Source: Ferroacidibacillus organovorans (GTDB lineage: Bacteria; Bacillota; Bacilli; Alicyclobacillales; SLC66). Taken from it: a DNA stretch of 41,736 nucleotides. This document shows positions 1-41,736 of this stretch, one piece after another; position 1 is the stretch's first letter, and each line of letters starts with the position of its first letter. The notes under the pieces were generated by a model. It made no database searches. It was given only the letters and a program-made list of their open reading frames with translations, and had not been told where the DNA came from. Location: positions 1 to 41,736 of the forward strand of contig NZ_LSUQ01000022.1 in the NCBI RefSeq assembly GCF_001642725.1, read 5' to 3'. A program made the translations under genes and the position numbers.

Positions 1-1
1 G

Positions 2-586
2 GCGTATCTGGACGCGGGATGCCGCAAACTCTATCTCTCTATGTTTTTCCTCTTTGCGGCAGGACACGTCAAACACGACATTCCATCTTCACTCCATCCG
101 CTGGTTACGCGCTACGGTGACGCTTCATTCTACATCGGGCCACCTGCGGGAAACGCCGAAGGAATTCTACAGGCGGCGATTTCACGCGTGCAGGACGCAG
201 TGCGTGAACATCCTGCACACAGTGACGCGACGGTTCTTTTGGTGGTGCGCGGAAGCAGCGATCAGGCCGCATGGGCAGACGTATTGCAGGTTGCGCGCGC
301 GCTGTCAGACCGACTTTCGCGTCCTGTGCTCCCGTGCGCGGTGGTCGGAGTGGGTCTCAGATTCAAGGATGCATTGTGCTTCGCTCGCAAAGCGATCATC
401 GTTCTCCCCTATCTCCTTTTCACAGGCAATGTCTTGCGCGAGATTCACGAGCTGTGTATTGCCGTACAGCGGGAGGGACGCATGCTCACGTGTACCAGTC
501 CTTTAGGTGGGCATCCGTTTGTTGAAGATTATTTCTATCAGCAGGCTACTTATCACGCAAATTTTGTGAAATACGCGATAGAATAG
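2..586 (+). CDS. Sirohydrochlorin chelatase (CbiX/SirB family), 5'-truncated by window edge
   Basis: FLFAAGHVKHDIP, RGSSD and PYLLFTG motifs; frame is open back to position 2. Confidence 0.8.
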   Translation, partial: AYLDAGCRKLYLSMFFLFAAGHVKHDIPSSLHPLVTRYGDASFYIGPPAGNAEGILQAAISRVQDAVREHPAHSDATVLLVVRGSSDQAAWADVLQVARALSDRLSRPVLPCAVVGVGLRFKDALCFARKAIIVLPYLLFTGNVLREIHELCIAVQREGRMLTCTSPLGGHPFVEDYFYQQATYHANFVKYAIE

Positions 587-619
587 ATGAATCAAAACGA
601 GTTTCGAAGGAGTGGGCCA

Positions 620-1525
620 ATGTTTGAGATTGCAAGCGACAAGCTTGTCTATGCACTGAGCCAGAATCATGCGCCTGTTGCGCGCGTCACAAACGGGGAG
701 ACGGTCGTCTTTCACACGTGTGACTGTTTTCAAAACCAGATCACGCACGAAGAGCAAGAATTTGGAACGCTCGACTGGGAGCGCATCAACCCGGCGACAG
801 GTCCGCTGTTCATTGAAGGCGCTGATCCGGGTGACACGCTGGCTGTCGAGATCCTATCCATTGACGTAGCCGAGCAAGGTGTGATGACCACAGGTCCAAA
901 CCTCGGCGTGCTCGGAGACGAACTCGCTGAGAACGTGATTCGCATGGTGCCCATTCGCGACGGTGTGGCGCATTTTTCATCTTCGCTGCGCATCCCGCTC
1001 TCTCCAATGATTGGGGTCATCGGCACCGCGCCTGCCGGCGCGGACGTCTCGTGTGGAACGCCCGGCGACCACGGTGGAAATATGGACTGCACAAAGATTC
1101 GCGCTGGCGCAACGCTTTTGCTGCCGGTAAACGTGCCGGGAGCACTGCTCGCGATGGGTGATCTTCACGCGGCGATGGCTGATGGAGAGGTGGCCGTCTG
1201 CGGCATTGAGATCGCGGGGAAGGTAACCGTTCGGCTGCATGTGATCAAGGGCAAGACGTGGAAACTGCCGATGCTGATTGATGCGGAGCATGTGATCGCG
1301 ATTGCGTCAGAGGAGCGCCTCGATGAGGCGGCGGAACGCGCGACGAAAAACATGGTGGATTTTCTCGAAGGCTCCTGTGGAATGGAACGCGCGGAAGCGG
1401 TGCTGTTGCTGAGCGCTGCGGGGAGTTTGCGGATCTGTCAAGTGGTCGACCCGAAAAAGACGGCGCGTATGGAATTGCCGCGCGTGTATGCAGAGCAACT
1501 CGGGTTTTCGTTTGCGAACGCGTAG
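620..1525 (+). CDS. Acetamidase/formamidase family protein
   Basis: NPATGP, PGDHGGNMD and GDLHAAMADGEV motifs; AAGGAG RBS before ATG 620. Confidence 0.9.
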   Translation: MFEIASDKLVYALSQNHAPVARVTNGETVVFHTCDCFQNQITHEEQEFGTLDWERINPATGPLFIEGADPGDTLAVEILSIDVAEQGVMTTGPNLGVLGDELAENVIRMVPIRDGVAHFSSSLRIPLSPMIGVIGTAPAGADVSCGTPGDHGGNMDCTKIRAGATLLLPVNVPGALLAMGDLHAAMADGEVAVCGIEIAGKVTVRLHVIKGKTWKLPMLIDAEHVIAIASEERLDEAAERATKNMVDFLEGSCGMERAEAVLLLSAAGSLRICQVVDPKKTARMELPRVYAEQLGFSFANA

Positions 1526-1526
1526 G

Positions 1527-1557
1527 TCATAGATCAGCATGTGCTTTTCATAGGGTA
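1527..1557 (+). promoter_or_regulatory. Putative sigmaE-type promoter for small ORF + LSR1
   Basis: TCATA (1527-1531), 17 bp, then CATAGGGTA (1549-1557); matches ATA-N16/18-CATAnnnT. Motif match only. Confidence 0.45.
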
Positions 1558-1594
1558 AAAGGGTAACGGTTGGTTTTCGCCGTTACTCTTTTTT
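1557..1594 (+). terminator. Intrinsic terminator after amidase gene
   Basis: GTAACGG-loop-CCGTTAC stem followed by TCTTTTTT. Confidence 0.7.
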
Positions 1595-1610
1595 CATATG
1601 AGGGGGAAGT

Positions 1611-1817
1611 GTGATGGTAAACGAGAATCGCTTGACGCAAAAGGAGGATGAGGTGCGGAGTGAGGAAGCCTGCGCGAGGTTTCTGCGAGCGGAACAGTTT
1701 CGGGCGCGCTTTCGTGTGGAAGAGCAAAGCGGCGAGGCATCTCTTCAAGCGTTGCTTGAGTTACGCTTACAGCGAATCGTCGAAACGTGGCCTGCTGAGG
1801 AGGATTTGCGCGTGTAG
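1611..1817 (+). CDS. Small hypothetical protein; candidate recombination directionality factor of element 1
   Basis: 68-aa ORF with GAGGGGG RBS immediately upstream of LSR1; function inferred from position. Confidence 0.55.
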   Translation: MMVNENRLTQKEDEVRSEEACARFLRAEQFRARFRVEEQSGEASLQALLELRLQRIVETWPAEEDLRV

Positions 1818-1868
1818 TTAATGGTTGCAAAACGTTGGGGATGTGAACACGGCGGGAGGGAGACGCGG

Positions 1869-3392
1869 ATGCGCTGTGCGATCTATGCGCGGGTTTCGAC
1901 CGATCGACAAGGCGAGTCTGTTGACCATCAGGTTTCGCTCCTGCGCGAGTTTGCCAAACGTCGGGGGCAGGACTGGGAGGTTTTGGAGCATCTCGTTTTT
2001 GAGGATGAGGGGGTTTCGGCGACAAAGGTTTCCATTTGGACGAGACCTGCAATGAAGCGACTGATGGAGGCGGCGGAGCGGTCGGAAGTGGATGTTGTCT
2101 TGTTTAAGGGCATCTCACGTCTGGCGCGCAATACGCAAGAGGCGCTCGACGTCCTTGACCGTTTGCGCGCGCGCGGCTTGCGCGTGCTCTCTTACGAGGA
2201 GAGCTACGATTCGGCGAAGGAGAATTCGAACTTCATGTTCACGATGCACGCGGCCATCGCTGAGTATGAGGCAGAGAAGATCGGTGTGCGCGTGCGGCTT
2301 GGCAATAAAGAGAAGGCGAAATCAGGTCGCTGGGTGGGAGGGACACCTCCTGACGGCTACTACGTTGGGCGGGATGGTCATCTGGTGCCTGATGATGCGC
2401 GCGCGGGACTCATCCGTTCGATCTTTGAGCGCTATGCGTTGGATGGGTCATCGTGCGCCGCAATCGCTCGGGAACTGAATGCGCGCGGCGAGACAACGTC
2501 GACCGGGAATGGCTTCTCACAGACAGCGGTTGCGAGAATTCTTGACAACGAGGTGTACGCTGGACACTTGGTTTACAATCGGCGAACGGATCGCACCGTT
2601 CGCGATTACGACAGTGAGGTGCCCGGCAAGAAGAAAGAGCGGCGAATGCCGAATGTGCGGACAGAGTGGGTAGTGGTACACTGCGCTCATCCACCGTTGG
2701 TAACGCCGGATCTTGTGCAAATGGCACAAATGCGCCGCGGCCGTGTGCGCAGCCAAGCGCCGCGCACAACGCATTTGCTGACAGGAGTCCTCTCTTGCGG
2801 GCGCTGCCGCGCACCCTTGATCGCGCAGGTCAAACGCACGGCAAAGCGGGTCTATCGCTATTATGTCTGCCGCACGTACCACCAAGCGGGGAGGCAGGCG
2901 TGCGCGCAAGGAAGTGTCCCTGCGGATGATCTTGAGTCCTATGTGCTGACGCGCTTGTCTGAGCGCTTGCGCGAGGTGAGCATCAACGTGCTTGCACCCG
3001 CTTTGCAAAGCGCGTGCGCGCAAGGGGAGGAGCAGGCGAAACGCGAACGCGAACGCATCAATCGGCAACTCACGCGTCTGACGGACGCTTGGATTGCGGC
3101 GCAAGTCGATGATGTCCTGGCAGGTCAGGCCGCGTCTATTCGGGGGCGCATCGCGCGCCTGACGGCAGAGCGTGACGCGCTTTACAAGCGCCTGACGCAG
3201 GCGGGGTTGCACAGACACAAACGTGCGCAGGAGATCTATGCGCGGCTTGTCGATCTGGCGCAGGATGAACCTGCGATGAAACGATACTGGGTGCAAATGC
3301 TGATCTCGTCGCTCGTCGTGCACGATCGTACCCTCCTGATCCAGTACACGTTTTCTTCATCTGACGACACCCCGATCGATGGGAACGTTTGA
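1869..3392 (+). CDS. Large serine recombinase LSR1
   Basis: YARVST catalytic motif, SRLARN, recombinase domain, CGRC...C zinc ribbon; GGGAGGG RBS before ATG 1869. Its 3' end overlaps the yhbH junction. Confidence 0.95.
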
Positions 3393-3733
3393 GAAATATA
3401 TGGCGCGAACGTTTTTCTTCTGGATGGTGCGCTTTTTGCGTACGCGCTATGAGAAGGTTGACATCCAATTTATCGCTCATCACACGGAAGCGCTCGTCGT
3501 CACAGAGGATGAATTTTTCACAAAGGGTGAGAGCGGAGGCACCATCTGTTCATCCGCGTATCAGACGGCACTCAATCTGATTGATGATCGCTATCCGCCG
3601 TCGCGCTACAACATCTACCCTGTGCACTTTTCTGACGGCGACAACCTCTCTTCTGACAACGAGCGGTGTGTGCGCCTCGTTGACGAACTGATGGGACGGT
3701 GCAACATTTTCGGATACGGTGAGGTCAATCAAT
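3376..3733 (+). CDS. yhbH: Sporulation protein YhbH (DUF444), internal segment of split gene
   Basis: [17 protein letters not shown]...GESGGT.CSS...HFSDGDN...YGEVNQ is typical of YhbH; homology stops at the core repeat. Confidence 0.92.
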
Positions 3734-3775
3734 TGAACGGCGTGCGCTCTCTCCACTCCTCATGGTTGAGATCCC

Positions 3776-5341
3776 CTAAAAGAGCAATTCGACATTGAGG
3801 CGTGGACATTCTCCGCCAGTGTCGTTCAGTGTGCGTGTATATTCAATTCTCCGCACGCTTTTGATCAACAACGCGCGCAGATCATCCCCCTTACACGAGA
3901 GGAAAAGGTGGGATGGCTCGCACCTCGCGCGCGCGTTAAGAGCTGATTTGGCGCGATTTGTTTTGTGGTTCGTTTCGTTTCGCTCTTGCTTTAGCGCCTC
4001 AAGGGATTCATTAGCCTGTCGCAGTTGCTCTGCCACTTCATCGTAGCGCGCTTGAAACTGCGTGCGCGTATACACTCCCTGTTCATACATCTCGCAGATT
4101 CGCTTCAATTGTTCTTCCCGTGCCTGGCGCGTCCGCGCAATGACGTGCGCGAGGGAATCAGAGACAGCAGTGAACTCTGTCTGTTCTGGGTTTGGCGTGA
4201 TCGCTACCCCGCGGAATTGATCCGAGAGCGCACGCTGCACAGCGTGCAGGACGAGTTCATAGCGAGCGCTGCGCGTCGGGCAACCTTTTGTGGCACAGCG
4301 CAGTGCATTGTGCGGACGATTTTTCACAGGTTGTCGAACCATGGCGCGCTTGCATGTTGCGCAAAAGATGAGGCCGGCGAGGGGATGGATCTTTTTTTTA
4401 TTGTTGGCTGAGGCACAGGTTGGCGGGCGCTTGGATTCGTTGTTGACACGCTCCCACGTCGCGCAATCTACGATGGGCTCGTGATTTTCTTCGCGAACGA
4501 TCCACGCATCTGGTTCCATCACAACGCGATGATAGCGGGCACGCTCCATCTCACGCACCTTGTGGCTGCGCACGCGTCCCCACACAAGCGCACCGCGATA
4601 GACTGGGTTCAAAAGGATAAAGCGCACGGTCGAAGGCGACCACAAAGCATTCCCCGATGGACTCGGCAACGCCATGGCGCGCAGGCGTTCCGCGATTGCC
4701 GATGGACCAAGGGAATTGCTTGCGAGCGCGTAGATCCACTTCACGACTGGCGCGGTCTGCGGATCGGGGATTAGCTTCAGTTCGTCTGTGCGCAGATAGC
4801 CGTAGGGAGGTCGCTTGCTGATCGAGCGCCCCGCTTTTACACTCTGTTCGCGGCCGCGCTGCATGCGCCGCGTGATTAACTTCAATTCACGGCGAGCGAG
4901 AAAGGATTCGAATTCCGTCCACTCCTCATCCAACTCATCACGCAGGTCGTAGATCTTGCGCGGCGTCACGATGCGCGTGCCGGAGCGCTTAAACGTCTCT
5001 TGAATCACACCCTGGTCGATCAGGTTTCCGCGTCCGAGACGGTCGAGATCCATACAGAGCACCAGGTCGTAGAGTCCATTGGATACATCGTGCAGCAACT
5101 GTTGCATCTGCGGGCGTTCGAGGATGTGCTCACCTGAGGCGATTTCTTGATACGCGCGTCTAATCTCCACGTCGTGTTGACCGGCGAGTTCGCACAGCGC
5201 GCGATGATGTTTGGCGAGCGTTTCGCCGTCTCCGCGCGCTTCGGCTTCGAGATCAGCGCGCGATTTACGCAGATAGAGCGCGGCGCGTAAACGCGGTGAA
5301 TGGACTTGTGATTCATGCACAGTCGTTTCTTTTATCGTCAC
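3776..5341 (-). CDS. Large serine recombinase LSR2
   Basis: YLRKSR catalytic motif, DLDRLGR, PPYGY, CATC...C zinc ribbon; AAGGAGG RBS before GTG; ends ~40 bp from the left core. Confidence 0.95.
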
Positions 5342-5361
5342 ATGAAGCCCTCCTTAGTGCA

Positions 5362-5389
5362 TTGCGCTTTCTATCCATTAGAGTATAAT
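5362..5389 (+). promoter_or_regulatory. Putative sigmaA promoter of the APC transporter
   Basis: TTGCGC-16 bp-TATAAT. Confidence 0.5.
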
Positions 5390-5450
5390 GAGTCACATTG
5401 AACTCGCAGAAGATCCGTCGATGTAAGAAATGATGGAGGCCTCTTATAAC

Positions 5451-7370
5451 ATGGCGTTGTTTCGTCCATGGCTCGATTCGGCAGTGATTACCCTTTCTGT
5501 CGTAGCCATTCTCTATGCATTCTTAAATTTTAATACATTCAAACGAGTGCTCGTCGGATCGCCCATGCGCACCCGCGAGCTACATTCAAAACATAATCGA
5601 CTCTTTTGGCTGATTGCACTACCGATTCTCGCTGCGGATCTTTACTCTTCAGTCGCGTACGGCCCGGAGGCCGGCATTGCGGAACTGACCGTCAATGCGC
5701 ACCTCGGCGTTGACGCCAAGTGGCTGATTCTCCCTGTCACCGGGGCTACCGTCTTGCTATTGATCATTCTTGTCACCTCGTACATCATGGGAGTCATCGC
5801 GTATCCGAACGGCGGTGGCGCGTATGCAATCTCCAAGGACAACTTCAAACGCCCGATCATCTCGCTCATCGCGGCCAGTTCCCTCTTGATCGATTATGTC
5901 CTGACGGTCGCCGTCTCGGTTACGGCAGGGATTCAGGCGATGGCGTCCGCCTATCCGGCGCTTGTTCCGCATGAAACGATCCTTTCGGTCGCATGCATTC
6001 TGCTAATCCTCGTGGTGAATCTGCGTGGTATCTCAGAGTCGGCGACGATTTTTGCGTGGCCGACGTTCCTTTTTATGTTCGCCATGATTTTCTTGATCGG
6101 AACCGGCTTTGTGCAAGAGTTTCATCACGGCTTTGTTCAGCCCGTGACACCGCCGTTTGGTACGCTTCCTAAAGCGCTCACCTCGCTGCTTTTATTAAAG
6201 TCATTCAGCGCGGCGTGTTCCTCACTGACCGGGATTGAGACGATCTCAAACGCGGTTCCGATTTTTCGCGAGCCGAAAACCAAAGGTGCAATCAAAGCGT
6301 ACATCGCGCTCGGCGTGATAACAGGGGTGACACTTCTTGGGTTCTCTTATCACCTTTATGTGAACGGGATCAACGTCATGCCAAACACGACGATGGAGTC
6401 ACAACTCCTGTCGCTCTACTTCGGCTTTGGCCCGATCTATCAAATTATCATCTGGCTGACGTTTATCGTGCTCATCCTCGCGGCAAACTCGACATTCACC
6501 GGATTTCCGCAATTGGCTGCGCTCGTCGCGGCAGACAGCTTTCTCCCGCGCGCCCTCATGCTGCGCGGAGATCGTCTCGGATACTCCAATGGGATGATCG
6601 TGTTGGCTGCGTTTTCCACCATCCTCGTTGTCGTTTTCAATGCACAGACCGATAATTTGATTCCTCTATACTCGATCGGCGTTTTCGTCGCCTTCTCTGT
6701 GGCACAGATTGGACTCGTGCGCTACTGGCTGCGCGAAAAGAAGGGTCGTTGGAAAACAAAACTGACGATCAACCTGATTGGCTCAATCGTAACCATGCTG
6801 GTGTCTGTCGTTGTCTCCGTGACAAAGTTTACGAGCGGTGCGTGGATCATCTTCATTGTTCTCCCGATTCTCCTGTTTATCGCGCTCGCTGTGCGCCGCC
6901 ACTATACGCAGATCGCGAACGAATTGCGGATTGACATGTCATGCATTCGCCCGGAATCACACCGTGTGATCACGGTCGTGCTGGTGTCTGGCGTCAATCG
7001 CGTCGTGCTTAACGCCCTTTCTTTTGCAAAGAGCATCAACAACGAAGTGATCGCGCTCTATATCGGCTTTGACGATGAATCGATCGAGCGCATCGAAAAG
7101 AAGTGGAATGAATGGGAGTGTCCCTGCCGATTGATCACCGTCAAAAGTGAGTATCGCTCGATTCTCTATCCACTGTCTCGCTTTATTGGGCGGCTGCAGT
7201 CGATGGAAGACGGGAAACCGGATCACGTTCATGTGATGATCGCCCAGTTTGTGCCTAAGAAGTGGTGGCACAACATTCTGCATAACCAGACGTCACTCGT
7301 GATCCGTGCTTGGCTTTTACGGCACCGGGATGTCGTGGTAACGACGATTCCCTATCATTTACACGATTAA
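5451..7370 (+). CDS. APC-family permease, KimA/YdaO-like K+ transporter
   Basis: KRVLVGSP...D.YSSVAYGPE, YPNGGGAY, LLIDYVLTVAVS and C-terminal HNQT...PYHL; about 12 TM segments. Confidence 0.88.
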   Translation: MALFRPWLDSAVITLSVVAILYAFLNFNTFKRVLVGSPMRTRELHSKHNRLFWLIALPILAADLYSSVAYGPEAGIAELTVNAHLGVDAKWLILPVTGATVLLLIILVTSYIMGVIAYPNGGGAYAISKDNFKRPIISLIAASSLLIDYVLTVAVSVTAGIQAMASAYPALVPHETILSVACILLILVVNLRGISESATIFAWPTFLFMFAMIFLIGTGFVQEFHHGFVQPVTPPFGTLPKALTSLLLLKSFSAACSSLTGIETISNAVPIFREPKTKGAIKAYIALGVITGVTLLGFSYHLYVNGINVMPNTTMESQLLSLYFGFGPIYQIIIWLTFIVLILAANSTFTGFPQLAALVAADSFLPRALMLRGDRLGYSNGMIVLAAFSTILVVVFNAQTDNLIPLYSIGVFVAFSVAQIGLVRYWLREKKGRWKTKLTINLIGSIVTMLVSVVVSVTKFTSGAWIIFIVLPILLFIALAVRRHYTQIANELRIDMSCIRPESHRVITVVLVSGVNRVVLNALSFAKSINNEVIALYIGFDDESIERIEKKWNEWECPCRLITVKSEYRSILYPLSRFIGRLQSMEDGKPDHVHVMIAQFVPKKWWHNILHNQTSLVIRAWLLRHRDVVVTTIPYHLHD

Positions 7371-7375
7371 AACAG

Positions 7376-7450
7376 GATAGACGGTAGCATGGCGCTCTCT
7401 CGCCACCGTTTACGGGAAAATAATCGGCTGCGCCGTTATTTTGAGATAGA
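7376..7450 (+). repeat. ~75-bp two-hairpin repeat, copy 1
   Basis: Near-identical to 28265-28340; begins and ends with GATAGA. Confidence 0.85.
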
Positions 7451-7473
7451 GACAAGCGAGCCTCCCATATCGT
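7446..7473 (+). promoter_or_regulatory. Putative sigmaE-type promoter for ORF 7497
   Basis: ATA (7446-7448), 17 bp, then CATATCGT (7466-7473). Confidence 0.4.
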
Positions 7474-7496
7474 TAAGAAGATAGGGAGGTGTTTTT

Positions 7497-7697
7497 ATGC
7501 CGTCTACGACGTACTACCTTGATCACGCGATCGTAACCATTCACGTTCGCTGCGAATGGAACGCAAAATCGTTTGATGGAGTGGTGGAGACTCCAATCTA
7601 TCGCACGTTTTGCGAAGCGGTGCGGCGTGTTGCCAGCAATGGACAGGCAGAGAGCCGGGATGGGTCAATCAATACAACCGCAGCTCCACGCTCATGA
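7497..7697 (+). CDS. Small protein crossing the right att site; candidate directionality factor of element 2
   Basis: Strong AGGGAGGT RBS; ORF reads through the core; on the excised circle it would stop right after the core (59 aa). Confidence 0.6.
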   Translation: MPSTTYYLDHAIVTIHVRCEWNAKSFDGVVETPIYRTFCEAVRRVASNGQAESRDGSINTTAAPRS

Positions 7698-7816
7698 GCG
7701 CGTACCGTAACATTCGCTCGCCTCGCTTTCGCTGTGCGGTCATCAAGGATAAAGCGGAGGTTTACAAAGCGCTACGCACCTTCTTTTCCACTGCAGAAGG
7801 AGGGATCGTACCGTGA
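7663..7816 (+). CDS. yhbH: YhbH C-terminal segment
   Basis: [17 protein letters not shown]...VYKALRTFF matches the YhbH C-terminus; its stop overlaps the spoVR start (GTGA). Confidence 0.9.
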
Positions 7817-7991
7817 CACCAGATGAGATTCGCGAACTTGAGTCGTCGATTGAACGCATGATGGAGCTGGCGCAAGGGTTTGGACTTGACTTCTATGACA
7901 TGCGATTTGAACTGGTACCCGCCGACGTGTTATACACGTTCGGCGCGTACCAAGGCATGCCGACCCGCTTTTCACACTGGTCGTTTGGTAA
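7813..7991 (+). CDS. spoVR: SpoVR segment 1 (N-terminus)
   Basis: GFGLDFY.MRFE...[28 protein letters not shown]. Confidence 0.93.
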
Positions 7992-8018
7992 GACAAAGCA
8001 CCATGTGTATGAAAAAAA

Positions 8019-9437
8019 TTAGACATTCCAGTTGATCTCAAGATCTTGATTGGGACGAAGAAGGATCGTTTTGATGGCGGCCCGTAAAACTGCTTGGCGA
8101 GCGTCAAAATCCAGATCGTCCCAGCTCTGATCGATCAGACGCATAAGATTGAACAGGTCCTCTTTACGTGCGGGCTCGGGCGCTGCCTCCTCCAACGTAT
8201 CACGTTGTAACCATAACGCGCGTTTCTCGGCTTCTAATGCATCGATTCGTTCTTTCAGATGAGATGGCTGAATGAACCCTTCCTCAAAAGCGTCGTACCA
8301 TCGGTTTAATCGATGATCAATCTGGGTTAATTTTTCTTCAATCGCGGATAACACCACGCATGATTGGCGTTGTTCTTCAGTAGAGAGCTCAATTTCTGTG
8401 CGCAGGTCTTCCATGTCAATGGCGGTTGATCTCACCTTAGCGATGATCCAAGCTTCGAGTTTTTCTTGAGGGAAATAGCCTAATTGGCAGTGTTCTTGCC
8501 CTTTTCGATCTCTTTTGCGCACATGTTGATTCTTACAGGCGTAGTATTCGTAGGTATGTGTTTGTCTCTTTGTGCGAACGCGAATGACAGAGCTCCCGCA
8601 TAAGCCGCAACGACACAAACCGGAAAGCAAGTATGCGCCTGTCGATGTCAGACCGTTGCGGCGACGAGCCGTTTCATTTTGAACCATTGTGTATAGATCC
8701 AGAGGGATGATTGCCTCATGCTGACCCTCCACAGGCTCCGAAGGGCCGTTGGGTAACCTCCCGGTATAGATGACCCGGTCGAGGATGGATTTAATTCCGT
8801 TGTGATCGACCTTGATATCAGTACTGCGTGCATTGAGCCAATCAGCCAGTTCGAGTCGCGATTTACCTTGGAGATACATCTGGTTTATTTTACGAATGAG
8901 TTCTGCTTTTTCAGGAACGATCACCAACGTTTGATTCTGTTTATCCCAACGGTAACCAAAAGCGACCCTGCCTCCACTCCATCGACCCTGGCGAATCCTC
9001 ATTCGTCGTCCTGACGTTGTTCGCTCAATGATCATGTCACGCTCCAACTGTGCGAATACCGCAAGGATTCCAATGGTTGCCTTGCCCAAAGGTGTCGCGG
9101 TGTCAAAGGGCTCTGTTGAACTTTTGAAAGCGACATTGTTTTTTTCAAAGACATCCTCGAGGAGATGCAACACATCCTTTTGTCTTCGACTAAGACGGTC
9201 GAGTTTATAAACGACGACAAGATCAATTTTTCCTTCTAGGGTGTGCTTGATAAGTCTGGTCATTGCAGGACGATCAAGCTTCGTGCCCGTATAACCGTCA
9301 TCAATATAAAATCGGTAGTCTTCCCAACCCTGTGAGGCACAGTAGGCAATAAGTCGATCTCGTTGGTGATCGATTGAAAATCCCTGCATCGCTTGTTCTT
9401 CCGTGGAAACGCGGATATAGAGGGCAATCTTAGTCAT
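8019..9437 (-). CDS. Large serine recombinase LSR3
   Basis: [24 protein letters not shown]...C; likely start ATG 9437 with GGGG RBS; ends 27 bp from the left core. Confidence 0.95.
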
Positions 9438-9617
9438 AGCACACCCCATTGACTTTATTGATGTGACTTGATGCCAATGAATGATTGCTTCACCGTTATG
9501 ATATTTACGTTGTTTTGCAAAATGCGGCTCCACAACTCATATTTAAAAACAATCAAGAGGATATACGTATTCAGTTGGAGGTTTATAACCACAAATAACG
9601 ATTCGATAAGCTGGCAA

Positions 9618-9643
9618 ACGGACGTGCCGCTTGAGCATAGCCT
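9618..9643 (+). promoter_or_regulatory. Putative sigmaK-type promoter for the 46-aa ORF
   Basis: AC (9618-9619), 16 bp, then CATAGCCT (9636-9643). Confidence 0.4.
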
Positions 9644-9661
9644 TAATTAGGGGGTGTGCTT

Positions 9662-9802
9662 GTGGAGGAAAAACCGATCAAATTAAATCCGGATGCGGCA
9701 CGGTTGATTTTACGCCTGTGTGTTGAGGCCATACGTAGAGCGAACGCGAAACGGGGAAGAGAACGGGTAGAGGGCGTACAAAATCTTCAAGAGGGCGCTT
9801 AG
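9662..9802 (+). CDS. 46-aa ORF divergent from LSR3 (not in ORF track); candidate directionality factor
   Basis: GTG...TAG encodes MEEKPIKLNPDAARLILRLCVEAIRRANAKRGRERVEGVQNLQEGA; GGGGG RBS 7 nt upstream. Confidence 0.55.
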   Translation: MEEKPIKLNPDAARLILRLCVEAIRRANAKRGRERVEGVQNLQEGA

Positions 9803-9870
9803 CCTTCTTATGTAGGACAGGCCACAGTGAGTATGTATGCACGAGTAAACACCCGATATACGCACTGCAA

Positions 9871-10092
9871 ATCTTCAGCTAAGTGTAACAAAGCATTTCG
9901 AATCCGTTGCCTTGCGTGTGGAGTTAGTTTGTCTATAAATTTTTGTGCGTCTTTGCTCAGGAGTAGATTGTATATTCAGTTTTCCACGAAGATCTCATCA
10001 AAGGGAACGAAGTCGCCATTTCTCATCTCTTGCCGAATCCGTTTATATTCTGCAATCTCTGCGTCTGTCACGGGTTCATCATCCTCGTTCAT
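9871..10092 (-). pseudogene. Remnant RelBE/ParDE-type toxin-antitoxin pair
   Basis: 10092-9976 gives MNEDDEPVTDAEIAEYKRIRQEMRNGDFVPFDEIF (antitoxin C-terminus-like). 9975-9871 gives YNLLLSKDAQKFIDKLTPHARQRIRNALLHLAED (RelE N-terminus-like, truncated, no ATG). Confidence 0.65.
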
Positions 10093-11039
10093 GAATCACT
10101 TGCTTTCTTTGTACGGGAGGCAATTTTCATGATTTCGTTGGCAACAACAACCTCTGTTCCTGCTAAGCCCACAGAGCAGAATAGAGTAATATCGGTTTCT
10201 GTCATTCTTCCGGATGCTTTTCCACATACGATTTCGGACAGTTGCACAATGCGATTTTCACATTTCGTATCCACCAAGAAATGGGGTGTTTTATAAGCGT
10301 GAAGCTGTTCGATCGAGTCCGTCGCGATGATCGTACTCTTAATGCCCAAATCGAGGGGTACCTCATGCCAATTTTTAGTTTTTGGGCCAACCGTATTGAT
10401 GTGTGTTCCTGGTTTGAGCCAGTCGGATTCGAATACAGGAGTGCCACTGTTGGTCGCACAGATGACGATATCGGCATCTTCGATGCAATCTCTTGGGGAA
10501 GTGGCAACTGCGATATTCGCATGGATCTTCTTGCGCATTCCCTCTGCAAATGCTTCTCGGTTTTCTTGCTTGCGGCTATAAACCTTAATACTTTTAATGT
10601 TTCGTACAGCCACGGCTGCCTCCAATTGTGTCCGCGCTTGTAGTCCCGTACCCATCACGGCGATTTTTTTTGCATCGACTCGAGCCATGGCGTTTATTGC
10701 TGCGCCACCGATTGCGCCAGTACGAATGGCACCGATGAGATTGCCGATGACCACTCCCTTAAAAACACCCGTATCCGAGTCAAAGACGCACACGAGCTGT
10801 TGATGACCCTCTGCATCATTTTCGTACGTATCGTAGACACGAAATCCAGTAACCTTTTCGAGTCCAGTTGCGGCTCCTGCCGTAAAAACCAAGTTGCCCT
10901 GTTCCGCTTCCACACGGAAACGTGGCGGTGATACAAGGGTTCCGTTTATTTGCTCCTGAAAGCAACGTTCGATGGCGTTCACGATCCGCTTCATGGAGGC
11001 AAACGATTCAACATCGTGATCCGTAAGAATGGAGTACAT
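10089..11039 (-). CDS. Ornithine cyclodeaminase/mu-crystallin family protein
   Basis: IRTGA.G, GTGLQA, ADIVICAT, HINTVG, F.SVGLA motifs. Confidence 0.9.
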   Translation of the reverse strand: MYSILTDHDVESFASMKRIVNAIERCFQEQINGTLVSPPRFRVEAEQGNLVFTAGAATGLEKVTGFRVYDTYENDAEGHQQLVCVFDSDTGVFKGVVIGNLIGAIRTGAIGGAAINAMARVDAKKIAVMGTGLQARTQLEAAVAVRNIKSIKVYSRKQENREAFAEGMRKKIHANIAVATSPRDCIEDADIVICATNSGTPVFESDWLKPGTHINTVGPKTKNWHEVPLDLGIKSTIIATDSIEQLHAYKTPHFLVDTKCENRIVQLSEIVCGKASGRMTETDITLFCSVGLAGTEVVVANEIMKIASRTKKASDS

Positions 11040-11244
11040 GCAATACACCCCTTCACTGTTCCAATCTGTTACAGTGCGTTTTGTGACGTAAAGGATCTCA
11101 GCGAGTGCCAGGGAACGTCCATCTTCAATTATTTAAAACAAATCGATGCGAATGACAGCATCAAAGGATTCCATTGACCCATGAATAGGACGGTTTAATT
11201 TATTGTGTCTACGTGCTATTGCATAAATCCTCAAGGGATATTAA

Positions 11245-12261
11245 CTAACCATACACCTCTGCCATCCAATTGGCGTAATCGGACACCGCTTGGATCAATT
11301 TTTCCAGCTCTTGCAAAGTATGTATGACTTCTCTGCGCCCCAACTCTCTGTCATCCATGTTGAATAGATCTCTGTTTAAGGAGCGACGCATGTTGTATTC
11401 GAGCCATCCTAACATACCTCCGAAACTGCCGTACACAGCATCTAATACTTCATTGTGCAACGTTCCGCCAGCTTCGAGATAAGCCTGAATCACTCCCTGG
11501 AAACGTTCCTTACTCACGGTCCCGTCGTGACTTCTGCTCCAATTAAATGCCACCTCGACTAATTCTACAGTTGGATGTATATAACCTGCCGATTCCCAAT
11601 CGATCAGATATGGAATGCCTTCGTGATTCCAAATAACATTTTTAGAATCTAAATCCCGATGACTAATGACAAATTTCTGGGGAAGATTGTCTACTGCATC
11701 CTGATACTTTCGAGACCAGTTGGTCACATCTTGCAAGATACTTTCACAAGAAAGACCCCAACACGATGCGTCCCGTCGAGCATTCTCGATGTGATACCTC
11801 TACGTATCGAAGGAAATTGCCGAGAAAGTTGGTAACGCCGAACCATCAATGACAATATCGAGGTTGTGTATCTGGAACAAAATCTCTCCGATGTGCTTAA
11901 CGTGCTCAGACGTACAATTTTCGGGAAGCAACGTGATACCATCGACCCAGTCAAACACCATCACATATTCACCATGCAATTCAATCCATGGTTGACGATC
12001 TACAGTTCTTGCAGAAACCGCACGAATGCCCTTTATATTAGCCTGATGTGCGACTCTTTCTGACATTCTATAATTGGTCTTTGCATCAGGACGAGACATT
12101 ATCTATGAATTCAGTACTTTTATTGCAAATCGTCCGTGGTCTGTCTCTAAACACCACATTCGATGGAGTAATCCGCCTGTGACGGGTTGTGGAGTTCCTT
12201 GGGGAATTCCAATTTCAAAACCATCGCATATCGCATTCAAATCGACACTCAAGCGAGTCAT
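11245..12261 (-). pseudogene. Aminoglycoside-phosphotransferase-like kinase with two in-frame TAG stops
   Basis: Three ORF pieces share one frame, separated only by TAG at 12103-12105 and 11800-11802. Motifs GGLLHRMW, HRDLDSKN, IDWE. Confidence 0.82.
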
Positions 12262-12292
12262 TTGATTTCCCCTCATCAGTAGAATAAGCCCT

Positions 12293-12721
12293 TTAGCAGA
12301 GTGACAAGCGGCAGTGAAACCGCTCAACTCCGGGATATTTCTCACCAAGGGACCGTATTTCAAATCCATATCTACGATAAAATTCAACCGCATCATGATC
12401 TGTTTCGGCAGTTAATTCCGTGAGATTCTCAAGCATAAGGAGGTTATCTATCATTCTTCGACCAATTCCGCAGTTACGCTTGTGTTCATCGACGGCAATG
12501 TGAAGAATTTCAGCAGAAAATCCTTCTCTCTTGAAACCAATGATGCCTAGCGCTGCGTCGTCATTATCGATGAATACATATAGTTTCGTATCACTTTGCG
12601 AGTACACTTGCACCAAAATATTGCTGAGCTTTTCATCCGTGGCGGAGCCGACCGCGTATGACAACCATTGTTTTATCTGCTCGATGGATGTGATATGGCT
12701 TCTGTACTCAACCAGCGTCAC
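12293..12721 (-). CDS. GNAT acetyltransferase
   Basis: HIAVD...RNCGIGR and AVEFYRRYGF motifs; GGGAGGG RBS before GTG 12721. Confidence 0.88.
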   Translation of the reverse strand: MTLVEYRSHITSIEQIKQWLSYAVGSATDEKLSNILVQVYSQSDTKLYVFIDNDDAALGIIGFKREGFSAEILHIAVDEHKRNCGIGRRMIDNLLMLENLTELTAETDHDAVEFYRRYGFEIRSLGEKYPGVERFHCRLSLC

Positions 12722-12786
12722 AAGCGACCCTCCCTTCCTCAGCAACCAAGCTTCGTTTGTCTCCCGTGAATCAAATCCAAACGATG

Positions 12787-13725
12787 TTATTTAGCGAGTT
12801 CTACAGCCAACAGCGCACCTACGTGCGCATTGTTCTTTACCAGTGCCACATTTGTCTCCAGGCTTTTACCATCGGTCAGTTCTTTAATTTTATCGAGAAG
12901 AAAAGGGGTTACGTCCTTGCCCCTGATGTGTTTCCGATGCGCTTCGTCCAGCGCTTCTGTAATGACTTTTTCAATTTCTTTTGCATCCATTGCGAATTCC
13001 TCGGGGACAGGATTCGCAATGACAGCCCCGCCATGGAGTCCGAGTTTCCACTTCGTGTGTAGGAATGAAGCTAATGCCTCCGGGCTGTCGAGCGAAAAGT
13101 TTGTCTGGAATCCACTTGTGCGACTGTAGAATGCAGGGAACTCGGTGGTCTGGTAGCCAATGACTGGGACGCCGTATGTCTCCAGGTATTCGAGTGTAAG
13201 TTCAATATCGAGGATCGATTTTGCGCCAGCACAGACAACGGCCACGTTGGTCTGCGCAAGCTCGTTCAAGTCCGCAGAGATGTCCATCGTTTGTTCGGCG
13301 CCGCGATGTACACCGCCAATACCACCCGTGACAAATACGCGGATACCCGCAAGCTGAGCGCAAATCATCGTTGCAGCAACCGTGGTCGCGCCACTCTGTC
13401 CTTGTGCGAGAACAAATGCCAAATCACGGCGACTGACCTTTGTGATACTGTCTCGATTTTCAGGGCATCCGAGCCATTCAAGGTTCTCATCGGAAAGTCC
13501 GATATGGATTTTTCCGTTCAAAATTGCAATCGTCGCCGGGACCGCGCCATGGTATCGAATAATGGCTTCGACTTCCTTTGCCGTTTGTACATTGGTTGGA
13601 TAAGGCATGCCATGTGAAATAATGGTCGACTCAAGCGCGACAATTGGCTTCTCAGTTCTCTTTGCCTCCATTACTTCATCCGAAAAATGCAACCATTGGT
13701 TTAACGACGGGTTCATATCTTCCAT
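12787..13725 (-). CDS. psuG: Pseudouridine-5'-phosphate glycosidase
   Basis: [47 protein letters not shown]. Confidence 0.95.
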
Positions 13726-13740
13726 CTCTCCTATGATGTT

Positions 13741-14850
13741 CTACAGAATTTCTGACAACCAGGCTTGAGCCTCGCGTGGGTCGATTTCTGTAGATACGGT
13801 TTCTTTTGTCACCAACGTTAGGCTGGACAAGCGAGCGGCAAATTGACATGCCTGTTTGACACTCGCATCGCTGACCATCGCAAAGCAGAAGCCAGCCACG
13901 AATGCGTCACCTGCACCAGTCACATCGACGACGTCGATGCTCTCTGCCGGTATTTTGCCAAAGGTGCCTGCCTCATCCAACCAAGCCACACCATCCCTGC
14001 CCATAGTTGCGACAACGGTCCGACACCCCCTATCTTTCAGTGCGACACATGCGGCGCGAACGCTATCCTCTTTATCGACAGGGATACCTGAAATTGCCTC
14101 CATTTCATCTCGATTGGCGATCAGCGTATGAATCCCGGTAAGGTCTCTTGGCAAGCGCTTGGCTTTGGGACTTGATACCGGAGCAACAATCAGTAAAGTG
14201 CCAGCCCTTGCCGACTCGGTAATGACAAAGGCAAGCGCTTCTGCCGGCAAGTTCGTGTCGACGATCGCAATCGTAGCTTGTTGCAGCACCCGCGATCTCG
14301 GTGTCAACTGCTCGACGGTTAAGTCGTCGTAAATTTCCATATCGGCGAGCGCAACAGTCATACTCCCGTCGACGTCGAGCACCGCAGTGTATGTTCCTGT
14401 GCGGTGTGCAGTCGATCGGATGATCTGGCTGACATCTGTACCAAGGCCCTCAAGGTGCGCGAGTATCATTTCGGCTTCTTTGTCGTTGCCGACCATGGTG
14501 ACAAGCGACGTGGGTAATCCGAGGCGTGTCATATTTTCGGCAATATTTCTTGCAACGCCACCAAATGACTCTACAACAAAAGAGGGGTTCGACGTGCCTA
14601 GCTGGATTGGTTCATACGCTTGAATTTTTCGATCTACATTCGCACCGCCGATGCACAAAATACGCCCTCGCTGTGGCAAAACGTAGGCCCGACCGAGAAT
14701 CTCCCCCTCTTTGATGAGCGCAGAGATATAAGCTGCTACCGCAGGTCTGGATGCATTCATTCGTTCAGCCAAATCTCGTTGGGAGATAAACGGGTTTTCA
14801 CGGATACAATGTAGAACTTCCTGTTTCTTGCTCCGACCCGACTCAGCCAC
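13741..14850 (-). CDS. psuK: HTH-PfkB kinase, pseudouridine kinase-like
   Basis: N-terminal HTH (NPFISQRDLAERM), GGVARNIA and DVTGAGDAF motifs; adjacent to psuG. Confidence 0.85.
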   Translation of the reverse strand: MAESGRSKKQEVLHCIRENPFISQRDLAERMNASRPAVAAYISALIKEGEILGRAYVLPQRGRILCIGGANVDRKIQAYEPIQLGTSNPSFVVESFGGVARNIAENMTRLGLPTSLVTMVGNDKEAEMILAHLEGLGTDVSQIIRSTAHRTGTYTAVLDVDGSMTVALADMEIYDDLTVEQLTPRSRVLQQATIAIVDTNLPAEALAFVITESARAGTLLIVAPVSSPKAKRLPRDLTGIHTLIANRDEMEAISGIPVDKEDSVRAACVALKDRGCRTVVATMGRDGVAWLDEAGTFGKIPAESIDVVDVTGAGDAFVAGFCFAMVSDASVKQACQFAARLSSLTLVTKETVSTEIDPREAQAWLSEIL

Positions 14851-14862
14851 ATCGTCACTCCT

Positions 14863-14909
14863 TATAACACATGTTATATTAGGTTAAACAATTGTTTGTT
14901 AGCAGTCAA
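14863..14909 (-). promoter_or_regulatory. psuKG promoter with two AACA-NN-TGTT palindromes
   Basis: Minus-strand TTGACT-17-TAACCT; palindromes at 14866-14875 and 14887-14896. Confidence 0.55.
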
Positions 14910-14973
14910 TCTACGATAGAAATTGCCGCATCGGTGATTTTACATCAATCTGAAATTTTCATATACCTGGTGT

Positions 14974-15620
14974 TTTGGTAAAGCGTACCACCGTATGAAG
15001 ATGGACTATGATTTGGGATTGAGCCGCATCTATGAACTGGTGATTAATTCGAATCCGTGCTACGCATTTCTGCTCGACAGCAATTCTCTCGTGCAAAATA
15101 AATTGGTGAGCGCCCACGTTCTCGCACACTGTGACTTTTTTAAAAACAACATGATGTTTCACCGCACCTCGCGAAATGTCGTTGAAAGTATGGCGGCGAG
15201 CGCGGAACGCTTTCGTACCTATGAGCTGCAATACGGAAAAGATGAGGTGGAAGCATTTCTGGATGCGGCGCTCGCGCTACAGGAACACATCGACCCATCA
15301 GAGCGCGCATTTCGTCATCCGCATACGAAACCGGATTTGCGCGAGGAGCAAGAGCAGTCACCTCGGGTCGGAAAATATGATGATTTATTTGCGCTGGATG
15401 GTCGTTTATCCGATCGTGCGAAGGTGGATGAAAAGAAGGCGGAAAATCGCAAAGCAAAGGGGTTCGCAAAAGACGCACCGCAAAAGGATTTGTTGCTATT
15501 TTTGCAATCGCACAGCAAGATTCTCGCGGAGTGGCAGCGCGACATGCTGACGGTGATTCGCGAGGAGATGCTCTACTTTTGGCCGCAGATTGAGACAAAA
15601 ATCATGAACGAAGGCTGGGC
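14974..15620 (+). CDS. spoVR: SpoVR segment 2 (middle)
   Basis: [38 protein letters not shown]...[16 protein letters not shown]. Confidence 0.95.
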
Positions 15621-15755
15621 TTCGGATTGCAAAAATGGTTTTTTTCATAGCGTACGAAAGATCCAAATGACACGAGTGATTCCGAAGGATTCTAGAATCC
15701 CCAACAAGGAGGCAACGCAAGAGCCCCCTTGTTTACGTAAACTTCAAGGGAGTTT

Positions 15756-16247
15756 TTATTCAGCCACGTCTGTGCGAACGAAAAACGCTGGCGGTTCTTT
15801 GCCCAAGAGTCGGAGGTAGACATAGCCTTGTCCGCGGTGATGAATCTCATTCTCGAGAGCGTAAGTAAGCCAACTCATCGCCGTGCCGTCAGGTCCACCC
15901 CAAAATGGCTCCGATCGCATGATTGTAAGCGATTCCATAGAAATCGATGGCCAAAGCTTGCGCGTTTGTTCGCGAACGTGTTGTCCATAGGCGAGCGCTT
16001 CTTGGATTGGAGCAGTCCGCAGCTCGTCTGGGATCCCTTCCCACTTCCATTGATCAAGCGCCAAACCCCTCAGATAGGCGTTTTCAATGCCCCAAATCTC
16101 AAAGAGCATCTCGCGAAACGGTCGCATGCCATTTACGGGCTGCTTGTCCATCGCTTCTGCGGCGTCCAAGTCGCGCGCAACAAAATTCGTGAGCCGCCGA
16201 TTCTCTTCCCACACATCCAAAAACCAAGATTTCCAGTCGAATTCCAA
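15756..16247 (-). CDS. DinB-family protein
   Basis: MRPFREM and [17 protein letters not shown] motifs; AAAGGAG RBS before TTG 16247. Confidence 0.85.
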
Positions 16248-16318
16248 GATGAACACTCCTTTTGAAGAATCCATGGCGTACGTTTGTACGATAGCACACG
16301 TGACATGCCAAAAACATC

Positions 16319-16549
16319 CTATTTTTCCGGTTCCCCATCAAAGAATGTAATCTGTGCCGCGCGCGCGATGTCTTCGTTTGTTTCTTGTTCAATCCATGTG
16401 CGCAAGGCCGCTTCGCGGACAGATTTGCACCACGTGGTGAGTTGTTGCTCTAGATGTGTCCTCACGGTTAAATCCGGGATTTCAGCGAGTTGTGTAAACG
16501 ATTGTTCGACATCGCCTATCTTAATCGAAAATCTGACGCGAACGGCCAT
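16319..16549 (-). CDS. 76-aa protein divergent from LSR4; candidate directionality factor
   Basis: GAGG RBS; position relative to LSR4 mirrors element 3. Confidence 0.55.
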   Translation of the reverse strand: MAVRVRFSIKIGDVEQSFTQLAEIPDLTVRTHLEQQLTTWCKSVREAALRTWIEQETNEDIARAAQITFFDGEPEK

Positions 16550-16788
16550 CTTTCCTCACCCCATGTTCATGGATATGAGTGGAGAATCGCGGGACAGCCC
16601 TGTGCAATTTGCTTTGTGATCTATGGTGATATTGCACACCTTCGTCTGAAACGCCACATTGACCAATTTGGGATTGAAATCTACCGTAGAGAGTAGCTGA
16701 ACAGAGACAGGACCTAGAATGCGCCACCCACTCATAGGCATAGAGAAGACGTGATTCGAATGCCTTGGTGAGGTGAGCGGAATCGGCG

Positions 16789-18309
16789 ATGCGTGAAAAT
16801 GCAGCGAAAAAGATTGCGATTTACTGTCGCGTATCCACGGATGAGCAGGCAAAAGAAGGCGTGTCGCTCGATGAGCAAAAGGCGAGGCTTCACGCGTACT
16901 GTCGCGCGATGGGTTGGGCGACAGAAGCTGTAGAGTATATTGATGACGGCTATTCGGCGAAAAATATGGAGCGTCCGGCGCTTGAACGCTTGTTGCGACA
17001 TGTGAAGGCAGGGCGCGTTGAGCGGCTCATGGTGACAAAACTCGATCGATTGAGTCGGCGTTTGCTTGATTTGTTGACGCTGATCGAACTGTTTCAAAAC
17101 CACGACGTTTCATTCGTATCGACAAGCGAATCCTTTGATACAGCGACGCCTTCCGGTCGCTTGACACTGCAGGTGCTCGGAGCTGTCGCGGAGTTTGAGC
17201 GTGAGCGCATACGTGAGCGCGTTTTTGACAACATGCTGCATGCAGCAAAAATGGGGAAATGGTTGACACAAGCTCCATACGGCTATCGGCTCGACGCGAA
17301 AAAGTTGGTTATTTGTGAAATGGAGGCGCTTCTTGTTCAGCGCGTCTTTCGCATGTTTGTCGAAGATGGTTTGGGATACTTTCAAATTGCAAAGAAATTG
17401 AATCAGGAACACATCCCTTCTCGCAATGGGAAGGCGTGGTCGATTCGGAGTGTCAAAATCATGCTGAGTAATCCTGCCTATGCGGGAACGCTTGTGTGGA
17501 ATCGCGTTGATTCGAGTCAAAAGCGTCGAGTGCTTAAAGAAGAAGACGCGTGGGTCGAGATGCGCGACGCTCACCCAGCGATTGTTGAACAGGCGCTGTG
17601 GCATCAGGCGCAGCAGCGCATCGCGAGCCATCCGCGAATGCCGCCGCGCGCGCAAGCCAGCCCTCATCTGCTGGGTGGCTATTTGCGTTGTGGAGAATGC
17701 GGCGCGGCGATGTCGATCGGTTGGTCTGGAAATCCGCGGCGAACGCGCGTCTATCGCTGTTCTGCGTATCGAAATCAGGGGCTTTGTCAGAGTAAGCCGT
17801 ATCGTGCAGACGATGTGGAGCGGTGGTTTGTGGAGGCGCTTGAATGCGTGGTGGAGCCTGTGAATCATGCGCGGCACACCGCTTTGGTTCAGCGTGTGCG
17901 GGCGGAGCAGATCGCCAAATTGGATCAGAGGATGCACGCCGCGAAAATGCGCTATGACAGACAGGTAGAAGCGTATACGGCGGGACTCATCGAGATGGAT
18001 ACCCTTGCGCGTGAAAAGGTGGCGCTGAAGCGATGTGTCGCAGAGTACGCAAAGGAGATGTCGACGACGGATTCATCTTCACATGATAAGGAGCTGGAGG
18101 AACGCCTGCGCGGACGGGCGGTTACGCTCGGCGATGCGCTAACCGTGCTTCCGGCTGACTGGATCAAAGCGAAACTGCGCACATGGATTCACAGCGTCAT
18201 TCTTCACGGACGTGAGGATCTTGAGATTGTGTTGTGTCCTGATCTGACGATGGTTTCTGATGCAATGGATCAATCCATTGGAGGATTTTTAGAGTATGGT
18301 GTCGAATGA
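16789..18309 (+). CDS. Large serine recombinase LSR4
   Basis: YCRVST, KLDRLSR, VAEFER, APYGY, CGEC...C. Confidence 0.95.
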   Translation: MRENAAKKIAIYCRVSTDEQAKEGVSLDEQKARLHAYCRAMGWATEAVEYIDDGYSAKNMERPALERLLRHVKAGRVERLMVTKLDRLSRRLLDLLTLIELFQNHDVSFVSTSESFDTATPSGRLTLQVLGAVAEFERERIRERVFDNMLHAAKMGKWLTQAPYGYRLDAKKLVICEMEALLVQRVFRMFVEDGLGYFQIAKKLNQEHIPSRNGKAWSIRSVKIMLSNPAYAGTLVWNRVDSSQKRRVLKEEDAWVEMRDAHPAIVEQALWHQAQQRIASHPRMPPRAQASPHLLGGYLRCGECGAAMSIGWSGNPRRTRVYRCSAYRNQGLCQSKPYRADDVERWFVEALECVVEPVNHARHTALVQRVRAEQIAKLDQRMHAAKMRYDRQVEAYTAGLIEMDTLAREKVALKRCVAEYAKEMSTTDSSSHDKELEERLRGRAVTLGDALTVLPADWIKAKLRTWIHSVILHGREDLEIVLCPDLTMVSDAMDQSIGGFLEYGVE

Positions 18310-18353
18310 ATAAGATTATTGTAGGTTGACGGTTTTTTGTGAGGGATCTAGGG

Positions 18354-19265
18354 ATGGCCAATTCGGTAATTAAAAATTACTCGGACGACATTCGAACTGA
18401 GATTTATCGAGTGACGAATGAGCTACTGGAGCACCTGCACCTGTATTATCAGCCATTTCCTGAATTTGATGCTGTCCGATTTCCGGCAACGGCGCTGACG
18501 ACCGCGACGGAAGGCTTTTTTTTACCGATGATGCTACTAAAAAAGATGGTTGTTATTCCTGTGTGGATTTTTACGATTGATGACGTGATTGATCGTAAAT
18601 TGTTGTCGGATGAAGAATTGGATGCTCGACTGAAAAGTTATGAATGGATCATCACGCAGGGGCTGGATGCGTCTGACGTGTATGGTCGCGTGTTGAAGGA
18701 TCTTTATGACCAGCTAAAAGAGAGGCCGCTTTTTCACGCGTTGCGAGAAGTGTGGGAAGAAGCCTATTTTCGAATGATCCGTGGGATGCTTCTTGAAGCG
18801 CGTGAAACCGTTCGAGTCCCATCGTATGATGAATATCTCGAACACGGATCGTACAGCATTGGCGTTCCGCTCTATGTCGTTTCGACGTGGATTCTCGGTT
18901 CTTATGAAGAAACATTAACGCATCTAGAAGTCCTAAAAAAGCTGATGATGCTGTCGGCGAAAAGCATTCGGCTTGCCAACGACATGCGTACATACGAAAA
19001 AGAGAAAATGGAAAAGAACCTAAACGCGCTTGTGATCATGGAGAATACGTACGAGTCAGAAGGCTACGCGCCTGACGCGGCGAAAGCGTTGGCGTCTGCA
19101 TTTGTACGGGAAGAGTTGGAGCGCTATCGCACGCAGTTTCTTGAATTGGTTGATGAATCGGTACTGCCAATCAGAACGCTGTCAAACGTTACTCAGTTTT
19201 CGCTGTCGTTTTATGATGAGCATGATTTTCATACCGTTGATGCGGGGGAGATCCACCATGTTTGA
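18354..19265 (+). CDS. Class I terpene synthase
   Basis: DDVID (DDxxD) and NDMRTYEKE (NSE/DTE) motifs, YDEYL; start could be GTG 18339. Confidence 0.85.
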   Translation: MANSVIKNYSDDIRTEIYRVTNELLEHLHLYYQPFPEFDAVRFPATALTTATEGFFLPMMLLKKMVVIPVWIFTIDDVIDRKLLSDEELDARLKSYEWIITQGLDASDVYGRVLKDLYDQLKERPLFHALREVWEEAYFRMIRGMLLEARETVRVPSYDEYLEHGSYSIGVPLYVVSTWILGSYEETLTHLEVLKKLMMLSAKSIRLANDMRTYEKEKMEKNLNALVIMENTYESEGYAPDAAKALASAFVREELERYRTQFLELVDESVLPIRTLSNVTQFSLSFYDEHDFHTVDAGEIHHV

Positions 19266-20763
19266 AAACGCGGGTGAAGACGATGCTTCAAAAACGGATG
19301 TGAAGCGCAGAGCGCGTGACTTGGTCGAGCGATTGCAGGGCGGCGCGATGGGATCGATCGCTTATGACACTTCGTGGGTGGCGCGCTTAAAAAATCGGGA
19401 TGGTTCTCCGAAATTCCCGACTACGATCGCCTGGCTGCGCGCGCATCAACACGCGGACGGAAGTTTTGGCGCGCGCGATGAAACGTTGCATGACCGGCTG
19501 ATTTCTACGCTCGCGAGCGTTAATGCACTGACGACGTTGCACGATGAAACGGATAGCGAGCGCATCTCTCGCGCACTTGACTATGTGGCGCGAAACGGTG
19601 GTCGTCTGCGCGCGGATGACGCTGAAACGATTGGTTTTGAGTTGCTTTTTCCTTCGCTACTCGAAGAGGCAAAAGGCTATGGATATCGACTGCCTTTTGA
19701 ATCCTTCGGATGGGTTGAAGAACTGGGGAAAAGAAAGTTGAGCGCAGTTCCCGCGTCGTGGATCTACGAAGCGGAGTCTCCACTTATCCACAGCATCGAG
19801 TTTCTCGGAAAAACAGCACAGATTGATCGCATGGCGCAACTCGTTTCGGTCAACGGATCGATCGGAAACTCTCCATCCGCCTCGGCATTTGTCTATGGGC
19901 AAACGGACGACCCCCGACTGGAGGCGTATTTGCGTCAGATTGTAGAGACGTCTGAGGATGGCGGTGTCTGCAATGTTCAACCGTTTGAAATTTTCGAAAC
20001 GGCGTGGGTGTACTTCAATCTACAGTTGGCTGGAATCACGGTTGAGGGAATGCAAAAAGGATTGCATGAGATTGAGCTGTCATTCAGGCCGCAGGGTGTC
20101 GGGATTTCCCGCAATGGCCTAATGCCAGACGCGGATGACAGTGCACTCGCCGTCAATGTGCTAGCTCGCGCTGGACGCCGAATGTCACTCCAGTTTTTGG
20201 ATTTTTATCAAGCGGAACGCGGATTTTTATGTTTTCCGTATGAGCGCAACCCTTCGATTTCAACCAATATCCACATCCTTGACGCGCTGCGTGCGTATGA
20301 GCCGCAAGAAGTGGCGCCTCATGTGGATAAGATTCTCACGTTTTTGCGCGAGGCTCAACAGGAAAATGCGTATTGGAAAGATAAATGGCATGCCTCTCCA
20401 TTCTATACAACAGCGCATGCGATTCTGGCGCTGCGAGGATTGACTGAGTCACTGATAAAAACGGCGGTCGATTATTTAATTGAATCGCAACGGCCTGATG
20501 GTTCGTGGGGGATTTTTAGGGGTACGGCGGAAGAAACGGCGTATTGTGTACAGGCGTTGACGCTTGCGCTTCCTTATTCTGCGGATGTGGACAAGCGGCT
20601 TGCACGTGCACTTTCTTTTTTAAGTAGCGAGGGGGCAAAAAAACCTCACTCTGAACTCTGGATTGGGAAGGGGCTCTATGCGCCAACCTATGTGATTGAC
20701 GCTACGATTCTAAGCGCGCGCGCGCTCTACCAGAGATGGAGGTACTCTCATGAAAAAGGATGA
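19258..20763 (+). CDS. Class II diterpene cyclase (copalyl/halimadienyl diphosphate synthase-like)
   Basis: YDTSWVA, QHADGSFG and QRPDGSWG (QW repeats), catalytic DADD, DKWHASPFY, EETAY, LWIGKGLY; GGGGGAG RBS before ATG 19258. Confidence 0.92.
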   Translation: MFENAGEDDASKTDVKRRARDLVERLQGGAMGSIAYDTSWVARLKNRDGSPKFPTTIAWLRAHQHADGSFGARDETLHDRLISTLASVNALTTLHDETDSERISRALDYVARNGGRLRADDAETIGFELLFPSLLEEAKGYGYRLPFESFGWVEELGKRKLSAVPASWIYEAESPLIHSIEFLGKTAQIDRMAQLVSVNGSIGNSPSASAFVYGQTDDPRLEAYLRQIVETSEDGGVCNVQPFEIFETAWVYFNLQLAGITVEGMQKGLHEIELSFRPQGVGISRNGLMPDADDSALAVNVLARAGRRMSLQFLDFYQAERGFLCFPYERNPSISTNIHILDALRAYEPQEVAPHVDKILTFLREAQQENAYWKDKWHASPFYTTAHAILALRGLTESLIKTAVDYLIESQRPDGSWGIFRGTAEETAYCVQALTLALPYSADVDKRLARALSFLSSEGAKKPHSELWIGKGLYAPTYVIDATILSARALYQRWRYSHEKG

Positions 20764-23068
20764 AGAGTTTCAACTCCTGACGAAATCGACACAGTGGGGC
20801 GAGCTTAGCGAGATTGAAAAAGTCGTCATCATGGAAAAACGCATAGTATTTGTGCGCTGGCTCGGCATCGTTTGTGCGGCGGTGACTGTTCCCTTTTTGG
20901 GGTATCAGTGGGCTGCTTTTATGTTTGGAATCATCGGATTTGCTGCGGTCTATAATGTGATTTTTCAATTTTATATCATTGCGAAAAAGAGCGCGTGGCT
21001 TTTGAAACCAGCCATTATCACCATCGGGGATATCATGATGGCGTCTGCCGTCGTGTTTATCACGGGGGGGATTCACTCTGACTTTTTTGTGGTCTATTTC
21101 TTGATTGCAATTCTCTCTGCGATTCGTTTCGGGGGACGCGCGGCTGGTATTTCCACCTTGTTGTCGATCCTGTTTTACTCGCTGGTGATTTTCTTGCGCG
21201 GTCCGGTGCGACCGGTCTACGATTTAGCGAACATTTTATTCAGAATGGGATTTGTCGCGACCACAGGTATTTTTGTGGGGTATGTGGGGGACAAAGCGCG
21301 GCAGGTTGAACTCGATTTGCAACGGGAGTTGGATCAGGCGCATGCCCATTTGAATGAGAGCACGGCACTTCTCAATGCAAACCTTGAACTCGATTCGGTA
21401 TTACAAGTGGCCGTCGCGCAATCGCGGTTACTGATTGACGCGGAATTCGGATTGATCCTCACCAAAGAGAGCGGCCTGTCCTTTTTGCCGCGCGACCTTA
21501 AAGATAATTATGACCGTCCCTATTATTCCGATGTGCGTTCAGAAGCCGTGATGCGTGAGGAGGATGTCGCGTACATTATCGAGTTGTTTCAAGATGTCAC
21601 GCGCTTATCGTCGATTTTTCAAAAGCGGATCTCCGGCGAGTCTTCAGTGGAACTCGTGGAGTGCCACATGAATCCTCAATTGGCGCGTATCCTCACGTTA
21701 AAAGAAAACACCATGTATTATCTCGTATCCGCGCAATTGTTTACTGGAGAGACAGAGATTGGGACGCTTTATTTGCTGAAAACGCACAAGCCTGCCCAAG
21801 AGTTGAGGAAAACCGTTCTAAACGCATTGTCCGTCTTTACGCTCAGAATCTCAGCGGCGATCACGAATTCACTGATGTACACCCAATCGAGAATGCAGGC
21901 TGTTACGGATTCAGTGACTGGTCTCTACAATCATCGTTTTTTGCATGAGTTTCTGAATGATGAGATCAAAAAGGTGGTAGAGCAGCATACCCCCTTGTCG
22001 CTGATTGTATTGGATGTGGATTCATTTAAACAGTTTAATGATATGTACGGCCACTCGATCGGCGACACAGCACTGCGCTCTGTCGCGGATATGATCCGGC
22101 CAGCTATTAAAGATCGGGGGATTGCGGCGCGCTTCGGGGGGGATGAGTTTGTCATTATTCTGCCAGGGATGTCCCATCAAGAAGCGATGACTGTTGCGGA
22201 GTCGATTCGTGCGCGCGCGAAAAATTATAGGCACTTAACAAAAAATCACGCACTCGCGACACTTTCGATCAGTTTGGGCGTAGCTACCGCGCCGCAATCG
22301 GGCGAGACATCACACGCTCTTTTCCACGCCGCCGACCTTGCGCTGTACGATGCAAAGCATGCGGGTAAAAATGTTGTGCGATCGGCAGAATCCACGCGTG
22401 AAGGAGGCGCGTTTCGCGATGAACATCTCACAGCGCTTGGCGAATATCGCTCACTGACAGATTCTGTGGAGGTTATGCAGCGGGATCTTGACGCTGTGAA
22501 TCCGCAGATGGTGGAAACGCTCCTCGCGGCGCTCAAGGCGAAAGACCCAGGCACGTACGAACACTCGAAGAGTGTTTCAGCGTATGCTGAGCGACTCGCG
22601 CGGCGCCTTGGCCTGAGTGATCAAGAAGTGGAGACGATTCGGATAGGATCACTCATTCACGATGTTGGCAAGATTGGAATACCAGATTATGTATTGACAA
22701 AAGCCGCGAAACTCACTAAAGAAGAATACGATATGATTAAAGAACATCCGACGATTGGCGTAGAAATTTTAAAACCACTTCGTCTCTATGAAGGATATCT
22801 TCCCATCGTACGCTATCATCATGAATGGATGAATGGAAAAGGGTACCCTCACCAGCTCAAAGGGAGGGAAATTCCGCTTGAGGCGCGCATTGTTGCGATT
22901 TGTGACGCGTTTGATGCGATGACGTCCAACCGACCCTATAAGGCTGCGATGTCTTATGATAAGGCGCTGCATACGATTGAGGGTTTGGTCAATGAACAGT
23001 TCGATCAGGATGTGTGGGAACAGTTCCGCGAAATGATTCAAGAAGAAATCTCTGTGATTGCAAACTGA
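20750..23068 (+). CDS. Membrane sensor with GGDEF and HD-GYP domains
   Basis: N-terminal TM helices, D.VTGLYNHR, RFGGDEF, HDVGKIG, HHE..NGKGYP. Confidence 0.92.
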   Translation: MKKDEEFQLLTKSTQWGELSEIEKVVIMEKRIVFVRWLGIVCAAVTVPFLGYQWAAFMFGIIGFAAVYNVIFQFYIIAKKSAWLLKPAIITIGDIMMASAVVFITGGIHSDFFVVYFLIAILSAIRFGGRAAGISTLLSILFYSLVIFLRGPVRPVYDLANILFRMGFVATTGIFVGYVGDKARQVELDLQRELDQAHAHLNESTALLNANLELDSVLQVAVAQSRLLIDAEFGLILTKESGLSFLPRDLKDNYDRPYYSDVRSEAVMREEDVAYIIELFQDVTRLSSIFQKRISGESSVELVECHMNPQLARILTLKENTMYYLVSAQLFTGETEIGTLYLLKTHKPAQELRKTVLNALSVFTLRISAAITNSLMYTQSRMQAVTDSVTGLYNHRFLHEFLNDEIKKVVEQHTPLSLIVLDVDSFKQFNDMYGHSIGDTALRSVADMIRPAIKDRGIAARFGGDEFVIILPGMSHQEAMTVAESIRARAKNYRHLTKNHALATLSISLGVATAPQSGETSHALFHAADLALYDAKHAGKNVVRSAESTREGGAFRDEHLTALGEYRSLTDSVEVMQRDLDAVNPQMVETLLAALKAKDPGTYEHSKSVSAYAERLARRLGLSDQEVETIRIGSLIHDVGKIGIPDYVLTKAAKLTKEEYDMIKEHPTIGVEILKPLRLYEGYLPIVRYHHEWMNGKGYPHQLKGREIPLEARIVAICDAFDAMTSNRPYKAAMSYDKALHTIEGLVNEQFDQDVWEQFREMIQEEISVIAN

Positions 23069-23071
23069 AGG

Positions 23072-24184
23072 ATGCGAGGATGGCATAATTTGAAACGTAA
23101 AATGGCCAGAGTACAAATGAGCGAAGATGCAATCATGAAAGAGTTGGACTCCTACATGAAATCTGTGATTGAAAGGGGTTTGGACGGGAAAATTCGCAAT
23201 GTGATTGAGTACCATCTCGGGTGGCGTGACATTGATTTTTCTGAACTGGAGTTTGGGAATATCGGCAAGCGCGGCAGACCAATGATGTGTATTTTGACGA
23301 GTATGCTCTTTGCGTATGATTATAAACGTTCTTTTTCAGTGGCTGCGGCAATCGAGTTTATCCATAGTTTTTCGCTGATTTACGATGACATCCAAGATCG
23401 GGACACCATTCGCCGGGGACGTCCCTCCGTTTGGAGTTTATGGGGGGAGGATGAGGCGATTAATGTGGGGTGTGTGCTGCAAACGATGGTTTATGAGGTG
23501 ATTGCAGATCCTGAGAATGAGAATAAACCTGCGCAACTCTCGTGGTTGATTCAATCTGTCAATCGCACGATGTGGAGAGTATGCAATGGACAACAACTCG
23601 ATTTAGAGCTCACCAAAAGTAGGCATCATGTAACGCAGACTCAGTATTTAGAAGTCATCACCGGAAAAACGGCGGCCTTATTTGAGGCGGCAGCTTATCT
23701 CGGCGCGTTTTGTTCAAACGCTAATGAGCGGGAATTGGCACTTTGTCGCTTGTTTGGAGAGAATGTTGGCCTTGCTTTTCAAATTTTTGATGATGTCGTT
23801 GGAATTTGGGGTAGTCGAGAACAAGGACTGGACAAGCCCAACCTCGATCTAGAGCATCGAAAAAAAACGTATCCGATCATCCATGCGCACGAGAATTGTC
23901 AAACGGACGCCGATCGGCTGATCCTCCATCGCTACTATGAGAAGGAAGAACTCAGTGAGCGCGATTTGATCAACATCACGGAACTGCTGAACCGCTGTGA
24001 TTCGCGATCGAAGAGCCTTGAAATCGGATATCAGTATCTCAAAATTGCAATGCAAGCACTTGATGACATAGCAGGGAATGAAGCGATCAAGACGCGTATT
24101 CGCATTTGGGTTAATTACGTTATCGACAAACAGCTTTCTACATTACAAGGTTACATTAAACTTGATGACGAGCTTGTAAAATAA
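23072..24184 (+). CDS. Polyprenyl synthase, likely GGPP synthase
   Basis: GKRGRP, FSLIYDDIQD..RRGRP (aromatic residue at -5 of FARM), GQQLD, KTAALF, FQIFDD; exact start uncertain. Confidence 0.9.
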   Translation: MRGWHNLKRKMARVQMSEDAIMKELDSYMKSVIERGLDGKIRNVIEYHLGWRDIDFSELEFGNIGKRGRPMMCILTSMLFAYDYKRSFSVAAAIEFIHSFSLIYDDIQDRDTIRRGRPSVWSLWGEDEAINVGCVLQTMVYEVIADPENENKPAQLSWLIQSVNRTMWRVCNGQQLDLELTKSRHHVTQTQYLEVITGKTAALFEAAAYLGAFCSNANERELALCRLFGENVGLAFQIFDDVVGIWGSREQGLDKPNLDLEHRKKTYPIIHAHENCQTDADRLILHRYYEKEELSERDLINITELLNRCDSRSKSLEIGYQYLKIAMQALDDIAGNEAIKTRIRIWVNYVIDKQLSTLQGYIKLDDELVK

Positions 24185-24231
24185 AGATGTCGGCATGGAT
24201 CGATTTGTATCGCATAGATTTTTTATAAGTG

Positions 24232-24305
24232 TTGTCATTTTTAAATTGACCGTGCTAGAATAAGCATAACGATTTAGCATAACGATATACTAAATCGTTA
24301 TGCTT
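24232..24305 (+). promoter_or_regulatory. sigmaA promoter and LacI-type operator array
   Basis: TTGTCA-18-TGnTAGAAT; perfect 16-bp inverted repeat at 24262-24277/24290-24305 with a third GCATAACGAT copy between. Confidence 0.75.
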
Positions 24306-24337
24306 GATTTGAACAAAATGATGAATGGAGGGTCGTC

Positions 24338-25627
24338 ATGAAACAAAGAATTGGAAATGTTCGGTGGGGTATTGCTTTTCTCATCGGTGTTGGAATTGTC
24401 ATTAACTATTTTGACCGAACCAATTTGTCCGTGGCTACAAAACCGCTGATGCAAGAGTATCATTTGTCCAGTGCCCAGTTTGGATGGGTACTCTCATCAT
24501 TCGCGTGGTCGTATGCTATCCTTCAAATTCCCGTAGGCGCTTTACTCGATAAGATTGGTGTCAAATGGTTGGTACGGGTAGGGACAATCATCTGGTCGCT
24601 CGCCACATTTATGACCGCGGCAGTCGGTGGAATGGGTCTAATCATTTTATCCCGCGTCTTATTGGGTGTGGCAGAGGCGCCTGCATTTCCAGGAGCGGCG
24701 AAAGCGACGGGATACTGGTTCCCACTTCGTGAGAGAGGTCTCGCGACTTCGGCGTTTGATGCGGCAGCCAAACTTTCAAATGTGATTGGGGTGCCGCTGG
24801 TGGCACTGTCTGTCACACAATGGGGATGGCGCGGCGGCTTTTACATGACAGCTATTTTGAGTCTTATGTATGCGGTTGCATACTGGATTTGGTACCGTGA
24901 CCCGTCGGAGTCCAAAACGCTAACCGATGCAGAACGTGCTTATATTGTAGAAGGCGGGGCTCAAGAGAGCGGAGAAGCACCGGGGGGCGTTGGAAAAAAT
25001 TTAGGATATCTTCTAGGACGTCGTAAGGTGTGGGGATTGACTCTCGGGTTTGCGGCATATGGATATACATTTTATTTGTTGCTTACATGGTTGCCCGGGT
25101 ACCTTGAAACGGAGATGCATATGACCGTTCTAAAATCAGGCATGTACACGATTGTCCCTTGGATCTTTGCGACCATTGCTGATATTGTTATTGGTGGGTG
25201 GTTGGTTGACTTTTTGATAAAGCGCGGAAAAAATCCCACTCGCGTGCGAAAAACGTTGCTTATTGTCGGAATGGTTTTGGGACTCGCGGTCGCTGGGGCA
25301 GGTTTTACGAAAAATCCGCAGATCGCAATCGTCTTCATCACCATTGCACTGAGTGGTCTCGCGTTTTCAGCGCCGATTGGCTGGAGCATTCCTGCGCTCA
25401 TCGCGCCAAAAGGAACGGTTGGTTTAGTGGGAAGCATCATGAACTTTTTTAACAACTTGATGGGGATTTTGGCGCCGATTATCACAGGGTATATTGCAGG
25501 CGGTACAGGCTCATTTGGACTGGGATTTTTAATCGCGGGGATCGTACTGCTGATTGGAATCCTCTGTTACCTCTTTTTACTCGGTGATTTGGAGCCGATC
25601 CAGTCACCTTACAAAGCAAACGTCTAA
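24338..25627 (+). CDS. MFS transporter, anion:cation symporter (sugar-acid) type
   Basis: INYFDRTNLSVA and WFP.RERG motifs; about 12 TM segments. Confidence 0.9.
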   Translation: MKQRIGNVRWGIAFLIGVGIVINYFDRTNLSVATKPLMQEYHLSSAQFGWVLSSFAWSYAILQIPVGALLDKIGVKWLVRVGTIIWSLATFMTAAVGGMGLIILSRVLLGVAEAPAFPGAAKATGYWFPLRERGLATSAFDAAAKLSNVIGVPLVALSVTQWGWRGGFYMTAILSLMYAVAYWIWYRDPSESKTLTDAERAYIVEGGAQESGEAPGGVGKNLGYLLGRRKVWGLTLGFAAYGYTFYLLLTWLPGYLETEMHMTVLKSGMYTIVPWIFATIADIVIGGWLVDFLIKRGKNPTRVRKTLLIVGMVLGLAVAGAGFTKNPQIAIVFITIALSGLAFSAPIGWSIPALIAPKGTVGLVGSIMNFFNNLMGILAPIITGYIAGGTGSFGLGFLIAGIVLLIGILCYLFLLGDLEPIQSPYKANV

Positions 25628-25654
25628 GAAAATGCTGAATGAAAAAATGGGAAT

Positions 25655-25686
25655 ACAAATACGCCGGGGTGTCCCGGCGTATTTGT
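25655..25686. terminator. Intergenic stem-loop
   Basis: Perfect 14-bp stem ACAAATACGCCGGG/CCCGGCGTATTTGT. Confidence 0.6.
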
Positions 25687-25714
25687 GCGAAATAACCTGA
25701 GGTGTAAACGCGAT

Positions 25715-27196
25715 ATGGATGATAAATTTTGTGTTATCGGGTTGGATTTAGGGACAACTTCGGTCAAGACACTCACGGTGGACCAAACGGGTGTGACGCG
25801 GTTTCGAGCAGCGCGGAAAATCTCGACGAACATTGGTCCGAATGGACGCGCAGTGCAAGATCCGTTTGAGATCCGTGACGCGCTGAATTCGGTGTTCGAA
25901 TTGGCGCTTCACGCTGCGAGAAAGGATGGTCTTTTGGTGCATCGGGTTGGATTCAGCGCTGCGATGCACAGTCTGATGATTGTATCTGAAGAGGGGGAAC
26001 CGCTGACACAGGCGATGACCTGGATGGATTCGCGCGCCAAAAAACAGGCGGAATTGCTGTGGGAGTCGCTGAATGGGAAAAAAATTTATGAAGAGACGGG
26101 TACGCCCATTCACGCGATGTCTCCATTTGTAAAGTTAGTATGGCTACGAGAAACGCAACCGCAATTATTGAAAATGGGCAATCGAATCGCTTCTGTAAAA
26201 GAGTGGATCTGGCATGCGTGGTTCGACGAGTGGATGATCGATGAATCGATGGCGGGGGCGACCGGACTCTACGATGTGGAGAAACGCAGTTGGCACGAGC
26301 ATGCGCTCACTCGCATTGGTGTCAACCCGGCACAACTCTCTCGCATCGTTCCTACGTCGTATCGACAGGCTGGTTGTCGTGAGACGAGGCTGCAGTTGGC
26401 AGGGTTGACTGCGGACACTCTGTTTTCGATTGGCAGCACAGATGGAGTTCTTGCGAATTTGGCGCTTGGTGTGACCGATTCGTCAAAAATGGTATTCACG
26501 GTCGGGACAAGTATGGCTGTGCGTTCAGGGGCAAAGAGAAAAGTCACCAATCCTAGCCTTCGTCCATTCTGCTATCGATTAGATGATCAACGTTTTGTCA
26601 TCGGGGCTCCGAGCAATAGCGGAGGTGTGATCCTAGAATGGCTGATGAACATGTTATACGGCGATGATCGCGCGGAAAATGTAGATGAAACGCTGGCCGT
26701 CCTCATTCGTGACGCGGGAAACGTAGAGCTTCAAAGCCTCTACTGCTTGCCTTATGCGGCGGGAGAGCGGGCGCCGCTCTGGGATGAGGAGGCAAAGGCG
26801 TCGTTTATTGGGCTTCATCTTAAACATCAAAAGATTCACTTGGTGAGAGCGGCAATTGAGGGGATGATTTATAACGCCAAGTGGTTGATTGACAACTTGT
26901 CTGCGAGCACGGGGAACCCAGAGCAGGTGTATCTCTCGGGGAAACTGTTTGATGAACTGTGGATATGTCAATTGTGCGCGAATGTATTCGGAGTTCCTGT
27001 TGTGCGGCAAACGCTTGAGGATGCATCAACGATTGGCGCCATTCTTCTTGCAGCCGATACGGCTGAATTCGCACAGTCACTAAAGCGGTGTGAACGGTCT
27101 GAGAAGATGGACCCCGAAGAAGAAATGGAAGAAGTGCAGCGTCTCCGATTTAAAGAGTATCAGAGACTGTGCCGTCTCCTCTATCCAAGCGCGTAG
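25715..27196 (+). CDS. gntK: Gluconokinase (FGGY family)
   Basis: GLDLGTTSVK, FSAAMHS, TGTPIHAMSP, GERAPLW. Confidence 0.85.
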   Translation: MDDKFCVIGLDLGTTSVKTLTVDQTGVTRFRAARKISTNIGPNGRAVQDPFEIRDALNSVFELALHAARKDGLLVHRVGFSAAMHSLMIVSEEGEPLTQAMTWMDSRAKKQAELLWESLNGKKIYEETGTPIHAMSPFVKLVWLRETQPQLLKMGNRIASVKEWIWHAWFDEWMIDESMAGATGLYDVEKRSWHEHALTRIGVNPAQLSRIVPTSYRQAGCRETRLQLAGLTADTLFSIGSTDGVLANLALGVTDSSKMVFTVGTSMAVRSGAKRKVTNPSLRPFCYRLDDQRFVIGAPSNSGGVILEWLMNMLYGDDRAENVDETLAVLIRDAGNVELQSLYCLPYAAGERAPLWDEEAKASFIGLHLKHQKIHLVRAAIEGMIYNAKWLIDNLSASTGNPEQVYLSGKLFDELWICQLCANVFGVPVVRQTLEDASTIGAILLAADTAEFAQSLKRCERSEKMDPEEEMEEVQRLRFKEYQRLCRLLYPSA

Positions 27197-28199
27197 ATTC
27201 GCTTTTGATCAACTCGGACGGAAGGATCTTGAGATGCGCCTCATCGGGTTGTTCATAGCCATCCTTGAATTGCTGAAGGAGGAGGTTTGCGACCCACGCT
27301 CCCATCTCAGGCACCGGCTGTCGAACGCACGTGAGCGAAGGGGAGATCAGTTTGATCCAATCGGGCTCATCGAATGTGGCCAATCCCAGTTTCTCTGGAG
27401 ACGGCCAATCGATTTGCTGTACGTGAGGATAGATTTCATGGAAAATCAACGCATTGGCTGTATAGAGTGCGATCGGTCTTTTCGAAATGTTTTCCTTTAT
27501 ACGCTCAACGACCGATTGCATGGAGACGTCATCCCCGCGTTTCACGATCTCCACGTGAGGAGTGCGATGATAGCGAGATGAACTGTCGAGATAACCCTGC
27601 AGGCGCTCGCTGCGCGTCGAAATGGCATTTGGGGTTTCTGTCACATAAAATACGTTCTGATATCCTTCTGCGTATAAATGGTTCGTCATTTTCATGGATG
27701 CCTCATAATTGTCCGTCAGTACATTTGTGGCGTGCGGGAGCTTGAATTTGCGATCAACGAGAATGACAGGCACTGATTTTGAGATCGTCTCCAGTTCTGT
27801 GAGATTGTCCCCGTTGGTTTGAATCACAATCGCATCGATTTGTTGACCGAGCAGCGTTTTTAGTACATGTGCTTCACGTTTTGGATCTCCCTCTGTTTCA
27901 CAGACGATGACGTTATACCCCTCAGGGGTAAGCGCATTGGAGAGGGAGCGAATGAGGGACACACAAAAAGGATAGCTCAACTTTACGACGATCACTGCAA
28001 TCATTCGACTGCGATTTCCCTTTAATCCTTGTGCGAGTGCATTCGGGTGATAATCCAGTTCTTCAATCACTTGCTCAATTCGCTTTTTTGTCTCTTGGCT
28101 CATCGCCTCATAGCGCGCGTTTAGAAAACGGGAAATGGTCGTGACAGATACGTTTGCTTCGCGGGCAACGTCCTGAATCGTGATTCGTTTCGCTGTCAT
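27150..28199 (-). CDS. LacI-family regulator
   Basis: TIQDVAREANVSVTTISRFLN...LDYHPN; convergent overlap with gntK. Confidence 0.93.
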   Translation of the reverse strand: MTAKRITIQDVAREANVSVTTISRFLNARYEAMSQETKKRIEQVIEELDYHPNALAQGLKGNRSRMIAVIVVKLSYPFCVSLIRSLSNALTPEGYNVIVCETEGDPKREAHVLKTLLGQQIDAIVIQTNGDNLTELETISKSVPVILVDRKFKLPHATNVLTDNYEASMKMTNHLYAEGYQNVFYVTETPNAISTRSERLQGYLDSSSRYHRTPHVEIVKRGDDVSMQSVVERIKENISKRPIALYTANALIFHEIYPHVQQIDWPSPEKLGLATFDEPDWIKLISPSLTCVRQPVPEMGAWVANLLLQQFKDGYEQPDEAHLKILPSELIKSESTRLDRGDGTVSDTL

Positions 28200-28227
28200 T
28201 TTGTACGCTCCCCAAAATCCATTCGAT

Positions 28228-28255
28228 GTATGTTCATCAAAGTATGTTCATCAAA
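28228..28255 (+). repeat. Tandem 14-bp duplication GTATGTTCATCAAA x2
   Basis: Exact tandem copy upstream of the LacI gene. Confidence 0.8.
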
Positions 28256-28264
28256 TATGACGAA

Positions 28265-28340
28265 GATAGACGGTAACATGGCGCTCCCGCGCCACCGTCT
28301 ACGGGAAAAATAAATCGCTGCGCCGTTATTTCGAGATAGA
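28265..28340 (+). repeat. ~76-bp two-hairpin repeat, copy 2
   Basis: Near-identical to 7376-7450. Confidence 0.85.
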
Positions 28341-28434
28341 CGTGCCTATTCTCGTGTTGCGCTATCTGATTTTACCACGAAGTGAATTTGAATCAGAAGA
28401 AAATCGGATCGATCGCAAAAAAGCATCTTTACGA

Positions 28435-29073
28435 AACGAAGGCTGGGCGACGTATTGGCACTTAAGGATCATGAGGGAACTCGAACTGACAGACGGTGAG
28501 TCACTCGATTTTGCGCGTACACACTCGGGAGTAGTTCTTCCCTCAAAAACATCGGTGAATCCTTACTTGATTGGACTGAAGATTTGGGAAGACATCGAGA
28601 AGCGCTATGATCATCCGACAGAGGAGATGAAAAAACGATTCGGCGCTCGCGCTGGTCAAGGACGCGAAAAAATGTTTGAAGTTAGGGAGATGGAATCAGA
28701 CACCTCCTTTATTCGAAACTATCTGACGGAGGAACTGGTCAGGGAACTCGATCTCTATCTCTATCAAAAGGTCGGAAATGAGTGGCGAATTGTTGAGACA
28801 GACTGGGAAAAGGTTCGCGACAAGATTTGGAAATCGAGGACAAACGGCGGATATCCGCTTCTTCATGTGGTAGACGGTGACTATCAACTCACGGGAGAAC
28901 TGTATTTGGTACACGCGTACGAAGGGAATGAGTTGGACGTGAAGTACACCGAAAAAACGCTGCCATCCGTCTATAAGCTGTGGGGGCGAACGGTTCACGT
29001 AGAGAGCGTCCTGGAAGGAAGAGCGGTCGTCTTTTCGTATGACGGACGAAAAACGACAAGAAAGTTTCTCTGA
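28435..29073 (+). CDS. spoVR: SpoVR segment 3 (C-terminus)
   Basis: NEGWATYWH.RI.REL...NPY..GLKI.EDIE...ESDTSFIRNYLT...NGGYP...LWGRTV. Confidence 0.95.
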   Translation, partial: NEGWATYWHLRIMRELELTDGESLDFARTHSGVVLPSKTSVNPYLIGLKIWEDIEKRYDHPTEEMKKRFGARAGQGREKMFEVREMESDTSFIRNYLTEELVRELDLYLYQKVGNEWRIVETDWEKVRDKIWKSRTNGGYPLLHVVDGDYQLTGELYLVHAYEGNELDVKYTEKTLPSVYKLWGRTVHVESVLEGRAVVFSYDGRKTTRKFL

Positions 29074-29150
29074 AGTGGCCCTGAATTTGACCTGACCACC
29101 TCAAAAAAGAGTGAGCGGGAATTCGTCGATTGCATTTTGCAAAACGGTTT

Positions 29151-29178
29151 GGCGCCTTGTCGATAAGGCGCCTTTTTT
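29151..29178 (+). terminator. Intrinsic terminator after spoVR
   Basis: GGCGCCTT-loop-AAGGCGCC followed by T6. Confidence 0.85.
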
Positions 29179-29287
29179 ATGGATTCAAGCTGATCTTTAC
29201 AAAGTCTTCAAGAGACCGCTGTAAAGGATTAACACAGCCGCTCTATGATGATGTTAAATCATGGGTGTTTTGTGGAGGAAGCTTTCG

Positions 29288-30010
29288 ATGAATCGAATTC
29301 TATTTGCAGACCGAGATGAAAGATTCTACACTAAATTGAATTTTGCGCTTCATGAGGCAGGGTTTTCAACCGAATTTTCAAGCGACGGCGAAGACGCATT
29401 CGGGCGTATGATGGTTGATCGGACGCGCTTTGACGTGCTCGTGATCGATAGCAATTTGCCGAGCATGAACGGCATCGAACTTTTAAAACGCGTGCGTACG
29501 GCGCGTCTTCACGTGCCGATTTTGATGTTAAACGAGATGGATGACGCAATGGAACGCATTCTTTCGCTCGAACTCGGTGCAGATGATTGTGTGACGAAAC
29601 CTGTGCATGTCCGCGAGTTGGTATTGCGGATACAAGCTTTGAGCCAGTGTCGCAATCGCGTGAATCCGCCTTTTGCGGTGCAGAGTGGTGAATTGCGACT
29701 GGGTAATATGAGACTGCGCGTCGAAGAGCGGGAATGTTTCATCGATCGCTACGAGATAGGTCTCACACCTGTGCAAGTCCAAGTGCTGAAAGCGCTTTTT
29801 CAAAAACCGGGATCTGTGGTGTTGCGCGAAGCGTTGATGCACGCAGCGTGGGGGAAAATTGTGCATCACCACTTGCTGGCGATGCAGATCTCTTTGCTTC
29901 GGCAAAAGTTTGACACGGTGACTACGCGGTCGCACGAGATTGAAACGGTGCATCATCGCGGGTACCGTCTCGCCAAAATTACCCCTTCAGATGAAAAAAG
30001 TATGGTATAG
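29288..30010 (+). CDS. OmpR/PhoP-family response regulator
   Basis: Receiver domain (D.NLP..NG, GADD..TKP) plus winged helix (IETV..RGYR); upstream TTTACA/TTAACA in 11-bp phase. Confidence 0.85.
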   Translation: MNRILFADRDERFYTKLNFALHEAGFSTEFSSDGEDAFGRMMVDRTRFDVLVIDSNLPSMNGIELLKRVRTARLHVPILMLNEMDDAMERILSLELGADDCVTKPVHVRELVLRIQALSQCRNRVNPPFAVQSGELRLGNMRLRVEERECFIDRYEIGLTPVQVQVLKALFQKPGSVVLREALMHAAWGKIVHHHLLAMQISLLRQKFDTVTTRSHEIETVHHRGYRLAKITPSDEKSMV

Positions 30011-30027
30011 GTGCAATTCTATGGAGA

Positions 30028-30062
30028 ATCTTTACGCCATCTTTACAATCAATTGTTATAGT
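30028..30062 (+). promoter_or_regulatory. Pho-box-like repeats and extended -10 for pstB
   Basis: ATCTTTAC twice, 11 bp apart (30028, 30039); TGnTATAGT. Confidence 0.65.
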
Positions 30063-30094
30063 TTTAGTACTTAACCCATTAAGGAGGAACTTGC

Positions 30095-30946
30095 GTGGGA
30101 AACGATGTTTCACTCATGAGCGATGTGCGTACGTATTCCGTGGGCACGATGGCTACAGCCGCAAGATCGCAAACGCTGGAGGTTGTGCGCGATGCTCATG
30201 AATCGATCATCCATGTGGATCGACTCACCGCATTTTATGGAAATAAGCGCGTTCTAAATGAAGTTACGCTAAAAATCCCGTCCAATCAGATTACGGCATT
30301 GATTGGCCCTTCGGGTTGTGGAAAAACAACACTGCTGCGGACACTCAACAGAATGAGTTATGCCACGCCTGGATTCAGACATGAAGGGACCGTGCAGATC
30401 CTTGGACAGGATGTGCGCAGCCTTAAAGATGTTGAGACGTTTCGCAGGTCTGTCGGCATGCTCTTTCAGCGCCCTAATCCGTTTCCCATGTCGATTCTCG
30501 ACAATGTGACGCTCGCCCTCAAGCTGTTTGGCATTTCAAAGAGACGGCGCAACGAGATCGCAGAAGAAATGCTCGGCGAAGTGGGACTGTTGCATGAGAT
30601 TAAGGATCGCCTCCATCAATCGCCTTCCAGTTTGTCAGGTGGGCAACAGCAGCGTCTTTGCTTGGCGCGAGCGCTTGCCGTTGAACCAAAGATCCTCTTG
30701 CTCGATGAACCTGCGTCGGCACTCGACCCTAAATCGACGCGCCTGCTTGAATCGCTGTTTGTACGCCTCGCCGAACGGATGACACTGGTGCTTGTGACGC
30801 ATAACCTGGCACAGGCGAAACGCGTGGCACATCACACCGCTTTTATGGAGTCTGGTGAATTGGTCGAGTGGGGCGATACGGCAGAACTCTTTTCGGCGCC
30901 AAAAGATGAGCGGACGAAAGTGTATGTTGAAGAGCATATCGGATAA
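30095..30946 (+). CDS. pstB: Phosphate ABC transporter ATPase
   Basis: GPSGCGKT, FQRPNPFPMSI, LSGGQQQRLCLAR. Confidence 0.95.
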   Translation: MGNDVSLMSDVRTYSVGTMATAARSQTLEVVRDAHESIIHVDRLTAFYGNKRVLNEVTLKIPSNQITALIGPSGCGKTTLLRTLNRMSYATPGFRHEGTVQILGQDVRSLKDVETFRRSVGMLFQRPNPFPMSILDNVTLALKLFGISKRRRNEIAEEMLGEVGLLHEIKDRLHQSPSSLSGGQQQRLCLARALAVEPKILLLDEPASALDPKSTRLLESLFVRLAERMTLVLVTHNLAQAKRVAHHTAFMESGELVEWGDTAELFSAPKDERTKVYVEEHIG

Positions 30947-31117
30947 GCGGCGTGTGAGCCTATTCTTGCAGATGCTGGCGTGAATTACACAAATCGCTAA
31001 CGTTTGTTAACGATTCCTTTACGTGGATCACATGGTAGCTTTACGTGATCGAGGTAGGATGAAACCATAGAGTTGCGTGAACGCAAACTATGAATCCACG
31101 TTTCGGGGGTTGTCAAA

Positions 31118-32242
31118 TTGAAAAAGAATTGGAAACACAAGGCATACGCGATTGCGAGTGCGTTAACCGTTGGAGCCATGATGATGGGTGGCGTAGGGCA
31201 GGCATTTGCAAAAACGAATGTGGTAAAGCACAGCGTAAAACATGCGAGTGGACCTGTGGTACATCTCCAAGAGACCGGTTCGACACTGCTTTGGCCACTT
31301 TTTCAACTCTGGGTACCTGTTTATAAACATGTTAATTCTAAAGTTGATCTGACAACGGCGGGAACGGGAAGCGGTGTGGGGATCTCGCAAGCTTCCGATG
31401 GCACCGTGCAGATCGGCGCATCCGACGCGTATATGAGCAATCGACTTCTATCACAGCACCCAGGGATGCTCAACATTCCGATGGCCATCTCTGCGCAGCA
31501 GATTATGTATAACATTCCGGGCGTCAAAAAAGGCGTTCACCTTCACCTGACTGGCAACGTCATCGCGCAAATCTATCTCGGCAAGATCCGCTACTGGAAC
31601 GCGCCGCAGATTCAATCGCTCAACAAGGGTGTAAAGCTTCCACACTGGATGATCGTGCCGATTCACCGTACAGACGGTAGCGGCGACACGTTCCTCTTCA
31701 CACAATTCATGACGGACACAAACGCTGCATGGTCGAATTCCGTTCAGTACGGCACGAGTGTAAGCTGGCCGGCGATCAAAGGTGCGCTCGGCGCAAACGG
31801 CAATAACGGTGTCGTGGCACTTGCGAGCAAGACGCCAGGTAGCATCGCGTATGTGGGAATCAGCTGGCTTAACAACGGGCTTAGTGAGGGATTGGGCGAA
31901 GCGGCGCTGCAGAACCGCGCAGGTCGCTACCTGCTTCCGAATCCGGGCACGATCGCTGCGGCCGCAAATATGATGATCGGCAAGACACCGGCGGACGAGA
32001 GAACTTCGCTGATCTACGCACCAGGCGCAAACTCCTATCCAATCATCAACTATGAGTATGCAATCATTAATGAGAAACAGGCGAATCCGGCGACGGCGAC
32101 CGCTGTGAAGAACCTCTTGCTGTGGGCAATCAGTCCGCAGGGCGGTAACAAGGCTGTATTCATGGACAAAGTCCACTTCTTGCCGTTGCCAGCTTCGATT
32201 GCGCCTCTGAGCCGCAAACAGATCGCTAAAATTCACGGGTAA
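31118..32242 (+). CDS. pstS: Phosphate-binding protein
   Basis: Signal peptide, GSTLL.P, GSGVG, GASD, R.DGSGDT, YPIINYEY. Confidence 0.95.
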   Translation: MKKNWKHKAYAIASALTVGAMMMGGVGQAFAKTNVVKHSVKHASGPVVHLQETGSTLLWPLFQLWVPVYKHVNSKVDLTTAGTGSGVGISQASDGTVQIGASDAYMSNRLLSQHPGMLNIPMAISAQQIMYNIPGVKKGVHLHLTGNVIAQIYLGKIRYWNAPQIQSLNKGVKLPHWMIVPIHRTDGSGDTFLFTQFMTDTNAAWSNSVQYGTSVSWPAIKGALGANGNNGVVALASKTPGSIAYVGISWLNNGLSEGLGEAALQNRAGRYLLPNPGTIAAAANMMIGKTPADERTSLIYAPGANSYPIINYEYAIINEKQANPATATAVKNLLLWAISPQGGNKAVFMDKVHFLPLPASIAPLSRKQIAKIHG

Positions 32243-32253
32243 GGGGTCATCGA

Positions 32254-33243
32254 GTGAAACGGGAGCGATTTTTATCCCTTATCTTCCGGGTGACTACTGG
32301 CGTAATGGCCAGTAGTCCTTTCCTTATTCTTTTATTCATTCTCATCGTATTGGTTCGCGATGCAATACCTGCCATCCGCTATCAAGGTTCCTCTTTTTTC
32401 ACTGGCGTCACGTGGAACATGGGCAATATGTATGCGAACAATCCGATTGTTCATAACGGCGTTCAAGCAGCTCCAGGCGCCAGCTTTGGCATTCTGCCGT
32501 TTATCATGGGGACGCTTGGTTCCTCCCTCATCGCACTGCTCATCGGCGTGCCGTTTGCGCTGATGACCGCTTTCGCTTTGGTCTACAAGGTGCCAAAGCC
32601 GATTCAGCGTGTCCTTTCGCCCATGGTCGAACTCCTGGCGGGGATTCCGAGTGTGGTTTACGGTTTGTGGGGCGTAGAATCCCTCTCGCCCTTCATCGAA
32701 TTTAAATTGGGTCCACTCTTGACGCGCTTAGGGCATGCGGTTCCCTTTTTGGCAGGACCTGTTGGCACAGGTTTTGGACTGCTGACAAGTGGACTCGTTC
32801 TTGCGGTGATGATCATTCCGATCATTACTGCGACAACGAGGGATTTGCTGATGCAGGTTCCGACGCTCTCGCTCGAAGGCGCGCACGCACTCGGACTCAC
32901 CAGTTTTGAATCCGTTCGCTTTGTGGCGTATCCGTGGGTAAAGCGAGGGATTTTTGGCGCGATTGTGCTCGGCCTTGGCAGAGCGCTTGGCGAGACGATG
33001 GCTGTGCTCATGGTGAGTGGGGACGCGGCAAACTATCTCCCCTACAATTTATACAGCCCTATCTCGACGATGGCGTCAACGATTGCGGCATTGCTCGATA
33101 GCGCACTGACAGATTTCACGGGAATGTCTGTTCACGCCCTTGCTTTCATTGCGCTTACGCTTCTCGTCATTACTGTCATTACCAATCTGATTGCACGACT
33201 GCTCGTATCCATGGGACGTCAAAATGTGCATGTGGAGATGTGA
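32254..33243 (+). CDS. pstC: Phosphate ABC permease
   Basis: ELLAGIPSVVYGLWG and GRALGETMAV. Confidence 0.95.
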   Translation: MKRERFLSLIFRVTTGVMASSPFLILLFILIVLVRDAIPAIRYQGSSFFTGVTWNMGNMYANNPIVHNGVQAAPGASFGILPFIMGTLGSSLIALLIGVPFALMTAFALVYKVPKPIQRVLSPMVELLAGIPSVVYGLWGVESLSPFIEFKLGPLLTRLGHAVPFLAGPVGTGFGLLTSGLVLAVMIIPIITATTRDLLMQVPTLSLEGAHALGLTSFESVRFVAYPWVKRGIFGAIVLGLGRALGETMAVLMVSGDAANYLPYNLYSPISTMASTIAALLDSALTDFTGMSVHALAFIALTLLVITVITNLIARLLVSMGRQNVHVEM

Positions 33244-33285
33244 CGCGCGGTGTCATTGAATTTAAGGCAAAACGGAGGAACGCCT

Positions 33286-34137
33286 ATGCACGGATCGACG
33301 ACGATGCGCGGTTACTCTCGCAAAATCGCGTCCAACATGACGTGGATGCTGTCCCTCGGCGCGCTGCTTCTCGTCGTGATTGTCGTGCTAGACATCTTGA
33401 TCACGGTCGTGCGACAAGGCGCTGGTGGAATTTCTCTCTCCCTTTTTACGACGCAGACGACAGGAATTGCAGGCGGTCTCCAAAACGCCATTCTGGGAAC
33501 ACTTGATCTCATTTTTTTTAGCACACTGTTCGCAGGGCCCGTGGGCATCATGGGAGGCATTTATCTCGCGGTGTTTGCACCTGATCGAATCGCGCGGACC
33601 TTGCGCTTCGTTGCAGAAGTACTTGCAGGCATCCCATCGATTGTCATTGGCTACTTTGGATACACGATGATGGTGCAGGCGTTTGGATGGGGATTCTCCG
33701 TCCTGGCCGGTTCCATTAGTCTGTCCATTCTGACCCTCCCCTATATCGTGCGGACGACAGAGGCGAGCATTCGACAAGTCCCAAAGAGTTATTACGAAGG
33801 AGCATTGGCGCTAGGTCTCACGCCCTTTTCGGCGCTGCGAACCGTGGTGATGCGTCCCGCCACACCTGGCATCGTGACGGGGCTCCTCTTGGCGATCTCC
33901 ATCGGACTCGGGGAGACGGCCCCACTCATTTACACGGCAGGTTGGTCGAATTTTAACCCAACCCTCCATTTGACCAAGAACCCAATCGGATATCTGACGT
34001 ACGTCGTGTGGACGTATTTGAATGAACCGTACTCGTCGGCTCATCGATTGGCGTATACAGCGGCACTTTTGCTGATTATTCTCGTCGTCATTCTTCATCT
34101 CCTTGCGCGATTTCTTCAACCGAGAGTAAAAGGGTAG
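33286..34137 (+). CDS. pstA: Phosphate ABC permease
   Basis: LAGIPSIV.G and GETAPL; GGAGG RBS. Confidence 0.93.
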   Translation: MHGSTTMRGYSRKIASNMTWMLSLGALLLVVIVVLDILITVVRQGAGGISLSLFTTQTTGIAGGLQNAILGTLDLIFFSTLFAGPVGIMGGIYLAVFAPDRIARTLRFVAEVLAGIPSIVIGYFGYTMMVQAFGWGFSVLAGSISLSILTLPYIVRTTEASIRQVPKSYYEGALALGLTPFSALRTVVMRPATPGIVTGLLLAISIGLGETAPLIYTAGWSNFNPTLHLTKNPIGYLTYVVWTYLNEPYSSAHRLAYTAALLLIILVVILHLLARFLQPRVKG

Positions 34138-34156
34138 GATCTGGCGCGATAGAGTG

Positions 34157-34195
34157 AACACATCCCCGAGGGATTTCTCTCGGGGATGTGTTTTT
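34157..34195. terminator. Terminator between convergent genes
   Basis: 14-bp perfect stem AACACATCCCCGAG/CTCGGGGATGTGTT. Confidence 0.85.
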
Positions 34196-34196
34196 G

Positions 34197-34373
34197 TCAG
34201 GAATGGTCCGGCTTGTGATCCGGGGACTGATACGAGAAGGTGTCGCAACACGTTCCGCGCTCTGTGCCCACGATCTCATTGCCAATTTTTTTGACGAGAA
34301 TCGACGCTGCACTACAATGAAGTTTCTCATTGTAAACACACTCTTCGACCATACATCGGACAGCGCTTGGCAC
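34197..34373 (-). CDS. Small Cys-rich DUF1540-like protein
   Basis: C.VEEC.YN....C.A..I.V....T.C.TF pattern; AGGGGG RBS before GTG. Confidence 0.7.
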   Translation of the reverse strand: MPSAVRCMVEECVYNEKLHCSAASILVKKIGNEIVGTERGTCCDTFSYQSPDHKPDHS

Positions 34374-34453
34374 TGCAACCACCCCCTGACTGGTAGCGTT
34401 GCCATGTCCCGGAACTTCATGCGTCATTTTGCGACATTTACCAATCACGCCGT

Positions 34454-35284
34454 TCAGGATGAGGTGATCTGGAGTTTTGGCTTGGTCGGTTTTTTTCGCA
34501 GATAGGCGTATACCATCACCGCTAAATAGACGAGATAGGTGACAACCTGAAGCGCGGTCGGGCTGGCGGCATAACCGAAAAAGGAATGCAGGATATCGCC
34601 AAAGGTCGAGTTTTCGTTGATCAAGGAAGACGTGTTCCAAAGCGGGCGAATGCCTAGCGAGATCCAGCCCAGTTGCTGCCAATCTTCAATCGCGTTTGAA
34701 AGAAGTCCTGCGCCAAACAGCATAAGGAGGGTTCCCATGGTAGTGAAAAAGTGACGCATATTAATCTTGCGTCCTGCAACATAGATGACATAGCTGAGCG
34801 ACAATCCTGCGATCAAGCCGAGTGTCGCCCCAATGACGAGCAGAATGGGTTTTGTTTGAAATGCGATGGCAATCATAAACACGACCGTTTCAATGCCCTC
34901 ACGCCCCACGGTGATAAACGCAATGAGTGAGAGTGACCACATCATGCCATGTTGGAAGGCGGCAGACATCTTTTGCTCGATGTCTCGCTTGAGAAAACGA
35001 CTTTGTTTTTTCATCCAGAATGTCATGTAGGTGAGAATCAATGCCGCGATGAGGTAGGTGAAGCTCTCGATTTTCGTCTGCAGCGCCGTCCCCGCGTAAT
35101 CGTGGATCGTGAGGAAAATGGCGACGCCAACGCCAGCGGAAAGGATGACCGCCGCGAATACCCCAATCAGCACGTCGCGAAAGCGATCGCGGCGATTGAT
35201 TTGACGCAGGTAGGCGAACATGATCGAACAAATCATGGAAGCCTCGAATGCTTCGCGAAAAAAGATTAAGAATGATCCTAGCAC
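34454..35284 (-). CDS. FTR1/EfeU-family iron permease
   Basis: Two RExxE motifs (REAFE, REGIE); MTFWM. Confidence 0.92.
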   Translation of the reverse strand: MLGSFLIFFREAFEASMICSIMFAYLRQINRRDRFRDVLIGVFAAVILSAGVGVAIFLTIHDYAGTALQTKIESFTYLIAALILTYMTFWMKKQSRFLKRDIEQKMSAAFQHGMMWSLSLIAFITVGREGIETVVFMIAIAFQTKPILLVIGATLGLIAGLSLSYVIYVAGRKINMRHFFTTMGTLLMLFGAGLLSNAIEDWQQLGWISLGIRPLWNTSSLINENSTFGDILHSFFGYAASPTALQVVTYLVYLAVMVYAYLRKKPTKPKLQITSS

Positions 35285-35557
35285 GTGACGGCCCCCTAGG
35301 TTTGTCTTGGCTGTGGATCACGTCCTCGATCCGATTGCGTCCGTACATTGCGTGTATTTTTTACGCCCTTCTTTATCACTATAACCTAATGCCGGGTGTT
35401 AGTATAGACTAACAAACTTTTGCTTGTAACAATTTCGTGAAAGATGAAAAGACGAACATTAAATCTTGAATTAAAGATTCTGTTCGTATTTTTGCTTGAC
35501 TCTCTCGTAGAGTTACGTAAGATGAGAGGTGAGGAATCACACGAAGGGGAGGCTGTT

Positions 35558-36961
35558 ATGTCGAACATGACGTCAGAGTATTACGGTGACGAGGTTCTCC
35601 ATGTCGAACCGCATGGCATTGAACCGATTTCGCAGAGTGAGCGTCACGGAAAGCCGCGCAGTCTGTTTACCCTTTGGTTCAGCGCGAATCTGGAGTTTGC
35701 GACACTCACGGTAGGGGTTCTGTCGGTCGGATTATTCGGCATGAGTCTCTCCCAAGCGTTTTGGGCCATCGCGATCGGCACCATTCTGGGAGCGGTTGTC
35801 GTCGGACTCTTAACGACGTTTGGGTACCGGTGGGGTGTTCCACAGTTGGTTCAGTCACGCGGAGCGTTTGGTTTTTATGGGAATTTTCTTCCATCCATCA
35901 TCAACTTTGCCGCAGGTGTTGGCTGGTACGCGGTGAATACCGTACTAGGCGTTTACGCGTTACAGTGGCTACTTCCGATTGGCTTTCTACCGAATCTCCT
36001 GATCATGATCGTGCTGCAGGCGGCGGTCAGCATCTATGGCCATAACATGATTCACTGGATTGAAAAAGTATCCGCCCTCATTCTTGCCGCAGTTTTCTTA
36101 ATCGTTACGTTCTATGCTTTCGGACATATCAATCTTAACATCGCAGAAAATGTCAAAGCGCCATTGTTCAGTGGCACGGTCGGCTCGTTTATCTTGTCGA
36201 TCGGCGCATCGCTCTCTTATATCATGGGCTGGATGACGTACTCCTCGGATTACAGTCGCTATCTTCCAAAAGGTACCAAAGGGTCGAGCGCGTTTTGGGC
36301 GGCGTTCCTCGGGAACACCATCCCTTGCATCTGGCTCGAACTTCTCGGCGCGGCGCTTGCCTCCGTGAAGAGCATCGCCGTCCCAACCGATTTGGTCTCG
36401 GGGCTCATGCCTCACGCGCTTGTCGTGATCACGATGCTTGCCATCATCCTGGGAACCATTACGGCAAACGTACTCAACATCTACTCGGGTTCTCTGTCGC
36501 TGCTCGCCATCGATACACAGTGGCTGAAAGCGATCGCGCCAAAGCGCTGGATCGTCACACTTTTTATTGGTATTCTCGGCGGCATCCTCTCCTATATTGG
36601 CGGTCGCAGTGGATATTACACGAATTACAGCAACTTCCTCTATGTGCTCTCGTACTGGGTTAGCCCGTGGGTCGCGGTGATCCTCATGGATTATCTGCTG
36701 TACCGGCGTAGCGACGACAATGTGGATTCTTTCTACTCAAAACAGCGTGCGCTCGGCGCGGGACTCTGGTCTTTCATTCTTGGTTTTCTCGCTTCTGTCC
36801 CGTTTTTCAACCAGGCGATGTACGTTGGTTTTATCGCCGCGAAATATCCGCACATTGGTGATATATCGTATTACGTCAGCTTTGTGGTAGCCGCGATCCT
36901 CTATGGACTCTTTTCGACGATTGGACGCTCTACCGCAAAAGCGGGTGCATCGGTCGCGTAG
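35558..36961 (+). CDS. Purine-cytosine permease (NCS1 family)
   Basis: E.HGIEPI...ERHG, WFSAN, SR.AFG..G, DYSRY. Confidence 0.9.
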   Translation: MSNMTSEYYGDEVLHVEPHGIEPISQSERHGKPRSLFTLWFSANLEFATLTVGVLSVGLFGMSLSQAFWAIAIGTILGAVVVGLLTTFGYRWGVPQLVQSRGAFGFYGNFLPSIINFAAGVGWYAVNTVLGVYALQWLLPIGFLPNLLIMIVLQAAVSIYGHNMIHWIEKVSALILAAVFLIVTFYAFGHINLNIAENVKAPLFSGTVGSFILSIGASLSYIMGWMTYSSDYSRYLPKGTKGSSAFWAAFLGNTIPCIWLELLGAALASVKSIAVPTDLVSGLMPHALVVITMLAIILGTITANVLNIYSGSLSLLAIDTQWLKAIAPKRWIVTLFIGILGGILSYIGGRSGYYTNYSNFLYVLSYWVSPWVAVILMDYLLYRRSDDNVDSFYSKQRALGAGLWSFILGFLASVPFFNQAMYVGFIAAKYPHIGDISYYVSFVVAAILYGLFSTIGRSTAKAGASVA

Positions 36962-36979
36962 GTATATTTCCTTTCCATA

Positions 36980-37018
36980 CAACAAAGCCCAGATCGCACT
37001 GCGATCTGGGCTTTGTTG
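36980..37018. terminator. Bidirectional terminator
   Basis: 19-bp perfect inverted repeat between convergent genes. Confidence 0.85.
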
Positions 37019-37056
37019 CCGCTTGGCGGAGTCACTGGCAGTGATGTTCACCTGTG

Positions 37057-38148
37057 TCAGGCGAGGGATGCGGCGCGCGCCTTTTCGATCGTTTCCATAA
37101 GGGAGTCAAACGATTGGGCGAACGCGTCGAGTCCCTTTTTCTTTAGCTCGCGGCCGATTTCATCCAGATCGATGGAAGCGGTTTTGCACGCGTCGAGGAT
37201 CTCCTGCGTGTGCGCTTTGTCTGCGTCTATGGTTCGCTTGACGACACCGTGCTCAAGGAATGCGTGCAGGGTGGCCGGAGGCATCGTATTCACCGTGTGT
37301 GGGCCAATCAGCGTCTCGACGTAGAGGACATCCCGGAAGGCTTTATTCTTCGTGCCGGTCGACGCAAAGAGCGGTCGCTGCGCGCGTGCGCCATGGTTGC
37401 GCAATTCTGCGAACGGTGCTCCCTCAAAGATGGCTTGGAATGACTGATAGATCTGCTGTGCGTTCGCGATTGCGACGCTCCCTTTGAGCAGGGCGGGGAG
37501 AGCATCGCCGACGCGACTCTCGACGGCGGCGTCGATGCGGCTGACAAACACGCTGGCGACAGATGAAACGGTGCGTAGCGTCTGACCGCTTTTTAGCCTG
37601 CGCGAAAGTCCGCGCAGGTACGCGTGTGCAACGTCCTCATAATCGCGGAGCGTAAACATCAACGTCACGTTGACAGAGATACCATCCGCCGTCAAATTCT
37701 CAAACGCGATGAGCCCCTCAGGCGTAGCCGGAACTTTGATCATGAGATTTGGCAGGTTCAGCAGTTTCACGAGGCGATGTGCTTCCGCCTCCGTTTGCTC
37801 GTGATTGTCACAGAATGCGGGAGGCACTTCCAGGCTGACATAGCCGTCTTCGCCATCTGTCGCTTCATAGAGTGGAAGAAGGCTTTGTGCCGCTGCGTTG
37901 ATGTCATCAAAGACGAGCGCGTCGTAAATTTCCTCCGCGCTCTTTTTGCGCGCTGCCAAGGCGTTAATCTTGGCGCGGTAGAGGTCGCTGTGACCGATCG
38001 CCTGTTCAAAAATGGTGGGATTCGAAGTCATCCCGCGAACGCCGCGCTCGAGAAGCGCGCTCATCTCGCCTGTGCTGAATAAGTCGGAACGAATGTAATC
38101 AAGCCAGGCGCTCTGCCCGTGTTTGTGCAATTCGTGTAACGTGGTCAC
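37057..38148 (-). CDS. tal: Transaldolase (long type)
   Basis: [42 protein letters not shown]. Confidence 0.95.
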
Positions 38149-40163
38149 GCGTGGGTCACCTCCCGCAGGGATGTTTTGGCAGCCGCAATGACGTGGCTCA
38201 CCGTAAAGCCGAACTTCTCCATGAGTACGGCGGCAGGAGCGGATGCGCCAAAGTGGTCAATGCCGATCGAGACGCCGTGGTCCTTCGCAAAGGAAGCGAG
38301 TCCGGCAGGGTGAGCCATCTCGATAACCACGCGCGCGCGGATGGAGGATGGGAGCACCTCTTCTTGGTATGCGGCTGTCTGTTCAAGGAAGAGCTGTGGG
38401 CAAGGAATGCTCACGACGCGCGCTCCGATGCCTTCTGCCTCAAGCGCTTTTTGTGCATCCATTGCGAGGATGACCTCTGAGCCGCTCGCGATGAGGAGAA
38501 TGTTTAGCGCAGCCGATTCTTTTGACAAGGTGTAGGCGCCGCGCGCGACGCCTTGGCGCGCGAGTTGATCAGAGTCTGTATAGACTGGGAGCTTTTGCCG
38601 TGTGAGCGCGAGCGCGACCGGACGGTCGCGGTGCGCCATGGCGTAGTGCCAAGCGGCGACCGTTTCGTTGGCGTCTGCGGGACGGATGAGCAAGAGGTTT
38701 GGAATGAGCCTGAGCGCTGCGATCTGCTCGATGGGCTGGTGCGTCGGACCGTCCTCGCCAACGCCGATGCTGTCGTGCGTAAAGACGTAGATGACGGGCA
38801 GCTTCATCAATGCGGCGAGTCGGATGGACGGACGCAAATAGTCGGAGAACACGAGGAAGGTGCCGCCGTAGGGATGGACTCCGCCGTGCAGTGCGAGGCC
38901 GTTTAGCATCGCGCCCATCGCATGCTCGCGCACGCCAAACCAGACGTTTCGTCCGGCAGGGTTCGCGGCGCTGTAGACCGACTCAGTCTTCATTGTCGTC
39001 TCGTTCGATCCGGCGAGATCTGCTGAACCGCCAAACAGCGTGGGAACGCGCTTTGCGATAGCGTTGAGTGCGGCGCCGGAAATTTGGCGTGTCGCAAAGC
39101 CGCTTTTGTCCACTGTGTACGTGGGCAGATCGGCGTCCCAGTTGGCGGGGAGTTCGCCTGACAAGGCGAGCCTAAGCTCGGCGGCGAGTTCGGGATGTAC
39201 CTTCTCGTAGGCGGACATGCGCGCTTCCCACGCAGCTTGCGCCTCTGCGCCGCGCGTTGCGATGGACTGGAAATGCGCGGTCACTTCGGACGGAACAAAG
39301 TGTGTCTCGGATTCGTTCCACTGATAGAACGTTTTGGCGAGGGCGGTCTCTTCGGCGCCGAGCGGGGAGCCGTGCGCCTTGGATGTGCCCTGGCGTCCGG
39401 GACTGCCGTACCCGATCGTTGTGCGAATTTCGAGTAGGGAGGGGCGGGGGTCGCTTTTGGCGGCCGCGATGGCGCGCGCGATAGCGTCGAGATCGTCATC
39501 GCCGTTTTCGACGCGAAGGTAGTGCCAGCCGGCGGCTTCGGCGCGGAGTTTTATGTTTTCGGTGAACGCCATGTCGGTTGGGCCGTCGAGGGAAATGTCA
39601 TTTGAATCGTATAAAACGACCAGTTTTCCGAGTTTCTGGTGCCCGGCGAACGACATGGCTTCGTAAGAGATGCCTTCCATGAGGTCACCGTCGCCGACAA
39701 GCGTGTAGGTCATGTGATCGATGATCTCGTGGTCGGGGCGATTGTAGCGCGCTGCGAGAAAGCGCTCAGCCATCGCAAATCCGACGGCGTTTGTGATGCC
39801 TTGACCAAGCGGCCCGGTCGTCGTTTCAACGCCGCGTGTGTGACCGAATTCCGGGTGGCCAGGCGTCTTGCTGCCCCATTGCCGGAACTGCATCAGATCC
39901 TCGCGTGTGAGTCCGTAGCCAAACAGATGGAGCAAGCTATAGAGGAGCATGGAACCGTGACCCGCGGAGAGCACAAAGCGATCGCGATTGGGCCACGCCG
40001 CGTCTGCGGGATTATGCTTGAGAAACTGCGACCAGAGTACGTAGGCCATCGGTGCGGAGCCCATGGGGAGTCCGGGATGCCCGCTGTTTGCTTTTTCCAC
40101 GCTGTCGATGGAGAGGGTTCGTATGGTGTTTATGGAAAGCGCATCAATGTTCGATGCTGACAT
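38145..40163 (-). CDS. tkt: Transketolase
   Basis: [30 protein letters not shown]. Confidence 0.98.
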
Positions 40164-40793
40164 AAAGGGTGACCGCCTTTCGTGAAAGGGACTAGGATGG
40201 CGAAGCGTTTTTTCGATTCAAGAGTGTTCGAAAAGGAGTCAGGTTAAGATTCAAGCAGTGCAGAAAGCCAGTCAAACATGCACGCGAAGCGTATGCGCTT
40301 GGGTACATGACAGAGCAGGTTTGACGCTTACGTCACAATGCGTCGAAGCGTTCTGATCCCATTTTTGAACATCTTCTATTATGCACCAAATGGCGCGGTA
40401 TCGCGAGGCGGGGAGAATCCTGCTGCGCGAGAGGTGGTGGATGGTTCGCGATGCGTGCACCTCTGTAGCCCGCTTTGGAAGCTGGGGCCGTGGAATGAAT
40501 GGGGGATTAAAGTGAGAGGGTAGGGGGGATTGGCGATCGTGGTGTGTTTTCGGTGTCGATTCATATAAATTTCCGTAAGTTTTCCATCATATTTGTCGAA
40601 TTGTGATCTGAAATATATGGTATTTCTTCAATGAGTATAGTAATCTATCATTGCAGTGACGCTGAGGTTCGTTGATGCACCGTCTGTAACATGGGCGCTT
40701 GGGCGGTCGCGGAGCTTATAGCGCATCCATCCTTCTTTGTGGGGTGCAGTACATTTTCAGGTTTTGCCCCAGAAGGAAGGAGAGTTTTCCACC

Positions 40794-40871
40794 ATGAAAA
40801 AGAAATTGATCGCGGCAGCAACAGTTGTCGCCCTCGTTTTGGTGGCCTCAGCGGAAGTAGTATTAGTTTGA
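40794..40871 (+). CDS. 25-aa secreted peptide precursor (not in ORF track)
   Basis: AAGGAG RBS; MKKKLIAAATVVALVLVASA-EVVLV has a basic N-region, hydrophobic core and A-x-A site. Confidence 0.7.
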   Translation: MKKKLIAAATVVALVLVASAEVVLV

Positions 40872-40879
40872 TGTAAGTT

Positions 40880-40915
40880 CAAAACACCTCACATGAACGC
40901 GGGGTGTTTTGTTTT
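40880..40915 (+). terminator. Stem-loop after peptide gene
   Basis: CAAAACACCTC...GGGGTGTTTTG followed by TTTT. Confidence 0.6.
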
Positions 40916-40928
40916 AAGGGGTGCGCCA

Positions 40929-41450
40929 TTGCAACTGATTGTCGTAGGACTCGCAGTGATTATTGCATTTCTTCGGGGTGGTAGAGAATTGATCCTCCCG
41001 AATTTCGTGTGGAAACGGTTGTTACTTGTCGCAATTGGATTGCAGCTTATATCTTTTGTTCTTCCCGTGTTGAAGGTTGTACTGGTCGATCTTTCATATG
41101 CTGTGGCTCTGTTGTTCCTCTATTTGAATTACAAGATCGTGGAGCTCCGGTTTGCGTTGATTGGAGTAGCGATGAATTCTCTTGAAATATGGCTGAATAG
41201 AGGTGCAATGCCAGGGGTTCATGTCTCTGGTATGGATAGATTGACAGTTGGTTTATTGAACAACCACTCTCAATGGCATCAGTTCTTAACTGCAAAGACT
41301 GTTTTTCCTTTTCTTGCAGATATTTTCTACATGAGCTTTCCTTACAAAGCAATCTACAGCGTTGGTGACTTTATGATTGCATTGTCAATCGGTATGCTAT
41401 TGCAAAGAGTCATGGGTAAACCGCTATTTCAAGAGAATAAGAGGTTGTGA
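40929..41450 (+). CDS. DUF5317-like membrane protein
   Basis: G..MN......N.G.MP, FL.DI and S.GD motifs as I recall them for this family. Confidence 0.7.
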   Translation: MQLIVVGLAVIIAFLRGGRELILPNFVWKRLLLVAIGLQLISFVLPVLKVVLVDLSYAVALLFLYLNYKIVELRFALIGVAMNSLEIWLNRGAMPGVHVSGMDRLTVGLLNNHSQWHQFLTAKTVFPFLADIFYMSFPYKAIYSVGDFMIALSIGMLLQRVMGKPLFQENKRL

Positions 41451-41457
41451 AAATTAA

Positions 41458-41669
41458 ATGAAATTTAATTTTCGTGCTATTATATTGGGAATAAATGTAA
41501 TCGCATCATCATATTTTATTTATGAAGGTTTGAAAAATACAACTGATATAAATGAAATGTATTGGACTGCTGTTTTTTTTGCCATAACAATTCTTTTACG
41601 GATTAGTCCGACTCTAAATAATAATGGTACAGTCCTTACGATTGGTGGGCTAATAAGTATCTTTATTAT
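41458..41669 (+). CDS. Membrane protein N-terminus (probable sensor), interrupted by an intron
   Basis: Hydrophobic TM segments; coding character ends at the intron start. Confidence 0.55.
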
Positions 41670-41736
41670 GTACGCCCGGCATGGGCGGAATCTATAGGGT
41701 GCAAGTCCCGAACGGGGGTTGGCGACAGACCTACCG
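41670..41736 (+). mobile_element. Group IIC intron 5' end (runs off window)
   Basis: GTACGCCCGGCATGGG...TCTATAGGGTGCAAGTCCCGAAC closely matches the 5' end of Oceanobacillus/Geobacillus IIC introns as I recall it (GTGYGCCCGGCATGGG...TCTATAGGGTGAGAGTCCCGAAC). Confidence 0.85.

Follow-up and report, generated by a model that had tools for sequence, protein, structure and literature searches.

Four small open reading frames as candidate directionality factors of the recombinase elements that interrupt yhbH and spoVR in Ferroacidibacillus organovorans

Overview

Four independent large serine recombinase (LSR) elements divide two adjacent sporulation genes of Ferroacidibacillus organovorans, yhbH and spoVR, into three pieces each, as seen in a window of 41,736 nucleotides (the whole stretch of DNA analyzed, contig NZ_LSUQ01000022.1). 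Four small open reading frames, ORF1 to ORF4, each sit in a separate LSR-bearing element, and probably each is the element's own recombination directionality factor (RDF), which would be made from a mother-cell promoter and would drive excision by the LSR of that element. Support for the RDF reading is strong for ORF4, which is kept together with its LSR, has a CATA-type promoter conserved in its family and is predicted to form a complex with the enzyme; it is moderate for ORF3 and weaker for ORF1 and ORF2. The LSR-RDF scheme is of a kind already known from SprB, Skr, CD1234 and GirX.

The interrupted genes and their elements

The N-terminus of yhbH and the left part of element 1 are carried by another contig (C91). 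Element 1 ends on its right with LSR1 (1821..3392, plus strand, likely start 1869; Pfam Resolvase, Recombinase and Zn_ribbon_recom), and junction mapping places the last codons of LSR1 across the junction in yhbH. The yhbH middle piece follows (3379..3750, plus strand, DUF444 profile positions 256-381), and then element 2, with LSR2 (3776..5341, minus strand, by Pfam) at its left end and a gene content of LSR2, a permease and ORF2 only. The next host segment (7700..7995, plus strand) joins the C-terminal piece of yhbH, to 7816, with the N-terminal piece of spoVR, from 7813 to about 7995. LSR3 (8019..9533, minus strand, by Pfam) forms the left end of element 3; the spoVR middle piece lies at 14980..15624 (plus strand, by profile and junction mapping), element 4 runs from about 15625 to 28435 and contains LSR4 (16789..18309, plus strand, by Pfam), and the C-terminal piece of spoVR lies at 28435..29073 (plus strand). 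All yhbH and spoVR pieces are in frame, the junctions have short shared cores, and the reading frames of LSR1 to LSR4 are all open and complete. The same four insertion sites are occupied in related genera; LSR2 orthologues (41-76% identity) hold the same yhbH site in other genomes, LSR3 orthologues are 43-49% identical, and LSR4 has 1227 database relatives at E<=1e-30. No phage genes were found in the elements within the window.

The initial annotation had described four small ORFs with ribosome-binding sites and CATA motifs, and all were found where it had placed them. Purine-rich ribosome-binding sites precede all four starts, and the motifs CATAGGGT (1549-1556), CATATCGT (7466-7473), CATAGCCT (9636-9643) and CATATCCAT (minus strand, 16577-16569) are present. 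The ORFs lie inside the mapped element bounds, save for the last ~10 codons of ORF2, which pass the attR core. They had been thought mutually dissimilar, and blastp against 1464 ORFs of the elements indeed gave no cross-match among them at E<=10. None has a paralogue in the genome (tblastn, E<=1e-3), a Pfam family, a PHROG family at E<0.1, or a resemblance beyond chance among PDB chains; in tblastn searches of 50,697 phage records, ORF1, ORF3 and ORF4 were without match at E<=1, and ORF2 returned a single chance-level row (E 0.6, Arthrobacter phage). RDFs are described as able to diverge beyond recognition (PMC12286644). The idea of a dedicated LSR-RDF pair in each element survives in part: an unrelated small ORF does lie beside or opposite each LSR, and as an RDF ORF4 is well supported and ORF3 more weakly so.

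ORF4 and its predicted complex with LSR4

ORF4 (16319-16549, minus strand, 76 aa, ATG at 16549) is divergent from LSR4 and is the best RDF candidate; it is probably the RDF of LSR4. By sequence comparison it defines a widespread, undescribed family. This family and the LSR are the sole gene families common to all six related spoVR-site elements, with the ORF4 homologue divergent from the LSR in 6/6. A family member is likewise divergent from the LSR at 45 of 56 LSR4-like loci in many Bacillota genera, three of the 45 being genomes already counted among the spoVR-site elements. A profile built from outside the genus ranked ORF4 at the top of 59,442 ORFs (E 1.9e-12), and 40 library representatives were found at E<=1e-3. 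The alignment of 39 diverse sequences is full length, with identity down to 17-37% and hydrophobic positions conserved. The AlphaFold model is confident (pLDDT 92.5), and a search for similar folds gave no match (best E 3.2). The DNA of the ORF4 module is 98% identical to that of a second genome of the genus, G001, against 80-85% for its flanks, and at this identity dN/dS is uninformative.

The ORF4 promoter candidate (16569..16599, minus strand) consists of GGCTGTCCC followed by CATATCCAT, with 14 nt from GTCC to CATA and CATA 28 nt before the ATG; the -10 candidate, CATATCCA at -28, is without the T of CATA-N3-T. In 43 of the 45 loci of the family, a conserved GGGTTGTCC box is followed by CATA at a distance of 24-33 nt from the start codon, and the logo of these 43 reads aGGGTTGTCC, N14, tGCATAgannT. 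Each of the nine conserved positions of the box, whose reverse complement is GGACAACCC, is kept in 29-38 of the 43 loci, and the spacing of CATA, ~18 nt, ribosome-binding site and start is maintained. The initial annotation called this motif weaker, yet it belongs to the best conserved promoter of the four.

Co-folding, a check proposed in the same annotation, covered one of the four pairs, ORF4-LSR4, and the predicted complex scored 0.69 (runs 0.69, 0.72 and 0.66) versus 0.00 for the best of three controls. The runs share at least 67% of contacts, and partner pLDDT is at least 77. The score mark was reached by 116/157 solved complexes and 2/215 mismatched pairs, counts that apply only approximately here because the complex was predicted with our own alignments. 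ORF4 is predicted to contact LSR4 residues 346-370, 432-466 and 476-485, and its strand 6-8 to pair with the last beta strand of LSR4. In the LSR4 model the coiled coil spans 368-427 (helices 368-397 and 403-427, tip near 398-402), so the predicted contacts fall at its base, at the junction with the second DNA-binding domain (DBD2), and not at the tip. Verified RDFs are described as binding their LSR at the DBD2/coiled-coil junction, in the same place and mode as these predicted contacts (PMC12286644). The model supports, but does not show, binding of ORF4 to LSR4 at this junction.

ORF3

ORF3 (9662..9802, plus strand, 46 aa, GTG start) is divergent from LSR3. The ORF list gives it as 9656-9802 (GTG), and the GTG at 9662, 8 nt behind GGGGG, was judged the better start. 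A profile of its counterparts in two genomes (G010 and G018) placed ORF3 first among 59,442 ORFs (E 0.014), with the motif I-x-R-x-C-x-x-A common to all; further members were found at loci L114 (E 5.6e-4) and L117. In G010, G018, G002 and L114 the homologue is likewise divergent from the LSR, and CATAG stands near -26..-31. The promoter candidate of ORF3 (9618..9644, plus strand) comprises AC, 16 nt and CATAGCCTT, with CATA 26 nt before the GTG at 9662; G010, G018 and L114 carry CATAGGGT or CATAGATT at the place of this CATA motif. On balance ORF3 appears to be the RDF of LSR3. The proposal that a sigmaK-like promoter on element 3 and sigmaE-like promoters on elements 1 and 2 might order the excisions is not supported as stated, and timing is unreadable from these sequences: the sigmaK-like signal at ORF3, AC 16 nt before CATA, is a two-base signal, and the homologues have AC 12-13 or 18 nt away.

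ORF1 and ORF2

ORF1 (1611..1817, plus strand, 68 aa, GTG start with an ATG at 1614) is on the same strand as LSR1, and its stop falls 51 nt before the likely LSR1 start at 1869. The G001 counterpart shares 79% identity with it; 18/155 non-synonymous sites differ, against 37/46 synonymous ones, indicating purifying selection. Among 5.8 billion proteins it has two matches, itself and the G001 protein. All six LSR1-like loci have an ORF of 46-72 aa on the same strand directly upstream of the LSR; these small ORFs have no detectable similarity to ORF1, and profiles of the counterparts miss it. A sigmaE-like promoter candidate (1528..1557, plus strand) consists of TCATAGA, ~14-15 nt and CATAGGGTA, in the same arrangement in G001, and its CATA motif is 62 nt before the start, outside the -20..-35 range of ORF2 to ORF4. 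Between this candidate and ORF1 is a hairpin followed by U6 (1557..1594, plus strand). The fold of 1556-1603 has a stem of 14 bp and an energy of -17.8 kcal/mol (z -5.9), the corresponding G001 fold reaches -19.9 kcal/mol (z -5.7), and a terminator scan with a loop limit of 8 did not flag the hairpin. The chances that ORF1 is the RDF of LSR1 appear about even.

ORF2 (7497..7697, plus strand, 66 aa, ATG start) lies at the end of element 2 opposite LSR2. The attR core is at 7664-7672, and the ORF2 codons beyond it are yhbH sequence read in another frame. In G001 the protein is 70% identical with dN/dS 0.27, again indicating purifying selection; outside the genus it has positional counterparts only, none with significant sequence similarity. 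Its promoter candidate (7445..7473, plus strand) has AGATAGA, ~14-15 nt and CATATCGT, with AGACAAG at 7450-7456; CATA is 31 nt before the ATG, and the G001 counterpart has CATATCCT at -32. At 13 other yhbH-site loci a conserved small ORF is divergent from the LSR. Here the permease gene occupies that place beside LSR2, and ORF2 may therefore be unrelated to the conserved yhbH-site ORF. Profile-profile comparison of ORF2 with that family gave a weak likeness (44 columns, P 0.008), a link that HMM searches left unconfirmed. ORF2 may or may not be the RDF of LSR2, with neither outcome favored. Taken as RDFs, then, ORF1 and ORF2 fare as the initial annotation had it in that both are real coding genes, but profiles of their positional counterparts in other genera fail to find either one.

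A shared promoter arrangement

CATA occurs 20-35 nt before the start in three of the four ORFs versus 133 of 1948 control genes (6.8%) of the same genome, the -35..-20 range having been chosen after the data were seen. In the families of ORF2 to ORF4, CATA is found at -35..-20 in 16/19 members and its position is kept in other genera; the motif is missing in three of ten yhbH-site family members, all of one genus. The initial annotation cautioned that these motifs could be chance matches. The caution is apt in that CATANNNT is not enriched in the window (55 versus 53.8 expected), but the position before start codons is unusual.

A -10 of the form CATA-N3-T is common to sigmaE and sigmaK. At ORF2, ORF3 and ORF4, and not at ORF1 (-62), it is placed as expected for a transcript that begins about 14-20 nt ahead of the start codon. 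The -35 candidates stand ~14-15 nt (TCATAGA at ORF1, AGATAGA at ORF2), 16 nt (AC, ORF3) and 14 nt (GTCC, ORF4) before CATA, and the -35 regions are poor or unconserved across genera, with the ORF4 box as the exception. The SpoIIID box has the consensus WWRRACAR-Y. Candidate matches to it are GGACAACCC, read from the conserved box of the ORF4 family on the opposite strand, GGACAG at ORF4 of this window, AGACAAG at ORF2, and TAGGACAA or GGACAA in ORF3 homologues; no SpoIIID-type box was found at ORF3 or ORF1 of this window.

Proposed mechanism and alternatives

In the mechanism that we infer for binding, excision and mother-cell expression, each RDF would bind its LSR at the point where the coiled coil emerges from the second DNA-binding domain, and would turn an integrating enzyme into one that carries out attL x attR excision. 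In the RDF promoters the -10 CATA-N3-T would stand about 25-30 nt ahead of the start codon, accompanied by a GGACAA-type, SpoIIID-like box at ORF4 and possibly ORF2, and ORF1 would be co-transcribed with LSR1 in the manner of skr-spoIVCA. Lying behind promoters of mother-cell type, the RDFs would presumably be restricted to the mother cell during sporulation, where departure of the four elements would rebuild yhbH and spoVR while the spore keeps the interrupted copy.

The principal alternative, which we consider rather unlikely, limits the RDF role to ORF4 and perhaps ORF3; ORF1 and ORF2 would be small lineage-specific proteins that do something else (e.g., regulators or cargo), and elements 1 and 2 would use an unrecognized factor or none. 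The single same-genus relative of ORF1, its deviant promoter geometry, and the failure of counterpart profiles to find ORF1 or ORF2 would fit this, as would the 2.2 kb and the permease gene between ORF2 and the LSR2 start and the host-derived tail of ORF2 past the att core. However, the gene content of element 2 is such that nothing else in it could be the factor, the CATA spacing of ORF2 equals that of the yhbH-site family elsewhere (to which the weak profile match at P 0.008 also points), and a small ORF is directly upstream in every LSR1-like locus; known RDFs, moreover, are described as diverging beyond recognition (PMC12286644).

It is improbable that the elements are fixed remnants that have lost excision, with yhbH and spoVR dead or dispensable and the small ORFs and motifs mere relics. 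In favor of this reading, contigs of four DNA runs show no join across element 2 or 3, although such an absence is uninformative because contigs drop rare forms, and no sigma-70-type promoter match was found upstream of LSR2, LSR3 or LSR4. Against decay stand the four intact LSR frames, purifying selection on LSRs and small ORFs (dN/dS 0.10-0.27), the in-frame gene pieces with their shared junction cores, and occupation of the same sites across genera. More improbable still is that the CATA and GGGTTGTCC signals serve to control the divergent LSR gene or to produce a short regulatory RNA, the ORFs themselves being incidental. The signals of ORF3 and ORF4 do occupy a short stretch of DNA that the LSR gene shares, and the high DNA identity of the ORF4 module relative to its flanks could mean constraint at the DNA or RNA level; but the ORF4 family is conserved as protein across its 39 diverse sequences, ORF4 has a confident fold model and a predicted docking site on the LSR, the spacing from CATA through the ribosome-binding site to the start is kept, and there is no Rfam match.

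A broader and tentative reading, which we hold to be possible but doubtful as a whole, joins the dedicated RDFs into four mutually orthogonal LSR-RDF pairs in one 30-kb stretch, all under a common mother-cell promoter grammar (CATA as the -10 and, for ORF4 at least, a SpoIIID-type box at the -35 region). Two adjacent genes would be rebuilt by four independent excisions in the same cell, and the ORF4 family would serve spoVR-site LSRs throughout Bacillota as the general RDF of their clade. If true, excision itself would cut those RDF and LSR genes whose frames cross att sites, giving a self-limiting switch.

Comparison with known systems

In Bacillus subtilis, excision of the SPbeta prophage rebuilds the sporulation gene spsM through the LSR SprA and SprB, a 58-aa RDF without family; the sprB transcript is described as starting 20 nt ahead of the coding sequence, with a -10 in perfect agreement with sigmaE/K and a -35 that agrees imperfectly (PMC4191935). 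The elements described here likewise combine an LSR with a small familyless RDF candidate that has a mother-cell-type promoter just upstream. They differ in that SPbeta is a prophage, whereas here there are no phage genes in the window and four elements in two adjacent genes; nor does tblastn of the 50,697 phage records reveal sequence similarity of ORF1 to ORF4 to SprB. The skin element in sigK of B. subtilis encodes Skr, a 64-aa RDF whose gene is directly upstream of spoIVCA on the same strand and overlaps it by 101 nt; the promoter, of sigmaE (+SpoIIID) type, is located more than 200 bp upstream of where the LSR gene begins (PMC6957869). ORF1 and LSR1 resemble this pair by layout, with the promoter candidate ~320 nt before the likely LSR1 start, although ORF1 ends 51 nt short of LSR1 in place of the overlap.

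Judged by description, the promoter most like the box-plus-CATA arrangement of ORF4 is that of CD1234 in skinCd of Clostridioides difficile. CD1234 is a 72-aa RDF under sigmaE and SpoIIID whose transcript begins 14 nt upstream of the coding sequence, and the LSR, CD1231, is not sporulation-specific (PMC5025042). The SpoIIID box of CD1234 is 46 bp upstream of the transcript start, whereas the ORF4 box stands 14 nt before CATA and so overlaps the -35 region. The gin element in gerE of Bacillus cereus is a non-phage intervening element whose LSR, GirC, has the 42-aa RDF GirX, found as the only small ORF conserved among gin elements and unannotated in some genomes (PMC5595907). By description, ORF3 (46 aa) is similar to GirX in size and in the logic of its discovery; the target gene is a different one.

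Both target genes have precedent. A spoVR element of Geobacillus thermoglucosidasius, vrin, is excised in sporulation (Abe et al. 2013, as cited in PMC4191935 and bioRxiv 10.1101/2021.11.22.469490), and yhbH is also cited as an insertion target (bioRxiv 10.1101/2021.11.22.469490). According to these citing papers, vrin is like elements 3 and 4 in its target gene; our literature search, in which the 2013 vrin paper is represented through citations, found no paper naming an RDF for vrin. Three Geobacillus genomes (L039, L049 and L076) contain LSR4 relatives of 58% identity with an ORF4-family neighbor.

Two interrupted sporulation genes and four elements

The 41.7-kb window, a complete contig of a 3.03-Mb draft genome, carries parts of the adjacent sporulation genes yhbH and spoVR, each divided into three pieces according to Pfam scans and comparison with a relative's intact yhbH-spoVR pair. 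Of yhbH (DUF444), the N-terminal piece lies outside the window on contig C91, while the window has the middle piece (3379-3750) and the C-terminal one (about 7664-7816); the spoVR pieces are at 7813-7995, 14980-15624 and 28435-29073. Each of the four elements involved has one complete large serine recombinase (LSR). Element 1 has its right end at about 3380, runs on into C91 (about 7.2 kb, judged from a relative) and encodes LSR1 (1821/1869-3392, plus strand); element 2 (about 3750-7668) has LSR2 (3776-5341, minus) and a permease gene; element 3 (about 7993-14985) has LSR3 (8019-9533, minus); and element 4 (about 15625-28435) has LSR4 (16789-18309, plus). Pairwise identity among the recombinases is 22-33%, short cores at the element junctions encode VNQ, FGK and NEGWA, and all four insertion sites are also occupied in several related genera. 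Insertion of such elements is established for spoVR and, by citation, for yhbH (PMC4191935; bioRxiv 10.1101/2021.11.22.469490). LSR1, LSR2 and ORF2 read through the att cores into the host gene in another frame (3376-3392, 3750-3798 and 7664-7697), so that excision would alter their last codons; the last ten codons of ORF2 lie past the attR core, in yhbH sequence.

The small ORFs as genes

The initial annotation had assigned to each element a small orphan ORF with a ribosome-binding site and a CATA-type motif, and had proposed four pairs of LSR and recombination directionality factor (RDF). The ORFs, sites and motifs were confirmed at ORF1 (1611-1817), ORF2 (7497-7697) and ORF3 (9662-9802), all on the plus strand, and at ORF4 (16319-16549) on the minus strand, as was their lack of mutual similarity. 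Searches returned no paralogues in the genome, no Pfam or PHROG families and no match among the phage-encoded proteins of phage records, and a PDB sequence search with all four profiles gave chance rows only.

Comparison with the same-genus genome G001 showed changes at 18 of 155 non-synonymous and 37 of 46 synonymous sites in ORF1, and a dN/dS of 0.27 in ORF2 (0.10-0.16 in the LSRs); by this substitution pattern ORF1 and ORF2 are coding. ORF4 has only 5 base differences from G001, and lies in a stretch of 574 bases (16047-16620, comprising the 5' part of a DinB gene, ORF4 and its promoter) that is 98.1% identical to G001 between flanks of 80-85%; adjacent positions 15828-16046 are missing from G001. 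The high identity could mean that the module was exchanged recently or that the DNA as such is under constraint. Across genera ORF4 is clearly a protein: a profile built purely from out-of-genus counterparts placed it at the top (E 1.9e-12) of this genome's 59,442 stop-to-stop ORFs. ORF3 was likewise top with its counterpart profile (E 0.014).

ORF4 and its recombinase

The linkage of ORF4 to its recombinase was seen at the second spoVR site. Six elements there, the smallest of 2.9 kb, have only two gene families common to all, the LSR and the ORF4 family, divergent neighbours in 6/6. A library-wide HMM search gave 40 representatives at E<=1e-3, one of them a 981-aa chance row and the others full-length matches of 63-105 aa; Pfam returned chance rows only for 39 members, and no relation was found to the small-ORF family of the yhbH site. 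For LSR4 the database yielded 1227 relatives at E<=1e-30. In 45 of 56 LSR4-like loci from named genomes (3 of the 45 being genomes already counted), a member of the ORF4 family is encoded opposite to the LSR and 70-190 nt upstream of it; Paenibacillus, Brevibacillus, Geobacillus, Bacillus, Heliobacterium and Alicyclobacillus are among the genera. A spoVR piece broken at the same position is present within 2.5-kb flanks in 17 of the 56.

The ORF4 family is modelled with confidence (pLDDT 92.5) as a beta hairpin that leads into a long helix, with no fold match in the PDB by Foldseek (best E 3.2). LSR/ORF co-folding, suggested as a check in the initial annotation, was carried out for ORF4 with LSR4 residues 107-506, using our own alignments of 39 and 64 rows, and favoured the pair: the predicted complex scored 0.69 (runs of 0.69, 0.72 and 0.66) against 0.00 for the best of 3 controls, the runs agreeing on at least 67% of contacts with partner pLDDT of at least 77. 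Of 157 solved complexes 116 attain this mark, as do 2 of 215 mismatched pairs, counts that apply only roughly with our own alignments. In the model the LSR4 coiled coil consists of helices 368-397 and 403-427, and ORF4 is predicted to contact the helix and hinge entering it (346-370), the helices following it (432-466) and the last strand (476-485), which pairs with ORF4 residues 6-8, leaving the coiled-coil tip untouched. According to PMC12286644, verified RDFs bind the DBD2/coiled-coil junction, often adding a strand to the DBD2 sheet. The prediction supports, but does not show, binding of ORF4 to LSR4.

ORF3, ORF1 and ORF2

Homologues of ORF3 are divergent from the LSR3 orthologue in three relatives' genomes (G010, G018 and G002) and in an Alicyclobacillus genome (L114; E 5.6e-4). 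In two Brevibacillus loci with LSR3 relatives of 49% identity (L109 and L110), a 27-aa hydrophobic ORF replaces the ORF3 homologue upstream of the LSR, preceded by CATATTTT and CACATTTT, respectively. Element 3 is absent from G001, and in metagenome X8 its contigs have depths of 8-28x against about 245x in the flanks, and the contigs break at 7977-7991 and at 15003. Together these observations hint, with the reserve that depth of contigs measures poorly, that the element is not fixed and perhaps occurs only in part of natural populations. Among the sequencing runs containing this DNA, none of RNA is listed. No joints across element 2 or 3 are listed in contigs of sequencing runs X1, X5, X6 and X8, and contigs cannot reveal rare excised forms.

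A small ORF of 46-72 aa lies directly upstream on the same strand in 6/6 LSR1-like loci found. Profiles of these ORFs or of positional counterparts did not find ORF1, hhalign of ORF1 with the counterparts in G009 and G010 gave P of 0.083 and 0.24, and the sole database relative of ORF1 is the G001 one. In four Thermoactinomycetaceae genomes, LSR1 relatives have a family of their own of 46-63 aa ORFs immediately upstream on the same strand (L191:2255-2443, L192:2207-2389, L193:2253-2390 and L194:2234-2407); in two of the four, CATA precedes the start by about 33-36 nt.

At the second yhbH site, a family of 53-77 aa is divergent from the LSR in 13 loci; in this genome its place is occupied by the permease gene, and ORF2 is at the opposite end of element 2. 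ORF2 and this family have a common N-terminal I-V-T-I-H strand and a weak profile-profile match (P 0.008, 44 columns); HMM searches with positional-counterpart profiles gave no link between them. The ESM Atlas gave no usable match for ORF1 or ORF2.

Promoter signals

The motif CATANNNT is not enriched window-wide (55 matches against 53.8 expected), so the question is whether its position carries meaning. CATA starting 20-35 nt before the start codon was counted, in a range picked after seeing the data and in related genomes that are not independent. It was found in 6/6 of the ORF4 family, 3/3 of the ORF3 family, 7/10 of ORF2 with the yhbH-site family (the three misses being one genus, with CATTCA there) and 1/4 of the ORF1 group, against 133/1948 (6.8%) of control genes in this genome; for CATANNNT the counts were 14/19 in the ORF2-4 families and 36/1948 (1.8%) in control genes. 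In the wider ORF4-family set, CATA lies at -24 to -33 in 43/45 although the surrounding intergenic DNA is no longer alignable. The family's promoter logo is aGGGTTGTCC, 14 nt, tGCATAgannT, to which the window's ORF4 conforms (GTCC, 14 nt, CATATCCAT).

The reverse complement of this box, GGACAACCC, fits the B. subtilis SpoIIID consensus, which PMC517825 gives as a figure only, and is a candidate SpoIIID site. At ORF2 and at ORF3 homologues, too, CATA has a GGACAA-type box ahead of it. The arrangement matches the geometry of known cases: the sprB transcript begins 20 nt ahead of its start codon, with a perfect -10 and a poor -35, and the CD1234 transcript, under sigmaE and a SpoIIID box, begins 14 nt ahead of its own. 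This grammar of box and CATA may link the timing of RDFs to SpoIIID far outside Bacillus subtilis and Clostridioides difficile. A time-ordering of the excisions by sigmaE- and sigmaK-like promoters, as initially proposed, cannot be read from these sequences: the -35 regions offer no firm basis for sigma assignment. Scans for sigma-70 promoters gave 0 matches, both ahead of LSR2, LSR3 and LSR4 and in the surroundings of ORF1.

ORF1 differs, in that TCATAGA, about 14-15 nt and CATAGGGTA lie 62 nt upstream, directly before a strong hairpin and U6 (1557-1594) conserved in G001. With just 16 nt between hairpin and start codon, any promoter for ORF1 must sit at or before the hairpin; a transcript starting about 7 nt past the CATAGGGTA box would begin in the hairpin 5' arm. 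This hairpin escaped the terminator scan, whose loop limit of 8 it reaches or exceeds with a loop of 8-10 nt.

TTATTT was rejected as part of an ORF2 promoter, since it belongs to a dispersed 76-nt repeat ending in a terminator-like hairpin (AAAAUAAUCGGC-UGC-GCCGUUAUUUU). Copies 85-92% identical are at 7376-7450, between the permease gene and ORF2, at 28265-28340, immediately ahead of the junction of element 4 with the C-terminal piece of spoVR, and on contigs C98, C77, C6 and C48. The repeat has no Rfam match, and the copy before ORF2 folds no better than shuffles (z -0.28); Rfam over 1400-29200 gave no match.

Candidate directionality factors

In the known scheme, an LSR is accompanied by a small RDF that belongs to no family and is produced solely in the mother cell (SprB, Skr, CD1234, GirX). 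No RDF named for a spoVR or yhbH element was found in the literature searched, Abe et al. 2013 lying outside its scope. The proposal of four LSR-RDF pairs holds up well for ORF4 and fairly for ORF3; for ORF1 and ORF2 it is backed only by their position and the evidence that they are coding. ORF4 is probably an RDF, ORF3 is somewhat favoured as one, and for ORF1 and for ORF2 the chances are about even; that all four are RDFs is rather doubtful.

RDFs are the missing half of most LSR tools and, without a common fold, are hard to find. From conservation and modeling, ORF4 would represent one well-supported new RDF family of about 70-80 aa without a Pfam family, its partner clade being recombinases with over a thousand database relatives, and the conserved promoter makes the family easy to spot. 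Three further candidate pairs come from the same cell and would be orthogonal by construction. For sporulation biology, the layout would be a case of two neighbouring mother-cell genes dependent on four separate excisions.

Other elements and cargo

The LSR 'Recombinase' domain is matched 18 times, on 13 contigs, in the 3.03 Mb of this genome, and further genes may be interrupted likewise. In a relative of family f2 (G022:C1:533137-668437), the first-site spoVR pieces are 135 kb apart, so that the site there is occupied by a very large element that may be a prophage. An APH-like ORF of 163 aa in element 3 (11245-11736) covers only C-terminal Pfam model positions 158-230 of 239 and is probably a remnant. 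The cargo of element 4 (18339-24184), which the mother-cell chromosome would lose upon excision, comprises in a row genes for a terpene synthase, a squalene-hopene-cyclase-like protein, a GGDEF-HD protein and a polyprenyl synthetase; beyond these come an MFS transporter, an FGGY kinase and a LacI regulator.

Follow-up and report, generated by a model that had tools for sequence, protein, structure and literature searches.

The stretch of DNA analyzed here, hereafter the window, is the forward strand of contig NZ_LSUQ01000022.1 (C22; 41,736 nt) of Ferroacidibacillus organovorans assembly GCF_001642725.1, and it carries pieces of yhbH and spoVR separated by elements that encode large serine recombinases (LSRs). 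The host is an acid-mine spore-former with a draft genome (98 contigs, 96.8% complete, GC content of 52.0%). Colinearity with a same-genus genome, G001, gives the contig order C43, C91, C22, with a gap of ~15 to 30 bp between C91 and C22, and across these three contigs the prkA-yhbH-spoVR cluster (4.6 kb) holds six LSR elements, ~49.7 kb summed, that leave three genes in nine pieces. The elements occupy five codon-precise attachment sites, with two elements in prkA (one nested), two in yhbH, and two in spoVR. A sequence-only reading of the window had proposed that four excisions rebuild a yhbH-spoVR operon; the four sites are real, but the unit is prkA-yhbH-spoVR, and the elements number six, one of them nested, because prkA, upstream of the window, is also split. 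Its coordinates were correct at every position, and its count of four cuts in yhbH and spoVR with one LSR per gap matches the exactly four full LSRs found by Pfam. The features of yhbH are as follows.

C91:2664 to ~3322, off-window on contig C91: yhbH 5' part
1..3377: right part of E1 (~7.25 kb in all; left part at C91:3323-7180), with cargo CbiX (2-586) and a formamidase-family gene (587-1525) in the window and PAPS reductase, ATP sulfurylase, and sulfite reductase on C91
1821..3392, + strand: LSR1, yhbH site 1 (Pfam), with a Y-x-R-x-S motif and 82% identity to the G001 site-1 LSR
3374..3377: attR of E1, short core GATC (partner GGATCC at C91:3318-3323)
3378..3733, + strand: yhbH middle fragment, residues ~220-338 of 385 (positions 215-330 of TIGR02877, NCBIfam)
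3723..3733: attL core of E2, GGTCAATCAAT, 11 bp
3734..7673: E2, 3,940 bp, with LSR2 and a 646-aa amino-acid-permease-family gene (5430-7370) as cargo
3776..5341, - strand: LSR2, yhbH site 2 (Pfam), 3' end 43 bp from attL
7663..7673: attR core of E2, GGTCAATCAAT
7663..7816, + strand: yhbH 3' fragment, with a TGA stop overlapping the spoVR start

The gene that follows is divided in the same manner.

7813..7991, + strand: spoVR 5' fragment, GTG start, residues 1 to ~60
7984..7991: attL core of E3, TTTGGTAA, 8 bp
7992..14981: E3, 6,990 bp, GC content of 47.2% (genome, 52.0%), with LSR3, an ornithine cyclodeaminase-family gene, a truncated APH-like fragment, GNAT, and a pseudouridine glycosidase/kinase pair as cargo
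8019..9533, - strand: LSR3, spoVR site 3 (Pfam); homologues align from residue ~35
14974..14981: attR core of E3, TTTGGTAA
14974..15620, + strand: spoVR middle fragment, residues ~58-273
15607..15620: attL core of E4, AACGAAGGCTGGGC, 14 bp
15621..28448: E4, 12,828 bp, between AACGAAGGCTGGGC cores, with a DinB-family gene, a small ORF, LSR4, terpene synthase, a cyclase-like gene, a GGDEF-HD protein, polyprenyl synthase, an MFS transporter, an FGGY kinase, and a LacI regulator as cargo
16322..16549, - strand: 76-aa ORF, divergent from LSR4
16789..18309, + strand: LSR4, spoVR site 4 (Pfam)
28435..28448: attR core of E4, AACGAAGGCTGGGC
28435..29073, + strand: spoVR 3' fragment, residues ~269-480, including SpoVR_C

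Profile matches agree with these boundaries: DUF444/YhbH at 3379-3798 (profile 257-380 of 418), the spoVR 5' piece at 7825-8004 (profile 3-62), and SpoVR at 14995-15819 (profile 63-270 of 407) and 28342-29073 (profile 260-405 plus SpoVR_C). The yhbH fragment matches the NCBIfam equivalog "sporulation protein YhbH," and the spoVR and prkA fragments match the SpoVR and PrkA families of NCBIfam, in each case below the full-length cutoff, as expected for pieces. LSR1 probably starts at 1869, and its final four codons and stop lie past the junction, within yhbH sequence. The elements thus interrupt sporulation coding sequences and each encode a site-specific recombinase of their own, as sporulation gene-intervening elements do. 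Among 19 cargo ORFs, a PHROG search found no phage structural, lysis, or replication families, and an Rfam scan of the whole window returned no matches.

The off-window gene prkA, just upstream of yhbH, is split by a 14.9-kb outer element, within whose left attachment site (attL) a 3,785-bp element is nested; the latter sits in the attL arm, 9 to 10 bp from the outer crossover. In 5 of 41 genomes, prkA is interrupted at this site.

Among 18 matches to the PF07508 profile genome-wide, the 4 on the window contig correspond to LSR1 to LSR4. These and LSR0b, one of the two recombinases of the prkA elements, exceed the Pfam cutoffs for Resolvase, Recombinase, and Zn_ribbon_recom, and the other, LSR0a, has the Resolvase and Recombinase domains only. 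All six have an N-terminal Y-x-R-x-S motif (YARVS, YLRKS, YIRVS, YCRVS, YLRKS, and YLRRS), which we take to be the catalytic serine motif of LSR integrases, so that both domain content and motif place them in that group. In a quick maximum likelihood tree of 44 LSRs, the recombinases grouped by attachment site, with one change per site group for six groups (SH-aLRT values of 99, 99, 99, 100, and 92; only 18 for site 1), and the four lineages in the window were mutually unrelated, in keeping with the independence ascribed to them from sequence. All six scored weakly against the XisF-type heterocyst excisase model of NCBIfam; the best score (181.5 bits, LSR4) was below the equivalog cutoff of 375.

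Frame restoration in silico and soundness of the assembly

The predicted direct-repeat cores are exact, with spacings of 3,940, 6,990, and 12,828 bp, and splicing in silico restores every frame. Spliced YhbH (385 aa) and SpoVR (480 aa) contain no internal stops and can be aligned over their full lengths with intact homologues (YhbH at 78% identity with L019, SpoVR at 72% with L007); spliced PrkA (636 aa, no stops) is 86% identical to an intact homologue with 0 gaps over 636 residues, and none of the three proteins shows a gap at a junction. The junctions fall within conserved motifs (MDTSGS/MG, GEVNQ/YN, HWSFGK/AY, NEGWA/TYWH, and ISADE/MVIAHT, where the slash marks the junction), and the GTGA coupling is intact, the yhbH TGA overlapping the spoVR GTG at 7813-7816. 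Recombination between the att cores would thus restore a conserved intact frame, as computed in silico, and the empty sites of relatives match the predicted joint.

An arrangement of this kind could be an artefact of chimeric contigs, or of elements located elsewhere in the genome, particularly in a draft of 98 contigs with a cluster that extends over three of them. We attach next to no probability to this explanation. Contigs from independent metagenome runs (X5 record 9, covering 3674-11527, and X6 record 17, covering 3300-8973) bridge attL2, attR2, and attL3, the G001 genome has the same order on a single 202-kb contig and remains colinear across three of the four yhbH/spoVR elements, and identical junctions recur in many genomes. 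Misassembly, a reservation attached to the sequence-only reading, is contradicted by these observations. All long metagenome contigs represent the integrated form, and no excised junction or circle was observed, in assembled contigs where rare excised forms cannot appear. A loose end at 15620 in the X5 data was considered as an excised form and rejected; it belongs to another organism, because its continuation into spoVR differs in sequence. In run X6, contig depth is lower over E3, and in run X7, a 19-nt contig end weakly resembles empty site 2; each hints at strain polymorphism at most.

Selection on the divided genes and occupancy in relatives

No second copy of yhbH or spoVR was found in the 96.8% complete genome, in which PF04285, PF04293, and PF06798 match only these fragments, and a PF08298 profile search of the same genome likewise found no second prkA, so that the intact copy elsewhere that had been raised as an objection was not found. 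Genes in nine pieces with no intact copy could be dead in this lineage, the fragments being pseudogene remnants left by successive insertions, and a 1-nt frameshift in the spoVR gene of a related metagenome-assembled genome (G006) is in line with such decay. We consider this very improbable, since the fragments lack stops and frameshifts, the junction motifs are perfectly conserved, and the selection data already contradict it: dN/dS ratios against G001, the one same-genus pair available as a reference (dS is saturated for a second genus), were 0.014 to 0.052 in all eight fragments tested, at dS values of 0.53 to 1.41. For the six yhbH/spoVR fragments the range was 0.018 to 0.052, which bears out the earlier view that they are not decaying. 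Four of the six elements (the outer one in prkA and those at sites 1, 2, and 4) also occur in G001, and at this divergence their sharing indicates that the genes were under selection while split. The LSRs common to both genomes are intact and also under purifying selection (dS, 0.37 to 1.09; dN/dS, 0.10 to 0.22). Identity to G001 was 80 to 92% for element DNA and 83 to 85% for flanking host DNA, and the comparison points to vertical inheritance of elements and host together.

In the 18 genomes whose junctions were read, each yhbH/spoVR junction was either occupied or precisely empty and in frame, with occupancies of 7/18 at site 1, 11/18 at site 2, 4/18 at site 3, and 6/16 at site 4 (two more being at contig ends). 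All four sites are occupied in a member of another genus (G010), and three are occupied in each of G001 and G002; the arrangement is not peculiar to the F. organovorans genome. E3 is precisely missing from G001, and site 3 of genome G022 holds a 135-kb element, so the sites serve diverse elements.

Excision as the probable route to intact genes

In Bacillus subtilis, prkA and spoVR are expressed in the mother cell, and loss of prkA, yhbH, or spoVR merely reduces sporulation. One study assigns yhbH to the mother-cell program of that species (PMC517825). From the sequence evidence, we regard it as probable that the elements of F. organovorans are intervening elements of the skin/vrin type, excised to rebuild prkA, yhbH, and spoVR. 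During growth and in the germ line of spores, the elements would remain integrated and the three genes silent in pieces, whereas during sporulation each LSR, probably together with a directionality factor, would recombine its own attL and attR, releasing the element as a circle and restoring the reading frame. Excision would most likely occur in the terminally differentiating mother cell, because the genes act there in B. subtilis and a loss there is not inherited, and the nested prkA element would leave before the outer one. We infer excision itself, as well as its timing, the cell type, the trigger factor, and the nested-first order.

One candidate for a directionality factor was recognized, for one of the six elements: the 76-aa ORF at 16322..16549, with counterparts of 70 to 76 aa that are divergent and in the same position beside all six site-4 LSRs examined. 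It had no Pfam-type, NCBIfam, or PHROG match, and with tblastx, the LSRs of sites 0 to 3 showed no upstream small ORF conserved beyond the same-genus pair. A search of the stretches preceding prkA, each of the six LSRs, and the small ORF with patterns of the B. subtilis type gave no sigmaE or sigmaK promoter consensus. A lone -10-like match, 341 nt before the end of the LSR1 stretch searched, led nowhere.

The lack of a match to such sporulation promoter patterns would also fit ordinary integrative islands, an explanation that we consider rather unlikely. The islands would have found a safe landing at conserved codons of dispensable, late-acting genes, with excision sporadic or stress induced and not developmentally timed, and gene function, on which selection acts, would be supplied by a fraction of cells or by strains with empty sites. 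Cargo that is metabolic and not phage-like, polymorphic occupancy among relatives (including the absence of E3 from G001), the variety of elements accepted at the sites (such as the 135-kb element), and, weakly, the X7 contig end are all compatible with islands. Against this, selection has acted on the genes while they were split, in a pair sharing four elements; elements excised sporadically in the germ line would be lost, yet these have codiverged with the host; and published cases with such an anatomy were all timed to sporulation where tested (PMC4191935, PMC5595907, and PMC6957869). E1 resembles a fixed island more than a mobile element, because it carries the only ATP sulfurylase of the genome (single PF01747 match, C91:4670-5296). 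This too weighs against developmental excision, as do the lack of promoter matches, the recognition of a directionality factor candidate for one element only, the integrated form of all long contigs, and the restriction of the same-genus comparison to one pair. In addition, six independent events would compound the inefficiency of any one; the pressure for efficient excision may be modest, because loss of the genes only reduces sporulation in B. subtilis.

A bolder form of the developmental reading, which we think unlikely, is that an ordered excision cascade of the six elements gates a PrkA-YhbH-SpoVR module that becomes active only after all six events, the elements having been domesticated as vehicles for growth-phase genes. 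The nested element would have to leave first, because it lies within the attL arm of the outer element, so close to its crossover. Were this cascade real, growth-phase genes, the sole ATP sulfurylase included, would be retained by the spore germ line and shed by the mother cell, and the locus would constitute a recombinase AND-gate with several inputs and a fixed sequence of steps, one that a whole bacterial family has conserved.

Relation to known gene-intervening elements

Developmental excision in which a sporulation gene loses a single element is a textbook example of programmed DNA rearrangement in bacteria. In skin, which interrupts sigK and is excised by SpoIVCA (B. subtilis and Clostridioides difficile), and in SPbeta, which interrupts spsM and depends on SprA and SprB, a recombination directionality factor sets direction and timing. 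These resemble the present elements in that an LSR-bearing element lies in a mother-cell gene and its precise excision there restores the frame; they comprise one element per gene and are prophages or prophage remnants, whereas the present locus has six elements in three adjacent genes, metabolic cargo, and a directionality factor candidate for one element. A close counterpart in Geobacillus thermoglucosidasius C56-YS93 is the element within spoVR termed vrin (Abe et al. 2013, as cited in PMC4191935 and PMC6957869), which is said to leave during sporulation; spoVR is already a demonstrated target (PMC4191935). In F. organovorans, in contrast, two spoVR sites are occupied by elements with unrelated LSR lineages and the neighboring genes are split as well; phage-related genes are reported for vrin (PMC4191935), and PHROGs recognizes none here. 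The gin element in gerE of Bacillus cereus ATCC 10987, as described in PMC5595907, is likewise a non-prophage element with a serine recombinase and a directionality factor, but there one small element interrupts one gene, and the target genes and LSR lineages are others.

Several elements leaving one gene cluster before it functions in a terminally differentiated cell are known from the heterocyst nif and hup genes, with interruptions in nifD, fdxN (through the LSR XisF), and hupL (survey in PMC4874684) and with nifBHDK of Calothrix NIES-4101 in 13 parts (PMC11249958). The phylum, cell type, and genes differ, and no LSR of F. organovorans reaches the XisF cutoff. The earlier suggestion of novelty therefore stands in part: spoVR as a target (PMC4191935) and multielement restoration of one cluster (PMC4874684 and PMC11249958) are in print, but in the literature available to us we found no report from the Bacillota of such multiplicity or of a nested case and no paper in which yhbH or prkA is identified as a target. 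Four features set the locus apart: three adjacent genes of one functional module would require six excisions, there are six distinct site-specific LSR lineages, one element lies within the attachment site of another, and the cargo consists of metabolic and not phage genes. The arrangement recurs, under strong purifying selection, across a family of acidophilic spore-formers, and it would make yhbH and prkA further target genes. The locus could serve as a natural experiment on the reliability of several recombinases in a single cell and on any order in their action. It also provides six apparently orthogonal LSR/att pairs and a candidate directionality factor, tools of a type wanted in genome engineering, and a genetic handle on the poorly understood PrkA-YhbH-SpoVR module.

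Sporulation genes are present in the host genome, which encodes SpoIVA and an intact sigK, in keeping with developmental excision. An LSR-flanked sigma factor fragment on contig C17 was considered as a skin-like split of sigK and rejected; with sigK intact on contig C81, what is split on C17 is a paralogue.

Anatomy of the interrupted prkA-yhbH-spoVR cluster

Pfam searches, direct repeats, in silico splicing, and alignments agree, and all coordinates and numbers that the sequence-only reading gave for the yhbH and spoVR segments, the element spacings, and the restored SpoVR are therefore correct. The four large serine recombinases (LSR1 to LSR4) are carried by elements E1 to E4. E1 and E2 occupy sites 1 and 2 in yhbH; E3 and E4 occupy sites 3 and 4 in spoVR. 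Two further elements, E0b and E0a, lie in prkA.

Features of the cluster (window positions unless a contig is named)
1821-3392, plus strand: LSR1, complete (Pfam)
3776-5341, minus strand: LSR2, complete (Pfam)
8019-9533, minus strand: LSR3, complete (Pfam)
16789-18309, plus strand: LSR4, complete (Pfam)
3379-3798: DUF444/YhbH piece (Pfam)
14995-15819 and 28342-29073: SpoVR pieces (Pfam)
7825-8004: additional SpoVR piece (profile search)
3723-3733 and 7663-7673: exact direct repeat GGTCAATCAAT, spacing 3,940 bp (E2)
7984-7991 and 14974-14981: exact direct repeat TTTGGTAA, spacing 6,990 bp (E3)
15607-15620 and 28435-28448: exact direct repeat AACGAAGGCTGGGC, spacing 12,828 bp (E4)
C43:11181-13190: LSR of E0b, the outer prkA element, ~14.9 kb, common to G001
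C43:6919-8559: LSR of E0a, the nested prkA element, 3,785 bp, which also has a GH18 gene
C43:4786-4805 and C43:8571-8590: 20-bp direct repeat CCGCCGATGAAGTGGTGGTT, bounding E0a

Joining the window pieces by coordinate in silico gave an open SpoVR of 480 aa, and an open YhbH of 385 aa was obtained once the 5' segment from C91 (2664 onward) was added. Both products aligned end to end with intact homologues from related genomes (72% identity to L007 for SpoVR, 78% to L019 for YhbH) with no gap at any junction, and the junctions fall within the most conserved motifs: MDTSGS/MG, GEVNQ/YN, HWSFGK/AY, and NEGWA/TYWH, where the slash marks the joint.

The assembly (98 contigs, 3.03 Mb, 96.8% complete) divides the region among three contigs. 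A CbiX gene has its first 51 residues at the end of C91 and its remainder at the start of C22, the window; the 3' part of prkA is at C91:1549-2580, immediately upstream of yhbH, and its 5' part is at C43:3918-4796. In G001, a genome of the same genus, the entire region lies on a single 202-kb contig that is colinear with C43, C91, and C22 in that order, and this colinearity puts the contig gaps at ~58 bp (C43/C91) and ~15-30 bp (C91/C22). Spliced PrkA (636 aa; junction ISADE/MVIAHT) matches its intact counterpart in G004 at 86% identity without gaps. The prkA gap contains two LSRs: E0a is inserted in the left attachment site of E0b, a site that is uninterrupted in G001. The four elements proposed for yhbH and spoVR thus stand, but for the whole cluster the number is six, prkA being split too; a 4.6-kb three-gene cluster lies in nine pieces, separated by ~18.7 + 7.25 + 3.94 + 6.99 + 12.83 = ~49.7 kb of LSR elements.

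The alternative that these are dispensable fragments beside an intact copy found no support in profile searches of this 96.8% complete genome, which gave no second prkA, yhbH, or spoVR and no PF04285, PF04293, or PF06798 match beyond the cluster pieces. One PF08298 match on C40 was rejected as a second prkA, being weak (25.9 bits) and confined to profile positions 57-111 of 358. Misassembly, another objection raised at the outset, is contradicted by contigs from independent metagenome runs (labeled mine drainage and sediment) that bridge junctions of the integrated form: record 9 of run X5 spans window positions 3674-11527, and record 17 of run X6 spans 3300-8973 plus 5.2 kb more upstream.

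Conservation of the sites and selection on the fragments

HMM searches covered 41 genomes, this one and 40 relatives that belong to two families within a single order, and the same break points recur across them. Junctions were examined in 18 genomes, picked as apparently split or as intact references and hence not a random sample; in these, every site was either occupied or precisely empty and in frame. Occupancy was 7/18 at site 1, 11/18 at site 2, 4/18 at site 3, and 6/16 at site 4, the other two genomes having this site at a contig end. All four yhbH and spoVR sites are occupied in G010, a member of another genus, and three are occupied in each of G001 and G002. The prkA site is split in five of the 41 genomes (G000, the present one, G001, G006, G030, and G032), and two further genomes, with pieces at contig ends, may be split as well. 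The spoVR site 3 of G022, from the second family, holds a ~135-kb element (C1:533137-533325 / 668437-669474; L143, L144) with an LSR3-like recombinase of 47% identity at its left end, and the prkA element of the metagenome-assembled genome (MAG) G006 is a minimal 2.9 kb, hardly more than the LSR. G006 also has a 1-nt frameshift in spoVR beside an empty site 3 (C106; L044/L057).

The closest counterpart in our genome of any LSR flanking a site was always the LSR of the same site. A quick maximum-likelihood tree was built from 44 LSRs, among them 11 others from this genome, and each of the six site groups needed only one change; SH-aLRT values were 99 for sites 2, 3, and 4, 100 for prkA-b and 92 for prkA-a (the E0b and E0a lineages), with site 1 at only 18. 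The prkA lineages group together as sisters (SH-aLRT 99). Site 1 or 2 was interrupted in six of the 80 YhbH loci that came nearest in one-genome-per-species contigs: Sulfoacidibacillus thermotolerans Y002 (L068) and five MAGs labeled Bacillota or Bacilli. The remaining 74, mostly from Lysinibacillus, Ureibacillus, Oceanobacillus, and similar genera, read through, falsely in at least one case (L071). The habit is therefore concentrated in the acidophilic lineage and its neighbors.

Selection was assessed against G001, which has E0b, E1, E2, and E4 in common with our genome. All eight fragments tested gave dN/dS values of 0.014-0.052 (dS 0.53-1.41), so the neutral evolution expected of decaying genes was not seen, and the shared LSRs gave 0.10-0.22 (dS 0.37-1.09). 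Identity between the two genomes is 80-92% for element DNA and 83-85% for flanking host DNA, the same range. The simplest reading of these comparisons places the shared elements already in the common ancestor, with strong purifying selection acting on the split genes from then on. For the second genus (G016, G012, and G004), dS was saturated and low dN is all that can be reported.

Excision as the proposed route to working genes

Purifying selection on split genes requires that they be reassembled into working genes, and we regard it as highly probable that excision rebuilds them in some cells. Published intervening elements of sporulation genes interrupt sigK (skin), spsM (SPbeta), spoVFB (vfbin), spoVR (vrin), and gerE (gin) (PMC4191935, PMC6957869, PMC5595907, PMC10747680), and the anatomy of our cluster matches theirs. 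By this analogy, the elements would stay integrated during growth and in the spore, and a recombinase with its directionality factor would excise them in the mother cell during sporulation; the mother-cell genome is not inherited, so their loss there would not be passed on. Because E0a lies 9-10 bp from the E0b crossover region, the inner element is predicted to leave first and the outer one second. The genome contains SpoIVA and an intact sigK. In B. subtilis, prkA and spoVR belong to the mother-cell program. yhbH is listed in that program (PMC517825).

The N-terminal Y-x-R-x-S motif is kept in all six recombinases. The LSR1 frame runs through the E1/yhbH junction (window 3378-3392) and takes its last four codons and stop from yhbH; excision as a circle would exchange this tail for ~10 other residues. 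A 76-aa open reading frame (ORF) on the minus strand (16322-16549), divergent from LSR4, has a same-place counterpart at all six site-4 LSRs examined (25-95% identity) and matched no Pfam-type, NCBIfam, or PHROG family; it is a candidate directionality factor for E4. It lies in a 574-bp stretch (16047-16620, with the DinB 5' end and the LSR4 upstream region) that is 98% identical to G001, compared with ~80% for the remainder of E4, and that could reflect recent exchange or strong constraint. The adjoining 221 bp (15826-16046) are absent from G001 and from a contig of metagenome run X7, where 15825 joins 16047.

Regulated, sporulation-linked excision is, on balance, the reading we favor. Against it, no product of excision turned up in the assembled contigs, a kind of data unable to reveal one. 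A directionality-factor candidate is available for only one of the six elements, tblastx upstream of the LSRs having found no comparable ORF beyond the same-genus pair at the other five, and inefficiency would be compounded over six events. A search with B. subtilis-type consensus sequences found no sigmaE or sigmaK promoter motif upstream of prkA, the six LSRs, or the 76-aa ORF.

We know of no higher multiplicity in Bacillota than these six elements. In line with the suggestion that such an arrangement was undescribed there, we found no report of a Bacillota sporulation operon with more than one element, and none of yhbH or prkA as a target, in the open full-text literature (a scope outside which the 2013 vrin paper and subscription literature fall). 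spoVR is already published as a target (PMC4191935). The name yhbH does not occur in four papers on intervening elements. Restoration by multiple excisions has been published for heterocyst nif genes (PMC4874684, PMC11249958). The case is also new in its targets (yhbH and prkA), in having one element nested within another's attachment site, and in being conserved across a family.

Element cargo and other recombinase-associated loci

Cargo of E1 to E4 (Pfam; for E1, also the C91 sequence)
E1: PAPS reductase, ATP sulfurylase, sulfite reductase, CbiX, formamidase-family gene
E2: permease-family gene
E3: ornithine cyclodeaminase-family gene, GNAT, pseudouridine glycosidase/kinase pair
E4: terpene synthase, cyclase-like gene, polyprenyl synthase, GGDEF-HD, MFS transporter, FGGY kinase, LacI regulator

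Tested against PHROG, 19 cargo ORFs gave no match to phage structural, lysis, or replication families; the matches were to generic families only (acetyltransferase, GGDEF, MFS, kinases, and LacI). The sole ATP sulfurylase of the genome lies in E1 (C91:4670-5296), together with the PAPS reductase, sulfite reductase, and CbiX genes, and sulfate assimilation is therefore borne by an element predicted to be excised. GC content is 47.2% in E3, 56.5% in E0a, and 52.0% in the genome. An APH-family phosphotransferase ORF at window 11245-11736 is truncated, covering only profile positions 158-230 of 239, and probably survives in E3 as a remnant; a short dispersed repeat lies in E2 at 7375-7451, the only part of the window matched by several contigs of metagenome runs X1, X5, and X6, with unrelated sequence on both flanks.

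The 3.0-Mb genome as a whole gave 18 matches to PF07508, the LSR Recombinase domain. They include tandem runs of serine recombinases, three on C41 and three on C15, where a tyrosine integrase adjoins the run, as well as four closely related copies on C46, C56, C69, and C72. On C17, a sigK-like sigma gene is split into pieces at 34688-35026 and 41242-41592 (TIGR02846 positions 9-122 and 110-226) by 6.2 kb containing an LSR and sugar ABC-transporter genes; as the intact sigK is on C81 (3192-3854; 339 bits), the split gene was rejected as sigK and is a paralogue. On C59, the match of an 84-aa ORF (L055:3300-3551) to Thioredox_DsbH is confined to positions 1-47 of 163; LSR remnants that contain stop codons lie nearby, and this gene, too, may have been interrupted.

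Follow-up and report, generated by a model that had tools for sequence, protein, structure and literature searches.

Element 2 of Ferroacidibacillus organovorans, a probable gene-intervening element in yhbH with a CA crossover site for a large serine recombinase

A 3,940-bp element (element 2) is inserted in the sporulation gene yhbH of Ferroacidibacillus organovorans (GCF_001642725.1, contig NZ_LSUQ01000022.1), and the best explanation of the whole, given a probability of about 0.8, is that it is a gene-intervening element of the skin/SPbeta type, with a CA crossover site, an RDF of its own and looping-out during sporulation. The window, that is, the whole stretch of DNA that was analysed, comprises 41,736 nucleotides, and the coordinates in Table 1 refer to its forward strand. 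Element 2 is a new example of a class that is already known, in a target gene that is already known; what is added here is a probable RDF, the occupancy of the site in 12 of 18 family relatives, and an ICE-like element at the same CA.

Table 1. Features of element 2 and of the adjoining yhbH pieces, in window coordinates.
Feature	Position	Strand	Details
yhbH middle piece, between elements 1 and 2	3379..3731	+	Pfam DUF444, E 2e-48
attL	3705..3756	+	B arm 3705-3729, CA core 3730-3731, P' arm 3732-3756
11-bp direct repeat, left copy	3723..3733	+	
Outer zinc-domain motif in attL P' arm	~3746-3754		
LSR2, large serine recombinase, 521 aa	3776..5341	-	frame intact
Cargo transporter, 646 aa, APC superfamily	5430..7370	+	AA_permease_2, E 5e-26
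Dispersed repeat, ~76 bp	7375..7450		5 more genome copies, one at 28265-28340
CATA-n3-T element	7466..7473	+	31 nt upstream of 66-aa ORF
66-aa ORF through attR, probable RDF	7497..7697	+	family profile, congener
attR	7645..7696	+	P arm 7645-7669, CA core 7670-7671, B' arm 7672-7696
11-bp direct repeat, right copy	7663..7673	+	
yhbH 3' piece, 47 further codons and stop	7672..7816	+	rejoined frame open; intact relatives

Element 2 is bounded by an 11-bp direct repeat that can be extended on neither side. The middle piece of yhbH ends with a glutamine codon, of which the CA forms the first two bases, and among NCBIfam models it matches TIGR02877 best (sporulation protein YhbH, E 1e-62), with a score below the whole-protein cut-off because it is only a fragment. 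The 5' piece lies on a separate contig (C91), and the 3' piece overlaps the spoVR start codon at 7813. Excision in silico leaves a yhbH frame that is open to its stop and encodes a C-terminus in agreement with intact relatives; a sporulation gene is split and precise excision restores its frame, as in gene-intervening elements. Four elements split the two genes of the yhbH-spoVR operon, two of them in spoVR, downstream of yhbH. yhbH is expressed in the mother cell; on the expression side it was seen just among SpoIIID-bound regions. The earlier note on this DNA had proposed yhbH as a target of a large serine recombinase from which attB and attP can be reconstructed, and the 11-bp repeat, the restored frame and the LSR2 homologs that occupy the same yhbH codon in relatives bear this out.

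The two long ORFs of element 2 encode the integrase and the transporter, and there are no virion, replication, conjugation or repressor genes inside the element. LSR2 has the catalytic, recombinase and zinc-ribbon domains, and its catalytic motif is conserved in 15 of 15 aligned rows. The gene lies 46 bp from attL, which, together with the homologs at the same codon, agrees with the proposal that LSR2 is the cognate enzyme of these sites. A scan for sigma-70 promoters upstream of the integrase returned nothing. The transporter is 96% identical to its copy in the congener and is presumably a KimA/YdaO-like potassium importer, its match to K_trans (E 3e-5) being below the cut-off; no riboswitch for it was found at Rfam gathering scores, at which Rfam had no match anywhere in the window.

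The RDF of element 2 is probably the product of the 66-aa ORF. Compared with the profile of an RDF family from the related elements, this ORF ranks first among 83 element ORFs (E 0.019) and tenth among 59,442 genome ORFs (E 13, which is not significant genome-wide), and hhalign gives P 0.003 with a probability of 10.7%; with an earlier profile of 8-11 relatives it was not among the top rows, and it has no match in Pfam, NCBIfam, PDB or Atlas. It is 70% identical in the congener, with differences distributed 8/6/21 over the codon positions. A structure was predicted for a member of the family with a pLDDT of 92.5, and its fold had no PDB counterpart at E 0.001. The family ORF adjoins the integrase in most relatives, and lies at the attR end in one other element (G030) as well. 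On the excised circle the 66-aa ORF would stop after 59 residues, inside attP; a sequence 88% identical to it (P0002), on a contig of 4,067 bp, ends exactly at the stop of the circle, which is only a hint of a circle in nature; a metagenome scan for that contig gave just one locus, which is unrelated (L057). The CATA-n3-T element, which we take to resemble the -10 box of a mother-cell sigma factor, is found 20-36 nt upstream of 11 of 16 RDF-family or candidate ORFs (shuffled sequences: mean 1.4, maximum 6), compared with a background of 140 of 1742 genes genome-wide (8%). The idea that integrases without a coiled coil have taken over this motif was unsupported, as it lies upstream of 2 of 3 of them versus 5 of 15 others, at scattered distances.

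Dimers of large serine recombinases make a 2-nt staggered cut, rotate and religate the ends, and recombination of attL with attR requires an RDF. For element 2, excision timed to sporulation is likely on the present sequence comparisons: a mother-cell promoter would switch on the 66-aa product as RDF, LSR2 dimers would cut at the CA with a 2-nt stagger, rotate and religate, and element 2 would loop out as a 3,940-bp circle, rejoining yhbH in frame; the chromosome of the spore would retain it. A complete yhbH would also require the loss of element 1, and a complete spoVR the loss of two more.

The 20 elements compared at this yhbH codon (18 and two more) share kinship and are not independent, and for four pairs the link between contigs was assumed. 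A class-wide search only selected 20 regions with odd frame lengths, and the 9 of these that are interrupted do not amount to a prevalence. One alternative is that the sites are the same and that excision happens independently of sporulation, element 2 being a small integrative island that leaves in response to stress or at a steady low rate and is kept for its transporter. Such an island would suit the 131.6-kb ICE-like element at the same CA in G063, which has TcpC, a VirB4-like AAA_10 ATPase, a Replic_Relax relaxase and DnaB_2, as well as cargo that differs from genus to genus and related integrases that are common in prophages; it is nevertheless unlikely, considering the gene content of element 2, the CATA-n3-T upstream of the RDF-family ORFs, and integrase and host trees that agree in their genus-level groups with no starred conflict. 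Still less probable is that element 2 is a frozen remnant that no longer excises, with yhbH dead in this lineage. No rejoined joint across element 2 was found in any of four runs (X1, X5, X6 and X7), although contigs drop rare forms and this is not evidence of absence; LSR2 forms a long branch in the integrase tree, and the 66-aa ORF has diverged from the RDF family. On the other side, the yhbH pieces are 94% identical to those of the congener and in frame, the integrase is intact both here and in the congener, the attP arms have retained the outer motif while their middle positions drift, and the occupied relatives have restorable frames.

That the recombination site lies in yhbH with CA as its core is almost certain from the junctions compared. 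In element 2 alone, every crossover within the 11 bp gives identical products, so the CA rests on symmetry and comparative data; the 11-mer is not in itself uncommon, with 5 further genome copies, and counts because it is found at both break points of yhbH. In the reconstructed attP, 13 of 21 pairs match about the CA, the inner 5-bp and outer 7-bp arms (half-site positions 15-21) being symmetric, compared with at most 9 of 21 at 15 other two-base-gap centres (offsets -10 to +5) and 7 of 21 at the second CA (offset -4). At least 13 of 21 pairs match at 5.8e-4 of 3,030,117 genome centres, or about 0.006 across the ten dinucleotides of the repeat, a generous figure because the arm length of 21 nt came from the earlier claim. 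attB has no dyad (7 of 21; in the aligned set, 107 at the CA versus 115 elsewhere). A 2-bp core is common to attL and attR and attP is an imperfect inverted repeat, as in the att sites of large serine recombinases; the outer limits of the sites are inferred from the usual 25-bp half-site.

Comparison narrows the crossover further, since CA is the sole adjacent pair common to both junctions in all 20 elements: only offsets -2, 0, 1 and 3 show identity between the two junctions in 18 of 18, and the remaining two elements concur. The attP dyad peaks at the CA in 18 of the 20 (11 of 12 in the first set and 7 of 8 later ones), the exceptions being the closest relative (L037), in which the CA ranks third, and G058, in which it ranks second; the summed dyad score reaches 262 at the CA, and none of 25 other offsets exceeds 149. 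Cleavage at another dinucleotide of the repeat, such as the CA four bases upstream, is very improbable, for although every position of the repeat would serve equally in element 2 and offset -4 is second in summed dyad score (149), that offset is identical at both junctions in 7 of 18 elements versus 18 of 18 for offsets 0 and 1, and in L176 the junction identity shrinks to the CA alone. The earlier note had placed the crossover at this CA, between symmetric arms at 7649-7655 and 3746-3752, and all of its coordinates are right. A crossover 5-7 nt downstream in relatives was rejected, as their repeats merely extend from the same CA in the opposite direction.

An outer T-n3-C motif occupies positions 19-23 of the attP half-sites (T19 in 29 of 36 and C23 in 30 of 36, all six exceptions to C23 belonging to genus g2) and positions 14-18 of the attB half-sites (T14 in 35 of 36, C18 in 36 of 36). 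Identity between the attP and attB outer motifs is 0.544 at a shift of 5 bp, and eight other shifts give 0.385 or less. The outer arm is the zinc-domain site, which in attB lies about 5 bp nearer to the core than it does in attP. Neither this shift nor the probable RDF over attR was part of the earlier note.

The closest characterized counterpart at this site is Nm60, an integrase of Neobacillus mesonae (WP_127485793.1; RDF CHR53_RS06930), which recombines the homologous yhbH attB with its own attP (PMC10083194, Durrant et al.; PMC12286644, Shin et al.); its RDF was verified in vivo and in vitro, and Nm60 has been engineered further (PMC13751307) and is used in genome editing. By eye, the published attB runs through the same yhbH codons, the attB/attP core in the supplement row holds the same CA, attP carries T19 and C23 in each of its arms, as in most of the 20 elements, and the verified RDF fits the consensus of the 66-aa ORF family; the functional positions reported for its attP, 13-23, span the outer arm of element 2. 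Its attP sequence, cargo and RDF position are unlike those of element 2, and LSR2 is in another subclade, the Bacilli integrases at this site that are Nm60-like by eye being 32-34% identical to it. In the integrase tree, built without Nm60, the rows fall into two supported subclades (15 and 6), and a single origin is not rejected (p-AU 0.63).

SprA of the SPbeta prophage in spsM of Bacillus subtilis (PMC4191935, PMC11722253) is the best solved relative of LSR2 (E 3e-37). In SPbeta, as in element 2 with its probable RDF, the integrase and RDF are at opposite ends and meet at attP after excision (PMC6957869), and the RDF, SprB, is timed by a mother-cell promoter, for which CATA-n3-T is the candidate counterpart. 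SPbeta differs in its target gene, in being an active prophage rather than a 3.9-kb remnant, and in a zinc-domain shift of 4 bp instead of 5 bp, the latter being described for the LI integrase (PMC11722253); SprB has no sequence or fold match to the 66-aa ORF family. Abe et al. 2013 is reported to describe gene-intervening elements of sporulation genes, including vfbin in spoVFB and an element in spoVR, and to list yhbH among interrupted genes. Those elements and skin in sigK resemble element 2 in that a large serine recombinase element splits a sporulation gene that precise excision restores, and spoVR is split in this window too, but here four elements split one two-gene operon. The novelty implied by the earlier note is lost, given this citation of yhbH and the identity of the attB with the published Nm60 target. 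A search of the openly searchable literature found no paper that treats these elements in Alicyclobacillales, and the natural target of Nm60 is tied here to a sporulation gene, a link that was not found stated ('yhbH' had 0 matches in the supplements of PMC10083194 and PMC12286644). For an integrase that shares only about a third of its residues with the others at this genome-engineering site, element 2 supplies a clearly delimited att pair together with a probable RDF, and 20 natural att pairs against one near-constant attB are a ready resource for specificity mapping.

A broader reading, tentative and rather doubtful as a whole, is that a vertically inherited, family-wide recombination lock acts on yhbH-spoVR, in which an integrase/RDF unit that stems from an ICE and sits at the Nm60 site would have been domesticated under a sporulation promoter and lineages would have re-wired its directionality. 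As joint parts of that reading, the RDF gene in this genus may have shifted to span attR, with the result that the C-terminus of its product is trimmed by the excision it promotes, and the integrase of another genus may have lost its whole coiled coil along with the RDF promoter motif, giving RDF-independent excision. If so, four locks must open before the yhbH-spoVR operon is whole in this genome. Natural integrases without a coiled coil would allow current models of directionality to be tested directly.

Element 2 (3,940 bp), which interrupts the sporulation gene yhbH, is bounded by an 11-bp direct repeat (3723-3733 and 7663-7673), and once one repeat copy and the interior are taken out, the yhbH frame is open to the stop at 7814-7816 and encodes a C-terminus resembling those of intact relatives. 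It contains a large serine recombinase (LSR2), the best solved relative of which is SprA of SPbeta (E 3e-37), and a transporter of the APC family, as well as a dispersed repeat; an ORF of 66 codons runs through the right junction (attR). The symmetry of the joined element ends (attP) about a CA dinucleotide (3730-3731 / 7670-7671) is as the earlier note described it. In the count made here, 13 of 21 pairs are symmetric about this CA, compared with at most nine about 15 other centres and seven about the second CA of the repeat. A score as high as that of attP occurs at 5.8e-4 of 3.03 million centres genome-wide, and no comparable symmetry about the CA was found in the rejoined yhbH site (attB). 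Because the product sequence of element 2 alone cannot place the cut, the crossover was tested across relatives.

Both junctions were at hand for 20 elements (a first set of 12 that includes the window, then one, five and two), with four of the five in the third batch paired across contigs by assumption. Their direct repeats are 2 to 14 bp long, and the repeat reaches left or right of the CA according to which yhbH arm (B or B') the attP arms resemble. Counting from the CA, the only offsets at which the two junctions match in 18 of 18 elements are -2, 0, 1 and 3, and the last two elements agree; thus, the CA is the only adjacent pair common to both junctions in all 20, and in one element (L176) the junction identity is the CA alone. 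The attP dyad peaks at the CA in 18 of the 20 (the CA ranks third in L037 and second in G058) and in seven of the eight examined after the prediction was fixed, and the summed dyad score is 262 at the CA, whereas none of 25 other offsets exceeds 149. These elements are kin, with attP arms that between genera are often identical at only 12-35 of 50 positions. The crossover that had been proposed at the CA is right, and the assignment is backed far more strongly by this comparison than by element 2 alone.

All 72 half-sites have T at position 2. The outer 7-bp arm of the earlier note is part of a T-n3-C motif, which occupies positions 19-23 in attP (T in 29 and C in 30 of 36) and positions 14-18 in attB (35 and 36 of 36, respectively). 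The outer motifs of attP and attB agree best at a 5-bp shift (identity 0.544; no other shift exceeds 0.385). This shift is the displacement of the zinc domain known from LI integrase, for which PMC11722253 gives 5 bp, with 4 bp for SPbeta. In other sources, yhbH is a frequent integration target (bioRxiv 10.1101/2021.11.22.469490, citing Abe et al. 2013) and is among the SpoIIID-bound regions (PMC517825); the attB of the Neobacillus mesonae integrase Nm60, given in the supplement of PMC10083194, is by eye the same codon of yhbH, the CA being part of the shared core; attP positions 13-23 of Nm60 are reported to be important (PMC13751307); and its activity and recombination directionality factor (RDF) are verified (PMC12286644).

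An LSR2-like gene occupies the same yhbH codon in 12 of 18 same-family genomes (four are intact and two not scorable), with 42-49% identity to LSR2, or 76% in the congener. The codon is interrupted in six of the 40 sister-family genomes counted out of 45, and among 20 regions of the class, chosen for odd frame lengths, nine are interrupted there by an integrase, ten are intact and one diverges without an integrase. Two family proteins come from Sulfoacidibacillus thermotolerans and Alicyclobacillus cycloheptanicus, pointing to the kin group. Several relatives (L040, L042-L046, L048, L049) have recurring cargo in which, by eye, a penicillin-binding protein, an MFS transporter and a ligase of the FolC/Mur type are presumably encoded, and the cargo of L051 we take to be a germination-receptor-like operon. 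One integrase (G048, L153:17304-18428) is short, with 393 residues from the catalytic motif and a stop 345 bp from attL, and is perhaps broken. In Alicyclobacillus fodiniaquatilis, an LSR2 homolog (42%) shares a mobile module (L034:8738-11515) with an ORF that is weakly RDF-like and two small regulators, and is adjoined by genes that we assume to be cotJ-like. Proteins resembling YhbH are encoded in 40 phage records, mostly of large Bacillus and Thermus phages (hits H16-H25 of the phage collection).

The first-set integrases form one clade (100/99) in which the deeper order is not resolved and genus groups agree with those of the host tree (no starred conflicts). Adding Bacilli, and leaving out L168 and L060, which lack the anchor motif, gives two supported subclades (15 and 6), and a single origin is neither established nor rejected (p-AU 0.63). 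At the same CA, the complete genome G063 holds an ICE-like element of 131.6 kb (C1:852870-984429; L155, L162-L167) with conjugation-type genes, which makes ICE ancestry plausible; in a scan of 35 of its 70 long ORFs, it showed TcpC, AAA_10, a relaxase and a lytic transglycosylase, along with cobalamin genes and two operons of the GerA type. Three integrases of another genus (g2) lack some 90 residues, the coiled coil among them (83 residues follow the zinc ribbon, against 156-180), and attP position 23 in g2 is A, not C.

Coordinates of serine recombinase genes
Feature	Coordinates	Location or site
Large serine recombinase 1	1821-3392	window
Large serine recombinase 2 (LSR2)	3776-5341	window
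Large serine recombinase 3	8019-9533	window
Large serine recombinase 4	16789-18309	window
g2 integrases without coiled coil	L042:16428-17660, L044:17553-18790, L046:3935-5170 (approximate)	yhbH CA

Element 2 has every sequence-level feature of a gene-intervening element of a large serine recombinase, and would be excised, with the help of an RDF, in the manner of skin and SPbeta (excision model for SPbeta in PMC4191935 and PMC6957869). No excision joint over element 2 was found in the contigs of four sequencing runs. A database protein 88% identical to the product of the small ORF through attR (P0002, 59 aa) ends exactly at the stop predicted for the circular form, a hint of excision. Its contig of 4,067 bp (element length + 127) is possibly a natural circle; the attP form would be implied by a circle and equally by an assembly branch at this base.

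In most relatives an ORF of 60-70 aa is divergent from the integrase. It belongs to an RDF-like family with 78 representatives found and a consensus that the verified Nm60 RDF fits by eye; more weakly related ORFs lie upstream of prophage integrases that are themselves related. No family ORF is divergent from LSR2 in the window. Against the family profile, the small ORF (7497-7697, + strand) comes first among the 83 element ORFs (E 0.019) but only tenth among 59,442 genome ORFs (E 13). It has an hhalign P of 0.003, retains the hairpin, Trp, Pro and final helix in alignment, and differs from its counterpart in the congener mostly at third codon positions (8/6/21); it is probably the RDF of element 2. 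A family-like ORF is likewise at the attR end in G030 (E 0.09). The motif CATA-n3-T, which we take to resemble mother-cell sigma boxes, lies 20-36 nt upstream of 11 of 16 such ORFs, those of the window and congener included (shuffle mean 1.4; 140 of 1742 genes), and the CATA motif is absent before the small ORFs of the three g2 integrases.

Both yhbH (one piece on C91, another contig of the assembly) and spoVR are in three pieces, the operon being split by four serine-recombinase elements, two per gene (window 1821-29073 and C91); homologous elements recur in relatives at these insertion sites. Junction repeats are 8 bp for element 3 and 14 bp for element 4, and no long repeat was found at the junctions of element 1. 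A dispersed repeat of about 76 bp lies near the right ends of elements 2 (7375-7450) and 4 (28265-28340), with four further copies on other contigs. The cargo of element 4 (18339-24184) is, by eye, presumably a terpene synthase/cyclase, a prenyltransferase and a GGDEF/HD-GYP protein. In sequencing run X6, elements 1-2 have a depth of about 245 and the spoVR pieces one of 209-280, but element 3 (window 7977-15000) only 12-28 (contig depths being coarse), which suggests that the main strain in this run has no element 3 or a differing one.

Follow-up and report, generated by a model that had tools for sequence, protein, structure and literature searches.

The closest described system is SprA/SprB of SPbeta at spsM in Bacillus subtilis (PMC5499854, PMC4191935, PMC11722253). 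As set out in the available portions of these papers, it combines a large serine recombinase with an attP site whose symmetry centres on a dinucleotide within a short common core, an asymmetric attB site and, at the opposite end of the element, a small gene for a recombination directionality factor (RDF) that is read from a mother-cell promoter. The SprA sites are given there as 44 bp for attB and 52 bp for attP (PMC5499854), and a 5-bp shift of the outer motif is described as the general rule, with 4 bp in SPbeta (PMC11722253). Other recombinase-carrying inserts in mother-cell genes are vfbin (spoVFB), vrin (spoVR), skin (sigK) and gin (gerE), and in the accessible parts of these sources there is one insert per gene (PMC4191935, PMC6957869, PMC5595907, PMC5025042). 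The RDF genes of some such elements are described, in the available text, as still unidentified (PMC6957869). Both spoVR and yhbH are already listed as integration targets in the accessible part of a preprint citing Abe et al. (2013), and in B. subtilis both are sigmaE genes according to the available text of PMC3416734.

We analysed a window of 41,736 nucleotides from Ferroacidibacillus organovorans, the whole stretch of DNA to which all positions refer. In it, the adjacent genes yhbH and spoVR are cut four times, two inserts per gene, by four unrelated recombinases. The second insert, element 2 (3732-7671, 3,940 bp), interrupts yhbH. The genes and elements of the operon are as follows.

1821..3392, plus strand: LSR1, the recombinase at the right end of element 1; element 1 interrupts yhbH just upstream of 3379, and its left end lies beyond the window
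3379..3731, plus strand: middle piece of yhbH (DUF444), between elements 1 and 2
3776..5341, minus strand: LSR2, a 521-aa large serine recombinase
5451..7370, plus strand: cargo gene for a KimA-like APC-family potassium transporter (the longest ORF runs from 5430)
7376..7450, no strand: 75-bp two-hairpin sequence
7446..7473, plus strand: candidate mother-cell (sigmaE/sigmaK-type) promoter, ATA-17 bp-CATA, then a strong ribosome-binding site
7497..7697, plus strand: ORF 7497, a candidate RDF of 66 aa that spans attR and was modelled in complex with LSR2
7672..7816, plus strand: 3' piece of yhbH, whose end overlaps spoVR, which starts at 7813
7990..14981, no strand: element 3 in spoVR, predicted crossover AA (7990-91 / 14980-81), 8-bp repeat
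8019-9533, minus strand: LSR3, the recombinase of element 3
15616..28445, no strand: element 4 in spoVR, predicted crossover TG (15616-17 / 28444-45), 14-bp repeat
16789-18309, plus strand: LSR4, the recombinase of element 4

Element 2 is probably a SprA-type sporulation gene-intervening element, known in kind and located in a target that is already listed. It resembles SPbeta in its homologous recombinase and in the symmetry of its sites, and may do so in the position and promoter of its candidate RDF gene. As compared with the available accounts of SPbeta, its target is yhbH and not spsM, its centre is CA and not AA, its core has 11 bp and not 16 bp, and its shift is 5 bp and not 4 bp. It also differs in being only 3.9 kb long without phage genes, and its candidate RDF gene, a putative counterpart of sprB, runs through attR. 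We found three credible genes in the 3,940 bp and no phage structural, replication or lysis genes; element 2 is a non-phage element and not a prophage of the SPbeta type. The cargo protein matches KimA (PDB 6s3k, E 2.7e-141) and the Pfam families AA_permease_2 and K_trans. The two-hairpin sequence recurs with 88% identity at 28265-28340, close to the right-hand end of element 4, and had no Rfam match (a scan of the whole window gave zero matches) and no plasmid match. In the literature that we searched, neither the element 2 site nor a yhbH-spoVR operon with several interruptions is described; Abe et al. (2013) and the bioRxiv supplements may list the site. The terms YhbH, DUF444, SpoVR, Alicyclobacillus and Ferroacidibacillus were all absent from 8 supplementary files of PMC10083194.

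We consider it probable that element 2 is a minimal SprA/SprB-type element with a CA crossover, and that its excision in the mother cell, driven by ORF 7497, rejoins yhbH. LSR2, the KimA-like cargo and the small ORF are flanked by hybrid sites, and joining these sites restores yhbH in frame. Comparison of sites suggests that LSR2 cuts at CA with a 2-bp stagger and that the outer (zinc-domain) motif sits 5 bp further out in P half-sites than in B half-sites, which would make attP x attB integration one-way. Based on modelling and analogy, a sigmaE/sigmaK-type promoter would switch on ORF 7497 in the sporulating mother cell, the product would add a strand to the zinc domain of LSR2 at the base of the coiled coil, and LSR2 thus bound would turn to attL x attR excision. 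This would free a 3,940-bp circle and rejoin yhbH in the mother cell only, and the spore would retain element 2 and its potassium transporter. Full expression of yhbH-spoVR would require three more excisions by three other recombinases.

By its sequence, LSR2 is a SprA homologue and an integrase-type large serine recombinase. It contains PF00239, PF07508 and PF13408 above the Pfam cut-offs, matches the SPbeta integrase (9dxh) at E 3e-37, has a catalytic Ser27 that aligns with Ser22 of SprA, and carries the four Cys of a zinc ribbon at 327, 330, 349 and 354. Its predicted coiled-coil region (about 395-470) aligns with SprA and the orthologues, with a 7-residue gap in the first helix. Among the phage recombinases matched, the best is 36% identical. 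No shared promoter was found upstream of the recombinase genes and a sigma-70 scan gave no signal exceeding chance.

Modelling supports binding of the ORF 7497 product to LSR2 and makes it the likely candidate for the RDF. The modelled complex of ORF 7497 with LSR2 residues 300-521 scored 0.81 as compared with 0.00 for the best control; the mark used for this score admits 116 of 157 solved complexes and 2 of 215 mismatched pairs. Runs agreed in at least 85% of contacts, with a partner pLDDT of at least 65. On LSR2 the modelled interface involves the 514-519 strand, 359-384 and 474-495, which is the expected surface: known RDFs have been modelled to bind at the corresponding place in the available text of PMC12286644, where virtual-pulldown RDF predictions were false in 4 of 11 cases. 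The ORF 7497 complex may pass through likeness to the solved SPbeta pair. Among the element 2 ORFs listed with a ribosome site, ORF 7497 is the single clear candidate. Its promoter call uses what we take to be the sigmaE/sigmaK-type consensus. The CATA lies at -31 from the start codon. Of 60 related small ORFs, 41 have a CATA within -40..-18, where the background is 10%.

The complex, the promoter-like motif of the family with its strong ribosome site, and the standing of ORF 7497 as sole clear candidate make it unlikely that the sites and crossover are right but ORF 7497 is not the RDF, with the factor coming from another element or the host, or with LSR2 acting alone under transcriptional control. 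This alternative draws on the weak link between ORF 7497 and the small ORFs of the yhbH clade, for whose profile it ranked first of 808 window segments at a weak E of 0.14. Wider profiles, built from distant or combined small ORFs, gave no match to ORF 7497 at E≤5, and an Atlas search with it gave no usable match. The position also differs, in that the small ORF of the orthologues adjoins the recombinase start and is divergent from it, and is not at attR. Screening the orthologous elements for a conserved small ORF, at attR or elsewhere, initially returned only shadows of the recombinase gene, and the family surfaced on listing ORFs divergent from the recombinase start. The distant profile matches the yhbH-clade ORFs weakly (E 0.009-0.75), and on these similarities the two sets likely form one family. 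The alternative is also favoured by two orthologous recombinases, L011 and L012, that have no coiled coil, which show that the clade can lose normal directionality control. As a comparison, a Listeria innocua integrase without its coiled coil lost directionality and was inefficient in the available text of PMC5499577; that was an engineered deletion, whereas the loss in L011 and L012 is natural and LSR2 retains its coiled coil.

The passage of ORF 7497 through attR means that excision would rewrite its C-terminus, from 66 to 59 aa, with the stop codon of the excised circle coming from 3734-3736. A 59-aa relative in the database, P0122, ends where the predicted circle form ends. The length of P0122 could reflect a contig end.

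The middle piece of yhbH matches TIGR02877 from position 215 (E 3.6e-64) and its last bases are the CA of a split Gln codon at about model position 332; the 3' piece matches positions 330-371 (E 1.5e-8). Joined, 3379..3731 and 7672-7816 are in frame and stop-free over 165 aa. By its sigmaE listing in B. subtilis, yhbH would be a mother-cell gene; it is split by element 2, and the predicted excision would restore its frame. Removal of elements 3 and 4 leaves spoVR as a single 480-codon frame. The attP symmetry of element 3 is 19/25 at AA and that of element 4 is 18/25 at TG, with at most 9 elsewhere in each. Other junctions for these two elements were ruled out by frame or symmetry. Several removals that rebuild one cluster in a terminally differentiated cell are also described for the nif excision elements of cyanobacteria in the accessible part of PMC11249958, but there the cell is a heterocyst and the genes and recombinases are others, whereas yhbH-spoVR belongs to the spore mother cell and has no inverted pieces.

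Alternatively, element 2 could be an ordinary mobile island that is maintained because of its potassium transporter, with excision that is rare or stress-driven and not linked to sporulation, and with yhbH mostly broken. The cargo is wholly different from one orthologue to another, four inserts in one operon could signal a tolerant hotspot, and the presence of a 59-aa form among database sequences is silent on the trigger. However, the yhbH and spoVR pieces have open, joinable frames with 53-87% identity to orthologues, and the sigmaE/K-type -10 motif precedes the small ORFs. In addition, in 49 loci scanned, sister recombinases adjoin pieces of sigma-70 region 2 (13), flavoprotein (8) and Mn-catalase (3) genes, presumably the mother-cell genes sigK, spoVFB and cotJC. 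We regard the mobile island as quite improbable.

Mother-cell excision as we propose it would form attP from 7645-7671 joined to 3732-3756, would leave attB as 3708-3731 joined to 7672-7693, and involves the following sites.

3708..3756, no strand: attL, with host (B) arm, core and element (P') arm; its limits are estimated from the sizes of the SprA sites
3723..3733, no strand: left copy of the 11-bp direct repeat, read from the sequence
3730..3731 (attL) and 7670-7671 (attR), no strand: predicted crossover dinucleotide CA, from orthologue comparison and symmetry
3746..3752, no strand: attP right outer arm GCTCTCT, at +15..+21, the zone expected for a zinc-domain motif
7645..7693, no strand: attR, with element (P) arm, core and host (B') arm; limits inferred
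7649..7655, no strand: attP left outer arm AGAGAGC, at -21..-15 about CA
7663-7673, no strand: right copy of the 11-bp direct repeat, holding CA 7670-7671

A preliminary description of this DNA had placed inner 5-bp and outer 7-bp arms symmetrically about a CA, with coordinates for the CA and the outer arms, and all of its coordinates were right on re-measurement. The joined element ends have perfect arms at ±1-5 and ±15-21 around CA: 7665-7669 is the reverse complement of 3732-3736, and 7649-7655 and 3746-3752 are mutually reverse complementary about the same CA. The joined site has 14/25 complementary pairs at CA, as compared with 10 at the best other even centre and 13 at the best single-base centre. 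When pieces of window DNA were joined at random 200,000 times and the best of 10 centres was taken in each case, about 1.1% reached 14/25 pairs and 1.1% had an inner arm of at least 5. An inner arm of at least 5 together with an outer run of at least 7 occurred in 4/200,000, a figure that overstates the case because these features were picked after seeing the site. Such symmetry alone is an ordinary, textbook property of att sites, and the perfect 7-bp outer arm is peculiar to the window copy; in the remaining 8 two-ended orthologues, pairing extends to 2-4 of the 7 positions. The left inner arm doubles as host (attB) sequence.

In the window sequence alone, 10 dinucleotides in the repeat yield identical products, so that CA is singled out by symmetry and orthologues only. 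An element with an LSR2 orthologue interrupts yhbH at the identical codon in at least 12 loci among the matches listed, these being the best 12 of 80 related loci; the remaining 68 do not share this insertion codon. This bears out the proposal that yhbH is a target of such recombinases, although the target is not new. In the nine copies with two ends, no dinucleotide except CA is the same in attL as in attR (9/9), attP symmetry peaks at CA (9/9) and the restored yhbH frame is open (9/9). Over these copies, attP has 12-17/25 complementary pairs and attB, which was reconstructed and not taken from uninterrupted yhbH DNA, has 7-11/25. Summed symmetry for attP is 128 at CA as compared with 77 at the next centre; that for attB is 80 at CA with a maximum of 84 and shows no peak.

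Near-duplicates L007 and L012 were excluded from the permutation and shift tests. Pairing of an arm with its own partner averages 13.9/25, as compared with 11.5 for the partner from another locus; 144 of 20,000 permutations (8 loci) reach the own-partner value. On either B half, the best fit of the outer P motif is at a shift of -5, with -3 second; column-shuffled profiles equalled this fit at -5 or -4 in 9 of 5,000 cases and at any of 18 shifts in 97 of 5,000. These data support the CA crossover and also the attP and attB assignments of the preliminary description, attP being symmetric, attB not, and the outer motif lying 5 bp inward in attB.

Crossover at a different dinucleotide of the 11-bp repeat would fit the equivalent products in the window, orthologue mismatches could postdate insertion, and the bound on CA is sensitive, with three dinucleotides remaining without L011 and L012 and likewise without L003 and L010. 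However, the -1 mismatch in L011 and L012 has a complementary +1 base and is therefore not random decay, and with the symmetry maximum at CA in every copy we judge this alternative very unlikely. The long branch of LSR2 (in a tree built by a quick method without L011, with yhbH-group support of 94, under the starred level) and its shortened coiled-coil helix would suit a dead relic in a pseudogenised yhbH, which is extremely unlikely given the intact 521-aa frame with its catalytic and zinc residues, a relative at 76% identity that is also intact and bears the same species name, and the perfect outer arms.

The minimal SprA/SprB-type reading provides all the predicted parts of a system for a yhbH-targeting clade, namely recombinase, attP, attB, crossover and RDF, and puts forward a small-protein family as the proposed RDFs of a wider group of sporulation-gene recombinases. 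The less ordinary aspects of the locus are the four unrelated recombinases in yhbH-spoVR and the two orthologues without a coiled coil. As a tentative extension, which we hold to be possible though doubtful, yhbH-spoVR may be under a four-lock gate in which all four elements, each having an att pair of its own, must excise in one mother cell for the genes to function and the locks are being domesticated, with the C-terminus of ORF 7497 rewritten and the sister without a coiled coil possibly RDF-independent at CA. If this is true, the change from 66 to 59 aa could act as feedback against re-integration, and the sister lineage may hold a natural RDF-independent excision enzyme for the same CA site. 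The natural orthologues without a coiled coil bear on the current model of integrase directionality, and an operon cut four times lets one ask how far programmed DNA rearrangement can stack in one spore-former.

An 11-bp direct repeat (copies at 3723-3733 and 7663-7673) flanks the 3,940-bp element 2, an insert in yhbH. Removal of the element joins two pieces of yhbH in a single open frame; one piece matches TIGR02877 from position 215, the other at 330-371. The element carries the following features.

3776-5341, minus strand: LSR2, the large serine recombinase of the element, with three Pfam domains
Within element 2: KimA-like potassium transporter (PDB 6s3k, E 2.7e-141)
7497-7697: ORF 7497, 66 codons, within element 2 and running through attR, an element end in the host

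The database protein closest to LSR2 is 99% identical and labelled Ferroacidibacillus organovorans, the closest solved structure is the SPbeta integrase (E 3e-37), and the top phage recombinase match has 36% identity. No phage genes were found in the 3,940 bp, and element 2 is not a prophage. A 75-bp two-hairpin sequence occurs near the right ends of elements 2 and 4 (7376-7450 and 28265-28340, 88% identical) and had no match in Rfam or plasmids.

It had been proposed from the sequence that the joined ends of element 2 (attP) are symmetric about a CA dinucleotide at 3730-3731/7670-7671. This was borne out: the arms are perfect over ±1-5 and ±15-21, and the joined site has 14 of 25 complementary pairs at CA versus no more than 10 at any other even centre. 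Both arms appeared in 4 of 200,000 random joins of window DNA, a figure that rests on features selected post hoc; a score of 14/25 alone has a chance of about 1.1%. The perfect 7-bp outer arm is the window's own version of the outer zone, which pairs at 2-4 of 7 positions in other copies. Judged from the window alone, 10 dinucleotides within the 11-bp repeat give identical products.

Orthologous loci provided an independent test of CA. For this we scanned genomes with an alignment of 33 relatives, and considered 80 loci among the matches listed. In at least the best 12 of these 80, yhbH is broken at the same codon with a recombinase adjoining, and none of the remaining 68 loci listed has a yhbH match. 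In a quick tree, the window and 11 of the loci (12 yhbH rows in all, without L011) form one side of a branch with support of 94. Recurrence at this codon upholds the earlier view of yhbH as a target of large serine recombinases. Both element ends are present in 8 loci among the matches listed; the elements there measure 2.9-10.5 kb and their cargo is unrelated. Across the window and these 8 loci, CA is the sole dinucleotide identical between attL and attR: a mismatch lies immediately to its right in L003 and L010 and immediately to its left in L011 and L012, and omitting either pair leaves three candidate dinucleotides. Symmetry of attP is maximal at CA in 9/9 copies (summed score 128 vs 77 at the next centre); no symmetry peak was found in attB, the reconstructed host site, in the 9 copies. 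Arms pair better with their own partner than with the arm of another locus (13.9/25 vs 11.5/25; 144 of 20,000 permutations, 8 loci) and, therefore, the symmetry is maintained through differing sequences. For each of the two B halves, the profile of the outer P arms scored highest when shifted by -5 (shuffle control: 9/5,000 at the expected shift, 97/5,000 at any shift), as the rule given for sites of this type has it (PMC11722253). Together, the shared dinucleotide and the symmetry maximum support the idea that CA is, very probably, the crossover dinucleotide of element 2.

ORF 7497 is a candidate recombination directionality factor (RDF). The orthologous loci carry a small ORF divergent from the recombinase start. 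A profile was built from 25 such ORFs; of the 55 listed loci outside the build set, 41 had a relative at E<0.001. CATA lies at -40 to -18 in 41 of 60 small ORFs with a ribosome site, a count that includes some ORFs from close genomes, compared with 10% of random positions. Ahead of ORF 7497, CATA is at -31 and ATA 17 bases before it, an arrangement that we take to fit the sigmaE consensus. Pairing is predicted between the ribosome site of ORF 7497 and the sequence surrounding the -10 region of this ORF (7460-7490); therefore, a read-through transcript from the transporter gene might hide the ribosome site and one from the inner promoter would not. Against the profile of the yhbH clade ORF 7497 ranked first of 808 window segments, but weakly (E 0.14), and wider small-ORF profiles did not match it.

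When LSR2 residues 300-521 were modelled with the first 59 residues of ORF 7497, the complex scored 0.81; of three controls, the highest scored 0.00. The mark used is reached by 116/157 solved complexes and 2/215 mismatched pairs. At least 85% of contacts are shared between runs, and the pLDDT of the partner is at least 65. In the model, ORF 7497 would add a strand to LSR2 514-519 and contact 359-384 and 474-495. This surface is the junction of the zinc domain and the coiled coil, at which RDFs bind or have been modelled (PMC12286644). Resemblance to the solved SPbeta pair may account for the pass, and false positives have occurred among predictions of this type (PMC12286644). The assignment of ORF 7497 as the RDF of element 2 is that of a candidate supported by a model.

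In the excised circle, ORF 7497 would meet a stop at 3734-3736, giving 59 aa. A database relative, P0122, is 88% identical to ORF 7497, has 59 aa and ends on the same residue as the predicted circle form; its contig is 4,067 bases, 127 beyond element 2. This is consistent with a genuine excised circle. The same appearance would result if the contig had been broken at the core. The contigs of P0001 (4,087 bases) and P0122 are both near the 3,940 bp of the element, as if assembling apart from the chromosome.

Some relatives of LSR2 differ in architecture. The recombinases of L011 and L012 have 407 residues from the catalytic motif versus about 500, and the coiled coil is missing in frame. The coiled-coil-less recombinases are as follows.

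3923-5170 of L011: recombinase gene
About 10013-11235 of L012: recombinase gene
P0051, P0059 and P0061: database proteins

Those of L011 and L012 lie at the same CA site, have the most symmetric attP (17/25), and show a CATACA motif ahead of the gene. Engineered deletion of the coiled coil led to loss of directionality (PMC5499577). Sister recombinases in L013-L080 adjoin pieces of sigma-factor, flavoprotein, Mn-catalase, YheC/D and other genes, and most, among the loci listed, are accompanied by a small ORF of the candidate-RDF type (58 hits in 122 scanned segments).

The window contains four unrelated large serine recombinases (1821-3392, 3776-5341, 8019-9533 and 16789-18309) with pairwise identity of 22-33% over aligned parts. 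Both yhbH, the 5' part of which falls outside the window, and spoVR are split twice. Element 1 interrupts yhbH immediately ahead of 3379. Elements 3 and 4 interrupt spoVR, with symmetric centres AA (19/25) and TG (18/25), and removal of both gives one open spoVR frame. Within the best 12 of the 80 loci listed, L002, L003 and L010 share the cut at site 1, L003 and L012 that at site 3, and L005 and L010 have one at site 4 or a few bases away; therefore, stacked inserts recur in the group. The spoVR gene is whole in L004, L006 and L008. At site 1, in yhbH before the shared middle piece, the recombinase is 58% identical to LSR1 in L003 and about 33% in L002 and L010; two different recombinases use this site. 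A 68-aa ORF (1611-1817) directly before LSR1, placed as skr is before spoIVCA, is a possible RDF of element 1, and had no match in Pfam or in the 12 yhbH loci. The cargo of element 4 (18339-24184) includes a terpene synthase, a squalene-hopene-cyclase-like enzyme, a GGDEF/HD protein and a polyprenyl synthase, and is likely a terpenoid cluster. In the element 3 region (10089-14850) G+C is lower, at 44-52%, and the cargo comprises ornithine-cyclodeaminase-like, phosphotransferase-like, GNAT, indigoidine-synthase-A-like and PfkB kinase genes.

Most likely, LSR2 would have integrated element 2 one-way at CA. A mother-cell promoter would have the RDF made during sporulation, and in its presence the 3,940-bp circle would be excised and yhbH rejoined. 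Such RDF-driven excision and rejoining in sporulation was shown for SprA/SprB (PMC5499854), and in B. subtilis both yhbH and spoVR belong to the sigmaE genes (PMC3416734). Comparison of sequences supports the sites, the restored frame and the crossover well; we infer the timing of excision in sporulation by analogy only, and consider the whole scheme, from one-way integration through a sporulation RDF to excision, probable. Element 2 would work in the manner of SPbeta, skin, vfbin and gin, and all features of a serine-integrase att system that could be tested are present; the observation in the preliminary description is real and was correctly interpreted. Both yhbH and spoVR were named previously as targets (bioRxiv 10.1101/2021.11.22.469490, citing Abe et al. 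2013). The literature searched, with few subscription papers, and one supplement held no account of the element 2 site, its RDF candidate or the four-cut operon. What gives the finding its weight is not the symmetry itself but the RDF candidate, the four-cut operon and the relatives without a coiled coil.

Follow-up and report, generated by a model that had tools for sequence, protein, structure and literature searches.

A probable excision factor gene spanning the right att site of a yhbH-interrupting LSR element in Ferroacidibacillus organovorans

Sporulation-linked LSR elements and the interrupted yhbH locus

The mechanism by which a large serine recombinase (LSR) and its recombination directionality factor (RDF) excise an element and restore a sporulation gene is already known. 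An RDF activates attL x attR recombination and inhibits attP x attB. In the SPbeta system, as described in the available parts of PMC4191935, PMC5499854, and PMC11722253, the LSR SprA and the RDF SprB of about 58 aa restore the mother-cell gene spsM, likewise as a pair of an LSR and a small RDF. The gin element of B. cereus lies in gerE and, like the element studied here, is not a prophage; it carries the LSR GirC and a tiny orphan RDF, GirX, and is excised during sporulation (available text of PMC5595907). The skin element (spoIVCA/skr) and the elements in sigK, spoVR, spsM, and gerE are of the same class, namely LSR elements splitting mother-cell genes, and spoVR is among the targets listed in the available text of PMC6957869. 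The name yhbH has 0 occurrences in PMC6957869. No report of yhbH-splitting elements was found in the open-access literature, and subscription papers or supplements could hold one.

The window analysed here is a stretch of 41,736 nucleotides from F. organovorans (NZ_LSUQ01000022.1). G000 denotes the genome holding the window, G001 a congeneric genome, and L-numbers the loci or genomes of relatives. The LSR2 element is 3,940 bp long, is bounded by the repeat GGTCAATCAAT at 3723-3733 and 7663-7673, and contains LSR2 (3776-5341, minus strand), an APC-family permease gene, and a small ORF. LSR2 has 521 aa and belongs to the YLRKSR subfamily, as do Int30, Nm60, and Bt24. The cargo permease of the APC superfamily (5430-7370, plus strand; PF13520, with PF02705 below the cut-off) lies between LSR2 and the small gene; we take it to be KimA/YdaO-like, and a paralog on contig C2 is 61% identical. 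The core GGTCAATCAAT is 11 bp in the window and about 4 bp alone are shared in G001; the 11-bp core was rejected as the functional unit. Crossover probably takes place at the central CA (3730-3731 and 7670-7671). The left att core (3723-3736) includes the palindrome TCAAT-CA-ATTGA (3725-3736), and its last three bases form the TGA stop codon of the circle form.

As a correction to the initial annotation, the gene interrupted by this element is yhbH and not spoVR, which two other LSR elements cut at points farther downstream. yhbH exists in three pieces, one on contig C91, a middle segment at 3379-3733 (plus strand, model positions 215-331), and a 3' segment from 7674 to 7816 (plus strand). Excision in silico brought the 3' segment in frame with the middle segment and restored an open yhbH frame. 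Intact yhbH was not found elsewhere in the 96.8%-complete genome, and full-length yhbH is present in many relatives. The LSR and its att pair split a sporulation gene whose frame excision would restore, as in the sporulation gene-intervening elements. Segment 1 of spoVR (7813-7991, plus strand) is cut by the next element, that of LSR3. Stop and start codons overlap at 7694-7697 and 7813-7816. The Rfam scan of 3600-8100 gave 0 matches.

Four LSR elements (1821-3392, 3734-7673, approximately 7992-14967, and approximately 15625-28430) occupy one yhbH-spoVR operon in the window. Because two of them lie in yhbH and two in spoVR, a complete operon needs four excisions. Across the order, breaks in yhbH recur at two sites (model positions ~217 and ~331-335) in many genomes; some are broken at both, and many others keep yhbH intact. 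At 3379-3392, the LSR1 frame passes through the att of its own element and continues into the middle segment of yhbH, so the C-terminus of LSR1 is also state-dependent. The LSR3 element is absent from G001. In run X6, its depth was approximately 12-28, compared with approximately 240 in the flanks, and the contig end at 14967 appears to run on into spoVR segment 1, pointing to an empty LSR3 site in the population. The cargo of the LSR4 element (18339-24184) comprises terpene synthase, squalene-cyclase-like, GGDEF/HD, and polyprenyl synthase genes. On contig C17 of G000, another sigK-like gene is split into two parts (34688-35026 and 41242-41592) on either side of an LSR (approximately 39560-41059), while intact sigK is on C81. 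A small ORF with a CATA box upstream was seen near the LSR of each other element (1611-1817, plus strand; 9656-9802, plus strand; and one ending near 16552, minus strand), and these are candidate RDFs of the other three elements. The ORF at 1611 shows 79% identity in G001, with saturated synonymous changes.

The small gene, its family, and its promoter

The small gene starts with ATG at 7497 and ends at 7697 (plus strand), giving 66 aa in the integrated state. Its RBS, GGGAGGTG (7484-7491, plus strand), is conserved in G001. When the ends of the 3,940-bp circle were joined in silico, TGA at 3734-3736 ended the frame after codon 59. The strong RBS, the ORF running through the right core, the 66 and 59 aa, and the position of the TGA had all been described initially, and these sequence facts hold; the placement at the opposite end of the element from LSR2 was also borne out. 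The dN/dS of codons 1-46 against G001 was 0.17, and that of LSR2 was 0.16. Third positions held 21 of the 35 differences from G001 (P = 0.001), the residue conservation was matched by 0 of 20,000 permutations, and the other five frames of the region had dN/dS of at least 1.5 or contained stops. The G001 ortholog is 70% identical and occupies the same place, and near-identical database proteins carry the label Ferroacidibacillus organovorans. The small ORF is a real conserved coding gene, beyond a chance ORF. It is the sole small ORF with a good RBS in the LSR2 element outside the two large genes and, as in the RDF class, is encoded by the same element as its LSR.

Direct protein searches with the small ORF returned close relatives alone, all within the genus. 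The phmmer search of 1.84 billion representatives gave its own cluster and three repeat-like long proteins, and nothing else. Pfam, NCBIfam, and PHROG scans yielded no credible match, the ESM Atlas had no usable match for the 59-aa form (a family member gave sub-0.8 leads alone), and 0 of 5 candidates held when IMG/VR was scanned with the small-ORF alignment. Tblastn of the rest of the genome, including the neighbourhood of the permease paralog on C2, found no match. Weak matches in two genomes, G008 and G013, fell inside other genes, on the opposite strand or out of frame, and were discarded, as was a weak match of 25 residues in L001.

Relatives of LSR2 at E 1e-70 or better occur in 29 of the 64 genomes of the order, and 33 loci were taken from 27 genomes other than G000 and G001. 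The LSR had the same yhbH position in 17 of the 33 loci, and these LSRs cluster on the tree, on which the G000/G001 pair has a long branch (0.92). Counting G000 and G001, the yhbH-site element is found in 19 genomes of the order. A protein of 61-75 aa, encoded divergently from the LSR, is common to these elements. All 17 other genomes with an orthologous LSR at the yhbH site carry this small family; the gene is directly beside the LSR in 14 of them. In two larger elements that resemble prophages the distance is 2-4 kb, and in the remaining genome the gene and the LSR are on different contigs. The family profile was built from 14 members and matched 18 of the 64 genomes at E <1e-8, namely the 17 and one more, and 14 of these 18 had supplied the members. 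HMMER with this profile found no match in G000 or G001, which was counted against the RDF reading. In both genomes, the small ORF stands instead of the family gene and in its orientation, with the permease gene and a dispersed repeat between it and LSR2. In a set of 401 phylum-wide genomes without a positive control, the profile gave 0 matches at 1e-4. The family had no credible match in Pfam, NCBIfam, or PHROG, and Foldseek of its model found none in the PDB or BFVD at E 0.001. The small genes of group A3, which neighbour more distantly related LSRs, matched the family at 75% and gave no match to the small ORF.

Both ends were in view in 11 related elements, and a homolog of the small ORF was at the right att in 0 of 11; an unrelated longer ORF crossed the right att in 3 of 11. 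The likeness of the placement to that in SPbeta is probably secondary, since the relatives keep the gene beside the LSR and kimA-like cargo now separates the two. The small gene would have come to span the att site because cargo DNA came between LSR and RDF. In L028, L030, and L031, the LSR of the yhbH element has just 416 aa, and the unrelated cargo ORF across the right att looks FolC-like by eye. More distant LSR2 relatives at L035, L037, L039, L041, L042, and L044 are accompanied by another kind of small gene, likewise divergent, whose product has a beta-hairpin and one helix. By eye, this type resembles the verified Bt24 RDF in the available table of PMC12286644.

Profile comparison matched the small-ORF alignment to the family with 60.9% probability (E 8e-5, 49 columns). 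None of 87 column shuffles attained this score, nor did any of 110 small genome ORFs drawn at random from 9,109. In the joint alignment, the hairpin and the last helix line up and the single invariant Trp is aligned in all 18 rows, while the small ORF has an 11-residue gap where the family has its middle helix. The small-ORF model has two strands (3-8 and 11-16) and one helix (37-49) and is poor (pLDDT 59); the family model has two strands and two helices (pLDDT 88). The family in turn matched protein ADA84986.1 of Bacillus phage 11143 (97.6%), whose gene follows the LSR, metallopeptidase, and repressor genes in that phage. ADA84986.1 is letter-identical to the Int30 RDF RS27775 as given in the supplement of PMC12286644. 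According to that paper, the two RDFs of Int30 are functional, RS27775 in vivo, and so is the RDF of Nm60, which is similar to them. LSR2 and the phage 11143 LSR are 34% identical over 384 aa, and the latter agrees with Int30 by eye. Direct comparison of the small ORF with the verified Int30 RDF was not significant (E 0.18), so the link is transitive (60.9%, then 97.6%). The small protein has the N-terminal beta-hairpin, conserved Trp, and C-terminal helix of the Int30/Nm60 type, and its LSR is of the same YLRKSR subfamily; the middle helix before the Trp is missing, with the 11-residue gap in the alignment and no such helix in the model. With moderate support through this transitive link, we consider it a shortened, diverged member of the Int30/Nm60-type RDF lineage that may have lost the middle helix.

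Upstream of the gene is the -10 box CATATCGT (7466-7473, plus strand), which we take to be of the sigmaE/sigmaK type; it is conserved in relatives and kept in G001. Of 16 family genes, 12 have a CATAnnnT box that precedes the start codon by 20-33 nt. A CAAGC block at 7453-7457 (plus strand), a possible and perhaps SpoIIID-like activator site, lies 8 nt upstream of the -10 box. CAAGC at exactly this distance was found in 7 of the 16 family genes and in the window, and the genome has 13 instances of the whole pattern. The support from the family promoter matrix was moderate, because 104 of 3,697 CATAnnnT sites score as high, and this rank is rough as row L015 is mis-anchored. A sigmaE-like promoter had been proposed. 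Its -10 part stood; the proposed -35 'ATA' (7446-7448) belongs to the tail end of a dispersed repeat of about 75 bp, shows no conservation in the family, and was rejected as a conserved element. This repeat (7376-7450) has six copies in the genome (the others at 28265-28340 and on C6, C48, C77, and C98), which are mostly intergenic, 83-92% identical, and with internal hairpins; it has no Rfam match. Two of the six copies are near right ends of elements in the window. The genome contains sigE, intact sigK, and spoIIID, and a mother-cell (sigmaE/sigmaK) promoter for the small gene is probable on these motifs.

The RBS may be masked by a predicted hairpin (7461-7489, plus strand) in which CCTCCC (7461-7466) pairs with it, solely in transcripts starting upstream of the -10 box. 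The predicted energy was -23.6 kcal/mol for the long transcript and -6.5 kcal/mol for a promoter-proximal start; the short transcript also folds weakly over the RBS, and the hairpin is kept in G001. Hypothetically, this could damp expression of the small gene from transcripts that run on from the cargo gene. The interval 7300-7900 showed no terminator-like site, so the initially suggested transcription into spoVR segment 1 is possible. That segment is itself cut by another element, and such a transcript would yield only a truncated SpoVR as long as the downstream elements are in place. A lasting role of the promoter in spoVR expression was rejected because the promoter departs with the excised circle.

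Both the 66-aa and the 59-aa form exist as database proteins, the latter from a metagenome. The 59-aa JGI protein ends exactly at the circle-form residue, and it and an LSR2 ortholog are each on a 4,067-bp JGI contig. This length exceeds 3,940 by 127 bases, which may be an assembler overlap; the lengths and the protein end together hint at a circle. An attB or attP joint of the LSR2 element was found in none of four contig sets (X4-X7), and contigs drop rare forms.

Predicted complex with LSR2 and the weighing of explanations

A complex prediction with LSR2 had been proposed as a check. The model of LSR2 290-521 with the 59-aa form scored 0.81, whereas the best of three controls scored 0.00. 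The mark set for this score was reached by 116 of 157 solved pairs and 2 of 215 mismatched pairs; contact agreement in the complex runs was at least 47% and partner pLDDT at least 51. The model contacts involve LSR2 359-385, 474-495, and 512-521 and ORF residues 4-49. These results support binding of the small protein to LSR2 at the DBD2/coiled-coil junction, as predicted by the model. In the available parts of PMC12286644 and PMC11722253, the RDF site is at this junction, and the modelled site matches it. Of 11 virtual-pulldown hits tested in PMC12286644, 4 were false. A solved LSR2 relative bound to its RDF exists (SPbeta, E 5e-37), so the complex score may partly reflect memory, although neither the family nor the ORF profile matches SprB. 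Two near-invariant interface residues of LSRs are changed in LSR2, N490 (111 of 114 rows) and F513 (107 of 114). These changes could reflect co-evolution with the shortened partner or decay.

We believe that the small gene very probably encodes the RDF of LSR2, because its dN/dS is near that of LSR2, it is the sole RBS-bearing small ORF, and it has the family homology, the shared promoter block, and the complex model. The excision factor proposed at the outset is thus favoured by homology, gene context, and modelling, and as to function it is a prediction. On the model and the homology, LSR2 residues 514-519, which form its C-terminal strand, would be the pairing partner of the second beta-strand of the small protein, and the helix of the small protein would pack at the DBD2/coiled-coil base. 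Binding may redirect the coiled coil, so that LSR2 joins attL x attR and cannot re-integrate the circle. The mother-cell (sigmaE/sigmaK) promoter would time the RDF during sporulation, the RBS-blocking hairpin may silence read-through from the cargo gene, and excision would restore the yhbH frame.

The loss of the 11-residue helix, the long LSR2 branch of the two genomes, the changed conserved LSR residues, and the missing excision joint in four contig sets would also fit a degenerating RDF. Such a protein would descend from the family and no longer switch LSR2, and excision would be independent of it, would use the factor of another element, or would have ended. We consider this unlikely: purifying selection equals that on LSR2, the RBS and the -10 box are kept, the complex model passes, the 59-aa form exists in a metagenome, and the 96.8%-complete genome has shown no second, intact yhbH. 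Still less probable is a cargo gene unrelated to recombination, such as a small partner of the potassium-transporter-like permease, to which we give very little credence. Its co-directional position 126 bp downstream of the permease gene and its restriction to this genus would agree with such a role, but tblastn found no copy elsewhere, even beside the C2 permease paralog, and the homology to an LSR-linked family, the common promoter block, and the LSR2 model speak for recombination.

The initial annotation also emphasised a state-dependent C-terminus. As a description this is correct; a function is probably absent. The att is symmetric about its central CA with arms TCAAT and ATTGA, which makes the TGA that ends the circle form a piece of the recombinase site. 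Residues 60-66 come from yhbH sequence translated in a different frame. Between G000 and G001, codons 60-66 hold 0 synonymous changes and 1 non-synonymous change, which is silent in the yhbH frame, and codons 47-59, where the ORF overlaps an arm of the att, show an indel and a dN/dS of 0.61. The predicted LSR2 interface names no ORF residue after 49, in a model of the 59-aa form, which is not proof of no contact. The 66/59-aa difference looks like an incidental by-product, and a function for the switching tail was rejected on account of the palindrome arm, the poor conservation, and the position outside the predicted interface. A variant of the RDF reading, in which the tail is the switch and the two forms differ in stability or activity and so report the state, could draw on the circle-form stop kept in G000 and G001 and on the presence of both forms in databases. 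It is nevertheless very unlikely: the TGA belongs to an arm of the palindromic att, the one change in codons 60-66 alters the ORF and spares yhbH, codons 47-59 are poorly conserved, the predicted interface stops at residue 49 (in a model without 60-66), and the arrangement occurs in 0 of 11 related elements, three of which have an unrelated longer ORF across the same att. An att-crossing RDF could conceivably be a built-in state sensor, in which trimming from 66 to 59 aa alters stability or activity and locks the reaction; before excision, its promoter and the overlapping stop and start codons (7694-7697, 7813-7816) would feed the downstream yhbH-spoVR fragments and help to order the four excisions. 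We hold this, too, to be very improbable.

Comparison with described systems

The preferred reading, an RDF of LSR2, offers a testable LSR-RDF pair and an unannotated protein family of about 60-70 aa tied to experimentally verified RDFs. It names a probable switch for an element that 19 genomes of the order share at a single yhbH site. A helix-deleted RDF that apparently still binds in the model would help to define the minimal RDF. Four excisions for one yhbH-spoVR operon would make a natural multi-input developmental gate.

The Int30/Nm60 RDFs, as described in the available text of PMC12286644, consist, like the small protein, of a beta-hairpin, a Trp, and a C-terminal helix. Their LSRs belong to the same subfamily as LSR2, and their predicted binding is at the DBD2/coiled-coil junction, as is that of the small protein. 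In contrast to them, the small ORF has no middle helix; it shares about 20% identity with them and connects to them solely through the Alicyclobacillales family. The Int30 RDFs (RS27775 and RS27795) are in a phage lysogeny module according to the same text, whereas the small ORF is in a minimal non-phage element with a probable sporulation promoter.

The likeness to SPbeta sprB, claimed initially, stood for the job and the likely mother-cell promoter, and failed for ancestry and for conserved placement (0 of 11 at attR). In the available parts of PMC4191935, the sprB promoter has a perfect -10 and an imperfect -35 just upstream, as at the small gene. The C-terminal helix of SprB is predicted at the coiled-coil base, like that of the small protein, but SprB starts with a helix (residues 1-13; available text of PMC11722253), whereas the small protein starts with a beta-hairpin (strands 3-8 and 11-16). 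Even with E values as high as 10 allowed, the ORF and family profiles (A1 and A2) did not match the SprA-SprB fusion chains, which are in the searched library. With no sequence match and no N-terminal helix, the small ORF was rejected as a homolog of SprB (YotN). SPbeta is a phage with opposite-end placement, while the LSR2 element is without a phage and its placement is not conserved in its family. The gin element differs in its target gene and in the 42 aa of GirX, and is likened here by its description in the available text of PMC5595907, not by sequence. Compared with the skin-type class as presented in the available text of PMC6957869, the present locus stands out in that four elements split one yhbH-spoVR operon.

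Follow-up and report, generated by a model that had tools for sequence, protein, structure and literature searches.

A diterpene operon with a membrane GGDEF/HD-GYP gene on a spoVR-interrupting element of Ferroacidibacillus organovorans

What is a set of diterpene genes doing inside a sporulation gene? Most known bacterial diterpenes come from actinomycetes, rhizobia and a few Chloroflexota, and what they do for their producers is largely obscure. Here we study such a set in Ferroacidibacillus organovorans (Bacillota; assembly GCF_001642725.1, contig NZ_LSUQ01000022.1, positions 1 to 41,736 of the forward strand); this whole stretch of 41,736 nucleotides is referred to as the window. The host is a culturable, acidophilic spore former from an acid mine. 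Judged from the sequence, we give a probability of roughly 0.6 to one joint reading: the operon in the spoVR element may encode a diterpene pathway coupled to signalling, and the element would be removed in the mother cell.

A sporulation gene split at two sites

In the window spoVR is split twice, at two sites and by two different recombinases; an earlier note on this DNA had missed the second split. The features of the region are:

7825 to 7991, plus strand: first piece of spoVR (Pfam SpoVR positions 3-62), ending in the 8-bp core TTTGGTAA (7984-7991)
7992 to 14981: first intervening element, about 7 kb, with the core TTTGGTAA repeated at 14974-14981
8019 to 9533, minus strand: LSR3, in the first element
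14982 to 15620, plus strand: second piece of spoVR (Pfam positions 53-270), closing with the 14-bp attL core AACGAAGGCTGGGC (15607-15620)
15621 to 28434: second intervening element, about 12.8 kb, with the diterpene operon
15756 to 16274, minus strand: DinB-family gene, truncated in the sister species
16319 to 16549, minus strand: 76-aa ORF divergent from LSR4, a candidate recombination directionality factor
16789 to 18309, plus strand: LSR4, a large serine recombinase (Resolvase, Recombinase and Zn ribbon), intact in both species
24338 to 28199: separate cargo, with MFS (galactonate-transporter-like), FGGY kinase (gluconokinase-like) and LacI-type repressor (minus strand) genes
28435 to 29073, plus strand: attR core (28435-28448) and third piece of spoVR (Pfam positions 260-405 plus SpoVR_C)

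The first element, which also carries ornithine cyclodeaminase-like, APH fragment, GNAT, PsuG-like and PfkB/HTH genes, is not found in the sister species. The second element is present there at the same site, with about 80% nucleotide identity. The core AACGAAGGCTGGGC flanks it as a direct repeat (15607-15620 and 28435-28448), and the insertion point lies between the codons for NEGWA and TYWH. When the left and right flanks are joined, they give the motif of the uninterrupted spoVR of four relatives. The claim that the cluster rides on a spoVR-interrupting element is hereby confirmed at base level, by the 14-bp cores and the restored reading frame, and precise recombination between the two cores would restore spoVR. 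The locus has what defines a sporulation-gene intervening element: a split gene, its own recombinase, a short direct repeat and a restorable frame. In the assembled contigs aligned to the window no excision joint appears; contigs of this kind would not reveal rare excised forms, and the result weighs neither for nor against excision.

Sporulation genes known to be split include sigK (by skin), spsM (SPbeta), spoVFB (vfbin) and, in Geobacillus thermoglucosidasius, spoVR (vrin), and spoVR is in this way a known target, as far as the available text of the two sources goes (PMC4191935, PMC6957869). As described in that text, these elements also split a mother-cell sporulation gene, have their own serine recombinase and restore the coding sequence by precise excision. 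There they appear as prophages or prophage remnants, whereas metabolic or resistance genes are the cargo of the present element and of its relatives; in addition, spoVR here has two insertion sites, used by two different recombinases. A second likeness is to the heterocyst excision elements, such as the fdxN element with XisF, with which the logic of developmental excision in a terminal cell would be shared. In NCBIfam LSR4 is near XisF (2.8e-53) and CcrB (3.5e-65), both under the equivalog cut-offs; host and target gene differ from those of XisF.

Four other genomes, from three genera, have orthologs of LSR4 (46-61% identical) at this spoVR site, and in two genera other than Ferroacidibacillus homologs of the 76-aa ORF adjoin LSR4 orthologs. 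The elements at this site share no cargo; in other genera the cargo is, for instance, arsenic resistance or cytochrome bd/sulfide genes. The element is a cargo-swapping platform common to several genera, a feature that the first reading did not see. In the present element the MFS gene of the separate cargo is preceded by a sigma-70-like site at 24232-24261.

The diterpene operon

Positions 18354-24184 hold a single operon of four overlapping or near-abutting genes, all on the plus strand, in the following order:

18354 to 19265, plus strand: class I terpene synthase (303 aa; DDVID, NDMRTYEKE; PF19086 6.6e-19, PF03936 2.5e-12)
19258 to 20763, plus strand: class II diterpene cyclase (501 aa; D291-A-D293-D294), overlapping the synthase gene by 8 nt
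20750 to 23068, plus strand: putative membrane sensor (772 aa; 6 TM, 6TM_PilS/DUF4118-like, then coiled coil, GAF-like region, GGDEF and HD-GYP)
23072 to 24184, plus strand: GGPP-synthase-like short-chain trans-prenyl diphosphate synthase (PF00348 1.9e-55; FARM DDIQD, SARM DDVVG)

The cyclase and sensor genes overlap by 14 nt, and the gap from the sensor gene to the prenyltransferase gene is 3 nt. The earlier note had described a tightly coupled synthase, cyclase and GGPP synthase. Gene positions and motifs agree with this, but the three are not all adjacent, as the GGDEF/HD-GYP gene (20750-23068) intervenes. This fourth gene had been overlooked, and it is the conserved and most unusual component of the operon.

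In the translated synthase both metal-binding motifs of class I enzymes, DDxxD and NSE/DTE, are present as DDVID and NDMRTYEKE, as had been claimed. Among 21 homologs N209 and D210 of the NSE motif are invariant, while T213 and E217 are nearly invariant. The predicted structure (pLDDT 93.7, pTM 0.91) has an all-helical alpha fold, and the best Foldseek match of this model is Sat1646 (TM 0.77, probability 1.00), which is also nearest by sequence (3.1e-14); tolypothrichol synthase, the biformene synthase LrdC and Stt4548 are among the other best matches. Several of the leading matches use class II products as substrates. The synthase in this respect resembles the actinomycete labdane-related pairs, in which a CPP synthase accompanies the pimaradiene synthases Sat1646 and Stt4548, or LrdC, and the gene order synthase-cyclase-prenyltransferase is that of the actinomycete loci L127 and L141. 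However, synthase identity to these pairs is 21-22%, the sensor gene is missing from the actinomycete synthase-cyclase-prenyltransferase loci (L127, L134 and L141), and the present host belongs to Bacillota.

The cyclase has the DADD motif described before, at residues 291-294. Its homology to solved diterpene cyclases covers the beta-gamma didomain: among solved structures the M. tuberculosis halimadienyl-PP synthase 6VPT (MtHPS, Rv3377c; 1e-68, cyclase residues 25-490) matches best, followed by the ent-CPP synthase 5BP8 (2.9e-45); plant CPP synthases match at 1e-43 to 1e-35, and 17 solved cyclases besides 6VPT match at E <= 0.01. In the alignment D291-A-D293-D294 pairs with D293-C-D295-T296 of 6VPT, and D293, D295, T296, H341 and Y479 bear the same numbers as in the available text on Rv3377c/MtHPS (PMC9585517). 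The likeness to Rv3377c-type cyclases that the earlier note had proposed is real, since 6VPT is the best match and its residue numbers agree with those of MtHPS. Conserved in the cyclase are H341 and W380 of MtHPS (here H339 and W377), I474 and Y479, whereas the motif is DADD instead of DCDT, and Y328 corresponds to F326.

According to the available text of PMC9585517, halimadienyl-diphosphate synthases of the Rv3377c type have a DxDT(T) variant and an environment of Y328 and Y479, the latter a Tyr acting as base, that directs the rearrangement. With DADD and a Phe in place of Y328, the cyclase falls outside this type. The equivalent of Y479 is not diagnostic, since it is also present in 5BP8. 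Further, an Rv3377c/Rv3378c-like system as a whole is ruled out by DxDD (not DxDT) and by the alpha-fold class I partner, and unlike that system the operon also contains prenyltransferase and sensor genes. In fold, the Rv3378c transferase differs from alpha-fold class I synthases. As the identity to MtHPS is low, its product is not transferable, and the product of the cyclase cannot be read from the sequence.

The prenyltransferase had been called a GGPP synthase. The family stands: PF00348 matches at 1.9e-55, among solved structures the GGPP synthase 1WY0 is closest (8.5e-39), and the first Asp-rich motif is DDIQD-x4-RRG and the second DDVVG, whose DDxxG form is common to the prenyltransferases of loci L044, L053 and L058. 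The curated label does not, as the best GGPP-synthase models give 188 bits against 475-500. Since no NCBIfam equivalog cut-off is reached, we can only infer the chain length; one rule reads it from the Phe/Ser before the first Asp-rich motif. Altogether, the idea of an uncharacterised diterpene set of class II enzyme, class I enzyme and prenyltransferase is supported.

The operon is kept in the sister species under purifying selection, with dN/dS of 0.104 for the synthase, 0.115 for the cyclase, 0.054 for the sensor and 0.044 for the prenyltransferase; dS of its genes (0.84-1.34) is comparable to that of flanking chromosomal genes (0.74-1.37). In Bacillota the set is rare. Within the order the cyclase occurs in 2 of 64 genomes, those of F. 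organovorans and its sister species, and in none of the other 62, none of 400 sampled genomes of the class and none of 400 sampled of the phylum.

Could the operon make a lipid for the spore? Sporulenes are spore-associated terpenoids of Bacillus subtilis, and an analogous compound might arise if the operon were transcribed with LSR4 in the mother cell. LSR4 (16789-18309) ends 44 nt before the ATG of the synthase, on the same strand, which bears out the statement that the cluster lies directly downstream of it, and no match to a sigma-70-like promoter or a terminator is found within this gap. Such a site-free gap is at most compatible with co-transcription of LSR4 and the operon. In addition, LSR4 points the same way as the 5' part of spoVR, and a squalene-hopene or sporulenol-type cyclase (E <= 1e-30) is found in 0 of 2 genomes of the genus compared to 19 of 22 in the sister family. 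Nevertheless, we find a sporulation lipid unlikely, as the same module occurs in MAGs of Chloroflexota and Dormiibacterota, phyla that are not known as endospore formers. Further, the timing device of SPbeta is a small directionality factor and not the integrase, according to the available text of PMC6957869, so linkage to LSR4 does not imply sporulation-specific expression.

The membrane protein and its neighbours in other bacteria

The 772-aa protein has the motifs of c-di-GMP enzymes, FGGDEF, HDVGK and HHEWMNGKGYP, and matches PF00990 (9.4e-45), PF13487 (1.1e-38) and TIGR00254 (167 bits, cut-off 37.4). By predicted structure its N-terminal six-TM domain resembles 6TM_PilS clusters (TM-score 0.70-0.76) and is in this like PilS-type 6-TM kinases and KdpD-type DUF4118 proteins. 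The Pfam hits are weak: DUF4118 matches the protein at E 0.0062 (16.7 bits, under the cut-off of 28.4), and in homologs of the protein PF25323 reaches 27.8 bits in L046 (cut-off 27) and PF13493 20.4 bits in L049. The output differs from that of the PilS and KdpD types, being GGDEF and HD-GYP. PilS senses a membrane-resident ligand, pilin.

We retrieved loci with the cyclase as sole query. In metagenomes and in Chloroflexota, Dormiibacterota and Rubrobacter MAGs, the gene after the related cyclase and synthase genes encodes this membrane domain, fused to GGDEF-HD-GYP or to a histidine kinase. By Pfam, 17 loci have a cyclase, a PF19086 synthase and TM-(GAF)-GGDEF-HD-GYP (or its start at a contig end), and L047 is an 18th on tblastn alone. 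Three have TM-HisKA-HATPase in the third place (L035, L115 and L119, by Pfam), with L036 as a fourth on tblastn alone. The output domain is variable while the input domain is constant. In L043, L044, L053 and L058 the sensor gene has the synthase on one side and an FMN_dh-like gene plus the prenyltransferase on the other, and by this position it is embedded in the pathway there too.

The module loci form 8 clusters at 70% cyclase identity and are 40-63% identical between clusters. In a FastTree phylogeny of 169 cyclases, the only one made, a single clade of 44 rows (support 99) includes the F. organovorans cyclase. It contains 13 of 13 loci with a full-length sensor homolog and 6 of 7 with the TM domain only; none of the 13 falls among the other 125 rows. 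Since the loci are related, and some of them near-duplicates, these counts overstate independence. Of the 25 loci in or near the clade that could be assessed, 3 lack the sensor: L038 and L045, which have ketoacyl-synthase genes in its place, and L184, a long branch.

These data bear on whether the GGDEF/HD-GYP gene is just an unrelated passenger. GGDEF genes are common, and at least 13 further GGDEF or HD-GYP matches are found in the host genome. However, the N-terminal region is rare: of 1.84 billion representatives, only 9 are related to it at E <= 1e-30 and 46 at E <= 1e-10. Moreover, full-length homologs that include it follow cyclase-synthase pairs in 6 of the clusters. With its overlap with a neighbour and its low dN/dS as well, we regard a passenger as very unlikely.

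Another way to connect the genes is chemical. The class I enzyme might transfer the diterpenyl group onto a nucleotide that the GGDEF/HD-GYP protein makes or trims, on the model of 1-tuberculosinyladenosine, a terpene-nucleotide conjugate of M. tuberculosis. The operon does include a nucleotide cyclase/phosphodiesterase, and the nearest solved relative of the cyclase is the tuberculosinyl-PP synthase. But in four loci the same TM domain goes with a histidine kinase, which yields no nucleotide product, and the partner here is an ordinary alpha-fold class I synthase, which makes a conjugate extremely improbable.

Direction of the link and its meaning

In the proposed pathway, coupled to signalling, the steps are taken from the enzyme families. 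The prenyltransferase would supply GGPP, the cyclase would protonate it and fold it to a bicyclic diphosphate of the labdane or halimadane type, and the class I enzyme would ionise this to a diterpene hydrocarbon or alcohol, probably located in the membrane. The membrane protein may be assigned to the pathway because at least 8 lineages from several phyla have its 6-TM domain encoded after a cyclase-synthase pair. In the simplest view the TM domain would read the diterpene, or the membrane state that results from it, and pass this on to c-di-GMP turnover. If it behaves like skin, SPbeta and vrin, the element would be excised in the mother cell, giving a working spoVR, while the spore would retain the island.

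The gene neighbourhood reveals a link between sensor and diterpene genes but not its direction. The same data, silent on direction, would also fit a cluster-situated regulator, that is, a sensor that perceives an outside or membrane stimulus and switches diterpene synthesis via c-di-GMP or a phosphorelay. A hybrid response-regulator/kinase gene follows the TM-kinase gene in L035, L115 and L119, as in ordinary regulatory cascades. However, by Pfam the four genes of the operon include neither a c-di-GMP effector nor a DNA-binding regulator, c-di-GMP is diffusible and cell-wide and so poorly suited to address one operon, and the constant part is a membrane-embedded domain, suited to a lipid ligand. 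We consider this direction doubtful.

As to the diterpene as the signal, a stronger version can be put forward tentatively, as a possibility: the diterpene would be an intramembrane signal, the dedicated 6-TM domain always found beside the cyclase-synthase pair would drive c-di-GMP turnover or a phosphorelay, and the cassette would be mobile across phyla, with the Bacillota copy on an island removed at sporulation. If true, the four-gene unit would be a signalling cassette complete in itself, both making a lipid and reporting on it, and this cassette would have moved between Chloroflexota-type bacteria, other phyla and one acidophilic member of Bacillota.

A full-text literature search found no description of a link between a diterpene pathway and signalling genes. 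The conserved link to second-messenger or two-component signalling gives a direct, testable handle on the role of the diterpene. The host, an acidophilic spore former that can be cultured and has no hopanoid-type cyclase, maintains under selection a pathway that is both small and complete. For the acidophile family, recombinase units that target spoVR are not only phage remnants but exchangeable carriers of niche genes, among them the diterpene module, arsenic resistance and cytochrome bd/sulfide genes.

The operon and its enzymes

The region 18354-24184 is filled by four ORFs, all in one direction:

18354-19265, + strand: class I terpene synthase, 303 aa; PF19086 at 6.6e-19, DDVID and NDMRTYEKE
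19258-20763, + strand: class II cyclase, 501 aa; squalene-hopene-cyclase-type repeats, DADD at 291-294
20750-23068, + strand: sensor, 772 aa; GGDEF at 9.4e-45, HD-GYP (HD_5 at 1.1e-38)
23072-24184, + strand: polyprenyl synthase, 370 aa; 1.9e-55

The ORFs overlap by 8 and 14 nt and the final gap is 3 nt, hence this is a single translationally coupled operon. An earlier note had described three tightly coupled genes: all three are present, but a 2.3-kb sensor gene, which it did not mention, separates two of them. The DDxxD and NSE motifs that it assigned to the class I synthase are indeed those of the 303-aa ORF. The operon has no P450 or other tailoring gene, and Rfam gives 0 matches at gathering score in the entire window. 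Scans for promoters (9 sites, 14.3 in shuffles) and terminators (10, against 14.1) return fewer sites than shuffled sequence and have no bearing on co-transcription. By eye, no convincing sigma-E/sigma-K type -10 element was found upstream of LSR4, the large serine recombinase at 16789-18309 (+). Among the sequencing runs listed as containing the stretch, none is an RNA run.

The top solved relative of the cyclase is 6VPT (1e-68, residues 25-490), followed by the ent-CPP synthase 5BP8 (2.9e-45) and plant CPP synthases; the likeness to the Rv3377c type, proposed from the sequence earlier, is thereby borne out. 6VPT is labelled merely "Cyclase" in the PDB table, and we tied it to Rv3377c, the halimadienyl-PP synthase of M. 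tuberculosis (MtHPS), by the alignment numbering, which reproduces D293, D295, T296, H341, W380 and Y479, all described for this enzyme (PMC9585517). The window cyclase keeps H339 and W377, has a canonical DxDD where MtHPS has DxDT, and carries Phe at the position of MtHPS Y328, where a change to Phe lets a labdadienyl product through (PMC9585517). The Tyr matching the MtHPS base Y479 is also kept, and predicts nothing because 5BP8 has the same Tyr. On these grounds we rejected the label halimadienyl-PP synthase and therefore use the name class II diterpene cyclase. As judged from its sequence the enzyme should be such a cyclase, with a product that the sequence does not assign.

The class I enzyme has its closest solved relatives in Sat1646 (3.1e-14) and Stt4548, two pimaradiene synthases with CPP as substrate (PMC9814573), and its AlphaFold model (21 homologs, pLDDT 93.7) has Sat1646, tolypothrichol synthase, LrdC and Stt4548 as first matches. 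For the prenyltransferase the nearest enzyme is the GGPP synthase 1WY0 (8.5e-39), while none of the NCBIfam cut-offs is reached; its DDxxG second motif is common to prenyltransferases of related modules.

The spoVR elements and the distribution of the operon

The spoVR gene is split twice, into three pieces:

7825-8004: first spoVR piece
14965-15627: second spoVR piece
28423-28848: third spoVR piece

The first interruption lies within 7825-15627, near Pfam position 55-62 of spoVR; it is about 7 kb long, has its own recombinase (LSR3) and is bounded by TTTGGTAA at 7984-7991 and 14974-14981; its removal restores the spoVR reading. Its cargo consists of ornithine cyclodeaminase-like, APH fragment, GNAT and pseudouridine glycosidase/kinase-like genes, and it is absent from the sister species. 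LSR3 orthologs (45% identical) lie at the same spoVR site in three genomes (G002, G010, G018), so that a doubly split spoVR occurs in several genomes.

The second interruption, of 12.8 kb, is bounded by AACGAAGGCTGGGC at 15607-15620 and 28435-28448. When its flanks are joined they equal the uninterrupted spoVR sequence of four relatives (L015, L020, L024, L026). With core repeats present and spoVR restored when the flanks are joined, the earlier placing of the cluster on a spoVR-interrupting element stands. The element contains a DinB-family gene, a 76-aa ORF divergent from LSR4, LSR4, the operon and a separate sugar-acid set (MFS, FGGY kinase and LacI genes). A spoVR-splitting element, vrin of Geobacillus thermoglucosidasius, is already on record (PMC4191935).

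The same site is occupied in further genomes from three genera of the family (G012 and G016 of one genus, G002 and G010 of another, G006 of the third), with LSR4 orthologs that are 46-61% identical. None of the window's cargo is common to these LSR4-type elements of other genera. The cargo in G012 is an arsenic-resistance operon (ArsD, two ArsA, ArsR, ArsB and an LMW phosphatase; locus L027), and in G016 a cytochrome bd oxidase, a rhodanese/metallo-beta-lactamase and a pyridine-nucleotide-disulphide oxidoreductase (L028). These two elements are adaptive islands, not prophage remnants. The 76-aa ORF (16319-16549, minus strand) has no Pfam match, and homologs of it directly adjoin LSR4 orthologs, also divergently, in G016 (L028, 2e-12) and G006 (L033, 1e-6). 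Because of this conserved position it is a candidate recombination directionality factor; known excision units combine an integrase with a small factor of this kind (PMC6957869).

A joint left by excision was absent from the assembled contigs of four sequencing runs (X1, X5, X6, X7), which cannot show rare excised forms. The sole joint listed, 22932 to 28262 (side 29), was discarded as it coincides with a short genomic repeat. This 80-nt repeat at 28262-28345, within the element and close to its right end, breaks metagenome contigs and gave the spurious joint; it is without Rfam match and has five more genomic copies (87-92% identical; C22:7376-7450 and contigs C98, C77, C6 and C48). Two mine-drainage contigs of run X7 match the left spoVR part at 90% or more and then continue past 15620 into uninterrupted, different spoVR (...CACCTACTGGCATCAC...); they belong to a related strain or species in which precisely this position, 15620, is unoccupied.

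Two apparent stops in LSR4 of the sister species had suggested a broken gene, a reading that we rejected: the gene there merely ends about 20 codons sooner. The region 16047-16860 takes in the 5' part of DinB, the 76-aa ORF, the sequence upstream of LSR4 and the first 70 nt of that gene. In the comparison with the sister species it reaches 95-99% identity against a background of about 80% (dS about 1); the two species may have exchanged it recently, or it may be a control region under unusual constraint. Elsewhere, two more large serine recombinases, LSR1 and LSR2 (1821-5341), face each other and are shared with the sister species, and by tblastn 11 other contigs have recombinase-like genes; this enzyme family is unusually abundant in the genome.

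The closest named cyclase is 85% identical and also from Ferroacidibacillus organovorans. In the order, 2 of 64 genomes have the cyclase, namely the window's genome and the sister species. Among 400 other sampled genomes each of the class and the phylum it is absent at E <= 1e-25, with the window's own genome as the only match; the common near-identical clusters in Bacillota that the earlier note gave as a refutation did not appear in this sampling. The window's genome has no second PF19086 synthase. Squalene-hopene/sporulenol-type cyclases are absent at E <= 1e-30 from both genomes of the genus, in which no class II terpene cyclase other than the diterpene cyclase was found; at the same threshold 19 of 22 genomes of the sister family have hopene-cyclase matches. 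Spores are formed by all type strains of the family, according to PMC11123200. In the passages found by a term search, PMC11469919 and PMC12009305 name no Bacillota cyclase, although their supplements could list some; titles and abstract starts of the literature naming Ferroacidibacillus contain nothing on terpenes.

Compared with the sister species, the four operon genes have dN/dS values of 0.104, 0.115, 0.054 and 0.044, and their dS (0.84-1.34) is like that of flanking chromosomal genes (0.74-1.37). It follows from these values that the common ancestor of the two species already had the operon and that selection maintains it. The element is also found at 99% identity or more in contigs of three independent metagenome studies (sediment, unspecified and mine drainage).

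The sensor at other cyclase loci

We gathered 170 loci with the cyclase alone, and neighbours matching window proteins were then sought. By tblastn, the first 90 loci gave 20 synthases, 17 sensors and 6 prenyltransferases, and the next 80 gave 14, 8 and 5. Diverged synthases overlooked with the window synthase as query (e.g. L035, L119) were recovered by Pfam. A single-sequence pattern scan of genome contigs returned only 33-37% relatives; alignment-based scans were better, and lacked the 44-51% cyclase relatives known from the protein search.

At twelve loci (L041, L043, L044, L046, L048, L049, L051, L052, L053, L058, L121, L125) the cyclase is followed by a PF19086 synthase and then by a protein of about 800 aa with GGDEF and HD-GYP domains, as assigned by Pfam. 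At L118 such a protein also comes after the cyclase-synthase pair, on the opposite strand; at L039, L040, L054 and L120 the sensor gene is interrupted by the contig end, and L047 was counted on tblastn alone. Where scored, these homologs have weak GAF, DUF4118 or 6TM_PilS matches. At L035, L115 and L119 (and L036 by tblastn) a histidine kinase takes the place of the GGDEF/HD-GYP gene after the synthase; its TM region shares 31-34% identity with residues 25-224 of the window sensor, and a response-regulator/GAF(/PAS)/kinase gene comes next. L038, L045 and L184 have neither version.

Clustering at 70% cyclase identity divides the positive loci into 8 groups, with 40-63% identity between groups, and their named hosts are Thermomicrobiales, Thermobaculum, Chloroflexia, other Chloroflexota, a Dormiibacterota MAG and a Rubrobacter MAG. 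At L043, L044, L053 and L058 the sensor has the synthase on one side and, on the other, an FMN_dh-like gene that may encode a type 2 IPP isomerase, together with the prenyltransferase; flanked by pathway genes, the sensor is therefore inside the pathway, as in the window. Two database proteins (P0028, P0030; 812 and 844 aa) have a HisKA and HATPase core fused ahead of a full class II cyclase with intact DxDD; whether these are genuine fusions or the result of merged gene calls, they add another kinase-cyclase neighbourhood.

A FastTree phylogeny was built from 169 cyclases: those of 154 loci, that of the window and 14 taken from the database. The other 16 of the 170 loci, with a cyclase match below 430 aa or a stop, were left out; three of them, annotated nonetheless (L049, L051, L125), have the sensor. 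The window clade (44 rows, support 99) takes in all 13 loci scored with a full-length homolog of the sensor, and 6 of the 7 loci that have just its TM domain. Outside it, 80 assessable loci have nothing and one has a TM-domain match. The one clue to the context of the relatives missing from the scans is that in four cases homologs of cyclase, synthase and sensor (42-51% identity) have equal "longest contig" values (9843, 17505, 60227, 115116), which is only suggestive of linkage.

For the N-terminal 380 residues of the sensor, a word-indexed search found 15 relatives, and an exhaustive HMMER search of 1.84 billion representatives found 209 at E <= 0.001, 46 at <= 1e-10 and 9 at <= 1e-30. In the predicted structure the TM domain is similar to sensor domains of the 6TM_PilS type. 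Judging by their motifs (FGGDEF; HD ... HHExxNGKGYP), the two catalytic domains look intact, and no RxxD inhibitory site was seen by eye ahead of the GGDEF motif.

The role of the sensor

A membrane input domain that stays constant while its outputs are interchanged, always beside a diterpene cyclase-synthase pair, is what is expected of a sensor tied to the diterpene pathway, and gene order argues that the sensor is part of the diterpene module. We favour the reading that it would perceive the membrane-resident diterpene product. A serious rival has the signal running from the sensor to the pathway, with diterpene synthesis under its control. We argue against a third possibility, that the module makes a terpene-nucleotide conjugate: the histidine kinase variant of the sensor speaks against it. 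Full-text literature searches gave no relevant link between terpenes and c-di-GMP or between terpene cyclases and kinases.

Both the cluster, which is intact and rare in its phylum, and the element intervening in spoVR are real; taken singly, each is a new member of an already known kind. What is new is the conserved coupling of a diterpene pathway to a dedicated membrane sensor, and this coupling is directly testable.
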